A program made the translations under genes and the position numbers. Below the pieces are notes generated by a model, which saw only the letters and a program-made list of their open reading frames with translations, ran no database searches and had not been told where the DNA came from. 64,000 nucleotides of DNA from Podarcis erhardii (Eukaryota): assembly GCA_964252035.1 (NCBI GenBank), contig OZ176209.1; one strand, written 5' to 3'. Of the stretch, positions 1-64,000 are shown piece after piece. Positions within the stretch are counted from its first letter, which is position 1. Each line of letters opens with the position of its first letter.

Positions 1-1399
1 ATAATTGCATGGATTACAAATTTTTGAAAAATTGCCACACAGCATGGAAGGAGGGTGTGTGTTTTATTGGAACCACAATGCACAAAGAGGGGACAATTAA
101 CTATTTCCTCCCCAATCACAGAACACCAACATTAAACTGCAATCAGCATTGGAAGCAAGCTCCATTAGTGCCAATGGGAACCTTTTTGTAATACTAATTA
201 TGGTGGAGGGCCATTTTTGTCAGACATGGGTGGGGAAGGATTAAAACTTTGCCGTCCCAATGAAAATGATTAAATTCCATACAAGTATTGTTGGGATATC
301 TGAGAAATGATCCTCTAGGTAATTTCTGTTCCCATTTTCCATTTCAATCCTCTCTGGTTTAGTTTCATTCCTCATTTCATTGTCAGCTCCTTCTAATCTT
401 GTCAATTTTGTATCTATTTTTCCTTTAATACTTCTATTTTTCATTGAATGACTTTTGTTTGCTCTGTAATCATCTGCTTAAGAATGCCCACAGTAAGCAA
501 GGACCCTGAAGATCTTGTTCTTTCTTCCAGTTCTTCCATAAGATCAGGAAAAAATTGCATTACATTAGAACATAGAATAATTTGAAATACTAAAACAGAT
601 TAAATTTCACATAGACGATGGGCCTTGTGGTATGTTCTGGGTAGGAACTAGGACAATGTAGAGATATGAGAGGTGTTCAGCATTTTTTCAGTATACAGTG
701 GTGATTATGTATATGACCATTACCGGACACAGTATTTGCCCAAAGTGAATCTGGTGCATGGAATGCTCTTGTCTGATCTCGATGGTGGGGTCAAAACTTA
801 TTGAAGTGGAATTTCTCAAGGGTCTTCTGACTGTGGGTCTAGATAATGATGTCCTCAATGAAGAGGAGGGTACAGAAGCTTGAAGAAGTGTTGTTCTGAA
901 TCAGCCACAGAGCATATTATTAAACAATGTGAATACTCACAGCAGTGCTTTTGACTGGATGATGTAGGGAAACTGTTCAACATATCAAATTAAGACGGGG
1001 ATTAGAATCCCCTTTACTCAAAATCCATTATGTGAAGAAAGTGAAGGCAGCAGAGGGAATTAACGCAGACATACTGATTCTGCAGGGGGCTTGTGGATAT
1101 GGAAAATACTTCCCAGAAGTATTTGTAAACTTCTGTCTTCCCCTTTAGGAAAATGTGCAAAACATTCTTAAGAAATCATTATCTTGCATTAACATTTTTG
1201 ATTCATGAACTTATAACTTGAAGCTCTTGCAATAGATCATACTATTTCTTTGAGAAATTATTTCCATAAAATGCTATAATGTTTAGTAGGAAGACGAGTC
1301 ACTGTATTTTTTCAATTCCACTTCAATGCCAGGCAATTTTAAATTTACATAAATTAAAATGGATGATACATGTGGATCTCACTGATTTAGATTGTAGAC

Positions 1400-1525
1400 C
1401 AGATGTAGACAACCTCTGGAGTTCCAGATGTTGCTGAAGTTCAACTCCAATCATTCCTGGTCACCAGCTCTTATTGTTGGGAGTTGAAGTTCAGCAACAT
1501 TGGGGGGGGGAGTTTCCAACACCTG
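1400..1525. mobile_element. Degenerate palindromic hAT-type MITE
   Basis: Ends CAGATG...CACCTG; internal inverted repeat GATGTTGCTGAAGTTCAACTCCAA / TTGGGAGTTGAAGTTCAGCAACAT; flanks TTGTAGAC/TTTCAGAC (6/8, decayed 8-bp TSD). Confidence 0.7.
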
Positions 1526-2055
1526 TTTCAGACCATGCCAGCTGAATGTTCAGAGAATCATTAGGACCAAGTAGGCTTTCAGATGATGTTGCTAGTTTTA
1601 GTTCCAGTGTAATTATGGTGTCCCTTCTGTATCAGCTGTATTTTTCTATATTCTTTATTATTACCTTTGGGTCCCAGAAGAGAACGGCAAGTAAAATGTC
1701 GGTCATGATCATGAGTGGAAGGGAGTTTGTATATACTAAAGACTCATGAGGTTGTATGTAATATATTGTACTTCTGTTTACAAACATTCATTGCACCCCC
1801 CACTGCACACACAATGAGACCCCAACAAGTATGAGATAGGCCATTCAGTTTTGGGGAAAAGTTTTGCCCCCTTACTGTACCAATATCCTCAAATGCAGCA
1901 GTTTACTTTCCTCCCTAGAAAAAAAATGGCAGCAATCAATTTATATAGGAGAAAGTAAAAAGGTGGACTAATGGATATTGTTATGGATGTCTAAACTTGC
2001 TCCCTGAGACTGGCAATGCCAGTGGACTCAGCCAATGGGAATCGTGAGCATTCCA

Positions 2056-2202
2056 CATAGAATCATAGAATTGTAGAGTTGGAAAGGACCCTGAGGATCA
2101 TTTCAGTCCAACTCTCTGCAATGCGGGAATATATAGCTGTTCCATATGGGGACCAAACCTGCAACCTTGGCATTGTCATATTCTCTAAGCATCTGAGCTA
2201 TC
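2056..2202 (-). mobile_element. tRNA-headed SINE with CR1-like 3' tail (Squam2-like)
   Basis: The + strand begins CATAGAATCATAGAATTGTAGAGTTGGAAAGGACCC, i.e. the reverse complement of a CR1 (ATTCTATG)n tail. It ends in ACCAAACCTGCAACC...CTGAGCTA, decayed tRNA B and A boxes on the minus strand. Confidence 0.75.
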
Positions 2203-2796
2203 CAGGATGTCTAAGCCTACTTATACTTGCATAGCTGCATTTCTTCATCTGCATACCACTATTATAAGTTAGAATGTTCTTTTGTGTGTAGATTTTTTTT
2301 AAATGGCTAGTCATTCCATCTGCCATCTCAGGATTGGCAATCACATTTGAAGATAACTTCAACAGTGTAGTAGAAAATATTTTTCTATTTAGGGAAAATT
2401 TTTGCTCTGTGTCAGCTTTAAAACAAATATTACAGTTGAAATACATTGTATGTGGTTGCAAATGCAGCAGGTGATTTCACTGTTTCCCCTGCTTTGGTTT
2501 TGAATTCCCCTGCTTTGGTAGTGGAATCGCTGTACCGCTTTTTAATTCAGCCTCTTGTCTCTTTGGCAGTAGAAAGTGTTACAGTGAAAATATCAAATAA
2601 AGCTACTGCATTGTGCATGGTTCTCCTTCATGAACATGTATAGCTTTCTTATGCATGGCATGCTGTGGCCTGGTTGCCAACATGCCATTAAAGCTCTGAA
2701 ATAACTACCAACTTGATATCCCAGAAAATCTGGTTCTTTCTCAAATAACCACTGACAAAACAACTTGAGAGCTTTTCTTTCTCTCTTTTTCTCCAG

Positions 2797-2957
2797 TTCC
2801 AAAACCCAAATGCTTTCTCACCACCTTTCCGCTTTGGGACAGTTCCTAATGGCAGTACAGAGAGGAACATTCGCAACAATTACGAACTGATGCACGCCTA
2901 CATGGTGAAGTTCAACCAAAGATCGGTGGGAGATGCGCTATCCTCATTAAAGACAGG
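2797..2957 (+). CDS. GRIN2B: GRIN2B internal coding exon (161 bp; S2 ligand-binding segment)
   Basis: Polypyrimidine tract and CAG acceptor (AG 2795-2796); donor GG|GTGAG at 2958. Translates [54 protein letters not shown], matching recalled GluN2B S2. Missed by the ORF track because it has no in-frame start. Confidence 0.97.
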
Positions 2958-5063
2958 GTGAGATTGCCTTTTCTAAGGTTGCTAATGTAAACCTGTGTGT
3001 GTAATTCTCTTGGGATTTTGAAGAACCTTCTCCCTAATATTCCTGCTGCTAAAACATTGCATATAATCCATTTACCACAACGTTGTCAAGAACAATTTAT
3101 CTCATCAATTAGTATTATTTTTTGTTCTTTTTGGTTAGATATGTGCAAGTAATATAACAGTGATTCTTCCCCTTCTTGCATCAATGCAGACTTTCTGAAA
3201 AGCAGATTAGCTGGTGGAAATACTGCCTTAAGCTGCAATGCAATAGTTGTGGCCAGACATCACCTAAAATTCTTTATTATTGAAATAACTATGATATTAT
3301 CTTAATCCCTAATGTTAATTGCTATATAAAAATATTAGTTAGTTGGGGATCCTAACTACTTTTATATGAGGGCTGCATCTTTTCCACACACATACTATAC
3401 TTGTGTAAACTCACAGGTAGCCCTATTCCATTGATTCAGCTCGTGTTCTGTATGTGCGTATGAACTGGGAGCAGGACTACACTGACTAACCCTGCTCTTG
3501 ATGACACAGGTGTTTTATGAAGGAGTCTAGATCATCAGTGACAGAATAGCAATTTTCTGAGTAAAAACCAGTTGTGGAGAATCACAGCACCTCTTTGGGG
3601 TCTTCTATGTTCAATAGCTGTCATTTTTGCATACAACGAATATATTTCCATTATGCCTTTGGCATCTGCACATAAAGCACAAATGTCCGCAAGGAAGAGG
3701 CCTTCACATGTCACGCTGTGCCTCAAAGGCTTCCTCCCTGCAGATGTGGATACTAGGGTACAGCTAGTCAGTGCACATTTTATAATGGGAGAGGGTAAGG
3801 GCTCCACTTATGCTTTGCTGCAAGGCATGATTCAGGTTGCCTGAATAGAACTTTTAAATTCTTGGGTGCCAGGGAACTATGACTGAACCATTTTGCAAAG
3901 GCTCCATAAAACTTCTGCACCTATGTAAATGGCTTGCCATGTGACTTAAGTTATTTCTCAACAAATTTCTTTTTGGGGGCAGCTGCTGCTGTCCCAGAAA
4001 CCTTCTGACCCACCTGGCGAGCTATGATTTTTCCATTACATTTGAGGTTATTAATTCCTATCTCTCCTCTTCCTCCTCTACATTGCCCAGAAATCAGATT
4101 ATTCTACTGGTGGAGGGAGGACTGCTTATACACAGTTTGTTCCCTGGAGAATGCAAATTAAAGTTTTTATTTGTCATGCTAGGCTGCTACTCACCTGATA
4201 ACCTGGAACAAGTAAGGATAATTTCCAGGTGAACAGACAGGGGAGCTTTGGGTCTATTTTTCTTGTTTGAGGGGGAGGGGAAGGGAATATCACTATGCCA
4301 TCCTTTCTACTCATATAAAGACAAACTACACATTATGTAAATCCATGTGGAAATATTTGAGCAATGAAGACAAGAAATGCTTCATGGTGCAACAGAACAA
4401 GGCAGCAATTCTATCTTTGAATGCTTCAAAATGTAGCTGGTGCAAACACACCCTTATTGCTGGGACTAGTAATTTATTTTTCCAATTGGGCACTGATTCT
4501 TTTTGTTCTTTCTTTCATTTGAGGTTAGTGGGACACCATAAAGCTAACATTACTGCCCTCATAGGGAGACATAACTTGGTCTCCTAACCACTTGTCATCT
4601 TTAAAGATGCCTATGGGATTCTTCCCATAAGCACGGGTCCTGGCTGAAGCTAATTTGAGTAATTACATTTTGGTTAATGCTATCTTTCCAGCTGCTTGGT
4701 TGGGGAAATGGTCTGCTTTGCTTTCTTAATTCACAACATAGTTACGGTAGAAATGCTGCTGAATTCACAAGCTGAAGAAGAAAGCGTTGTTCAGTCATAA
4801 ATGAAATGCATGGGCTGCATAGGCATCTTTAAATCGAAGTTAACTAAATTGTGGCCCTCCAAATGTTGCTAGACTCCCATCATCTCTGACCATTGGCCAT
4901 ACTGTCTGTTTAGATCCATTGGAAGATGTTGCAGATTTGTGTGGTGATGCCTTCATCTCAATGTTGATTGTGCCCAAGCAATTGTTTAGCCTGGCTTCCT
5001 CTGTGTTTGGTTACCTGAGGTCACATGGGAGTTCTCAACTTCCTTCAGCATCACATGATTTAG

Positions 5064-5312
<249 letters not shown>

Positions 5313-5611
5313 TGATCTGGATGAGGAACTAGGAGTGCGTCTCCATTGAGTGAAGCTATTATCCCCTACTTACCACTAATGCTAAGACAACAACAACAAC
5401 TAGTCAGCAGCAATGCTATCATTTTTTTGTTACTCACCTGTACTATGAATTTCTGGTGTATTGTGGCTATTCTACTTTGTAGCTATTATTTATTTATTAA
5501 AAATAAATTTATATGTGGACCCACCACCCCACTGCCCCAGTATAGTTTTCCGGCTAGGTAAATCCAACATAAGTGGAAATGAAATTTGAGGACTGGAGGG
5601 TTAGGGAGGAT

Positions 5612-5748
5612 CAGTTCTATTTTTCTAGAAAAAGAGGTGCCAGAACTCACCATGAATGCCTCCCTTGTTCTCTTAGAATGGCAATGGCACCCACCAGAGA
5701 GGTGCTGGAACTGAGCTCCAGTGAGGTCCAGCTGAAAAACAAGCCCCG
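5612..5748. mobile_element. hAT-type non-autonomous element in the 542-bp GRIN2B intron
   Basis: Flanked by GGGAGGAT (5604-5611) and GGGAGCAT (5749-5756), a 7/8 TSD. Closely similar to a second copy at 39489-39614 (shared TTTTTCTAGAAAAAGAGGT...CTTGTTCTCTTAGAATGGCAATGG...GAGAGGTGCTGGAACTGAG). Confidence 0.85.
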
Positions 5749-5773
5749 GGGAGCATCTTTCCTTTCTAAATAG

Positions 5774-6199
<426 letters not shown>

Positions 6200-6903
6200 T
6201 AGACCTCAAACTAGCCTTTCTCATTACTTCCCCTTGTGCCTATGGCTGTCATTGATGGCCTCTATGTAAGAGGCATTTGGCCTTGAGAGAGAAAATCTAG
6301 GAAAAGAAAATGGAACTTTGAAAGGTTGGGAGAATCTAAATTCTTGGGACAGTGGCCTCAGCCACTTCTTCAACAAGGTGTGAAAAGGTTTTCTGTAATT
6401 TTTGGTAATTTATCTGAAAGAACAAGAGCATCCTTGCCAGGCAGCAGGTGGAAGCCACCTGTTTCAAGCAGCACTATAAGAGGAGCTTGGATGAAGGCAG
6501 GACCTGGTCTCTGAATGGTACAGCAAGACTTTTTCAAGTGTTGGTTCAGGGGTTGGAGAGAGGCCACTATTTCAGCTTTGCTTCAGAGTAAATGTCTTGG
6601 AGAAGCATAATGAAAGACTCAAAACAAGAAGGGGGGTTTCTTTGGAGCAGAACATTGTGTAGAACTCTGACTTTTAGGTAACTCCCCCCTCCCATGTTTC
6701 TGAGTAGATTTTACTGACGAAAACAAAGGACGCTTAGATCAGAAACTTTCTCTCTAGCAAATAATTTCTGTATGAATTTCCTTGAATTCCAAAATTCTTT
6801 CCCTTTCATTATTTCAAATATTATTATTTATTTAGTAGATTTTTTTTATCTCCCTTCAGCAGTAACAATCTCATGGCAGCATACAATAGCTACACAACAA
6901 ATT

Positions 6904-6940
6904 GTCTGTCTGCCTGCCTGCCTGTCTGTCTGTCTGCCTG

Positions 6941-6981
<41 letters not shown>
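6904..6981. repeat. Compound microsatellite (TCTG/CCTG)n(TC)n
   Basis: Direct reading. Confidence 0.95.
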
Positions 6982-6984
<3 letters not shown>

Positions 6985-7129
6985 ACTCACACTCACAAAC
7001 ACACAATTATATTACTACATTAAAAACATTAAAACAGCAGCTATCATTAGATCAGAGCCTGAAAAATCCAATTATTTCCAAATGCTTGCAGAAAGAGATG
7101 AATTTTCAAAGTAGCAAAAACTAAACAAT

Positions 7130-7260
7130 TAAGGGGCAAGCAGAACTTCCTGAGGGGTGGCATTCCATAGCCAGGGCACCACCAGTAAGAAGGCCCTGCT
7201 ACTAGTTATCACTCCAATTCGTGAGCTGTGGAAAACATACAAGAAAGTTCATTTCTCTGT
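7130..7260 (-). mobile_element. Old L2-like LINE fragment
   Basis: GGCATTCCATAGCCAGGGCACCACCAGTAAGAAGGCCCTG resembles the recalled reverse-strand reptile L2 RT segment; boundaries approximate. Confidence 0.4.
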
Positions 7261-8450
7261 CCAGTTAGAGATTATGAACTGCACAAGGCTGCATTGACAG
7301 ATCCCAGCCAATATTATTACATTGTGTGATGCTGCACTAAGGAATCAGATGCTCCTGCATAAGCTGCCTTTTACTTAATAAATTCATCAGTTTGAGTTCC
7401 TAGGATTAAAGATGATTTGGAGGTGACAATGTAAATGTTCATTGTTAAAATGTGGATTTTTTCATCATTACTTTCTTTGCTTAACAGACTAGGCTCTTAA
7501 TTGTAAAACTCTGATCCACTTTTAGGATGCTTTTAAAATGCGGAATTCTTTGACCAGAAAAGTCAAACTCAGACAAAGTATTAAGACAGCATAATTCTGG
7601 TTGGGAAAATCTATTTTGTACAACTTCCTAATTTATACAATTCTTTATCAGGACTAGGGAAAAAGAGCTGGAACTCATACAGCAATTGTGGGTCAGAGTC
7701 TGTAATCAAGATGAATAACAACGACTAGAGGCTATGCAGAGGGTCAGGAAACTGTGCCAAGTGAACCAATATGTTGTACCTCTAAAAGTCATGTCCTGAC
7801 AGCCTCAAATTTCTGGCTGGTTATATGTTTCCTCAGACCCGTTTCCAAAATCTGTAAGCTAAAGAATATTTGCAAAGGAAGGAGTTGGACTCTTTTAGGT
7901 ATTCTAAGTAAGAAGTATCACCTTGAATCACGCCTAGAAACTAAATGTAAACAAGTGCTGTGGATCAAAGGCTTGTCTAATGGCCTATCTGCAGTAGTTG
8001 GAGATTCAGAATAATCTCATGTGCATGATTACAAACTGTCTGAAGTGCTTACCAGGGCATTGGAAAACAGTGATCAAATCCTGCAGCTAGTGCTTAAGGT
8101 GTAACCCTTAAACAGTACTCCTGACCACAGCACTCTGAGCATCTGATCTGTAAGAAACATCTGCAACCATGTCTAAAAAAACCAAACCACTTCAATAAAG
8201 GTCTGAATAAATGTCTAGATTTATTTCAATTTAATAATGAAAGGGCAAGGGATAGAGGGGTAAAGGTGGAGGAAGATTAAAAGTGGAAGAACCATTATGA
8301 TAGTGTCTAGATTGTCTCATCTCCCAACGATATCCCACTGAGGATCCTATTTAGCAAAGGACAAGGTTCTTTATCTCAGTCCTCCAAGCTCTGCATCTCC
8401 CCTACTGGAATGCTCCTCTGCTAACCTCCCTTTGCTTTCTCCCATTGCAG

Positions 8451-10349
8451 GGTATTTACAGCTGCATCCATGGAGTGGCTATCGAGGACCGCCATTCTTC
8501 CATGAACTCCCCCACTGCCACCATGAACAATACCCATTCCAACATTTTGCGCCTGCTCCGAACAGCAAAGAACATGGCAAACCTTTCAGGTGTCAATGGC
8601 TCACCACAAAGTGCCCTGGATTTTATCCGTCGCGAATCCTCTGTCTACGATATCTCTGAGCACCGCCGTAGCTTCACTCACTCCGACTGCAAGTCTTATA
8701 ACAACCCACCCTGCGAGGAAAACCTCTTCAGTGATTATATTAGTGAGGTGGAAAGGACCTTTGGTAATCTGCAGCTGAAAGAAAGCAATGTTTACCAAGA
8801 CCATTATCATCACCACCATCGCCCCCATAGCATAGGGAGCGCCAGCTCCATCGATGGACTGTATGACTGTGATAATCCACCCTTCTCCGCACAGCCTCGA
8901 TCTCTCAGTAAGAAGCCATTAGATATCGGTTTGCCGCCGGCCAAACATGGCCAGTTAGGTGACCTTTATGGCAAGTTGTCTTTCAAGAGTGACCGATACA
9001 GCGGTGGAGGGGCACACGATGATTTGATCCGTTCAGATGTCTCGGACATATCGACTCATACCGTGACTTATGGCAACATTGAGGGCAATGCTGCAAAGCG
9101 GCGAAAACAGCAGTATAAAGATAGTCTAAAGAAGCGGCCAGCCTCGGCCAAGTCGCGGAGAGAGTTTGATGAGATTGAACTGGCCTATCGCCGGCGTCCC
9201 CGTTCCCCTGACCACAAGCGCTACTTTAGGGACAAGGAAGGGCTACGGGATTTCTATTTGGACCAGTTCCGGGCTAAGGAGAACTCACCGCACTGGGAAC
9301 ATGTGGATCTGACGGATATTTATAAAGAGCGGGGAGATGACTTCAAACGTGACACTATAGGGGGAGCAGGGACATGTACTAACAGGACCCACCACAAACA
9401 CGGGTCGGGGGAGTTTGGAGCAAACAATGAGCACAAGCACAGTGTTGTGAGTGGGGTACCAGCGCCATGGGAGAAAAACCTCACCAATCTCGATTGGGAG
9501 GAACGCCCTGGCGCTAACTATTGCCGCAGTTGCCCATCAAAGCTGCATAACTACACTCCGACCGTGGTGGGGCAGAATTCCACCCGCCAGCCATGCATCC
9601 GGTGTGAAGCCTGCAAGAAGGCCGGAAACCTCTACGACATCAGTGAGGACAACTCCCTCCAAGAGCTGGATCAGCCATCTGCTCCTGTGCCCGTGGCAAC
9701 CAGCACCTCCACTACCAAGTATCCTCAGAGCCCTTCCAACTCTGCCTCCAAGGTGCAGAAGAAGAATCGCAACAAGCTACGCCGGCAGCACTCCTACGAC
9801 ACCTTTGTGGATCTGCAGAAGGAAGACGCCGCCCTGGCCCCCCGCAGCGTCAGCCTGAAGGACAAGGGCCGCTTTTTGGAGGGAAGCCCCTATGCCCACA
9901 TGTTTGAGATGCCAGCCAACGAGTCCACTTTTGCCAACAACAAGTCCTCAGTGCCCGCCACCAGCCACCACCACCACAACAATCCTGGCATTAGTGGTGG
10001 TTATATGCTCAGCAAGTCGCTCTACCCCGACCGGGTCACTCAAAACCCTTTCATCCCCACTTTTGGGGATGACCAGTGCTTGCTCCACGGCAGCAAATCC
10101 TATTTCTTCAGGCAGCCTGTGGTGGCAGGAGGGCCCAAGGCCAGGCCAGACTTCNNNNNNNNNNNNNNNNNNNNNNNNNNNNNNNNNNNNNNNNNNNNNN
10201 NNNNNNNNNNNNNNNNNNNNNNNNNNNNNNNNNNNNNNNNNNNNNNNNNNNNNNNNNNNNNNNNNNNNNNNNNNNNNNNNNNNNNNNNNNNNNNNNNNNN
10301 NNNNNNNNNNGTTTATGAGAAACTTTCCAGTATTGAGTCTGATGTCTGA
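8451..10349 (+). CDS. GRIN2B: GRIN2B last coding exon (intracellular C-terminal domain, 632 codons plus TGA, including 52 codons of N)
   Basis: TTGCAG acceptor ending at 8450; begins GIYSCIHG. Contains the CaMKII site KLRRQHSYD (Ser codon 9792-9794), Cys clusters CRSC and CIRCEAC, GNLYDIS and GSPYAHM tyrosine sites, YEKL (10314-10325) and the PDZ ligand ESDV (10335-10346), then TGA 10347-10349. Confidence 0.99.
10155..10310. other. Run of 156 N inside the GRIN2B last exon (gap or masked sequence)
   Basis: N from 10155 to 10310; starts and ends on codon boundaries and preserves the reading frame. Confidence 0.99.
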
Positions 10350-13300
10350 GTGATGGGGAAAAGCATGGGAGGGGATGGTGCTGGAAATGCAACGTGTGGG
10401 AGGGGCAGGTGGTGGGTTCAGACCTAGTTCCCATTTGCTACTCTTCTGCTACTCTTTTTTTCTTTGTGGAGTATTGGAGTTCTGCTTAGGCAGCGCTGAT
10501 GCGAAGTGCCACCTCTTTCTTTCCCCAGATCCCCCATCCCCGATGATCTCTTTTCATTTCTCCACTCACAGTTCCATTCCTGGCCATCACATGTCAGAGC
10601 TTAGTAGCTTAGCTTGTGTTTTCACAGTTGGGAAAGGCAAAGGCATGGTTGAGGAGAGGCCAGCATACGAGTGGGAGCAATAGCCGCAGAGTTTGGGGTT
10701 TTCTCGGCGCTAAACTGTGATGGTTAGTACAGATACGAGAAGGTGGCCTGAGGCGGAGAATGGAAGAGATAGAATGGGCATGAAGAAGATACAGGTCTTC
10801 TTACATATGTACTTTTAAGCAAAATTGATGGGACGTGAATAGTGTGGGATCAACTTAATGCATTTTATGTTGATTACATGCAAAAAAATCATTCAGTTCT
10901 TTTGTGAAGACTCTGTGGGTTAAAGGCTGAAATATGGAGTTGCATATATACATATACATATATATATATATATACTGAAGATAAAAATGTATTGAAATCT
11001 TGGTATATTTACCAGGGGGAGGGGAGATTTGATATGTATGCAGATCTAGCCAGTGGTCCAGTCAACAGTAACCCAGTGAGGTCACTTCTGAAAGACGAAT
11101 TGGAATGATAAAAGCGAATGCCAGTGAAACTTTCAGCAAAAGTCTTGGGAAAATTCAAATGTTGGGGTCCCAGGGGAGGTTTTGTTGCAGGTTTTGTGCT
11201 ACTCATGAACAACTTGTTAATTTTGAAATGGTGAAATATCAAATATGGGTTGGTTTATGCACAAGCTTAAATGTGAAAATTAATTGACACGAACCATCGT
11301 AACAACATGAGTTTCTTATCGCTACGATATTTAGTAGACAAACCCAGCAGAGCAAACCTTTCCAATGCAAGGGAACATAAAGGGCAGTGAATGAAAAGAA
11401 GAGCAGGGTTGGCAACTCAAGCTCCACTGTTGTTCTGATGAATTTAATCTGGCAGGGAGAAGGCTCAGCCATTGCTCCCCCCTCTAGAATATCATGCAAC
11501 ACGAGCAAGATGAATAATGGAAAGGCTTTCTCTGCTGATGGTGTATTTCCTCTGAGTAGAAAGTGGAAGAAGGCGGTGGTGGGAATAGGGCCAGCACAAG
11601 TTAGACATGTGTATATGTGTATTTATTGAATATATTCTTATATTTGATAATTATAGTGTTGTGGAAATACACGGCTTGTCTTCCACAGAGCATGAGGAGA
11701 TGAATCATCAGATCCTACAGATGCTGTGGTGACGACTGGAGAGCAGAGTTGGAAAGATGTGGGGAATATTGTTGTGAAGGGGACCGGCAGGTTCAAAAGT
11801 GCAAAAGCGATATCACTTAGCATCTTGAGAGTTGTTCTGGCCCTGTCTTCAGTGCATATGGTACTGATAACAGCAGTTTGGCTACCAAGGAGGAATAACT
11901 GTAAATGCAAGTTAAAATGAGACACTTGTTAGAAGCGATATTGTTTCGTTTACAGCAGGAACCCTCAGGTAAGGGCAACAGGTCCATTGTTGCTTCCCAA
12001 AAATGTGGCAAAGCACCTCACTTTTTCATGGGTCTGTTGTTCTGCTTTCCTAACTGGAAAGGACTGTGAAAAGTGCTCTTCGGCTATCTTGGGCACATTG
12101 CAGTAGAACTGAACGCATGGACAGGCACAGGCCCTGAGCTTTGGAAGCAGCCATTCTTTTTCGAGCCACATTTCCTGCAGCTGATTCTCTTCTCGTGTAT
12201 CCTTCCAACCATACCCTACTTGGCTTTATCTTAATACCTTTCTCGCATTTAAGCCAACTGAAGGCCTTGTTTTTTTGGTAGGCAGAGGCCAGGAGGAAGG
12301 GCCTGAACATTTTGTGAAATCGGATTCCCCCACCTCCTCTGGATTTACTAAGCAAGTTATGGAAGGAGGGACGCCCTCTCTATGGTTGGAGGAGTAGAAC
12401 GCCTTTTGGTTCCTCTCTTCTTTCTCCTGTAAAGAAAATAATGCTTGCTTAGCAGTCTGCAGAAATGGAGTGAACCCTCTGACAAGAGCAGTTGAGAAGG
12501 CATTCATTTCATTTGTAAATATGGTTTTCTTTTCTATTACATTTTGTACAAACTAGTGCTTCTCTTCTTGTGAATATTCAGGTTTGGAGAGAAGAGGGAT
12601 TTTAGGTTGTCCTCCCACCCCTGCAACTTTCAGGCAATGTGTCTGGAACTTGTTTGATGTGGGCCCAGGCTGTTAAAAATGGGGGAGAAGGAGAGAAAAC
12701 TGCATGCATTGAATACCTCTATCTACACACCTGCCACCTTTTTTCTTCATGGTTCGAAAATATATTAGATCACCTCTAGCCTTGCTAGCAGGGCTTTCAT
12801 GTTCTAATGGAAGCACACTATATCTCCCTTGCTTGATTCTAAACTCCATACCATAACCCTTCTCTGGAATCTGGGTCCTGGGCATTGTGCTGTTTTCCCT
12901 TGGTGATGAAGCAAACCATCATTTTGAATGTTCAGTTTAGATCATCACCCAACACTACAGGGACTTCTCCAAAGTTAATGTTGGCTTGGAAACCTTGGGA
13001 CTGGGAAATCTCAGTTTACTAGTACTTCTTAAGGTTTATTAAGCAGCTGGGTTTGATCCTACTGATTAAGCCTGCCTTTGGCAGCTATGTCAGTATTCCC
13101 ATCCCTCAGCTGAAACCAAATACAGTTGAGAATGGTACTTCGGAGAAAATTAAACTGAAAAACAAACCAAAAAGATACTAACTGAACTCTCAGAATGATT
13201 CCAGATCTTTGTTTTGGATGACGGTTCACTATGGTTCACATTTTCTTATAACCTTTTTCTCTGACCCTAGCTCAATTTAAACGTTGAATGACATGTTTAC

Positions 13301-13554
13301 ATTTATAGTGTTTAGGTTTGATAATATTAAAGTGCTTTACAAATTTTAATTTGTGTGCACAGAGTGTGAAAATTGTCTGCTTAAGGATAACAGGAAATGT
13401 TGGAGGACTTTCAACAACAATCCATTTGCAGGTGTCTTGTGTATTGCCTTGACACATGAAATGAGCCTCTGGCTTTCTTTCCCCTTCTCTTTCATTTGAA
13501 ACATACATTTTTCTTTCTCTTGAAATTTGACCAAGAGGGAAAGGGTTGGTTGGA

Positions 13555-13556
<2 letters not shown>

Positions 13557-13588
<32 letters not shown>
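13557..13588. repeat. (CA)n microsatellite
   Basis: Direct reading. Confidence 0.95.
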
Positions 13589-13595
<7 letters not shown>

Positions 13596-16500
13596 GGAAC
13601 ACTGATTACAATTTTGTAATTTAAAATTCCGAGTGTTATTTCACTAAAAATAATCGAGTGAACATAACAGGAAATTTTAGCAGCAGGTGCTGTTTATGCT
13701 AGAATGGAGGCTGTGATGTTACTTGCTTAACTTGCCAAAAAAATACATGAGACTTTGTACGAGAGGCCAACAAAAGTGAATGTTTATCAGCTCAGAAACC
13801 CAGTTTCTTCTTCCTCTTAGAAAAATGGGGTGTGTTCCTAATATTTTTGTCATTTCATAACATTGATTCCCCCCCCCACCATGAACTAAGGGTGTTTGTT
13901 TTGCATGGGTGAGTGGTTCTGTACCTGAACATATATAATGTAACTGGTATGGTTTTTTTTCAGTCTGGCATATCTTGCCATTAATGTCTTTTGGGAGGAT
14001 ATATTGAAATACTTTTTAAATGCTCATACTTCTGGAGCCATGGCAATATGTATGTAATAAATGTTATGGTATAAAGGAGGAAAAGATGGGGTGGGGTGGG
14101 AGAATGGCAGACTTCCCATGCTGTTAGACATTAGTATGGCATGCTGCCGGACCACTTATTCTGGCATTCTTTAATGGAGGTGGTATGTCTGCCAATGTAG
14201 CAATACACCATGTTATGTTATGTTATATCCTGCCATAATGTGTGGTGCTCCATAAATTTGGTGAGTGGGGTATTATGCATGACACAAACATATCAAAGAA
14301 AATGGGTTGTCCCTGCATCAGCACTAATCTACAGGTTTTTAAAAGTATACTGCCCCTCTCCATCCCCACCCCATACTCCCTTGCACATGTAAATCAACTA
14401 GTATCTCTCATACTTGCCAAAATCCAACACAATCCCAATTTGGGCACAGGTATTCCGGCAGTTTCTTACAACCCACTTCCTGCCACTGGGAATTCTTCAA
14501 ATTCCTTTAATAAAAATCTACATCATTCCTAAATACAGTCATCGTTAGAATAATCAGAGGCTAGTTGCACAGAGGAACTATTTTGTTCCAGGATGTTGTC
14601 AGAACAAACATGTATGCCTCATGAGTTTGCTTAGATCAAGCATGGCCGTATCCCTTCTTGTCCAAAAGAGCTGGCAGCCTATATTCATGATTGTACTCCG
14701 TATTGCCCACCTGCTCCCAAATGGGGCTTGTGTTGGTTTCATTCCATCACATCCATCAGATATATGCGCATGAAGCTACCTGAAAGATCGGGCCCTGAAG
14801 TTCCTGGCAACAATAGAAGAGGACCTCAACCCCTCAAGCTTGCATTTTGCATCCTCTCCCATAAGTGCTTCCCTACAATTACATATTGAACATACCAGGT
14901 CTGTCCAAGTGGAAAACGTCCACTCTACTTCTGGACGCTGCTCGAATATGAAGAAAGTAATTAGTGGGACACTAGCTTTGTCCCCCAAGGGCTTATTTCC
15001 AGTTTGTAGCCAAATAGGCTTCCAAGCCATAATTCTGTTCTTAATATTCCCTACACCCTCACCACTGGAAAAGTTGGTTAGGGTTATAACCGCCAGTTAT
15101 AGATCCAGACATATAGCATCATTTTCATTATGGATGGGTTTCCATTTCTGGCACCCATCCAGACAAACTTCAAACTAAACCACCACATTTTAAAAACTTT
15201 TATTTTAAATACTTTGAAGGCCCGCCCTTTCCAGCCTCTGAATGTTACCAAATTCCCTTTATTGTTGACAATAATGTGAATTAGTGTAGAGTACATCTTG
15301 ACAAAATTAGAATATTCTCTATTAGCAAAGTCCAGTTAAAAACAACAAAGCAGTGCTATGAAGATTGAAGATCACTTCACACAACCAGACCAGCTTGGTG
15401 ATAGACCAGTGAGCTAAGGAGGGGCATAGACAAAGGGCACCCCCATAAGCTTCAAATTAAATTGCCCTCCTCCATGATGAGTTGGTGGAGTGAGTGGATC
15501 CAGGTTCAGGTCCGCCCGTGGTAAAGCTTAATACCATACCCAGCTCACATGTCATGCCATCTGCGAAGCTGTGGGGTATGCAACGATTTGACCACATGTC
15601 AGACTGAGCTGGATCCATTTGGTCAGCAAGCCCATCATGCCAATTCAATCATCTGAACTGGGCTCAAGATAAAATCTGTGTTATCAGTTATTCATAATTT
15701 AATTTATTTAACCTATCACAAGTGGTTGTAATGAATACCACAGTTAAGTTCTTGGAAGGTCCGACCTATTCCATACTGAGTTAACTGCATTTCTTTCATC
15801 ACCACATACTAAAAAGCTGAATAATATATATGTAGGTCTCACATAACTTCAGCAAAAAGCCTGAGTATGTATGGACACATCTCAAACATCAAAATCAATA
15901 TATTTCAGCAAACATTTTTGACTCTTTTTAGTCACAATAAAGCATTTTATCAAAGCAGAAACAATGCAACATTTCCTGACATTGTTTTTAATGTTATGTA
16001 TTCATGTTGTGCCATATATATCATCCGCTTATTTGATTGCGGTTATATGTAAATATAAGTGTACATATGTACAGGAGCTAATTACAGCAGCTATATTCAG
16101 GTTGGGGGAAGAGGGTAATTTTTTTATATGTACAGTATTTCCATATTAAGCAAAGGCATGGGGAAGGGGGAATTGACTTATGAGTTGTGGTTTTCCTTGG
16201 TCTGTGGTGTTTGAAGTTGTTTCAGTGGTTGCTTTTGCCAGTTTGGGAAGTTTATCTGGATGTTCTATGTGTGTGCTAAGAAAGGGACTCATGTTGGGGG
16301 AGGTTTGGGGGCTGGTGGCGGGTGGGGAGGAAAAGGGTGTTAATAGTTTCCTTAATTAGAACATGTATTGATAGCTAGAGATTACATGTTTGCGATTATA
16401 TGTTTGAAACACCAGGCTACCCCTTTCCTTAGATTGTCTGTCTTTCTTTTTTCCCCCTCTCTCTCCTCTGAAAACTGTCCCATGTTTCTCTCCCTTCCTT

Positions 16501-17560
16501 TTCCTGGGATGTTAGTAACATCCACCATTTTGATATGTGTGTCTTTCTCTGACATTGTTCAAGGGTCTTCTTCATCCACTTCTTCTGCAAGGAAAAGCCA
16601 TTTTCTAACATCCCTCCTACACAGCAGGTTGTTATTCTGGATCTTCTACGTTAAACCCATGTCAGAGCCTCACTCCCCATGTTCAAATCTGACCATAACC
16701 CCACCTTACTGAAGTGTGTTCAGATATCTTCTGAGGTTTTGTACCTCATTTTTTTGTTCAGACTACTCTGCTTCTTTGGCTGTCACCTCACCCCCTCCGG
16801 CTCTCTTGCTGTGCATGTGTGATTTTGGGCATCTAAAGATGGCATCTCTTTTCCAAGCAGAACCCTTTCATTGTGGGTAGTAAAGCTAGTGTGGTAGACT
16901 GAGTTGAGTGTTAGATTTGTACTTCACATCCTTACTCAGCCATGAAGCTTGCTAGATGGCCTACTCTTGGAGAGATGAAATTGGGATTATCCTAGATATG
17001 CCACCCTGCACTATTTGAAGGAAGGGCAGGATTTTAATTATTTAATATGATTAAAATATAAATAATTGACAGATGTTGTTACCCAGCCACCCACATGCTA
17101 ATAGGTACATTTCTGAAATCACCTGGTATTGCTCTTCAGCTAGTCAGGTAGCGGCAGAGCAGTGTACCATCTGTGATCTCCTTGGAAAAGTTCTTTTGAC
17201 TCTAATAAACAGTTGGCATGATTTGACAATTGAGGCATGGACACAAAGCCTTTTCACCATGCTTTCTTTCATGAGGGTCCTCATAAATCCCATCAAATGC
17301 ACTTTGTCAGCCTTCATTTCAACCATCTAACATTGTATTACCTTAAAATTGCCTTCTTATTACAAGAAATCTTGTTCATAAGTCTTTATATGGTTGGTTG
17401 CTCATCGTTATGTCCTCTCTAATTTTCTCAACACCCTTTTGTAAAAGTGCAAAATAAAATCAAAAGTATATCTAGTACGCTTACCCTCCCCTGTTCCCTC
17501 TTGCTACTGCCCTTGTTGTCTAACATCAGCCCTTTTGACACCCTGATCTTGTTATCCAAA

Positions 17561-17760
17561 AACACAAGGCGAGCCTGCTGGATCAGGCCAGTGGCCCAGC
17601 TAGTCCAGCATCTCACAGGGGCCAATGAGATGCCTATGGGAAGCCTGAAAGCAGGACTTGACCACAGCAGCCCTCTCCCCACCCTTGATTCCCAGTGGTT
17701 GGTATTCAGACACCTCCTGCCTTCAACAGTGGAGGCAGAACCATGCCAGAATAATGAGTT
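17561..17760 (-). mobile_element. Degenerate CR1-type 3' end fragment
   Basis: AACACAAGGCGAGCCTGCTGGATCAGGCCAGTGGCCCAGCTAGTCCAGCATC matches the recalled reverse-complement 3' end of a reptile CR1 lineage. Confidence 0.65.
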
Positions 17761-20700
17761 CCTCCCACAAAGTGGCCAATGTTCACTCCCCTCTTCACTG
17801 AGCCAGCTTCACTCATATCTCCTTATCCCTTGTGAAGGAAACAGACCTTCTTTTATTTCCAAAGGCTTGGTGTCTGAGGGTTTGATTTCCATTTGGGAGG
17901 TATGGTTTATGCTGAGTACAACCTACCAGAATATTCTCTCGCACAAGCTCCATTGAGCACTCCTTGTGCTGGATTCCACCCATTGTTTGTAGAGAGGTGC
18001 CTCCTCACCCCCCCCCCTCACTGCATTAAGGGATGTTCCTGCGTTACATAATCCTCACCTGCTCCTTTTATTTTGGTCATTTTCAAATGTTCTTAGCATC
18101 AAGTTCATGTGTTTTAGGCTACCAATAGTGGTGTGGAAAACAATGGCCTTAGCATGTTTTCCCTGAGAAAACAAAATAGAAAGAAAGGGCTCGTGGTAGT
18201 TGATGTTTTCTTCAGCAGCTGCAGGTTACCCAAGGAGCTGCCCTCACCCTTCTGTCACATGCAGAATAAGGATATTAATGTTTTGTTTGGCTTTCTGAAC
18301 TGTGTATTGGGGTGGGGATATGGGCGCATGCCAGCCTGACCATCTTTTAAAGTAAAGTGGGGTTCAGGGTAGCCTTTCAGCCCAACAATTTGCCTTTTCA
18401 GTTAAAAGCATCTGGATTTGCATTGTGCCTTTGTATTATTCTTACTGATTTGGAAATAACTTTGCTTAATGATATCTTCCCATGGAAAACTGGTAATTGA
18501 AATCTATTGGTTGACCAGTTCTCTAGCCAGTTAACTAGCTTTATTTGTACTGATTTTTACCATAATGTTATGTAATGCTTATTGTGTGCCTTTCATTTAT
18601 GTAGCAATTTGCAGGTCAATCCAATCTGTTTGTTTTAGTAGCAGCATCTGAAACAATGATTTGCAATCTTCCTAGCTCAAGTTCAATTCTCCCTTTGTAC
18701 AAGCCCCACTCGCAGGGTGCTGCCTAGGGGCAGGGGGAATCTTGCGCCCCTCCCTCTCTCTGGACCATAGAATTACTCTTGTGTGACCTAACTGTTCTAC
18801 AACAAAGGCAGGGGCAACTGCCTTTATAGAGATCACGTCCCAGAATATATACAGGGTTGTGGAACAAGCCATGCCCTTTTATTGACTCTGTGACCCTTCC
18901 ATCTAACCATATGAGCAAATGTGTAAGAACTGGACATGGGGAGTTCTGTTCTGGATAAAGAATGTGTAGAATATCATGAAGAGCCATGACTAAAGCCAGA
19001 GAGGATGCTGATGTTTCTCTCTACTAAGATATAAGCTCCACTTGCATTGTAGTTTGTGAGAGGGAAGCTGAGAGTATATATAGTTTTATCTTAAAGGCAG
19101 GTGTTAGTTTTTGTGATTTGCTGTAAGAGAGCAAAAGTAAAGCCTTGTGGAATGAGTTATTATTTTGCCAAGTATAAAACTGTTTAAAGCTCTTGGTTGG
19201 GGGCTCAATGGGTGTGGCAAAGGACTTTGGCTCCCTCTGAAAGGTTGATTTTACAGCTCAAAAGTCCTGTGTGCACGTGGTGCACATTTGCCACCTGAAT
19301 AAAGTGGACTGAGAGTAGCTTTACAGTGTACATATAGCTAGATTTGTAGACCGGAAGGACTAATGTGTGGCCTATTTTTCTGTGCAATTCATGATAGGCA
19401 GAAGAGATTAAGAACAGATTTGAAGGATTCCTTGCTAGCCAAACATCATTCCATAGAAGTGGGAGAATATGCCCCTCTGCAACTTGGATTCTGTTATTCC
19501 CACAACCCACCAACTCCCTTATGTTCTTAGTGGATGGTGCTGTCAGATGTAGGGCAATGTGTTATTCAGTATGTGGACAGTATGTCACAGATGCCTCTGA
19601 TTGTCACTGGTGACTGCCTATTGCTCTTATGTGCAACATTTCCCCTCCGTGCTGCTTCTGTTTCAGCTATCGGCTGCATCGTCATCCTTGTTAGTGTGCC
19701 AGCCTCTTTTGCTTCGCAGCCAAGGGCTGCACTGTCTGCAGCACAGCGCCTTGCTTTTCTGCCATGCCCTCCTTATTCACAGCCGGGTGCCAGGTGTCTT
19801 TCACTTGGTGCCAAGCTTCTTTCTGCCTTGCTACCAACTGCTGTGGTGCATACATCACTGAGTAACCTCTCATACATCTCAGAGGAAACATTGCTTGGAA
19901 TGCCCTTTGGGTGACTCCTGAGACTATGGCAAACCCATCAACACCCTTTAATTAATTGTTCATACTCTGTTGGTTCAATTTGCACTATTATCATGGCCAC
20001 CTTTACTCTTTAACAGGATGAAATTTAGACTTTGAGCCATAAGCTAAGTCTTGCTAGCTAGCAGATAACTGATTTGGATTTAGGCTAATGTGTTTCTTTG
20101 CTGAATAATGCAATTGCTAAAAGGCGTATTACAGCCAGTACCTGACATCCTGTCTTGTTGCAAGACTCTGGCAGGGTCATTTGGGGAAAGTGGGAAGGTG
20201 CATTTACTGCAATCCTCTCATTTCCCAAAGCCAGTTTGTGGATTGATAGGAGAGCTGTATGGGGGGAGGTCAATCTTCAGCATGAAGCACTGCAGGGACC
20301 AATTTCCCCCCTTTATGCCTAAAAAGAAGCTTTCGGTGGGAATACACATATTGGGAAGGAAGCACCAGGAAAGGGTTGAACCTCCACCCTTCTGCAGCCA
20401 TGATAAAATTCCTCCTTCCCATGGCTGCTTTAAGCCTAAGCAAGAAACACTTGAGAGGTTCAATCATAGGTCTTTGGTATTAAGATGCACCTTAGCCTAG
20501 AGATACAGATGAGAATTGGGAAAAGGAAAGCATAAAGGAGGTATAAGAGGCATGGGAATGACAGGAGCAAAGTCTCCTTATAGTCCATAACATTTCACAG
20601 TCAAATATTTAGTTCCTAGTATAAATCATTGGCTTTGGAAGCCTGACTCAATTACTGTGTTTATTCAAACAGGCAGGCAGGCACACACAAACCACTGTGA

Positions 20701-23700
20701 AATGTGTGTGCATGTTGTATGCATACTTTTAGGTAAGTCAGGGGAGCTCGGGTGGGGGGTAAAGGAGGTGTAGCCTACAATACAATGCTAAGATAGTTTC
20801 CAGTCTGTGTTGTTCAGATGGGAGGCCGTATAATCTGTGTTTGTAATGTGTTTGATGGTAGGACAGTTCTGAGATGTCATTGTTAGAGAGCAGAGCTTTG
20901 CAATATATCTCTCTGGTCTTTTGTGCATCAGAAAGTTGCTGTTCTGTCTCATGCTCTCTCATTTGGGGTGGGGTGGGGGCTTTTCCAATGATTAGGGGGC
21001 AAAAAACCCTGGATCCTATTCTAGTTATATAGCGATGCTAGCCCTGATTCCAGAAGCATCTTCTTCCAAAATCACTGATGAAGGAGGCACCATATTGTGG
21101 GAGTGGGAGACAGCAGTTCTGTTGTTCACAGCTTTCGAAAAGCACAGCTGGAAAGGGTGCAGCCAGCAAAGACGTTTTTAAGGGAAATCACGTAAAACAT
21201 CCTCATTGGCAACATGTGTTTGCCTTACTTACTGAAGTTTTGTTTAGAACTAGTACAGAATGGCTCCACCATCACTGCAGTAGACAGCTGATACAGTGCA
21301 CAGTAAACAAGGGCATTCTATAAAATAAATAGTTGAAAACTGTAAATGCAAGAATGTCACGAGCTGTGGTAGTAAGTGAGCACATTTCTCACTGGTGGTA
21401 TTGCAGGAATTGTGCAGTCATTGCCTACACTGTTTGTGGAAATGCTGCAATAGAGACACTGCTAGAAATGTAGATCCCATATCACGAATGAGTAATGGCA
21501 ACACACTTACACTCCAGTTCTGCGCAGCACTCTGTGCATCCAGAAGCCTAACTGCATATAATATTAACAGTATGATTTACAATCGCATTGCATGCTATTT
21601 TTTTGAAAAAGAATACAGGTGCAGGGATGTGAGTGTCAATAAGATCAGAGTGCACAGGATGAGAAGGGTTAAGCTCTACTCAGATGCAATTTGCATGAAA
21701 TTCCCCTCCCTGCCCAGCACAGCTACTCACATTACATACCAAGCTCCCATTGGCATCAGTGGAGATTCTCCCTCCCCAATGGTAGTTTCTGTGTTGTGGG
21801 GGGCATTTTATGGAGATTGTGCCAAGAGGAGGAAGGATCCTGATAACAGTTGTTTCCGCTGCACTTGATATTTAATTTTTAACAACACACAATGTGATTG
21901 CTAATCACATCATTAATGTAATGTGTAGTTAGGCCCCTAAAGCCACTGAATTTTGTCGGATTAAGCATGTCGAACTTGGTGTAGGACTGGACTGTGAATG
22001 TGCTTTAACAAACTGATCATCTGGAAAGCCTCCTCCCTTTAAAAAACGAACTAGGAAATTTCTAACAAAACTTTCCTAGTGGGAAAAAAGCACTTTGCCA
22101 ACATTTGGCCACTAGTAAAAGAAAAGAAAAATCTCCAGACTGAAATGGAGCTTAATTGATAATTTAAACTGACTAAAATGAATGTTTTGTGTATGTGGAA
22201 TGAATGGTGAGACCAAGTTAGAATGATTCATCTGAAACAAAAGAAATTCTGAAAATGAATGTAACTAAAAATGTAGATTTCCTTCTTTTGTCTGTATTAT
22301 AGAGAGAGAACACAATTTACAATTGACAGAAATAACAATTTCAAGCAACATTTCCCAAAACAGCAAGGAACGTCAGCATGAACCGCATTACTGTATGATT
22401 CTAGGCTTGCTGCTGTTCAAAGACCCAATGCTCTTCTTCATCTTTTCTCTTTTATGGGTTTTCACAGCTTCCCTATCCTTATCCATAATGAATGGCTAAA
22501 TCCACCAGGTTGTCTCATTCAAAATCTAATTTCTGTACATTTACTTCAGCTAGTGCTTCCTTACGGTGTGTGTGTGTGTGTGTGTGCTTGACTGATTGAT
22601 TGATTAATACATAGAATCACTATGATTGATTATATAGAGTACTGTTAATCAAACATGGATTGCTGAGGGTCCTGAATATTATATTGTGCTATTTACTTAT
22701 ATACAGTATTTCTTAGTCATCTTTTTATGTGGGTGGGTGTCATCTCATAATAGGGAATGGAGTGATAGTTGAAAGGATTGGAGGAAGCAGGAGCTATGCA
22801 TATAGGTATTCACATAGTGACTTGTGTAAATCAGAGCCACATTCTCTTTGAATGCATTGTAACATATATTACAGCTCAGTCTTGCCCTTCTCTTCACCTC
22901 CATTGGTCTTTCTTCCAGTGTTTTCTGGAGCTAACATTACTGGGGAAGAGGGGGAAGACAGTTTTCTGAAGCCTATGCAAGTTACCGAGCACATCATATA
23001 CATTCCAAAACTTGGAATGTTGTTCATCTGAAACAGACTGTCAAGTGATGAGACATTTACCACATTTCTTAATCTGCTCAGAAATATTTAGAAACTGTAG
23101 TAATAAAATTCATCACTTGGCAGGATGTTTCAGTTGACTGGCATACCAAGCAATAAATATGTACCTGGTAAGTTACCAATTGGTCCATGAACATCTGTAG
23201 TCACTTATAGGGAGTATGGAATTCATACAGAACAAGATGAAGAGACAGATGAAAACAATATATTATTCCTTAATCTCCCATGTATGTAACCAGATGCATG
23301 CAAGTGGTGTTTGGGTGAACAAGACCCACACTGGAAACCAATTCACTTCAATTTAGGTGGGTAATTGTAAACTTTGGATCAAACAATGCATTTATCACAA
23401 TCAACAACCTCCAAAGTGCCATAAACAGTTCCAAAATATGTCTGTCAAAGAGAATTGACAGTCAAGACTTCTGGTTAGAAGTCCTAGTTAGTTGATCTGT
23501 TGGTTATAGTATAAATAGTCTGTTTTCAGGTTTTAGATTTAAATCTGGTAGAGAAATTTCTATGAAATTCTAGTATGAGAGATGGGAAATTGTGTTTGAA
23601 GTTTTAAAATAATTCACATTTGCCCAGATACCTTTGTCCATAATTCTTGCAGCTTCCTCCAATTGTTTCAGCTATTTTGCATTATGAAATCACACCCATT

Positions 23701-25017
23701 CACAGAGAAGGGCGACTCAGAAATCAGGAGAGAAATAAATGTTCCTCCCTAGTGAAATTCCATTGGCATTCTGTGCCATGTTCTTGTGGGTATCTCCAGC
23801 CACTGGGGAAAACCTGGATTTTCCCAGTCTTTTGGTTAGAGTCAATAAATCCCTCCTGTGTTGAATCTTGTCATCTCATATATTTATTTTTAATGTAAAG
23901 AGAACAAAGATGATGGCAGCAGGAGGATATGTGATGACTGGTAACCCTTGCTGCAAAAAGAAAACTTAGAAATATTTAAAAAAAATACCCTTGAAATATT
24001 TTGGGGGGAAATTGTGAATACTTTTTATAGAAAACCTAATTTTTATGTAGCATGAAAGTCACCAAAATAAATGATCAAGAACAAAAGTTGTGGCGAGAAG
24101 TTTTGTTGATTGAGGGCGGTGATGGGAAAAGGGGAGGTTGTGGGGAAAATGTTTGTGTGGAAGGGAGGGGAGTTGCAATGCATAATGGGGAGTGGGATGG
24201 GGTTAATGGCAGTCATGAATGTTTATGTGTTGTTGAAACATGAAGCACCTTGAAGTAAAGGTCATCTCTTACTAGGGAAGGCAATTGTGGTACTTGTAGG
24301 ACATCCCAGGGGGTGGCTTCCCAGACTGGCACTCGACAATATGTGTACAACCATGGCCTCTGCCAAACTGGGTGCATGAATACTGTACACCATTTTGAGG
24401 CACTTTGGGGCAAAAATTGTCTACAATTTGGGGAAATAATAGGCTGGGATTTGACCAATGCACAGCATATCATGTTGCCACCTTGAGGGGAAATTTCCTG
24501 AGGGAATGCAAATGTTGTTCAGAGAACTTGCTCCCTGCCTGCCCCTGTGGGTTGCTGGCAGTTGTGCATGTCTGCTTCCTGTGGTTTGGGGCCAATGGGT
24601 GATGTGAGAAGGCTGGCTCCTCATTGGTGGCATTCCTTGGAGGTTGGCTGCTTGATTGGTCCACTGCTTTCTCCAAATTATTGTACCGTAATTTTCCTAC
24701 CCCAGGAGCTCCCTGTCAACCACCTCTTCTCCCTGTCAAAGAGAGTTGAGAGATTTAAGGGGATAGGAAGCTGATAGTTTGTCTGCTTGACCCTGCCATG
24801 GAGATGGGTAAAAGGGAGAGGATATTTTCTTCAGGGTTGGGTGGGAGGAAGGAGAGGGGGTAAATATATGGAAATGCAGGTGAAATTCTTTTAGGGAGTG
24901 GATCTCTTCAAGGGGAACAATATGGGTTGGGATCTGTATAGTAAGTTAACTGGTTGGCCTTGTGTAAAGTTGCTGTTGTGATGCAGCAGTATGTAGTGTC
25001 AAAGAAATTGTACTTAA

Positions 25018-25080
25018 GGGCTCAAATCCCACTTCTGCCTTGTATTGGGTGTGTGGCCTTGAACAAATTGATTGTCTCCA
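25018..25080 (+). mobile_element. Ancient MIR/CORE-SINE fragment
   Basis: GGGCTCAAATCCCACTTCTGCC...TGTGTGGCCTTGAACAAAT resembles the MIR B-box plus core (GGGTTCAAATCC...TGTGTGACCTTGGGCAAGT). Confidence 0.45.
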
Positions 25081-25394
25081 ACTGGTCCAGCACTGTTTAC
25101 AGCAGTGGCCTCCCAAATGCCTCTGCAAAATTTATAAGCAGGGCATGAAGGTAATGGCATTGTCTGTTCATTTCTTACGCTTTGCATCCTGTTTCCCTTA
25201 CCTGAATATGTGTTCCAGAAAGTTTTCTCCACCCTCAGTATCTTGATCATATAATCAATCTCATGTGTGACTTGACCTGTGGCTTCAGTTTCTTGAGGAA
25301 TTTGTTCTGCACATGGGGTTCCCAGAATTTCTCTGGATTGTTGATCTGTGTGGGCCTGATATCACTGTATTGCTTGGTGACTGGCAGGAGACTT

Positions 25395-25395
<1 letters not shown>

Positions 25396-25447
<52 letters not shown>

Positions 25448-25448
25448 T
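25396..25448. repeat. (TAT)n microsatellite
   Basis: Direct reading. Confidence 0.95.
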
Positions 25449-28400
25449 AGCATTACCTGACCAGAAGGTAAAATTAAAATTCTTTGGTTTTCCAAAAGCA
25501 TTTTATGTGTTTTCTAATCAAACATAGATTTGCCAAGCTAAATGTTGTCCAATCACAAAAATAATAGCAGATTTGAATTCCTCACACCCCAAAACTTATT
25601 TTCACCGCTCTTCACTGAAGAAATTTGCAGAAATTAAGTTTCACCACCAAACTGACACGCCCAACTGGTGAAATGTGTAAAAGGCAAAGGGTCTGTTTTC
25701 TTTGCATGTAATGCATAAAAAGACCCACTGTTCTCTTCAACTCCTTAAACATGTGAACTCTCATTAGATATTTTGCAAATTCATATGCTGCACTTATCTT
25801 CTATGGTTTAAATTTTGTTTTTTTGTTATTTATTAAATTTATATACTCCCAGAGTCCTTAACATGACCACAGCTTGTAACACAATACATAATACAGACAC
25901 CATCAAGGCTATACAGTATTGGGTTGTGAAAACATTAACATTAAAATTCCACAACCCTGTAACCATTCCATTTTTCCCTTTAAAAACAAATAAACATCTG
26001 AGGAACAATCTGGGAGAGCTGCTTACACGTCTCCCATTCACTTCAGTGGAGTTTGTGCAGGAGAACTTTACTGGAGTGTTGTGCCCCAGTTTTGTTTTTG
26101 ATGTACAACTAGACTTTTAGTTGCATCTGTTTTGGTGTTTACCATCTTGCAAGCATTCCATTAGCAGAAGCATATTTTGAAGCACCAACTAGCACTTGTT
26201 GTGTGGCTTTTGTATTGTGCATCCCTGAGGTTTTTCTGTGTACATATGTTCCCTTGCCCTCTTTAAACCTAGCCCTCAAAGTAATCCCATAATTTCTGGC
26301 GTCCCTCCTGATCTGTCTGATTCCAGAAATAATTTTGATCTTCATATCCAAATGGACCACTGGCCAAGATCTTAATATTGAATCACAGGAAGCAAATCTA
26401 TTCATCCACTCTGCATATACTGCCCAGTTTCTATTAGGCTTTAGTGGTACAGCAAAAATTGGTTGGTAGTTTACTGAAACAGGTTGTCTTATTACTTCAA
26501 AGTAAAACTGGAAATGTGGTAAAACTTCCCCCTTCCATCCATTCTTTAATCAGGTGCAGGGCAGATGATAGGTTCTACTTTACAGAGCACAGCCTTCTAT
26601 ATGAAGGTATCGTTTGTTTGAACGTCTGTCTGGTCCATGTCCATTTTAAAGAGAAAGGAACCTAAGAAGGGAGCACAGCAAAGGCCTTGAAGGAGGGAGA
26701 AAAGGAGGTTGGAAGTTGCCCATCAACAACACTGGGTGGTAGAATCAGCTGGCACACAAGCCAATCTCGTCACAGTCTTTCCCAAATGAGATGTACTGCA
26801 TTTTTGCATAAATTATGGAAATTGTTTCTAAATTTGTATCTCTACATATAAATTAGCATAGGCCAATTTTATGCAGATAAATACCCTTTTCTCCTCTTTT
26901 TTGATCATGCATAAGTGCGCTCTTGCGGTGGTTAGGTAAACCGGGCTCTTTTCCCTAGAATGCCAGCACACAATAAGGGTTTGAATGTTGTTCCAGGTAG
27001 CCTCTATTGAGTTCACTTCTTCCCTTCCCTTATTCTTCTGGGTCGGTAAGATCTTAGACCAAAGAGGAACAGATATCGCCTCTGAGCCGCTGTGTGGAAA
27101 ATCACCTTCCATCACACAAGCAGAAATTCCAGGCATTTTGTGACTTTCTCTGCCCTATCTTAACCGCTAGCTATATATCCCTCCTGTATCCAGAAAAGAA
27201 TGGCTTCCTGGGCTGCTTCCTTATCTGAACTGTTAAGCTGAATGCCATGAAGCATTTTCTGCTGTTCTCTCTGATTAGCCAGCCTTTGCCAAGGAGGTGT
27301 GAAACTGAGGCCTGGACATCAAATCCTCTTGCTCAAGGTTAAGTACGGGCTATGCAATTGCCCTTCAGCAGCTTGCTCTCTTTCTATTAGCTGTGGTGGA
27401 CACTGCAGAATGTTAAGTGAGTTTCTCTGTGTGAGTGGAACTCTCTGAAGATAAGTAATGTGGGAGATTGTGTACGTGTGCCTGCATGCAGAGGGACTGT
27501 GGATAGTTTCAGTACTTTTTTTCAAGGAGAAATTCCCCTTAAAACTCAAGCAAAACCTTCCCTACACAGTGCAAACAATGAGGTTGCCATCTTGGGTGCT
27601 CTAATGCATCTCCCACCCACGGCCAAATCCAACATGCTGGTTTGGGATGTTGTGTCAATTTTTCTGTAATGTCTGTCACTGATGCCCATATAGGCAGCCC
27701 AGGAGAGTGAAGACTGATGCATGTCATAAAAGCAGGTTAATGGGGGTCATGACAACACGTTTGCAAATATCTAACGGTGTGGTTTGAATGAGGGAGAACA
27801 ACTGTCTGACAGCCACTGAGGGGCAGAGGCGAGGTTATTGGTATACAGCACACAGAAGGCTTAGAGTATGGGGTGGGTGGGTCATCATTGCTCTGTCTAT
27901 ACTAGTTTGTGTTACTTTTACTGCTATGATTTCTCCCACGGATTTGTGAGCACTCTTTTTAAGAGATTCCTAACCCCACTCAACTATATTTCCCTGGGGA
28001 AGGAAGGAATGACCATGTTTGGCACAAATATGCCCATTGAGTATTAAGGGCCAACATGTAGTGACAGACCCTGTTTATAAGTAGGTAATTTTCTAAATTA
28101 TTTTGATGTATCTTTGTGTCTACAAAGTTGTGGCCCAAAGGCAAACCTTTCTCTCGTAGCAAACGTGCACTTTCCAGTTTCTATGGTGGCAAAAACAAAT
28201 TATTCCTAAACAGGGAAGTATCAAGCAGCTTTCAACCATGAGAAAGAAAAGCAGTGCTAGATTTCTTTAGATTAAGTCATAATTCAATTGATAGGGACAC
28301 ATTTAAATAATGTGGCAAATTTAAAACAATTCAATCCTTTCTAATCTCATAAAGTCAGACAGCTGAAAAGGGGGATCTCAAAGGGAGGATGCTCGAGGAA

Positions 28401-28505
28401 TTTGGCAGGCTGAAATCTGAAGTGGACTTTGTCTCCGGGACTGATGTGTGGATTAGAACATAGCCCTCTGCAGAATCCAGGCTTCCACCAATTCTATGAG
28501 GTGGT

Positions 28506-28589
28506 CTTCCTTCCCTCCCTCCCTCCCTCCCTCCTTCCTTCCTTCCTTCCTTCCTTCCTTCCTTCCTTCCTTCCTTCCTTCCTTCCTTC
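28506..28589. repeat. (CCCT)n(CCTT)n microsatellite
   Basis: Direct reading. Confidence 0.95.
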
Positions 28590-29292
28590 TCTTTTAAAAT
28601 CCCCTTTGTTTAACAGGCAATATCTGCTGCATGCTATATGTGGCTGCAAGTCCCTCACAGGGCTACAGTATGGGAAGAAAATGGCTGCCCCCATTTAGGC
28701 AGCCATCTTTTTTTCTGTACCATTTCCCTGTGAGGAATGTCACCTCACCACATGCCATCACTCCCCCAGGGGCATTTGGGACAATCATGCACTCTACCCA
28801 CTCCAATAGATTTTGTTTGTTTGTTTGTCAGAGACCATTTTGAAAACTACAAGTAATTTATTTGAAAACACATTTGAAATAATTCACCAGAGGGTGCCGA
28901 ATTTTGGCGTTGCACAGGGCACCACTGAAATTTGAAAACCCAAAGTCTGCCACTGCAAGGACACATTCCAGCCAAGCTCATAATAATAATAATTTATAAT
29001 TTATACCCCGCCCATCTCAAGGAGGGTGTGTTATAGAGGTAGTGAGGGGTGAGGCCTGCGGAGAAGGAAATTACCTTGGAAAAGTCCTGAGAACTGTATA
29101 GAGACATCTGAAGGGTCGCATCAAGCTTCTGGGCCAGAGGTTCCCCTCTCAGCTCCATATGCAGACTAAAACCTCATGGAGCTTGGAGTGAAGACTATAT
29201 CAGGCCATTTTGAAGTAAGTCTTGAAACACCTCACCATTGATACCTACTTCTGAGTGTCACGTTTTATCATGGATTTGCACACTATCTAAAT

Positions 29293-29428
29293 CAGGCATA
29301 GGCAAAATCTGCCCTCCAAATGTTTTGGGACTACAGCTGCCATCATCCCTGACCACTGGTCCTATTAGCTAGGGATGATGGGAGTTGTATTCCCAAAACA
29401 TCTGGAGGGCCGAGTTTGCCTATGCCTG
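29293..29428. mobile_element. Young 136-bp palindromic hAT MITE
   Basis: Perfect 14-bp TIRs CAGGCATAGGCAAA/TTTGCCTATGCCTG; perfect 8-bp TSD ATCTAAAT (29285-29292 and 29429-29436); arms pair over 58 nt with 6 differences. Confidence 0.95.
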
Positions 29429-31561
29429 ATCTAAATGGTTTCTAGACAGGTGTAAAGATTAAGATCTCTCCTTTGATTCACTGACTATCTAGACATTAAC
29501 CTTAAATGTGTTTATGTTAAGAGTTTACATTAACTGGTAAATTGACAGATGCTATCATTTATATACATTATGCAAATTGTTTTGCATAATCTTGCCTTGT
29601 ACACAATTACATAGTATTTGCTGATGAATAAATTGGGTATTTACAAATACAGTAATACAAAAAGCAATCAGAGACTGCAGGCTATGGGCATGATCCAGCC
29701 CCACTTTTAGGGCCAGTTGATTTCAGTGAGAAAATTTAAATTTATCTTTCAATGCCTCACATTTAAATCAGTGTGTCTATAAAGTGCTTAAGTATGACTG
29801 GATCATACTTTGGGAGCACCACCTGCCAGGTAATCTGCACAAACTCTATGACATCGGTGGGAGTTATGTGACTCCATTGCCACTCATTTCAATGGGGCTT
29901 GCGCAAGAAAACCTCTTGGTGAATGGTGCCTGTTATATACTTTATATTGGATTTCAGAAGGAATGTAAGAAGTCTGGAGGATTGTGAAGGTCCACACAGT
30001 AGCTCTCTAGGAATCCAGTATAGGATCAGTGGTTTGCTGCCTGCTTCAGGAGTTACTTTGCTTCATCGAATACTTGTGTATACTTGAGCTATTGTGAAGC
30101 CACCATATGACCCTGCTCCTCTTTCATCTAAAGAAAATGAATCCTTTAAGCTCTGTCCCTGGACTGATGACTGCTCAGGGACATTCCTGGCTCAGGGTGC
30201 CTTACTTATGCCTGGTCCAAACCAATAAGTCTTTATCAGAGGGCCCAAGGATACTTCACTCGGACTGACTGCTAGTAATTCTCCTTTCTTTCCACCATCC
30301 CAGTCACTTATACTGGGCCTTTTCCCAAGCTTAGGCAGATAGGCTTCCTGGTCTGAAGTGCCTTCATAATTCATGGGCTTCTGGATCACTCCTTCTCTTG
30401 GATCGTGACCCTGGAGTACAACAGCTGTAAGGGCCTGAGCTTTCATGCTATAATACAGTTGGCAAGGGATTTCTCCTCATCCATGGCTACAGCTTGCAGT
30501 CAGTCATCCTCCAAGCCACCTTGCATGTTCCCTTGCATTTTTTACATATTCTCTACCACTTTCCCCTGACTGCAGGCCTCAGCTACTCTACCTTTGTACC
30601 ATGATCTCCAGTTCTTTTTCAGTTCATAGGACTCTCCCCTAGCTTTTCATTTGGATCACTGCTGGAAACACCCAAGACAGACAAGAGTCTGTTGTTTCTC
30701 AGCTGCTAACCCTTCAACACATTCAGAATTGATAAGGAACTCCTTAGCTATCCACATGGCAGCTCTTCTGTTGGGTCTCTGGGCCTGTCTTGACTTCCTT
30801 GTAGCTGACGATCCAGTAAAGCTCTTACCTGTTGATATGCCACCTCCGGACTCTTGTTTGGAGTTGCTGTAATTTCTGCTGCTCTCTTTTTTTGACTCAC
30901 GCCAACTCACAGTTTCCCTCCAAGGTGGGTGGGTAATTTCCTTCTTTGTGACCAATCTTAAGTGCTCTCCTCTTCCTCAAGCAGCGGGAAGCAAAGGGAT
31001 AGCATCCCTCTATTTCGTTTTCTTTGGAGAAAGATCATGGTATTCTTAAGGTATCTTTGGTAAACTGCTTGTTTAACATACAAACAGCAAGCAGGCTGTT
31101 ATAAAATAGGTAGCACAGCCACTAAGCCCTAGATTAGATTCCCAGAGCACAAAACTGTGGACCTACACAACCCTCTGAGTTGCCTTGAATTCTACTACCT
31201 TGCAGCTGAAACTCTCTAGTTCATGCTGTCTTTACCCCCACAGTCAAACTGCCAACACACTCATGTGGAGCTTTGTCTCCCTACCTGCAATCTTTCCTTT
31301 CGTTGTTCTTTTTTTTGTTATCCTCAACAATACAGTCAATGAATAAAAACGGCATAAGAAAAAAGACAGCTTAGCAATGGCTGATAGTAATTTGTAGTGC
31401 AGTCTCATACGATTAAAGTAAATACAATCAAAACAAGCCTAAAAGGGGGGAGGGACTTTGGTCAGGGAGGAAGGGAAAAAAGGCAGGGGCAGGGATATGC
31501 TCCAGCAGAGTCTGCTGGGCATGTACTTCATGCAGACAATCCCACAGAGAGAACACCTGTG

Positions 31562-31838
31562 CAGAGGTGTAGTGTGGGGGAAGGGCAGGGGGGAACATGG
31601 CCCCGGGTGCACATCTTTGAAGGGATGCAATCAGGTGCCCGCACGACAGGCATGGAGTCTTGGCAGCTGAGGCATGGCAGCAGGTGGCTTGGTCTAGTGG
31701 GCAGGTGGAGGAAGCAGTGGGTGAGGGGCCTGTTGGAGGTGGGCTCCGTTCACCCTTGGCGTGGGCTTTGCATCCCTCTCGCATGTGCCCCCACCCCTGC
31801 TGACGCCCTGATTGTCAGCAACCCATGTTACACCACTG
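31562..31838. mobile_element. Older hAT-type non-autonomous element
   Basis: Ends CAGAGGTGTAGTGTGGG...CCCATGTTACACCACTG are CpG-decayed versions of the TIR of the 40784-40941 element; flanks CACCTGTG/CCCCAGTG (6/8). Confidence 0.7.
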
Positions 31839-34052
31839 CCCCAGTGTTCTAGTGCTAATTTCCGTTGTGCTGTCTGCTGAAGGTGACTTCTCCTATGGTG
31901 TAAGGGTACATGAGTCTTCTGACCACTGAGCAATGGGAGGGGGAGTTTACAGGGGACATACATTCCTTCCAGTGCTGTAGCACCATCCTTTTGCCCATCA
32001 AGAAGGCACACAACGTGCTATTATGTTGTCTGTCCATCGAAGTCCCTCAGCATTGGAATATAACCAGTACAATGTGAGCATCCAAGAGTTTTAAGTTCCA
32101 TCCTGCTGGTGAATTGCCTAGCCATGAGCTGATCAGCCCTGACTTACCTTCACGCAATCAGCTAAACATGGGTCACTGAGGGTCAAAGCAGTAGGGATGG
32201 GTCAAAAGGAAATGGCCACAAGCCAGTGTGGTGAGGCCTGTGCAAGCCTCTTTATTTCAGTAGGTTTGTGAATGCATAACGCTGAGCTGGATTAGGACCA
32301 GAGTGTGTGCAATTTGCACACATGATGTCGGTGTAGCATGCTTGAGAGTCTAGCTAGTCCTTGAGTGTGAGAATCTCCCTTACTTTATACTGTGTTTTCT
32401 TTGCCGGTTGGGTTGGAACAAGAAGTGCCAGTACCTAAATAAGCCTGCAAACAAAACCTCTGCTTATAGACATTTCTTATCCCTGTAAGCTCCAGAAATC
32501 CTGCAAAGAAAGCAGAATTCTTGGGAGATTTCTCAACTTGATATCAAGAGGTTTGGATAAGCTCTGCTTCTGTGGCTAAGCTTCCAGGGGGGCTCTTCTG
32601 TATGGGATCTTCAGATTTGATTTCCCCCCAGCCACTGGCTTGTATTGTCTTCCCCATGGGGTAAGGTGTTCTCTCTGAATACTACTACAACACTGACTGC
32701 ATATTTTCTCCTCCCCATCGCAAAAGAAGCAAACTGTGTTATTTACAAAGGTGTGCTTGTGACAGTAAGACTTAATTCAATTTCATAATCATATGCTTCA
32801 TTCTCTCAACATGGTCACCGGACTCTAGTCCTAAAGATACGGGCCTTGAGGAATATCCAGCTGTATCAGGGTAGGACTTTACCGGCTTTAAAAGTTGCTT
32901 TTATGTGATTAATTGGCTTGGCCTTTTGATGCAAATGGTGTAGGATGGCTGAACAATTCCAAAAAGAACAAGGACTGGTTACCATTCCTATCATTTCTGT
33001 TAGTGCAGTTGAGGGACTTCGTTACAATATGTAGGAAAGCATGCAGTTAGCTTTCTTTGGGAGTGGAATAGGCCTCAGTGATGAAGATATAATGGAAAGA
33101 TGTGTTGTTTATTAGAAGAAAAGCTTTTTCCCACTTGTAACTGACCTGCCATGTATACCTCTATTTAGATTCAAAAGAAAAGTCTCAGCAGCACACTATG
33201 TTCAAAATAAATTTCCTTCTCTCAACCTCATTTGGATGACCTCATCTGCAAACATCCAACAAGGAACCTGTAATTCTTGCTTTATGTCCTTTATCTGGTA
33301 TAGTTCTTCCTCAGTATCAGCTCGGTTGATCAGTTTCAGTGGGAGATCTCAAAGGCAAGTGGCTGAAATCCAGTCAGTATTCTGCAAGTGAATTTAACAA
33401 CTTGTTTGAGTAAGAAAAATCATTTTGTTGTCTAGATCCATCAGTACTTTGACGGTGGCAGGGGGCATTCTGGTTTCAAAGCCAACATATTGACTTTGGG
33501 GGTTAATATTTCAGACACTTGAGGACTTTTTTTTTTTTTATAAGTATCAATATTTGGATTTGTTTCTCTTGTTTTTCAATACTGTGGAATGGTACAGGTT
33601 AAGTAATGCCATAACTGCACCCCAAATCCAGATGGTGTTGAAATGACTACATATATATATATATTCACAACATTTTATTTTTCTGAGTTGTTTAGATATT
33701 TTTAAATATCTGAAAGTTTTTTCTATCTGTTGGGTATAAATAACTTAATAATATTTCACATGACATTTGTATTGAAAAGCTCCAGTTGACCTGTGGATTG
33801 CATTCCAAAGCATTAATAGCATAGAAATGTATTTAAAAGAACTTGTTGGATGATTTACAAAATGGAGTTTACACTGCAGTATGTATGAGTAAATGGTGAT
33901 GGAAAATGCACAGAATGGATGTTTCCACGCTGTGTTTTTAGTTTCTCAGGCCAGGAGCATCCCTTTTACAGCCATCCATTCGCACAATTTTAGTGGTTAA
34001 TGTGAAAGTTACAACTTAACTTTTTATCATTTCCAAACGCATGGAAAGTATA

Positions 34053-34079
34053 GTGTGTGTGTGTGTGTGCGCGCGCGCA
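34053..34079. repeat. (GT)n(GC)n alternating purine-pyrimidine tract
   Basis: Direct reading: GTGTGTGTGTGTGTGTGCGCGCGCGCA. Confidence 0.95.
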
Positions 34080-35538
34080 GTAGAATTTATTTATTTCTTT
34101 GTTTTAAATTGGTTTGCCTTTGGTTCCGTTTACATGGCATGTGCAGCGGAATGAGGTGAAATGCTTGCAACTCCACCTGTGCAGTTTCCTCTTCCATTTC
34201 ATCATGCAAACCATCTAATGTGATGAAGAGAATGTTCCAAATAGAAGAGATTGGTGGAGAACAGAGAGGCACCCTTCCAGGCCGAGATTCCCAAATATTG
34301 GGTATGAACCTGCCTTTGACCCAAATGAGGTGGCTGCTCTTGGGTGTTGTGAGGAAATCAGCACAACTGAATGTAGAGCAGTGACGATGTTCCACGGATA
34401 TCTCCTATTAGTAATACGTTTGGGAATCCCTGGCACAGGAGACTGGGTGCCTTTCGTGGAGATTATTAACACATAGCATTTTCTTCCTTCATCTCCTGCT
34501 GTTTGCTGAGCTTTTGAAATTAAGTTAAGGCTGCCAGCCATCAACCTTGAGGTGATGCCTTTCCTTTTAAAATGACAAGGCACCATGAACAGATGCTGCA
34601 GCTAAGCTTCTGCCCCTTTCCTCCACCCATCACTCCAGCCTCCCTCCTCTCCTGGTTGCAGTAGAGCCAAATTTAAGACTTACATTTTAAGTCATGCTTG
34701 GTGCAGGTGGTGGTGGAGGGGAAGGGTGGGGGCAAAGGGACTCACAGAAGAATGGTGTTGGTGCCACAATGGCTGCCTATTTTTTTCACTTCCTTGGAGC
34801 TTTCCAAGTGGTAGGTGTGGTCTCCGGGTTGATGGGCGACACTCCTAAATTTAATGCCTGAGCCAAATGAGATGGGGTGGATGGGGCCTGGGGTGGTTTT
34901 GATTTAAACTTTTCTCTCTTGGTTGGGTTCTCTGGACTCCTAGTTAGTTTAGGGCATGACATTCTTTGTGGGCAGGAGCTGAGGTAGGGAGGGTTGAGAG
35001 TCAGGGAAAGGGTTTACTAGCTTAGTGTCCAATCACAGCTTTGTTACCAAATGGCCATGTTGGCCCAGATTATTTTCAAAATGGCTGCTGGTGCTATTTC
35101 AGCATATATCAAGGGAACACTGCTATGGATCCTAGTTGGGGGTGGGGCAGGAGGACAAAGCATTCTGAATGCAAGCTTGACGACACAAAGGCATCCAGTG
35201 TGGGGTTCAGGCAGAGACTTGGAAATGCAATTTCCTCACACAACTAAAACAGGGGAAGGAGACATCATTATTACTTTCCCAGCGTAGCGCCTTCCCAAGG
35301 GAAAGCGCCGTCGAACTCAGGCTTGCCTCGTCTCTCTGAGGCCCAAATCCCACTACCCCCACCAATCACTACTCTTCTTTCTCCCAATCCTCCTGTCCCC
35401 AACACCTCCCCCTCTCCAATTCTTTTTTCTGTAAATAGCTATTTCTGATTTCGGACAAGCAGGGATCGATAGATTCTGGAGGGGGGAGGACAATTGTTTT
35501 ACTTTTTCCCTTTCTCTTAATGATTTTTGGTGTTTGAA

Positions 35539-35671
35539 NNNNNNNNNNNNNNNNNNNNNNNNNNNNNNNNNNNNNNNNNNNNNNNNNNNNNNNNNNNNNN
35601 NNNNNNNNNNNNNNNNNNNNNNNNNNNNNNNNNNNNNNNNNNNNNNNNNNNNNNNNNNNNNNNNNNNNNNN
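35539..35671. other. Run of 133 N (gap or masked sequence)
   Basis: N from 35539 to 35671, about 290 bp upstream of the candidate AATAAA. Confidence 0.99.
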
Positions 35672-35881
35672 AAAAGAAAGTCGTTGATTTCCCCCCATTG
35701 ATTTATCTTGTTTCTCACTGGGAGTTGTTTTGGGAGCAGATGGTTTTTTGGGGGGTGGGTGGGTGAAATGTATAGATTTTCAGTACAGCATTGCTCAAAC
35801 AATGCAGGGAAAAAAACTTTAAAAGAAAGGGGGGAAGGAACAACAACAACAAAAATAAAACAATATGAGAAAACTTTGTGA

Positions 35882-36072
35882 TGTACAGAATCTGTAAATA
35901 GTCAAAGATTCTTTCTCTTTTCTAACAGCAAATTATTTCTGTCACTTTATATTCAAAAATAAAGAAACCTACCACAAAATATCAGGGTAAAAAAAACAAA
36001 AAACCACAAAGCCCAAGAATCAGAGTCTTTTCTTGCATGTGGTGACGAGTGCCAAAGTGTGTTGTTTGGTGG
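35882..36072 (+). promoter_or_regulatory. Candidate distal cleavage/polyadenylation module
   Basis: TGTA at 35882 and 35893, AATAAA at 35958-35963, CA at 35983-35984, downstream T/GT-rich tract 36025-36072 (GTGTGTTGTTTGGTGG at 36057-36072). Confidence 0.6.
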
Positions 36073-38279
36073 AAATGATTTAAAAGCCTGAAGCACCGGA
36101 AGTTGTGTGAGAGGATGGATATTCTGTGTGACTCAAAACATGATAACCTGAATCTTTAAATTGTTCTATAAATGTTTGTAGGGATATGGAAAGCCATCTC
36201 TCTCACCTCCCCTTTCAAAATATGGAGGAAGTTACGGGAAGCTATCTGTCATGGTTTCGAAATTAATGTTGCAGTGTGTGTAGATGGAAAGAGGCTATTT
36301 AAATAAATTTCACATTGTCTCCCTCTTCAGCCTTTCACAGATTGATGAGGGAAAAGATCAGCAAGTTCAGACTCCATTCACCAAGGCAGAATTCCCCACA
36401 ATCCCCTCCCTTGCCCTGAAGAGCTCTATAATCCAGTGCCCAGCTTCTGCGGGACCTGCTTCAGGCAGCAATCGGATGGCCAGAAGTGTGTATTGCAACA
36501 CAAACAGAATGCACTGTCTCTCAGCAGGGGTGCCTGTTACAGACACTGCACATGCCCTCAGGCGTAGCTGGAGCATTGCTTCCAAAATCCAAAGAGCAAC
36601 TCAACGTGAACATCTAAATGCATAAATATCAATTAAATAGAAACCTGAATAATTAAGCACATGGCATCTACACCTTGAAAGCTCCACCCTTTCTTAGGAG
36701 TGATGCTGTCGGCCAACTTTTCACTATACCCTGATTAAAATTGGGTAGGGCTTCCTCCTGAGGCCAGATTCTAGCCTACTGTTCTCCAACTGCCTATTAT
36801 CTGATCTAGATCACAGTAGAGGGGCTGTTAGCCTATTACATTTAGCAAGTGTACTATTTGTGTGCACAAATAGTTGAGCTGTAAACCCGTACTGTTATTC
36901 ACAGGTAACGTTCACTGAGTGTGCAATTTGTTAACCTGTGTAAACAAATAGCTGAGCTGTGCAAATCAACAGGTGTACACTCTGTCACACAAACACTTGC
37001 CCAGATTGCACCTCTGTTTGGTGTAATGTGTGAACTATCCTTATGCCACGATGAACAGAAACCAGGAAGAAATGCTTCCTGATTATTAAAGGAAGAACAA
37101 ACAAACAAACAAGCACCCTCTATTCTTAACAAATTAAAAGAGAAGAGGAAAGAAAATGACACACTCCTTCCCCCAGAAGATCATTTTTAAATACAAAAAA
37201 ATTATAACACAGATCTTATAGGACCATGTCTGTAAAACTAAGCATTGGAAAGATGTGTTCTCTATTTCAATTTTTTTTTATGAAATAGCCACATTTCTAT
37301 CACTCACATAAAATACCTGTTGGCTATGTTAGTCTGCCACAGGTTCAAGAGGAAGGAAGAATCCCAATCACACAAAAAGCTTTCACATTTGAAAAGGCCA
37401 TACATGCCCATTCTCATTTTGTGGCACCCTCTTTTTCAGTGTTTGAAATGGGGAATGAAAGGTGTGTGTGTGTGTGTGTGTGTAAGAATGAGTTTAAAGA
37501 TACGTGTGTCTGGAGAATGAGGATTATGTGTGTGGGCTGGTTGCTCCGGGTAAGTGAATGTTGGATGTGAGAATGAGTAGGGAAAAAAACTACTGTCTGC
37601 AGTTATTATTTAAATTGGTGTGGATGTATATTCTATAAACAAGTGTAAGTATTATTATTTTTTAAAGTCAGGTCAATGAGGCAGGTGGTTAACCATCGGT
37701 ACCCTCACCTGCCAACTTAGTTGCCATTTTAAAGTAGAGGTTGGCTTTTGCAACTGTGGGAACGTATTTTGTTTGCCTTCACTATGAATGATGCCTTCAA
37801 AGCATCACAGAATTGTCCATGTTTTCCTAAACAAGCTGAACCAACCATTCCTCTGGGGTTGCTGTGTGTTTCCCAAGTACTTAGGAAATGGAGGTCGGAG
37901 GCTGATCACCACTTCCCCATGAAGCAATGTACCATGTCTGAAGAGGATTTTGTCAGGCCCCCTCCCCAATTCCCTGGATTTGGATGTATGGTACAATTTT
38001 CATCATTACTTGTCAGGATTATGCAGCTGAGAAACTTACTATGTGGTCATATGTATGCAGTGAGGAAGGGTCCCAGTAGGCCCACACAGGTTTAATGCAT
38101 GGGGGGCAAACATTGCAACATGCCTTCTGTCACCAGTTATTCCAAAGGAAACAAATCACTGTTGGTGTGGTTGACTGGCATAAGAAAGTGCACTATGTGC
38201 ACTCTCATGTCCATGCATAATGCTCTACCACTGAGATGGTATCTGGCCCAATCACTACTTGCATGGATCTTGATATGGG

Positions 38280-38550
38280 TATATCTGTACATGCATATAA
38301 AAATGAATACATGAATGAAAATAGCATACAAAATGCATTTTATTGGGGGAAATTGCCAAAATGTGTACAGGAGTCAAAGCTGCATATGAAAATGTGTTTA
38401 TTGGGATTAATTCACACTAAAATGCTGGTGAATTTTCAAGAGGATATTATTCACAAGTTGCTGGAGAAATGTGGAGAACTGAATTTAAGATTGGAAAAGG
38501 GAGAAACGGAGAGAATCAAAATGGACAGTTCCTCCCATTCTGATCTGTAT
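38280..38550. mobile_element. Probable old lizard interspersed repeat (DNA-transposon-like)
   Basis: AT-rich segment with GAAATGTGGAGAACTGAATTTAAGATTGGAAAA, recalled as a common lacertid repeat motif; no TSD found; boundaries approximate. Confidence 0.35.
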
Positions 38551-39488
38551 AGCAGGATTCTCAATTGCTATTGATTACTCGGAGCAACAGCTGCAGCAAA
38601 TTCTTCTAAGGGTGCATTCACACATCACTTCTTTGTCCTGGATACTCTTAAACTGGTTCTGTGTGTCAATCCCTAGGTTTCTACTTACTTGGAAGAAGGT
38701 CCAATAAATCACAAGGCCCAAAGTCTCCACCCTTTGGATGGGGAGAATACTAGAAATTGAATCACAGTTATAACATTTGCCCAGCAGTTGCCCTCCATGA
38801 ATGTCATCATATGTTGCCCTGTGATGTCTCTCCTGAGAGTTTTTCTGGGCTTGTGGCTGCTTCTTGGTTTTTCTTGTTTGCTTCTTAGTTCTGCTTATAC
38901 TCTGGTGACATGGTTAGAAATCCTCATACTTACTTCTTGCAGGCAGCCAGGTGCAGCCCGTATTGCAAGCATGGGATGAACTAAAAACCCCTTCCCCAAG
39001 ACATCCACAGATGTTACACCCAGAGAGGTAGGAGCAAACATTGCATAGGGGCAAATATTCCGATGTGCTCTGTCCTGGGCTATGGATCCCCAAAAGAGAG
39101 CAAAATTATAAAAAAGCAGGATTCTTTATATATTATACTTATTACACAACTGTGCATGTTTCCTACTTTCCCATAATTTATGCAGCTCCTGCCAATCATT
39201 GGAAGGAGGCAAAGTATAACATGTGCTTTGCCTGATCCCCTCTTGAAACCTTCTTCAGACTTCCCTGCTATGCTTCTGAGATTTCAGTAGGCACTTCCCA
39301 CACTTTTTCCAACCTTAAGGGCTAGAAAGTTTTGTTTTGTTTTTTTAAGAAAGGAAGAGAAAGGAAGCCAAGGTTCTTATACAATCGTAACTTCTGTACC
39401 CATTATCAAACTTTGCACTTCCACCGTGTGGGACTGCAGAAATGTGGAACACCTGGCATATACATTGCCGTGGGATTGTGTTTCCCTC

Positions 39489-39614
39489 CATTGCTATTTT
39501 TCTAGAAAAAGAGGTACCAGAACTCAGCATGAACACCTCCCTTGTTCTCTTAGAATGGCAATGGTACCCCACCTGAGAGGTGCTGGAACTGAGTTCTGGC
39601 TGAAAAAAAGCCTG
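39489..39614. mobile_element. Second copy of the hAT-type element at 5612-5748
   Basis: Direct within-window similarity to 5612-5748. The right end GAAAAAAAGCCTGCAAAG (39602-39619) is tandemly duplicated (39620-39637). No TSD seen. Confidence 0.8.
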
Positions 39615-40333
39615 CAAAGGAAAAAAAGCCCGCAAAGAAAGGCAAAAAGAACCAAAGCTAAAACCAAATGAGCTATCTAGAGATATATCCACAAGAAGGA
39701 ACATTAATCCCAAAGCACAAAAGGGAAGGGAGAGGGAGAGAACCACGCCACCCTTAAAGACACCGCGAGGGGTGTTTGTTGCTGTTTTGCATCCATTCTC
39801 TGTGTGCATCACGCCACTCACACTGATTCCGGGGTTCCCCTGGTCTGCTACATATCAGCACAGACAATGAAGAGGTACTGTGTACAGTGCAAGAATTGAA
39901 CTAGTGCACCAGAGCATGGGAGGCAGGTGGCACGTTCTTAGTGTCTGGCTGGAGGGGAGGTGCAGAGATTGGGCCTAAACACAGATACCCAGCTTCATCC
40001 AGGGCATCTTGATAAAAGAAAGCCCCTTCCACCCCATCCCACAACCATCCATAGTAAATAGGACAGCCTCACAAGGAATTGCATTTCAGGGAACAGCAGC
40101 GAGCAGTATTTCATCTGCAAACGTACTATGCCACTTTCCGAGAAGGAGAAGGAAAAGAAAATGGGATGTGTTTGCAGAACAACGAAGAATGATTCTCTAC
40201 ACTGACATAAGTGGATAAGCCACTGTTGATTGCCTGACTGTTGGTGACAGAGCTCAATTGCAAACATCTGTGCAGGACTCAAAAGGAAGCTGAAGAAGGA
40301 AGTGCAGGTAAGTTTCACTCTCTGGTTCCCTAT

Positions 40334-41321
40334 TGTCAGGGGCTCAGGAGCAGAGGCACAGGGAAGATGGGAGATGGAGAGCGAGGGGGAGGAATCCGAG
40401 GGCAGTGTAGGAGGAGACAGTGGTCCGAGGGATTCCATGAGCCTCTCCAGCGAATCGGAAGATTCACAGAAGGGAGCGCCAGTGGCCAGGGGTAGGGGGG
40501 TCCCAAGGGGAACGCCCCAGGAGCAAGGGGGGAGCAGGGACTCCCAGAGTAGTAGTTGGAAATCAGGACCAGCTTCCCCACCAGAGCAGAGTGGGGGGGA
40601 AGGGTCCCAGGCATCGGGACCAGTACTTCCCCCACCAGGGAGAGAAGACGAGGCAGAGCTGACCACGCCTCCCTCGGAGAGTCGTACAACGGAGGGGAGG
40701 TCAGATCCGGCCAGTGTCACGGAAGAGGGAAGCAGTGATAGAAGTAGTGTAACGGTTAGGAGAAAGGTCACTGGGTTGGCGCGCAGTGGCGTAGCGTGGG
40801 TTGTCAGCACCCGGGGCAAGGCAAGTAATTTGCGCCCCCTAACCCGTGGATTTGCGCCCCCTAACCCGTGGATTTGCCCTAACCCCAGATGTTGCGCCCG
40901 GTGCGGCCGGCCCCCCCTGCACCCCCCACGCTACGCCACTGTTGGCGCGAGAAGCAAGTTCAAATGTACAGGAGCGCGGGACAGCAGAGAGTGAGGATTG
41001 GGAACCGGGTCCTAAAGCACGCCGGAGGCAAGGGGAGGAGCTAAGCGACTCAGCGTCGGAAGAGTCCAGGAAGGGCAATGCCCCAGAGGGCAGGAGGACC
41101 CAGAGGAGGAGAGAGCAGCGCAGAAGGTGGAGCAGGGCTAGGATCTTAAACTGGTGCGGAAGGGGAAGTGATTCAGATAGGACTTCGCCGATCTAGAGTC
41201 TAGACGTAGGGTTGCACGCTTTGGCTTTAAAATGGAAATTATACTTCAATAAAGACTTTTGTACATAATATCAGCCTGGCGTTGGTCCTCTGTGAGCTGG
41301 GACCTAGAGGCAGCCCTGACA
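40334..41321 (+). mobile_element. Solo LTR (988 bp including a nested MITE)
   Basis: TG...CA ends with 8-bp inverted termini TGTCAGGG/CCCTGACA; perfect 5-bp TSD CCTAT (40329-40333 and 41322-41326); AATAAA at 41248-41253; GC- and CpG-rich; no gag/pol sequence next to it. Confidence 0.92.
40784..40941. mobile_element. Young 158-bp hAT MITE nested in the solo LTR
   Basis: Perfect 17-bp TIRs CAGTGGCGTAGCGTGGG/CCCACGCTACGCCACTG; perfect 8-bp TSD TTGGCGCG (40776-40783 and 40942-40949); internal 22-bp tandem repeat. Confidence 0.95.
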
Positions 41322-41529
41322 CCTATCTTATGTGAAGTCACTGCTAGATGGAATGTATTACAACTATGATAGTGGGGGGGGGGGAGGGGACAGTAAATGC
41401 TCAGCTAAGATGCTGTCAGAAAGCCTGTTATATTCTGGCACTAGCAGAATTTGGTGGCAGATTTGCTGTTTTCCTCAGGACAGAACCAGACTAGAATGAT
41501 CAGGGAACTTACCAGAACCCAGTACCATC

Positions 41530-41671
41530 CGGCTTCAATTTCTGGCACCTCCTGGGAGGGCGTGAAAGACTCCTGCTTGAAAACCTAGAGAGCCCTTGCC
41601 AATCATTATAGACAATGCTGCACTAGATGAGCCAATTCTCTGATGCAAAGACAGTCTAAGGCCTCTTCCTA
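41530..41671 (+). mobile_element. Degenerate tRNA-derived SINE (Squam3-like)
   Basis: GGCTTCAATTTCTGGCACCTCC...GAAAGACTCCTGCTTGAAAACCTAGAGAGCC...TAGACAATGCTGCACTAGATG is similar to the copy at 62809-62991. Confidence 0.65.
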
Positions 41672-41949
41672 AGCAGTGGCCTCCTATTGCTGTGCCAAAG
41701 CCTGCAGAAATGCATTCAGAATGGCTATAATACAGTTGGGTGCAGGGAGCTTTCCATTGCACATTTATTTTGGTTGTGGATGCAAGGAGCATCTTTTATG
41801 CATTTAAAGTTCCCCCCTCTTGCCCTCTACATCTCTGAATCAGTAACAGATTGCCAGACCGAAACAGCGTCCATGGTGAACGGGGGAAACACACACAAAT
41901 ACATCACCCCTTTTTTATTTTAAAGAAAGGAGTTAAGGAAGAATACTGA

Positions 41950-42250
41950 TAACTGAACTGTAGAGTTGGAAGGGACCCCAGGGGTCAGCTAGCCCAACCT
42001 CCTGCAACGCAGGAATCTCAGTTAAAGAATCACTGACAGATGGCCATCCAACCTCTGCTTAAAAACCTTTAATGAAGGAGAGTTTGAGACAGTTTGTTTC
42101 ACTGCCAAACATCTCTTACCCTCAGAAAGCTCTTCCTGATGTTTAGTCGGAATCTTCTTTCTTGTTATTTGGTTTGGGTCCTACAGTCTGGAGCAACCAA
42201 AAACAAGCTTGCTGCATCTTCCATGTGACAGACCTTCAGCTATTTGATGG
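41950..42250 (-). mobile_element. Degenerate CR1 3' fragment
   Basis: GTAGAGTTGGAAGGGACCCC...CCATCCAACCTCTGCTTAAAAACC...CTCTTACCCTCAGAAAGCTCTTCCTGATGTTTAG is collinear with the younger CR1 at 49285-50329. Confidence 0.8.
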
Positions 42251-42351
42251 AGAGTTGGCTAAAAAGCCAGGATGAGGGGGCATTTATGGAAACATAAAAA
42301 GGAATCTTTCTGAGTGCTGGTTGGAAGAACCTATGGAGAAGGTCCACATGA

Positions 42352-42493
42352 GTTGTATGCAGATGGCCTGTCTTTTCTGGGTAGGACTGGGAAAGATCCC
42401 TGCCTGAATGTCTGGAGAGCTTCAGCCAGTCAGTGTATGCAGGCAGTACTGAGCTGGATGCATCCGTGGTCTGACTCAGCACAAGCCAGTTCC
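42352..42493 (+). mobile_element. Degenerate tRNA-derived SINE (Squam3-like), partial
   Basis: GGGTAGGACTGGGAAAGATCCCTGCCTGAATGTCTGGAGAGC...CAGTCAGTGTA...GTACTGAGCTGGATG...GGTCTGACTCAG. Confidence 0.7.
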
Positions 42494-43523
42494 CACTGCT
42501 CCTGGTACCTCTTTAACAAGGTGCATGTTTTTATGCAAAGAATCTGGAAAGGAGCAGGCTAATCAGGGATGAACTGTGACAGGACACATGAAAGAAGTGC
42601 TGCTGCTCCTCATATTTCCACCGACACATCGCACTGCAGGCAACGGCATTCACTTTCTCACTTGCTTTCAAGGCCGTTTTCCTGGCTCAGCTCCAGCAAG
42701 TATAATTAAAGCCAAGTTATCTCAAAATGCTACCTGCATGTCAAAGTGTGTAGGGCTGGTTTTGTTTAACCTTTCCGCAACTCCAGCACCAAACCGACAA
42801 ATCAGATTTTCAACTGTTCCAGCTTTTGGTGCTGTAACTCATGTTAATTTGTTAGTCTATTACAGTACATACGTAGAAAATACAGACATTAGTATTCCGG
42901 GCATATAAATATAATAATTTAACATTCAGAAGAGCCATTAGAGTATAATTTATTCTCACATGTTTCAAGCAGGCCTAAATGATACATTTTCGAAAGCGTT
43001 GAGTGATTAATACAGCACACTGTGCAATATGGCAATAAAAGTGCTTCGAAATGTAGTGCATATTCAATACACAACAGAAATCATAGGGGATGGTCTTCGT
43101 TTTTTAATCCAAGAGAAAATAGCCTTTGCCTTTTCTCAGTAACAGCAGCATTTGCCAGGAACACAGATGGCAAGGGTGTCTGTGTGCTCCTTTTATATGG
43201 ATCAGTACCCAATTCAGATTTAGTTTTTAGCAACCAGTTTGCTTGCAACAACCTGTGGCCTCGGATGCAGGTGTGCATGAAGGATGCATCCAGCAAATTT
43301 AATTCAGTTCTGAGACACAGATTTGAATACTGCTTTTCCACCTGCATGGGCTACCCATTTAGAGGGCTGATTCTGTGTGATTTCCCTTGTTGGATTGGAA
43401 CATTGTTCTTTAAGAGAGCCAAGTGGGTCCACGGGCTGAGACCAAAGCCAGGCTGAGACCTTTTCCAGGAGGCAGATCAAACACTTTTTTCAGGTGAGAA
43501 AGCTTTTGTGCCAATGTCTTAAG

Positions 43524-43690
43524 CAGTGGTGGCCCATCCCAATTTGCCACCTGAGGTAAAACAGGAAGGTGGTGCCTTGCTGCCAAACCTCCCCCACCAA
43601 AGCCTTCCTTACTTGGGTTGCACGGTGGTGCCCACAAAGCGGTGGCAATGATGGCGGGTTCTGGTGAGATTGCATGACACGCTGCCACTG
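43524..43690. mobile_element. Degenerate hAT-type MITE
   Basis: Ends CAGTGGTGGC...GCTGCCACTG are TIR-like; no TSD recovered. Confidence 0.45.
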
Positions 43691-45657
43691 GCAAAGATCC
43701 TCACGAGGTCCATAAGCTCTTATGCCAGTGGCAGTGTGTCCGTGTGGGCCCCAGCACTTGGGATGCCTCAGCCCACTTCAGTAGTGGGCCGGCTGTGTCA
43801 GTGTTGGGAACCACCAGCCATCAGGCCAAGCTAGGTCACTTCAGCCAAATCTCACCCACTTGCCCTGCACCTGACATTATATATGGATCCAGTTCCCCAC
43901 CACTGTCCTAAGTAAAGAAATATAGGGCTGGATCCATCAAAGGAACAGCCTTCAATTGGAGATGATGAGCCTATAAGCTCAACCCAGAGAGAACACATAA
44001 GCCGTAGTTTTTCCTCCATCCTTCCCCCATTCTCCTGGGTTCTTGGTCCTGTTAGAAGGATTACATCATACTCAGAAATGTCAGAGTTCCAGAAAGCAGC
44101 AACCTGCCCCAACTAGTCACTGCTCGCAGCTCATGTGACCCTCTGTCCTTTGTATAACACAGTGATGCCTTCTCAGGCTGGTTAGGAAACAGAGACTGCA
44201 ATCCTTACTAAGTTTAGGGCTAGGCTGCAATGGACTCAGAGGGGCTTATTTCTGAGGATAGCTGTTTGGAACTGGGCCATGAGCTGCAAGGTCTTATCAT
44301 CTAACCCTGCAAAGGTTAGATGCCCCCAATTACTACCTCCCTCGACTTTGCATATCTTCTTCCCACAAGCCACCAAGGAACTTGCGCTAAATCTGGTCCC
44401 TGCAGAACTCGCAAGCTGCCAAAAAGGCATTTAGCCCACAAGAACTAATAAGCTCAAAAGTGACAGGTGAAAACAAAACTGCCTTTAATCAACTTTGCTA
44501 ACCGGAGTTTCCAATATTGTTCTTCTGTCGCCCTTCACGATCTCAGAGTACAAAATTCCAAGCAGTTGGCCGCTATGCAGCCTTCAAAATCTGAAGTTTA
44601 AATAGTTCCAGCCCTGCATTTCTAAGCACTTCATGTTCAAGGAGTGTGGGAGTAGACCGTATCAGCCAATCGGGTTGCTCTGTTTCTTCCAGCCCACTTA
44701 GCATAGGCAATACGGTAATCGGGATGTGTGCTGTTCTAGGAGGCCGGTGTCTGAGCCAATTCCTCAGTCAGCAGCACCTGCGTAACTAACATGGCATTTT
44801 GATGGCTATCTAGCCCGCACCAGCTAAGCTGTTTCTACACCCTGTCATCATGTGTTTCCAGGTGGTTGTAAAACAAGCGGAGGTGTATGGATACAAACAG
44901 AAGGCTGAGCACAGGGAAGGAGAATAGCCTAATTAAAAAAAAAGAGGAGAGGGGGAGCTGGGGCTGCCAGGGTCCAGATTATTGGAATCGAAGGAAATGG
45001 CCTGAGTGTTTATTACAAGGAAAGGCTGGGAGGTTTTTAAGCCACCAGAAATGGCTAACTATAGAAGCTAATAGCTATTAGCCATTTCCAAACAGCAAAA
45101 CAGCTGTAACAGCTAAGACTGCCTTTAAACTCATTTTTAAAACATATGTTTTCTCAAGCCTTCATGGACTCTTAGTCTTAATTTTTAATTTTTGTTGTAT
45201 ACCCTGTTCAGTTTTATTTGTGATACATAGTTGCATTTTGATTTTAATCACACTTTTTTGAAAATAGTATTTTTTCCCTGTGTGTGTAACACATGTACAG
45301 GATTTATTATTATTGTTGTTGTTACGCACCACTCCAGTCTCTGAGCAGTGAGAGATTCCAGGTATTCCAGCACTTGAAATGAAGGTTGGTGGAGACTGTT
45401 GTGTCTTTAGGTTATATGGTGGTGTGTGATTTTTTTTTTTACACATATATACAACCACAGTATTAACACTCAAAAACATATTAGTTGTAGCTTTGAATCC
45501 AGCACAGAACAAGCATGCCTCTGTGTCTCCAGCTTCTAGCCCGATTCCGCTCACTCATACATCCCACTCTGTCTTTTGTTCTCCTACCTAGCAGCTAGTT
45601 GTTGCCATTTGTCCAATGGTAGAGAGCAACTTCTTTGGTTATGCTAATCATAGTGCT

Positions 45658-46158
45658 AGACAGCATCTTAAAAAGTAGAGACATCACCTTGCCAACAAAG
45701 GTCCGTATAGTAAAAGCTATGGTTTTCCCAGTAGTGATGTATGGAAGTGAAAGCTGGACCATAAAGAAGGCTGATCGCCGAAGAAGTGATGCTTTTGAAT
45801 TATGGTGCTGGAGGAGACTCTTGAGAGTCCCATGGACTGCAAGAAGATCAAACATATCCATTCTTCAGGAAATCAGCCCTGAGTGCTCACTGGAAGGACA
45901 GATCGTGAAGCTGAGGCTCCAATACTTTGGCCACCTCATGAGAACAGAAGACTTCCTGGAAAAGACCCTGATATTGGGAAAGATGGAGGGCACAAGGAGA
46001 AGGGGACGACAGAGGACGAGATGGTTGGATAGTGTTCTCGAAGCTACCAGCATGAGTTTGACCAAACTGCAGGAGGCAGTGGAAGACAGGAGTGCCTGGC
46101 GTGCTCTGGTCCAGGGGGTCACGAAGAGTCGGACATGACTAAACGACTAAACAACAAC
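45658..46158 (+). mobile_element. 5'-truncated RTE-BovB LINE (RT C-terminus plus 3' tail)
   Basis: Encodes LDSILKSRDITLPTKVRIVKAMVFPVVMYGSESWTIKKADRRRSDAFELWCWRRLLRVPWTARRSN..., typical of BovB. Tail GACTAAACGACTAAACAACAACAA; 12-bp TSD AATCATAGTGCT (45646-45657 and 46159-46170). Confidence 0.96.
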
Positions 46159-47153
46159 AATCATAGTGCTTAACTAGCCAGCCAAAGCCATTACCTGCAC
46201 AAGGGAATTGATTGGGCAAGCTTGCTGTCTTATGTTCAACAGCCACAGATATTGGCTCCCAAGAGCTAATTGCAATGTCCCATTCAAGTGCAGTGGGAAT
46301 GCATGATCACTGGTATTTTGCTAGTCCTCTGGAATGTAAAGCAACTTGTTGTGCCATCTGTATATTAGTGGCTCACCAATAGACACTTTGAACACTTCCA
46401 CACCTCTTTAACACGTGCACATTTGTGTCTCTCACATAACTGAGTCAAGAGCTGATTTTATAGTTGCAGACTTTTCTTAGTTCCAAAGCACATGTAGAAG
46501 TCATGTTCTGGTGCTGTGAGCATCCCTACCTGGCACCTGCTAGTAAATACACCTGTAGTCCAACTTTGCCACATGGGACCACGTTGCACCTCTCAGTTAG
46601 AGAGACCAACTCAAGTTAGCATTCAGAATACCTTTGTGCTGATTAGGCTAAGGCATTTTGAGGAGATGCACTTTCTAAATATTACCTTGTCATCACCTTC
46701 AGCAGTGGCACAGCTTTTGCCAGGCAGAGCAGGGCTCACAAATGTCTTCCTTTGCCATTGCATGAAAACCAATACTTCTGCAAAGCACTTGCTTTAACGG
46801 CACAGCCATCCTTGCACTGGACAGTTGCATTACGTGGAAACGGTCTCCACATTTATTGCAAACAACTCCAATCTCCACTGTTTGTTTTCCCTTATATTGT
46901 CTTTTTATGCCTTGATATGCATTTTTAATTAGATGCGCCTCAGTTCTTTCATTGCTTTTCATTTGGAAAACACACTTTTCACTAACTCTGCAAATATTCA
47001 CTACTCTTTGGAGGCCAAATCTCTTTGTTTACAACAAGAATGCTTTGACCTGGTTATCAGTTATACCACACATTTGCTTTTTCTCGCTTGACTGTGCAAC
47101 TGTTCAAATTCACATGAATTTGCATGTGTGTCAGAGGAGGGGAGGGGAGGTAT

Positions 47154-47282
47154 CAGGGATGGGGAACTTGTGGCCCTCCACAGTTTTTGGACTTCAGCTC
47201 CTATCATCCCTAAGCATGGGCTGTGGTGGCTGGGGGTGGTGGGAGTTGGGGTTTGACAACATTTGGACAGCTACCACCCCTG
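47154..47282. mobile_element. Degenerate palindromic hAT-type MITE (related to 29293-29428)
   Basis: Ends CAGGGATGGGGAAC...CACCCCTG; internal CCCTCC...GGACT...CATCCCT motifs shared with the 29293 copy. Confidence 0.65.
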
Positions 47283-47860
47283 GTATATAGGGCGATTAGG
47301 GGGTCCAACTGAAAAAATAAAATTTTGTATAATGAGAAAGTGGTTGACATTCATAACTTATACTTTAGAAGGAACAGAAGATACACTACATTTCATGCTC
47401 TTGGACTCATATTATTTTATTTTGAAGGAAAACCAATTCTGTAGAGCTCTGAAATGGAACATGCTATTCATTTTGGATTGGAGCCTCTTGCCATTTTCCT
47501 GTTGAAAGGCACATGCTATTGCACCTGAAGTAATCAGCACATTTTAAAGACAAACAGAAGCAGGAAGTATTAATATTAGGGAGGCACATTCAATGTATAG
47601 ACAAGTCTACACAGACATGCAATTTTATGATGTATATTTGATATAAAATGACTGAATTTTTCTCTCTTTTGATAAATTTCATGTTTATCTACTCGTTTTT
47701 CAAGTATGATTCCATTGGCATTTTATTGTGACTATTTTGTATTGTTTCGCCTAAAAAGATCCTGCTGAAAGGTGACCATGTTTCTGGTGAACTTTGTTTC
47801 TTTCTCATTCTGTCTCTCTCTCACACCTCACCTTCCTCTCTGCTCTCCTTGCAGATCATT

Positions 47861-48047
47861 TAGGGACATAGCAAGTTGCCTTACATCAAATCAGGCTATT
47901 GGTCCATCTAGCTTAGCATTGTCAACACTGATTGGCAACAGTTCTTCAAACTTTCAGATGGGTCTTTCAGATGGAGATGCCAGGGATGGAAACCAAGACC
48001 TTTGGCATGCAAGGAAGATGCTTTATCACTGAGCTACAGCCATTCCC
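47861..48047 (-). mobile_element. tRNA-derived SINE (Squam3-like)
   Basis: Reverse complement of GGGAATGGCTGTAGCTCAGTGATAAAGCATC...GGTCTTGGTTTCCATCCCTGGCATCTCC...CTAGATGGACCAATAG...CTATGTCCCTA. Confidence 0.8.
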
Positions 48048-49147
48048 CAAACTTAATTTTGGAAATCCCAAAGGACTGTCGCTTCTTTGCAACCCAGTGT
48101 GCCAATCTGATGGGTTCACTGGAGGTGAAAGCAGTCTCGCTTCATTAACATCGGTTGCACTGGTAAAGCTTGTTGTGATCCTCCAACAACAGCACCCTGC
48201 GAAGAGTGTGTGGGTGCTTGTTTCCATTGCAGATGAGAACTTAAGTCCAGCAGGTGAAGGGTCAGGCAAGGTAAAGTTTCTAGAAGTTTGTCTCTGTTAA
48301 TGAAGCAATACTTATGGGGCAATTAATGATCCAGCAAAGATCCAACAATTATCCTCTTTACATAATTTTTCATTTCAGGTGGCATTCTAAACAGAACTAT
48401 CCCCTTCCCTCCTTTCCCCAACCAAGTGCTTTTTTAAAATTGGAGTTTAAAAAGCAGTTTGCAATGCTATGCAGGGAAGAAAGACAACAGCCACTATGGA
48501 CTATGCTGTGACATAAATACGCTGCCCCTGTTTCTGGCTCTCTTAAGTGATCGATTCCACAATATTGCCTATACAGAAAAAGGATGGCAACTGCCTTTAC
48601 CCACACTTTAGAACAGCAAAGGCACTCAGCTGGTATACATTCAGGGGCTTTTTCCGCCCTCTCTCTTTTTTGGCAAAAAAATCAGGCTGCTGCTTTTGTA
48701 TCCAAATGTTTGCTCATCCCTCATCCTCAGTAATAAGACAAATGCAGCCAAGCAAGACAAATGAGAGGTGAGGCATCAGCAGAGCTATTTGCCTAGCTAA
48801 TTGCAGTCAGTCAATCTTGCCTCAATTCCTTCTTCCCCCTGCAACATCAGGGACCCACTCCAAGTGCAGATATGGACTTTCTTAATATCTTATAACATAA
48901 CTTACCTCATTTCATCCTGATGGTTCAAGATCCAGATTTTTCAAAACAAGGAACACTGTGGGGATCTGTTTTACCCCTCACACTAGTTTAATAGGTACAA
49001 TATCTCTTTTTCTTTTCACTGCAGCTGGACTCTATAATACACTGGCACATCGGTCAAATGTCTGTGTTTAGGCTTGGAACTGAATCTTACCTTTTCCTTC
49101 TTCATGTATATCAGTCTTCCTCAACCTGGTTGCCACCAAATATTTTG

Positions 49148-49222
49148 GATTAGAATTCCCATCAGCGCCAGCCAGCGCAGTTGTCTTGGCTGAGTCTGAT
49201 GGAAACTGTAGTGCTGGCTGAA
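49148..49222. mobile_element. Palindromic MITE fragment
   Basis: TTCCCATCAGCGCCAGCCAGC...GCTGGCTGAATCTGATGGGAGTTGTAGTC; same family as 52042-52178. Confidence 0.55.
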
Positions 49223-49239
49223 TCTGATGGGAGTTGTAG

Positions 49240-50478
49240 TCAATGCCGTTGAGCTTTCAGCGCCATCTAAAGGCCTGGCTTTTTCATAGAATCATAGAAT
49301 CATAGAGTTGGAAGAGACCACAAGGGCCATCGAGTCCAACCCCCTGCCAAGCAGGAAACACCATCAGAGCACTCCTGACATATGGTTGTCAAGCCTCTGC
49401 TTAAAGACCTCCAAAGAAGGAGACTCCACCACACTCCTTGGCAGAAAATTCCACTGTCAAACAGCTCTTACTGTCAGGAAGTTCTTCCTAATGTTTAGGT
49501 GGAATCTTCTTTCTTGTAGTTTGGATCCATTGCTCCGTGTCCGCTTCTCTGGAGCAGCAGAAAACAACCTTTCTCCCTCCTCTATGTGACATCCTTTTAT
49601 ATATTTGACCATGGCTATCATATCACCCCTTAACCTCCTCTTCTCCAGGCTAAACATGCCCAGCTCCCTTAGCCGTTCCTCATAAGGCATCCTTTCCAGG
49701 CCTTTGACCATTTTGGTTGGCCTCCTCTGGACACGTTCCAGTTTGTCAGTGTCCTTCTTGAACTGTGGGGCCCAGAACTGGACACAGTACTCCAGGTGAG
49801 GTCTGACTAGAGCATAATACAGTGGCACTATTACTTCCCTTGATCTAGATCCTATAGTCCTATTGATGCAGCCCAGAATTGCATTGGCTTTTTTAGCTGC
49901 CGCGTCACACTGTTGGCTCATGTCAAGTTTGTGGTCAACCAAGACTCCTAGATCCTTTTCACATGTACTGCTCTCAAGCCAGGTGTCACCCATCTTGTAT
50001 TTGTGCCTCTCATTTTTTTTGCCCAAGTGCAATACTTTACATTTCTCCCTGTTAAAATTCATCTTGTTTGTTTTGGCCCAGTTCTCTAATCTGTCAAGGT
50101 TGTTTTGAAGTGTGATCCTGTCCTCTGGGGTGTTAGCCACCCCTCCCAGTTTGGTGTCATCTGCAAATTTGATCAGGATGCCCTTGAGTCCATCATCCAA
50201 GTCGTTGATAAAGATGTTGAATAAGACTGGGCCCAAGACAGAACCCTGTGGTACCCCACTAGTCACTCTTCTCCAGGATGAAGAGGAACCATTGATGAGC
50301 ACCCTTTGGGTTCGGTCAGTCAGCCAGTTTTTGCCCAGGTCTTCGCTGGAGTTTAATGACAGATTGATGTGATTATTGGGTTGTATTTCACTGGACTCTA
50401 TTATATTGTTGTTTTAATGGGGCTGCTAAATTTGTAATCCACTTGCTTGCAATGAAGAGTGGGATAGAAATGCTTTTA

Positions 50479-50517
<39 letters not shown>
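49240..50517 (+). mobile_element. Old L2-like LINE 3' end, split by the CR1 insertion
   Basis: Removing the CR1 rejoins GAGCTTTCAGCGCCATCTAAAGGCCTGGC-TTTTT-GCCCAGGTCTT, resembling recalled reptile L2 3' ends. It continues to TGTAATCCACTTGC...GAGTGGGATAGAAAT and a (TAA)n tail at 50481-50517. Confidence 0.55.
49285..50329 (-). mobile_element. 5'-truncated CR1 LINE (ORF2 RT C-terminal half plus 3' tail)
   Basis: Minus-strand frame 49457-50302 has RT motifs [20 protein letters not shown] and FADD. TGA at 49457-49459 sits where RAVRQWN is expected (CGA>TGA). (ATTCTATG)n tail at 49285-49305; T5 on both flanks. Confidence 0.96.
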
Positions 50518-51563
50518 CTAGGTCTAAAGATCTGGAGTGCACTAGGTTGTCTTATTTAGTGCATATTGAAATTCTACACATTTGAGCAGGTTGAAAGTGA
50601 AGGGCAGTGTGACAATATAACTATAGGGGGATATTTTAAAAATTAAATACAAAAGCATGCATTGCAGACTAGAAAGAAATGCACACCTAGAAGTGAATAT
50701 TTTCCTCTTGGGCAGCAAGCTTCTCTAGTAGTGATTCTCTCATTTGGCTTTCTCACAGTTCAATATACTCTGAGCAGTTTGCCAATACGGTGACTGCAAG
50801 ATTTTGCTCTTCTCTTCATGTTGTTTCCTGCCTTCCAAGTTCTCTTGGGGCTTCAAATGGTGCTTGAGGAGGGCATGTGATGTGCAACTCAAGTCTTTCA
50901 ACATTTGCGAGGAAACAAGTCCCATTAATTTCCCCTTAGGCAACCAAATGTCTTGGGCCAACCAAGATGGTAGATTTCCTCAACATATAACTGGCGCAGT
51001 GTAATATGTGGCATAACATAAGGAGGTAACAAATTTTGTGCTGTACCAAATTGTAGCTTCCATTCATTAACCACCAGCAAACAGCTGCCATCAGTTGGGA
51101 GGAGGTGGGAGAAAACATACTTGCCCCATTTCCCTAAACCATGTTTGCATCCTGCCAGCCGTGGAGCTTGAACTTCCATGGTAATTTATCTAATTTGGGA
51201 CAGAAGGAAGTGGCCACACACTGAGGACCACTGCCCAGCCTTGAGTTGCACTTCACATCCTCAGAGCTGCTCCAATGGCCTGTCTGAGTGCTCCACGAGG
51301 CCAGCCTGCTGGAGCAATTAATGCAGTGCTAGGGAAAGGGAGCTCTGCAGTTACTCAGGAAATCACTCAGCCATTCCCAGCAGCTCTGACTGGAGCTCTA
51401 TCTATAATTGAAGAGCTCTGGGAGGTTTGCAAGCTAGTGGTTCTCCTCCAATTAGGGCTAAAAGGCTGCATTTATTAACAACTGGCTTGTTTAAATAGCA
51501 GCACTTCAATATACACAGTGTGACTGAGGAAGGCACTGGGAAACTGAGAGCTGGGAGGAAAGG

Positions 51564-51564
<1 letters not shown>

Positions 51565-51612
<48 letters not shown>
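51565..51612. repeat. (CA)n microsatellite
   Basis: Direct reading. Confidence 0.95.
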
Positions 51613-51616
<4 letters not shown>

Positions 51617-52041
51617 TCCCTTCCACTTCAGCAGGGTCTCAGTAGCTGTCCACTTACTGGTGCTGAATGGCTCCTGGGATGCAATCTCTTCTGCACAGGA
51701 GAGTTGGCACTTGCACAACCATGATCCCAGCCGTCCTCCCTTGCATTAATGCTTCACTCGTTCTTAGGCCACTGAGGCTTGTTGTTTTCACTCCAAAGGA
51801 GAATCAGCTGAGGTCTTGTGGAGGAAGCACCGAAGGGAGAGGAGTATGTGGCAAAGTGGAATGCCGTTTGGCTTTCCTGGGGGGTGGGGGTGGGAGGCCT
51901 GAGTGTGCTCACACGGTGCTTGTTCTTTTCCAACCCAACAGGCTTTCCCACTTTCCACCTTTCCAGAAGCTTATGCTGGCTTTTAAAATTTGTTCAGAAA
52001 TCAGCCTCCTCTCACACCCTCAGTTTTCTCTCAAACGTGGG

Positions 52042-52178
52042 AACGATGGGGAACTTGAGGCCTTCCAGATGCTGTTGGACTCAGATTCCCATCAGCCCCA
52101 GCCAGAAAGACCAAAGGTCAAGAATGATAGTAGCTGTAGTCCAGCAATATCTGAAGGGCCACAGGTTCCCCAACCCTT
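52042..52178. mobile_element. Degenerate palindromic hAT-type MITE
   Basis: GATGGGGAACTTGAGGCCTTCCAGATG...ATATCTGAAGGGCCACAGGTTCCCCAACC inverted arms. Confidence 0.7.
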
Positions 52179-52431
52179 ACAGGGTCTGTGTGCTGGAAGC
52201 AGTTTGTTTATTTATTTATTTTTAATGCAAAAGAATCTTTCAAACACTAAAAGCCACAGTGCTAAATGTTGAATGACCTCAAGCTTTCCCAGTGCCCCTG
52301 TTTTTACCCCATAAACTCTTAATTTCCCTCAGAAAATTTCATAGCCAAGTTCTATCCAGACTAATTCAGGATAGCTCTTGCTCTTGCCTGGCCTTAGCCA
52401 AAACTATATCTCGGCCTCTAGGCTGCTGCAT

Positions 52432-52433
<2 letters not shown>

Positions 52434-52483
<50 letters not shown>

Positions 52484-52499
52484 GCGCACACACACACAC
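52434..52499. repeat. (AC)n with embedded GTGCGCGCG (continuous purine-pyrimidine alternation)
   Basis: Direct reading. Confidence 0.95.
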
Positions 52500-55319
52500 T
52501 TCAAGTAAGAAGTTTTGTTAGAGAACTGCAATAAAATGTGCCCTCAGTTCCTAACAAGAGGGTTCCGCTCTAGACAGAACCTGAGCTTTGAAAGGCTCAT
52601 TAGGAGGAGGGTCCAAGACGAGGAAAAGAAAAACACTCTGTCTTCCCACAGAGTGCTATACAGTGCTAAGAGGCTGAAGATGAGGCAGCAGTCCCACTGG
52701 GACAGTGTGGAGATGAGGCAGGGCAGTGGCAAGGTTCTCCTGCACTGACCTCACTGTCACTCTGCCTACCCTGTGCTGGGGCAGGGATGTCTGCAGCCAG
52801 GAGACCAGGTCTATGGTGCTGCCCTCTGCACCAGTTGCTCCTGCCTGTGCATTAACTTACCACACAGCACTGAGCTTATGAGGTGCTTCGCCACTGAAAA
52901 CAGTAATAATAATGTATAGTGAAAGGAAAATGGACAGAAAAGAAAAGGCAAAATAAAGGAGGGGCAGAGATTAGCAGTGGAAGGTGAGATGTTCTCAATT
53001 TCAAGGGGAGAGGTGTCCATGAGCTTGAGTTTTTAATACAAGTTGCCCAAATATGTCTGTCCAGGTAACTCATTACATAAGAATGACTGCCTGGATTGAT
53101 CTCTAGACCTTGAAATGCAGAAAAATCCCTGGGTAATGGATGTTATTAGGTGGTCAAAGCAAAAGGAACACAACACACTCTGGGTTACTCTCCCAGCCCT
53201 TCTTGGAAATGTAAGAAATCAAACCGATAACTTTCTGAATGCAAAGCAGACTCTCTGACACTGAGGTACAGCCCTCCACCTGCCCTTGAAATTTGTATCA
53301 ACTTTGGGAGGCAATCCCACCATTGGCACTAATGAGAAATTGTTTCTATTTTTATCATAATATGTAAATCAGATTAATGGAAATTGAAAAGCAAAACATT
53401 GAGACAGTTGTAAATAAAATTTGTCCCCCAAGTTTTATGGTTTAACTACAACAGATAACAGGGTCACTTATATTTCAAAATTAATAATTGCAGTCTAACT
53501 CAGGGCCTTTATGTTACCCCGACTGAACGTTTTCCCCTCAGCTTTTATCAAGGGCAGATATTTAAACACCCCTTGAAACGATAGGCATTGCGAATGTTGT
53601 TTTGAATGTGCTGGACTTAGTAGAACATATTCTTTTCTACTGTCCATTGTACAACCAACTAAGTAAGCGTGTGCTATCCCCTTTTTTTTGGGTAGTCTAA
53701 TATCATGGCACAATGAAAATATCAGATTCTATCTGTCTGTCATTAACCCAGAAGTAACTGCAAGGGTGGCTGAGTTTTTATCAGTAGTATTTCTCAGAGT
53801 TGTGAATGGCACTATTTCATGGGAAGAAACTCCAGTGAAAATCCTCATTATTACATGGCTATTTATTTGTATATATTTTAAAATTTTATATATGGATGTT
53901 TTATGATGGCCTATATTTGTAATGCCTAATAAAAGTTTGGTGAAGTAAGTAAGAGAAATTGCTTCCAATCACCATCTTCTAATTCAGACCCTGAAGTGCC
54001 TCTAGTGTTAACATCTTCCTTGCTTTTGAGCTGGGGAGAAGTGAATCAACAGTCCTTTTGGTCAACTTCTAATTCCGTCTCTCTATAATTCTCCTTCCCA
54101 CCCACCAGATTGTACTCAGCCGGGGCCCAAAATACTTCCAGCCTTAGAGATTCCAGAGAGTAGAAATGAATGGAAAGTTTATCAATGATAACCCAAACCA
54201 TCTAGTTCTCTGTTTGCTGTTTTCTTTTCATGAGACATACAGGAAAAGATACAAAGACGGAAAGGTCAGCTTTCCTCTGTGGTTCCAGAAGCAATATTAT
54301 GTTCAGGCAAAGGCCACATCCATATCCGTCAGTCTGTTTTCCCCCTGAATTGTCTTAAGCTTAGACTTTCTCTCTCTCTCTTCTGAGACCTATGAGACTT
54401 TTGGGGACCAGTGAAGCAGAAAGCAGAAGGCACTCTTCTTCAGAGCTATACGGAACCAGAGAGTCTGGAAATGCAGCAATTAAAATTGCTGTCCCAATTT
54501 CATCTTCTTCTTCTTGCAGCCTCTAACTGGATGCTAAAGTAAACTAATGACACTTAGAATTCTCCTCAAAATTCTCCTGATAGTGAACATCAGCATTTGA
54601 CGGGCAATGGTTGTTTAGCAGCAGTCAGTATTTGATGGTATTTGCCTCTCAGCTGACATGCAGTACTTTGTCAGTATGGTCTAACAGACAGAGCTGCCTA
54701 TTGATTTCTCAGGGAGGCAAAATCAGCACGCAAGCCTACCACTCCAGATGAACTGGATTGGGGACGGAATCTGCATCCAGAGCGAATGGTAACTGTGCGG
54801 CTGAGGGAATCTTTTCCTCTGCGCTGGGAAGTAGTATGCAGTCTCCGCATTGCACTGCACCTCTATCTTTCCGAATGTAGCACCAATTAAGTAGAGGAAA
54901 CAAAACATTGCATTTTAATTGCCCTTTGTGATGGCTGCTAGTTCCCCAGAGACAGATTCTGCGGAGGCTTTTTTTGGGCAAAGTCCAGCAGTGCCCCGAG
55001 AAATATTGAAAATAGAAGACATCAGGTTTGGCAGAAGAAAAAAGACCACTGCACCTTGGCTAAGGGAATATTCTAAAGGAAGCTTTCCAAAGCTAAGGGA
55101 GAGTGCCAGTTTGCCCAATTCCCATTAAAATGTTAGGCATCAGAAAGACTCATGGGCCTTTCCCCTGAGCTGTAGAATTCCCTTCCCACAGAAGTGCATC
55201 TGCCACCTTCATTGTATGGCCCTTTTGCCAATATGCTGAAGATGTGCCTCTTTGCTCTGGCCTTTGACAAGCAGATATAGATAGACAGAGATATTAGATT
55301 AGAGAGAGAATAGGTTGCA

Positions 55320-55445
55320 CCCTGACTATAAATGGTTTTAACTGATTTTAATCTCGTATTTTTAAATTATTGTAACCCATCCTGGGATCTTATGGTGAAG
55401 ACCAGGAAAGATGATGATGGTGGTAATGATGATAAGTAATAATTT
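55320..55445 (+). mobile_element. Old LINE/SINE 3' tail fragment
   Basis: TTTTAAATTATTGTAACCCATCCTGGGATCTTATGGTGAAGACCAGG followed by a (GAT/AAT)n tail, a typical reptile L2-type terminus (recalled). Confidence 0.45.
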
Positions 55446-56962
55446 TGACCACATTTCTGTGGGTCCTGAACACACCCATATTTTTATTAACTATTGGGCA
55501 GGTAAGGAGATGTTATAAGCTGCTTTCTGGTTGCTTTGATGGTTCCCCATTTATTTACAGTATTTTCTTTTTCTGAAACTTCCAGGTTGCTGGTCTTTTC
55601 TCCTACAAACATCCCTTTCTTTTCCTAGCAAGGAAGTGAACACCCCCCCCCCCAATTTATGCCAGCCTTTGAGATCACATGGTTATTTATCCGGGGGGTA
55701 GGGTGGGAATAGGCCTGGAGGCGGAGTGAGATATGCTCATTTCTTGCAAAAGCTTGTTCTTGTATAGGTGGTACTCCTTCCAGCGCAGCTAGGACATCAC
55801 TTCTCACCATTTCTGGTTATATGCTCACCTGGTACCCCAGCATATCCCCATTGATTCCTGTTTAGGTACAATCTAGCTTCTCCTTGCTTTCCAGAATGTT
55901 GACATGATGACTTCATTCACATCAATATGTCAGCTAAGCCCTCTTAAACTTATACCAGTCTTGCCTTTAGTTCTGGGGATGTTGTTTGATGTGCATATGA
56001 GACTTTTCTGTCCTCCATAAGATTAGAAATCAGAATCATTCAATGAAACTGATTGGCAGTAGATTTGAGACACGCAAACAAATCTGTGCAGTTTCTCACA
56101 TGCTAATGGTCTCTTGAAATTCTCCACCTTGTTTGTGGATAGAGAAACAGAGGTGGAACATTTCATCATATTTCTATAGGGGAGGAGAAATTTTCTAATA
56201 GTTTCTTCATTAGTAGTAGTAGCAGCAGCAGCAGCACAGCCTCTTCTCTGTTTCTTTAAAGAATTGTTCCTGGTCATTGTAAGTGGCAGCAACTATGTTT
56301 TGAATCCAGCTCAGTGTCATGGGCCTAGTATTGGTTTGGGTTATTGTGTATTGGGTGTGAAAGAATTATGGCCAACACACACACAAAAGATGGTGGAGAC
56401 TATTGAAGGAAAATGCAGCAAAATTCTCATTTCCTGAGTGTTGTGGGGGTGTTGTATTGTGTTGTTATTGAGAAAAGTAATGATCTCAGAATTTTTCTCA
56501 GAAGAAAATGACTCCTCAACTTTACTTTCTCAACACTATATGACAAATAGATGATAGACAGATAGATAATCTGTTTCTCTACCATGTCCCCTTTTGGTCA
56601 TTCTTTGCCCCAAACTCTAAAAAGGCTAGATCTTTGAGCCTTTCCCCATTGGGAAGACACTCCTTTTTTTATATACCTTTTCCAGTTCTCCAGTATACTT
56701 TTTGAGTAGGGAGTACCCGCAAACAGAGATAGATTGAGTCATGTGATCATTTTCAGGTTATAAAATTGAAATCCCCTTCATAAATGCATTCCACTTCTTT
56801 GCTCTTGAAATTTCTACTGTAACTAGGGTTAAACAGGTATTTGCCCCCCCCCCCCCGTGGTAAGGAGTGCTGTGAAATTTAAATGTCTGTAAATAGCTAC
56901 GATTCAGCTAAAGTTAAATATGAACAAACATTATTGTCCTTTATACGAATTAGTACAAGATT

Positions 56963-57172
56963 TGGCATCAGGGAGCCTTGATGTCTTGCTGCAATTCTGC
57001 TCTTGACATATTGAATGGCTTTGGGCAAGTCAAGCAGACTCTCATTCCCTTTCACCATCTTTAAAGTGCGAATAACAATATCTACCTTCCGATCTGAGCT
57101 CTCAAGGGCATTGTGCAGATTAATTAATACTTGGCAATGGCTGTGCATGTCTTCGGAAAAGAGCATTAAATA
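56963..57172 (+). mobile_element. Ancient MIR/CORE-SINE (amniote MIR-like)
   Basis: TTGGGCAAGTCA...CATCTTTAAAGTGCGAATAACAATATCTACCT...GGGCATTGTGCAGATTAATTAAT is collinear with the recalled MIR core and tail (CCTTGGGCAAGTCA...CATCTGTAAAATGGGGATAATAATACCTACCT...GTTGTGAGGATTAA). Confidence 0.65.
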
Positions 57173-57957
57173 CCAGCTGTTATCAGAATGTCAGTGTGCC
57201 TTCCTTGCGCTTATGGTTCTTGCAGACTGACGTGCTGATATATGACGACTTCATGTGGGTCCTTTGGCATCCCTTGCTGGGTATTGGTGTCAGGCACGAT
57301 TCACTGATTTCCCCAAGTAATGACAGCTTCTCTTCTGTCTGATTTACAATCCACTGGTGGGTGCTCTTGTAATGAGCTCACACCTTCTTTCAGAATCCTA
57401 CCCAGGCCATGGAAATGTCCTCCATTTATCCCAGCCTCCAGCACCCTGGTGTCTTCTAGGATTTTAGAGTACAACTTCCAGGATGGGAGCTGTAGTCCAA
57501 GACAGCTGAGGGACATCAGGTTGGCAAAGGCTGATTTAACCTGTGTTCCCCAGAAACCTTGGTTGGCCCTCACTTGCTCTTCTGTCACACAAATGAACTG
57601 CCAAACACAATGCAACACCTTTCCTTCTGCCAGACTGGAGGTTTATTTGTGAAGGGTTGCCCCAGCTACTTCCCTCAAAGCTTTATCAGCTGCCTTTTCT
57701 AATTTCTTGGTTCAACTATTGCTATTGCAAAGAAGCATCCTGAAAATTCAAAATGAATTTCCAAAGTGGTGCACAATAAATATGAATTAAAAATGAAAAC
57801 ACGTTTCAAATCCAACCTCAAATATTAAACCAACTGAGCAGAAGCAGGACAGAAACACAACACCAGCATCAGAAGAAGAAGAAGAAGACAAAGAAGAAGA
57901 AAAAGAAGAAGAGAAGGATATGCTTGGTGAATGTTGTCAGTCCTCTCATAAAATGGA

Positions 57958-57960
<3 letters not shown>

Positions 57961-58030
<70 letters not shown>
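57961..58030. repeat. (CT)20(CA)15 compound microsatellite
   Basis: Direct reading. Confidence 0.95.
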
Positions 58031-58032
<2 letters not shown>

Positions 58033-59217
58033 ATTTTCACAACCTGGGGTATGGAGTGGTGAAATTGTGCAGTGGGGGAGAGATTTTATTACAGCTCTAA
58101 AAATCAGAACTCTAAATAGTGGCCAGCAACAAATATGAAGCCAGTTGTTCCAGTGCTAATCTGGGGTCAGGATGGAAACCAACCAGTTTCTTGTCTCCTT
58201 TCTCTGTTAATGAGCTTGCCTCTGATATGAATTATTCCTTTGCAAAAATGAACTTGCATTGCTCTGATAGATGAGATGCAGCTGTTCTGAAGGACTTGGC
58301 AGTCCCCAGTTCTTGATAACACACTAGTTAAATCTCTCCAAATTCAGATTGTGCCTCCCAATAAATTGAACATCAGAGGCTTTCTTCGTCATCCCATAAT
58401 TTTCTTCTCCTGCATTCAGCAGAAATGTTGCCAAGGCTTCAGCATCCTTTGTTAAAGAGAGGAATGGGTTTACTTGGAATCAGCACTCTCTGCTCACTGA
58501 GGGATGCAACAAGCGTGGCATAGGAGAGCCATGATTGGTACCCTAATGGCATCCTTTATGATCTAAATGCAGCTGCATGGGGAAGGGGCAGGTGCTCCAG
58601 TTCTGAGCAGAGCAGTAATTCGGGTGTGTGGGTGTGTTATTTAACTCTTTCTGCCCACTACTGCTTCCCAGTTGAAACACCTCCCCCCCCCAGGGGAGGC
58701 TGCTATAATTAGCCCCACAGGGGGGAATATGTGCACGATACAGGTTAAGATTCTCGAGGGATTTGATCTGCTACATGGAGAGGAGGCCGAGTGAAGAGAT
58801 GGTGATGGAAGGCAAAAGTGCTGGTGAATCCAAGTCAGCACAGTGGACCCAGTGCATTTGTACCATGCCAGTTATGCAAGTTCCTCTCCTCTCCCCCTTC
58901 GCTATCCCAGCATTGTGCCCTGCAGTCCTTATTTAGCTAAACAAATAGCCAATGCAAAAGCAAGGCCTGTTTATCTGAAATTTAACCTTGAGTTCAATGG
59001 GTAGAGTTTCATATCATCCGAGGAGCATTTGAAGTTCAAAGCTGGCACTGCTTCATTCCCTCTAAAAGCACAGGTCTAGGGTGCAACAAATGCTTCCTCC
59101 GAGGTTTCTGATTCATGTTGAAAAAGCCAGACGCTAACCGCAGAATGCAGGACTTTCCGGTAGGAAACAAATTCCTAGTCACAACAATAATGACGAACAC
59201 GTTTACATCTCTATAGT

Positions 59218-59277
<60 letters not shown>
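59218..59277. repeat. (AAGA)n microsatellite
   Basis: Direct reading. Confidence 0.95.
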
Positions 59278-59278
<1 letters not shown>

Positions 59279-59418
59279 TAGGTACCTTGGAGGGGCATGG
59301 TGGACATGTAAAATATCTTCCTATAAGACTATTTTTTTTTTTGCTCAAATTAAACCAGAAAAGAACTGACAAAGTTTCCTCTTGCGGAGAAAAATCCACC
59401 ACCAAGTGTCAAGCACTG

Positions 59419-59419
<1 letters not shown>

Positions 59420-59465
<46 letters not shown>
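59420..59465. repeat. (TA)n microsatellite
   Basis: Direct reading. Confidence 0.95.
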
Positions 59466-59468
<3 letters not shown>

Positions 59469-60274
59469 TTCCCTTATGCTTAAACTCACTCTCTCGATTT
59501 CTCTCCATCCACCTGTACCCTTTCCAAGATGTCTGCTTCTTTAGAAAATGAAACCTCTGTGTAATATATTGACAGAAGAAGAATAAACAACAGAGAGGCG
59601 CCCTGTGATATTTGTGTACGAATGGGGAGAGACTGGCTGTCATCCTGCAGGCTGGAGAATGCTCCTTGTGTGTCAAATGTTGGCTTCTCCCCCCTCATCA
59701 AAATGCCTTCCTTACACACGTCCAGAGGGACTGGGGCAGGAGTAGCACGTAATTAATTTTTATTGTAAGAGTTCCCGTCTCTGGATGGTATGTTTGCCAA
59801 GATGATAAAGTCTCCAGAACAATCGCAGACTTAATTATGAATCTCTTTCCAAGGAATAAAAGAAAGGGAGTGGCTAGCAACAAAAAAATACCCATTGAAA
59901 GGCGGTGGTGGCAGTGGAGGGAGGGTGACTGCAATGTAAGAATTGACAGTTTCTGGTGAGTTTTCTGAGGGTGAGATGGTTTTTTCCCCCTGAGAATGAT
60001 TGGATTTCAAACCAGGGGCAATGTGGAGCATGAATGTTAATGCCATGAAGACCACTGACATAAGTAACAATAATGACTCCATCCCGTGAGGACTTAGCTC
60101 TTAAATCTGAAAGAACTATTATTTTATTTCTATCCTGCTCCTACACCCTCAGAACTGGGACTCAAGGTTGCTCATGAAAATTAAAACAAATGCAGATAAA
60201 ACACACCTAGCTGCAAACATAGAATAAATTATCTATGAAATATGTATGTGTGTGTGTGTATACACATATATATT

Positions 60275-60312
<38 letters not shown>

Positions 60313-60679
60313 TAAAATCCAGATCAGCACCACCACCACCACCACCAATAACAACACAATGCAGCCTTTTCCTTAAAAGCAGTCAGTTCTCAAAAGTCTC
60401 CATTTGCTTTTCAATTCTTGGCCTCTTTCTTCAGGAGTACTCCTCATTTCGCCTGCTTGCTCTTGCTTCTGAAGAGTTTGCAGGGATTTGCATGCCTTTC
60501 CTTCTCCTCCATTCCCTTGTTTTTTGCCCATTACTTACTAGGTGGGATCTGCAAGGGACAAGTGAAGGGCAAAATGTATGAAAAATGTAATGTGAACTGC
60601 TCTGCAGGCCTCAAAAATGCCTTTTCTGAGACTTTTCTAACTTTTCTGTTAACCTGATTGCTTCATGCAGTCGTCATGT

Positions 60680-60707
60680 GATCTTGTCAGATCTCAGAAA
60701 GAAAGCA
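60680..60707 (+). mobile_element. Decayed 5S rRNA-like fragment (probable 5S-headed SINE remnant)
   Basis: GATCTTGTCAGATCTCAGAAAGAAAGCA matches vertebrate 5S GATCTCGTCTGATCTCGGAAGCTAAGCA at 22/28; two differences are CpG transitions. The rest of 5S is not recognisable. Confidence 0.4.
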
Positions 60708-61818
60708 CTGTTGGATATGGATGGAATTTGTCTTGGTGACCTTCAACCCAGGTCAATGAAAGAAAGTAGAAGGGCACTAGAGTCAATGGCAGTGTTGCAC
60801 TGGTCTACCATAGGGTTTTGCTAATAATGAAAATGAGTTTTAGCCTCAAAAACACTCCCCTCAAAATTCTCTGAAAATTTTGAGGCGAATATTCTCTGAT
60901 TACTTTCTGGATGTGTGGATATTCAACTAATATTTGATATTCACTATCAGCACCCAAAGTTTTTGGAGTAGTAGTCAACATTTTTGACAGTATTTGATAT
61001 GTAGTAATCACGATTTGATAGGACTTGTCTGCTGACATGTAACGGCTGTCAACATTTGACAGTATCTGAAAATGACACTGATTATAAGACAGCCTTTGAC
61101 AGCCAGCATGCATTAGCAGTCAATATTTGACAGTTGCTGATAGAATAATTGCAATCAAATTTAGTAAATGTCGCATTAACTTCTGTCACCCAGCCAGTTC
61201 AAGCAAGATTCAATTTTGATACCAAAACATAAACTGAGAAACTTACTTCATTTTGAAATTTTGCCAAATTTTGTTTCGGCTCAAATTCTGATCCAGCAGT
61301 CACATGTTCATTTCCCCATAAACATAAATACTAGCCCTTGGCATTTGTATATCTTTAAGATTTCTCTGGCTTGTGACAAAACTTGATGGATGTATCTTGA
61401 ACTGTCAGTTCAGGCATTCATATTACATACGCCAGTAATATTTGCTAATTGCAATGCTGTGTCCTCTCCCTTGCTCCTTGAAGCCTTGCTTGGATCCTTG
61501 TATGTTGGGAACTGTTAACCACTGCCTCATGTGGTAAGCTCCATAAGTGCAGCCTCTTGGGGATGAGCTTTGTAGATCTGGCCTGGCTTCTTCCACCTAT
61601 GCTGGCCCTTGGTTCTTCCTGGGCAGGAAGGAGTAGATGAGCACTTCTTTTCCAAGCTGAGTTTTGCTGGCACAATGTCCACACAAGCTCTAGTGTGTCT
61701 TGCATTTCTCTAGTTTGCTGTCTGATTGGATTATTATTTGGTCCTCATTCCTCACTTGTCCTCTGATCTTGCCTTCTGAGTTGCCTTCTGCTCCTGATTG
61801 CTCTTTGGTCTTGATTCA

Positions 61819-62012
61819 CAGGAGCTTTCTTGATGCTTTCTTGTACCAAATCAGATCACTGGTCCATCTAGCTCTGTATTGTCTACACTCTGACTAGCAG
61901 CAGTTCTCCCAGGTTTCAGATGTGGGTCTCTTCCTGCCTTATTTTGGAGACTGAACCTAAGTCCTTCTACAAACCAAGTAGATATTCCACCACTGAACTA
62001 TGAGCCTCTTCC
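61819..62012 (-). mobile_element. tRNA-derived SINE (Squam3-like)
   Basis: Reverse complement of GGAAGAGGCTCATAGTTCAGTGGTGGAATATC...GTAGACAATACAGAGCTAGATGGACCAGTGATCTGA. Confidence 0.75.
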
Positions 62013-62808
62013 AAGACTCCTGGCTTGTTCTGTCTGGAACCCAGCACACCTGGCACTGCCTTTGAATCCTAGTGCCCTTCCAGTTTGGGATCTCACTTCC
62101 TGGCTTTCCCCAAACTACTTCCCATGACCCAGCCCTGACACTCTGTGAGATCTGTTCCTTCTCACAACATAGGTAAATTTCAGTGGCAATCAAATGATCC
62201 CCACAGAATTGTACACACAGATCTCTCAAAGAATGAGTACTTAATCCTGGGAGAATGTTGCTTTGCCTCTATATTGAATCCTAGCTGTGGAGGCATTCCT
62301 TTGTTCAAATTCAGAAAACAATAATGCCCAGAATTTATCTTAATCACTGTGCATTGGCTCTTCAAAAGGATTCACACCCTAAAACTGATAAGCTGCCTGC
62401 ATAGGAGGTTTGCATGTAGATATCACGAAGCAGCATAAAGCATGAATCACACTGCAGTCTCAAGCTGAATGACAATCTGGCCTGGCATGGTGGAGACTGT
62501 GAAGTAGGTAACTGTGAAGGAGTGGTATGGGCCACACTGTGTGCCAGCTCCAAATCTGTTAGATCAGATATGTATCATAATAGGTTCTTATTATTTAAAT
62601 GCTGCCTTGGCTTTGGCAGCTGCTTCAGCAGAGCCCTGTCCAACATGCTCCACTATATGGAGGGATTAAGGTGACATGGCAACTTCCTTTGCCACTGTCA
62701 CCACGAGGGGTTGTTTGCCCTTCTGGACCCACCTGACATGAGAGGAGCAGCATGCAATCAGACCATGCTGAATGGGCTTCTGCATTGCAAAGGAGAGACA
62801 CAGTTAGT

Positions 62809-62991
62809 GGAAAGGGCCATAGCTCAGTGGTGTAGCCTTCTGTTTTACATGCAGAACACCCCAGGTTCAATTCTCAGCATCTCCAGAAAGGGCTCAAAAT
62901 GCCTCCTGCTGGAAAAACCTGGAGAACCTCAGTTTAGGCAATACTGAAGTAGATAGATCAATGATCTGGCTCTGCATAAGACAACTTCCTA
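62809..62991 (+). mobile_element. tRNA-derived SINE (Squam3-like)
   Basis: GGAAAGGGCCATAGCTCAGTGG (A box)...CCCAGGTTCAATTCTCAGCATCTCC (B box)...GGCAATACTGAAGTAGAT...ACAACTTCCTA tail. Confidence 0.8.
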
Positions 62992-64000
62992 GGAGCATAT
63001 GGATAATGTTTGAATCAACCCCAAATGACATAGGTATCTAAGAGTCACTGACCTTGCCAGATGACTTCAGCTCAAGCCCACTGCACACTCTGATGTTGCA
63101 CCTTGCAGCAATTACTTATTTTTATTTAGGTATTTGTTCTATTTATATTTATTCTATTTATAAATAGAATAGAGGAGTTTGAAAAAGTGTAGATGGTTTT
63201 CCTAACTCTGTGAGGCAGGTCAGTTGAGAGATCATCTCAACATAGCAAACAGCAAGGAGATTGCAAGAGTGAGTTTTGGTAGGTAACTTTGCATCCTGCA
63301 TCACAATGAATCATTTCACCTTGGGAAAATCTTATTTAAATACTGACCAGACATGCTGGTTTTGCTTTTGCAACATCTGACAGGATCTCAGCAGAGGTGG
63401 CATGGCTGCAGGCAAACAGTTCTTCCTTGTATGGAATTTTTTGGCTTCTCCCATGACGACGGCCCTCAGATCCCTGCTTAGTAACAAAGAGATTTTCCTT
63501 CTCTTGAGTCCTCACAACAACAGCCTCACCCACGTAGAAACCAGCTCATCTTTGGCAAATAAGTTTCCCAGAGGTCTCTAATTTCAAGAACACTCTAGTT
63601 GCTTTAAGGAGTTGTGTGTTTGTGTATGTAACAATTGCAGGAATATGACAGTTAAGAATTACATTTAAGTACAGCACGAGAAAGCAGCTCTCTTTAAATC
63701 CATGATCTTTAAATCTATGAGACTTTTCTTTAAATCTGTGAGATTGTCATTTGAGTCTCCAAAGCTCTTCAATGACATGGCTGGGCATTCTTTTCAATCC
63801 TCTCACCCAAAGTAAACAAGCTATATGGAGTAAACAACATACTGGAGCTTTGCTTGGGTTCTACACCTGCTGCAAGATATGATAAGAAGGGCTATTTTCT
63901 TTCTGCAGAATGGTAGGTACCAACTTTACTGGCCATTACATATGTAGACTCCTATTGGGAAATGTACTGATTCCAAGATGGCTGCGACATAAAAATGTCA

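What the first reader, a model, noticed from the sequence alone, without database searches (positions are those of the whole stretch)
10350..35984. Candidate ~25.6-kb GRIN2B 3' UTR in a reptile, with length apparently conserved with mammals
Seen: the strongest poly(A) architecture downstream of the stop lies ~25.6 kb away (AATAAA 35958-35963). The interval has no coding signal, few young retroelements and sense-strand RNA-regulatory motifs. Established (recalled, verify): the human GRIN2B reference mRNA is about 30 kb, with a 3' UTR of roughly 25 kb, among the longest known. Inference: the ultra-long UTR predates the mammal-reptile split, and its length or end position has been held roughly constant despite sequence turnover. 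This would be unusual and may be unannotated in reptiles.
Basis: partly seen in the sequence, partly recalled or inferred. Interest (0 to 1): 0.72.

Follow-up and report, generated by a model that had tools for sequence, protein, structure and literature searches.

The report
Lizard GRIN2B 25.6-kb 3' UTR
The 25.6 kb after the stop codon of a lizard's GRIN2B (NMDA receptor 2B) gene end at a poly(A) signal that is almost letter-identical in a bird and matches the published far end of the mouse Grin2b mRNA, so this is very probably the reptile version of the already known ultra-long mammalian 3' UTR, though no lizard RNA could be checked.

Summary
The window holds the last GRIN2B coding exon (stop 10347-10349) of a squamate. 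AATAAA at 35958-35963 is real.

It sits at the 3' edge of a block of about 860 nt (35178-36035) that aligns collinearly to a bird contig. Identity is 59/60 around the hexamer, and conservation decays about 75 nt past it.

Published chicken RACE primers for the "lncRNA" AK043754 map into the bird's copy of this block, on the GRIN2B strand. AK043754 was later shown to be the distal end of the mouse 19-kb Grin2b 3' UTR.

Stop-to-signal distance is 25.6 kb in the lizard and 22.0 kb in the bird. Papers give 25 kb for human and 19 kb for mouse.

Other support:
- collinear anchor blocks;
- no CpG island, no coding hit and one repeat in the interval;
- a T>A, G>C strand skew that plateaus at about 36 kb.

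A second bird-conserved poly(A) site lies at 24066, giving a 13.7-kb isoform.

Sense-strand regulatory motifs are not enriched.

The parts
8445..10349 (+). Last coding exon of GRIN2B (GluN2B C-terminal domain), stop codon 10347-10349. It contains a 156-nt N run (10155-10310).
   Evidence: Pfam NMDAR2_C, E 2e-174. The translation ends SSIESDV*. It is 98% identical to Python and Gekko GRIN2B. The N run is exactly 156 nt in the Python and Gekko alignments too.
10350..35984 (+). Candidate full-length (distal-isoform) 3' UTR, about 25.6 kb.
   Evidence: Collinear conserved anchors to a bird along its whole length. No CpG island, no Pfam or Rfam hits. T>A/G>C strand skew averages 0.093 per kb here against 0.002 downstream, p=0.0008, and the cumulative curve plateaus at 35-36 kb.
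10350..16800 (+). Proximal conserved UTR segment, about 6.4 kb.
   Evidence: It aligns almost continuously to Python, Gekko and garter snake at 69-87% identity, while 10 kb of Gekko upstream intron does not align at all. Six or more collinear blocks align to the bird, up to 16392.
13326..13331 (+). ATTAAA, candidate proximal poly(A) signal about 3.0 kb after the stop.
   Evidence: The hexamer is identical in Python and Gekko. Usage is untested.
17453..17458 (+). AATAAA just past the end of the proximal conserved segment.
   Evidence: The hexamer is kept in Gekko within a small aligned block. Usage is untested.
23981..24097 (+). Bird-conserved block holding AATAAA 24066-24071 and a GU-rich downstream element. 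Candidate internal poly(A) site giving a 13.7-kb UTR.
   Evidence: 84% identity over 115 nt to the bird, E 2e-27, collinear (bird +12.3 kb).
29282..29439 (.). Near-perfect 158-nt hairpin (69-nt arms), probably a MITE-type insertion inside the UTR.
   Evidence: Found by the repeat finder. Fold energy -103.5 kcal/mol, z -13.3. A related copy lies at 52059-52159.
29497..29577 (+). Small collinear block conserved with the bird.
   Evidence: 76% identity over 82 nt, E 5e-8. It lies at bird +18.8 kb and lizard +19.15 kb.
35178..36035 (+). Terminal conserved block, ortholog of the AK043754 3' end.
   Evidence: 35178-35538 aligns at 73% over 372 nt (E 5e-52). 35676-35887 aligns at 81%. 35929-35999 aligns at 96%. 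Chicken AK043754 RACE primers map into the bird's copy, and more weakly to window 35442-35495. Places 35889-35926 were left out of all comparisons.
35539..35671 (.). N run (133) inside the terminal block. Not filled.
   Evidence: Both flanks are collinear on one bird contig, which has about 72 nt between them.
35958..35963 (+). Distal poly(A) signal AATAAA. Predicted cleavage is at a CA about 35975-35984, with U/GU-rich sequence at 36026-36080.
   Evidence: 59 of 60 letters around it are identical in the bird, whose hexamer is at +22.05 kb. Conservation decays after about 36035. Sequence read.

Best explanation
Positions 10350 to about 35984 (+) are the 3' untranslated region of the distal mRNA isoform of this lizard's GRIN2B. 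It is the ortholog of the ultra-long Grin2b/GRIN2B 3' UTR of mammals.

Transcription runs on from the stop codon through a 6.4-kb well-conserved proximal part and about 18 kb of poorly conserved sequence. Cleavage and polyadenylation follow the AATAAA at 35958, probably at a CA around 35975-35984. Conserved earlier signals (ATTAAA 13326 among squamates, AATAAA 24066 shared with birds) probably give shorter alternative isoforms.

By analogy with the mouse, the long UTR would serve translation efficiency and synaptic localisation of the mRNA.

Shown here: gene identity, the conserved anchors and terminal poly(A) block, its identity with the published AK043754 element, and the strand-composition signature. 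Inferred: that lizard RNA is continuous over the interval, which sites are used, and the function.
For: - Gene and stop codon.
- The terminal block aligns collinearly to one bird contig (E 4e-57 and 3e-27), with 59/60 identity around the hexamer. Conservation ends about 75 nt past it, and nothing orthologous follows in the next 3.5 kb of bird sequence.
- Four published chicken AK043754 RACE primers map uniquely into the bird block. Scores are 15-27; three clearly exceed the shuffle maxima of 14-15, while the 19-nt 3'-RACE primer scores 15 against 13. The 3'-RACE primers lie on the GRIN2B strand.
- PMC2926783: the last ~500 bp and the poly(A) signal of AK043754 are conserved in all amniotes examined, including Anolis. 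Orthologs were cloned from poly(A)+ chicken and opossum brain cDNA.
- PMC3638137: in mouse, AK043754 is the end of an ~19-kb Grin2b 3' UTR, shown by Northern blot with coding and distal probes.
- PMC12933152: the UTR is 25 kb in human and 19 kb in mouse. Deleting it halves GluN2B protein and impairs synaptosomal mRNA enrichment, LTP and spatial learning.
- Collinear anchors lie at +6.0, +13.7, +19.2 and +24.8-25.65 kb.
- Strand skew is present through all three sub-intervals and plateaus at 35-36 kb.
- No CpG island between the stop and the signal, and the interval is repeat-poor.
- Four transcriptome-sized contig sets of a related organism (71-97 M letters; the RNA label is the tool's guess) each hold 0.34-0.36 of the words of 25600-35538.
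Against: - Continuity, strand and the 3' end in this species are therefore inferred.
- No run that holds the stretch is on record as RNA.
- Eighteen sense AATAAA lie inside the interval, two or three of them conserved. Most transcripts could therefore end earlier.
- From 16.8 to 35.1 kb the sequence is mostly unalignable to the bird, and the part reachable in Python, Gekko and garter snake (up to about 20 kb) has only small patches.
- No sense-strand enrichment of PUM, ARE or CPE motifs.
- The link to mammals is indirect. It runs through primers and papers, not through an alignment to a mammalian sequence.
Confidence: 0.8

Rival explanations
1. The lizard GRIN2B mRNA ends at an earlier conserved site (13326, 17453 or 24066). 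The terminal block then belongs to a separate, independently initiated non-coding RNA, which is the original 'lincRNA AK043754' reading.
For: The conserved internal poly(A) block at 24066 has a good GU-rich downstream element. Chodroff et al. reported distinct apparent 5' ends for the mouse, opossum and chicken cDNAs. No lizard RNA data were obtained.
Against: The mouse Northern shows one ~23.5-kb band with both coding and distal probes, and continuous RNA-seq coverage. There is no CpG island or other promoter-like feature between 10.35 and 36 kb. The strand skew is uniform across the proximal, middle and distal thirds. The apparent 5' ends are not conserved between species, as expected for truncated cDNAs.
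Confidence: 0.13
2. The terminal block is a conserved non-transcribed element, such as an enhancer, that only happens to contain AATAAA.
For: Deeply conserved non-coding blocks near neural genes are often enhancers. No RNA was examined here.
Against: Identity peaks on the hexamer (59/60) and decays just past a U/GU-rich stretch, which is the profile of a cleavage site. Poly(A)+ cDNAs and ESTs end there in mouse, opossum, chicken and zebra finch. The 3'-RACE primers lie on the GRIN2B strand.
Confidence: 0.04
3. Chance: 35958 is one of many AATAAA with no special role.
For: There are 91 AATAAA in the window and 18 on the + strand in the interval. Its simple motif score is not the best.
Against: The collinear alignments to the bird have E 4e-57 and 3e-27, with 96% identity over 71 nt across roughly 280 million years.
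Confidence: 0.01

Closest known systems
Mammalian GRIN2B/Grin2b ultra-long 3' UTR (human ~25 kb, mouse ~19 kb; PMC3638137, PMC12933152)
   Same: It lies directly after the same stop codon on the same strand as a single uninterrupted terminal exon. Its length (25.6 kb) is similar. It ends at the element whose mouse copy is the mapped 3' end.
   Different: Continuity of the RNA and use of the distal site are shown in mouse (Northern, RNA-seq) but not in the lizard. Most of the middle of the UTR is not alignable even between sauropsids.
'lncRNA' AK043754 and its amniote orthologs (Chodroff et al. 2010, PMC2926783)
   Same: The terminal block 35178-36035 corresponds to its conserved 3' ~500 bp and poly(A) signal. 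The chicken RACE primers map into the bird copy. The paper already reports homology in Anolis and chicken but not in frog.
   Different: That paper read it as an independent non-coding gene. It is treated here, as in Miura et al. 2013, as the end of the GRIN2B mRNA. The distance to the stop codon in sauropsids (22.0 and 25.6 kb) is measured here.
Other brain-specific 3' UTR extensions (e.g. Ntrk3 16.6 kb; Miura et al. 2013)
   Same: Distal poly(A) site choice in neurons gives a very long UTR, with shorter isoforms from conserved proximal sites.
   Different: GRIN2B is at the extreme of length. Tissue-specific site choice was not tested here.

Membership tests
GRIN2B ultra-long 3' UTR (amniote ortholog) | Starts at the GRIN2B stop codon, on the same strand, with no intervening gene. 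| tested here: met
   NMDAR2_C exon ending SSIESDV* at 10349. No Pfam hits, protein relatives or Rfam hits in 10350-35538.
GRIN2B ultra-long 3' UTR (amniote ortholog) | Ends at the amniote-conserved terminal block with its conserved poly(A) signal (the AK043754 3' end). | tested here: met
   The bird-lizard block runs 35178-36035, with 59/60 identity at the hexamer. Chicken AK043754 RACE primers map into the bird block. A direct alignment to a mammalian sequence was not possible with these tools.
GRIN2B ultra-long 3' UTR (amniote ortholog) | Length about 19-25 kb from the stop to the distal signal. | tested here: met
   25,609 nt in the lizard and 22,045 nt in the bird. Human 25 kb and mouse 19 kb come from PMC12933152.
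GRIN2B ultra-long 3' UTR (amniote ortholog) | One continuous transcript joins the coding sequence to the distal end (Northern or RNA-seq). | not testable with these tools
The only hint is that transcriptome-sized contig sets hold 0.34-0.36 of the words of 25600-35538, and their RNA status is a guess.
GRIN2B ultra-long 3' UTR (amniote ortholog) | No internal promoter between the stop and the distal site. | tested here: inconclusive
   No CpG-island-like window lies between 10.35 and 36 kb; the nearest is at 40501-41300. Promoters without CpG islands cannot be excluded from sequence alone.
Independent lncRNA gene (AK043754 as first described) | Its own conserved promoter and transcription start. 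| tested here: not met
   No promoter-like CpG island lies upstream of the block. The paper itself reports that the start sites do not align between species. The mouse Northern contradicts an independent RNA.

The most novel reading that the evidence does not exclude
The layout of the UTR, not only its two ends, is ancient and held in place. Collinear anchors sit at about +6, +13.7 (a second conserved poly(A) site), +19 and +25 kb. Total length has stayed within 19-26 kb across amniotes whose genome sizes differ about threefold. This would mean stabilising selection on spacing or length, and an alternative-polyadenylation pair (about 13 kb and 25 kb) that predates the bird-squamate split.
Probability: 0.2. 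Interest if true: 0.55.

Novelty: new member of a known kind. Interest (0 to 1): 0.3.

Why it matters
GRIN2B has one of the longest 3' UTRs known. Deleting it in mice halves GluN2B protein and abolishes LTP (PMC12933152).

Finding that a lizard and a bird keep the same terminal poly(A) block at 22-26 kb from the stop, with collinear internal anchors, dates the ultra-long form to at least the amniote ancestor. It also marks the few short segments most likely to carry its function: the proximal 6 kb, the 24-kb site, the 29.5-kb block and the terminal ~860 nt.

In practice it helps annotation. Reptile gene sets probably truncate this UTR or place false gene models on it. The garter-snake record has a 250-aa model starting 313 nt after the stop.

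It is not a new kind of biology. The terminal conservation, including Anolis, and the UTR identity were published in 2010 and 2013.

Tried and rejected
1. Read laying on 33000-38999 with four runs. The tool says the filter can trip by chance, so I draw nothing from it.
   - I blanked those places in every later comparison and sent them to no search tool.
   - I left out the paper's degenerate reverse primer, which would overlap them.
2. Spurious ORFs inside the UTR as handles to fetch lizard contigs from the protein collection.
   - The word search on 31397-31849 gave nothing.
   - Ten exact ORFs are not in the collection.
   - The collection's gene caller reads through TGA on vertebrate contigs, so most ORFs cannot be given by reference.
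3. Logan bird contigs P0065, P0066 and P0064. These are genomic, still contain the intron, and end less than 2.4 kb after the stop, so they were no use for the distal part.
4. Hopping along the garter-snake record through its downstream 250-aa model. The first exon has only 9 codons, so the spliced protein has no single reference. I left the joined step out.
5. Motif-based ranking of poly(A) sites. It does not single out 35958.
6. Sense-strand enrichment of PUM, ARE, CPE, UGUA and other motifs: none found.
7. Rfam at gathering threshold on 10350-35538: no hit.
8. Earlier scan notes: nothing on this locus.
9. No comparison with human sequence was made, and no contig that I take for human was fetched. 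Mammalian Logan clusters (P0003, P0069, P0070) were left unfetched because their species is unknown.
10. A fuzzy-regex primer search timed out and was replaced by local alignment.
Full report
**What is in the window**

- An open frame at 8445-10349 (+) matches Pfam NMDAR2_C over its full length (E 2e-174). It ends SSIESDV followed by a stop at 10347-10349.
- Two upstream coding exons lie at about 5070-5316 and 5822-6094.
- The protein is 98% identical to Python and Gekko GRIN2B, 93% to birds and 87-88% to mammals. The genome is therefore a squamate.
- There are two N runs: 10155-10310 and 35539-35671.
- The first N run is exactly 156 nt (52 codons). The same 156 nt separate the flanking alignments in Python and Gekko. 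It is therefore a length-preserving blank, not an estimated gap. I filled neither run.

**The observation**

- AATAAA is at 35958-35963 on the + strand, 25,609 nt after the stop.
- The interval has no ORF with a Pfam hit. Its largest distal ORF has no relatives, and there are no Rfam matches.
- Repeats are scarce. One 158-nt hairpin repeat is the only interspersed element detected. There are 3 microsatellites against about 10 in the 28 kb downstream.
- Two parts of the description do not hold.
  - A simple hexamer/UGUA/GU score does not rank 35958 first.
  - Classical regulatory motifs are no commoner on the sense strand than on the antisense strand.

**Comparison with other sauropsids**

I searched the last-exon protein, listed cluster members and fetched the DNA around orthologs.

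*Squamates* (Python L003, Gekko L004, garter snake L024):
- The first ~6.4 kb after the stop (10311 to about 16780) aligns almost continuously at 69-87% identity.
- By contrast, 10 kb of Gekko intron upstream does not align at all.
- Beyond about 16.8 kb only small patches align, within the 10 kb that the tool can fetch.

*A bird*:
- Its DNA is present as host DNA in two JGI metagenomes and one ENA assembly. Its protein is 99.3-99.5% identical to bird GRIN2B.
- It could be followed much further. An exact 22-mer search and three hops along contig Ga0065711_1002689 gave 25.6 kb downstream of its stop.

*The collinear chain, bird against window*:

| Anchor | Window | Lizard distance from stop | Bird distance from stop | Identity |
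|---|---|---|---|---|
| Proximal blocks | up to 16392 | +6.0 kb | +6.7 kb | varies |
| Block with AATAAA 24066 and a GU-rich downstream element (alignment A1) | 23981-24097 | +13.7 kb | +12.3 kb | 84% |
| Small block | 29497-29577 | +19.15 kb | +18.8 kb | 76% |
| Terminal block, left part | 35178-35538 | +24.8 to +25.2 kb | +21.35 to +21.71 kb | 73% over 372 nt, E 5e-52 |
| Terminal block, middle part | 35676-35887 | +25.3 to +25.5 kb | +21.79 to +21.97 kb | 81% |
| Terminal block, right part | 35929-35999 | +25.58 to +25.65 kb | +22.02 to +22.09 kb | 96% |

- Around the hexamer 59 of 60 letters are identical. The bird's hexamer lies 22,045 nt after its stop.
- Conservation fades by about 36035-36136, and nothing orthologous follows in the remaining 3.5 kb of the bird contig.
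- This is the conservation profile of a cleavage and polyadenylation site.
- Both flanks of the 35539-35671 N run lie on the one bird contig in order, so they are continuous. The bird has about 72 nt between them.
- ATTAAA 13326 is conserved in all three squamates compared at that site, and AATAAA 17453 is conserved in Gekko.

**Link to the literature**

- Chodroff et al. 2010 (PMC2926783) described a mouse brain 'lncRNA', AK043754, between Grin2b and Emp1.
  - Its last ~500 bp and poly(A) signal are conserved in all amniotes examined, explicitly including Anolis and chicken but not frog.
  - Its orthologs were cloned from poly(A)+ chicken and opossum brain cDNA.
- Miura et al. 2013 (PMC3638137) showed that AK043754 is the distal end of an ~19-kb Grin2b 3' UTR. 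The evidence was continuous RNA-seq coverage and a Northern blot with coding and distal probes.
- Harvey et al. 2026 (PMC12933152) give 25 kb for human and 19 kb for mouse. They show that deleting the UTR halves GluN2B protein and impairs synaptosomal mRNA enrichment, LTP and spatial learning.
- The primer table of the 2010 paper let me tie these together.
  - The four chicken AK043754 RACE primers map uniquely into the bird's terminal block (+21.60 to +21.91 kb). Alignment scores are 15-27. Three clearly exceed the shuffle maxima of 14-15; the 19-nt 3'-RACE primer is marginal at 15 against 13.
  - The 3'-RACE primers are on the GRIN2B strand and the 5'-RACE primers are antisense.
  - The two 5'-RACE primers also find their best window matches at 35442-35495.
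- The window's terminal block is therefore the AK043754 3' end, which is the mapped end of the mammalian GRIN2B mRNA.

**Intrinsic signals**

- The sum of T-over-A and G-over-C skew averages 0.093 per kb across 10350-35984 and 0.002 in the 28 kb downstream (Mann-Whitney p = 0.0008).
- The skew is similar in the proximal, middle and distal thirds. Its cumulative curve rises steadily from 10 kb and flattens at 35-36 kb.
- This fits a sense-strand, transcript-linked composition that stops at the proposed end. I treat it as supporting evidence only.
- No CpG-island-like window lies between the stop and the signal. The nearest is at 40501-41300.

**RNA evidence**

- This is the weak point.
- The look-up of sequencing runs on 25600-35538 listed no holder on record as RNA.
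- Four contig sets of transcriptome size (71-97 M letters, one study, a related organism; the RNA label is the tool's guess) each hold 0.34-0.36 of the sampled words. Genome-sized sets hold 0.62-0.94.
- A random 5-6% sample of a genome would hold far less, so expression of several kb beyond the 24-kb site is likely but not shown.

**Conclusion**

- The interval is very probably (0.8) the distal-isoform 3' UTR of lizard GRIN2B, orthologous to the mammalian one. A conserved internal site at 24066 and probably proximal sites give shorter forms.
- The 'length conserved' remark is roughly true: 19, 22, 25 and 25.6 kb. Segment lengths between anchors differ by only 10-25% between bird and lizard.
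- Over the same comparison the two neighbouring introns vary about 2- to 11-fold between bird, lizard and garter snake.
- Low repeat load and conserved ends may explain this as well as selection on length would.
- Because the terminal conservation (including a lizard) and the UTR identity are published, this is a new member of a known kind and of modest interest.

Noticed in passing
window 29282-29439: Near-perfect 158-nt hairpin (69-nt arms, -103.5 kcal/mol, z -13.3) inside the putative UTR. A 73%-identical partial copy lies at 52059-52159. It is probably a MITE-type insertion. As double-stranded RNA in a neuronal UTR it could be an editing or Staufen-type target.
   Followed up: partly
window 40501-41300: The only CpG-island-like stretch outside the coding exon (GC up to 0.63, CpG o/e up to 0.72), 4.5 kb past the distal poly(A) site. 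It carries a perfect 22-nt tandem duplication at 40828-40877 and overlapping ORFs on both strands without Pfam hits. It could be an orphan promoter.
   Followed up: partly
window 10155-10310: This N run in the coding exon is exactly 156 nt (52 codons), and the same length separates the flanks in Python and Gekko. It is a length-preserving blank rather than an assembly gap of estimated size.
   Followed up: yes
L024 25758-35445 (garter snake, GCA_001077635.2): The snake record carries a same-strand 250-aa gene model that starts 313 nt after the GRIN2B stop and runs more than 9.7 kb. Its first exon has only 9 codons. It is probably a false protein model built on the long 3' UTR.
   Followed up: partly
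window 49460-50302 (-), also 41961-42247 and 2056-2129: A reverse-transcriptase fragment (Pfam RVT_1, E 1e-15) and related CR1-like 3' pieces. All lie outside the UTR interval. They match CR1 copies in the bird and Python loci.
   Followed up: partly
window 5617-5718 and 39494-39596: A pair of 103-nt segments 92% identical, one in the intron and one downstream of the UTR. This is a young interspersed repeat that is absent from the UTR interval.
   Followed up: no
L001, L002, L005 (bird contigs): Gene calls stored for these vertebrate contigs read through TGA (products with 1-8 internal TGA, ends only at TAA/TAG). The GRIN2B 'products' therefore run 147-163 residues past the true stop and do not translate back under code 11.
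   Followed up: yes
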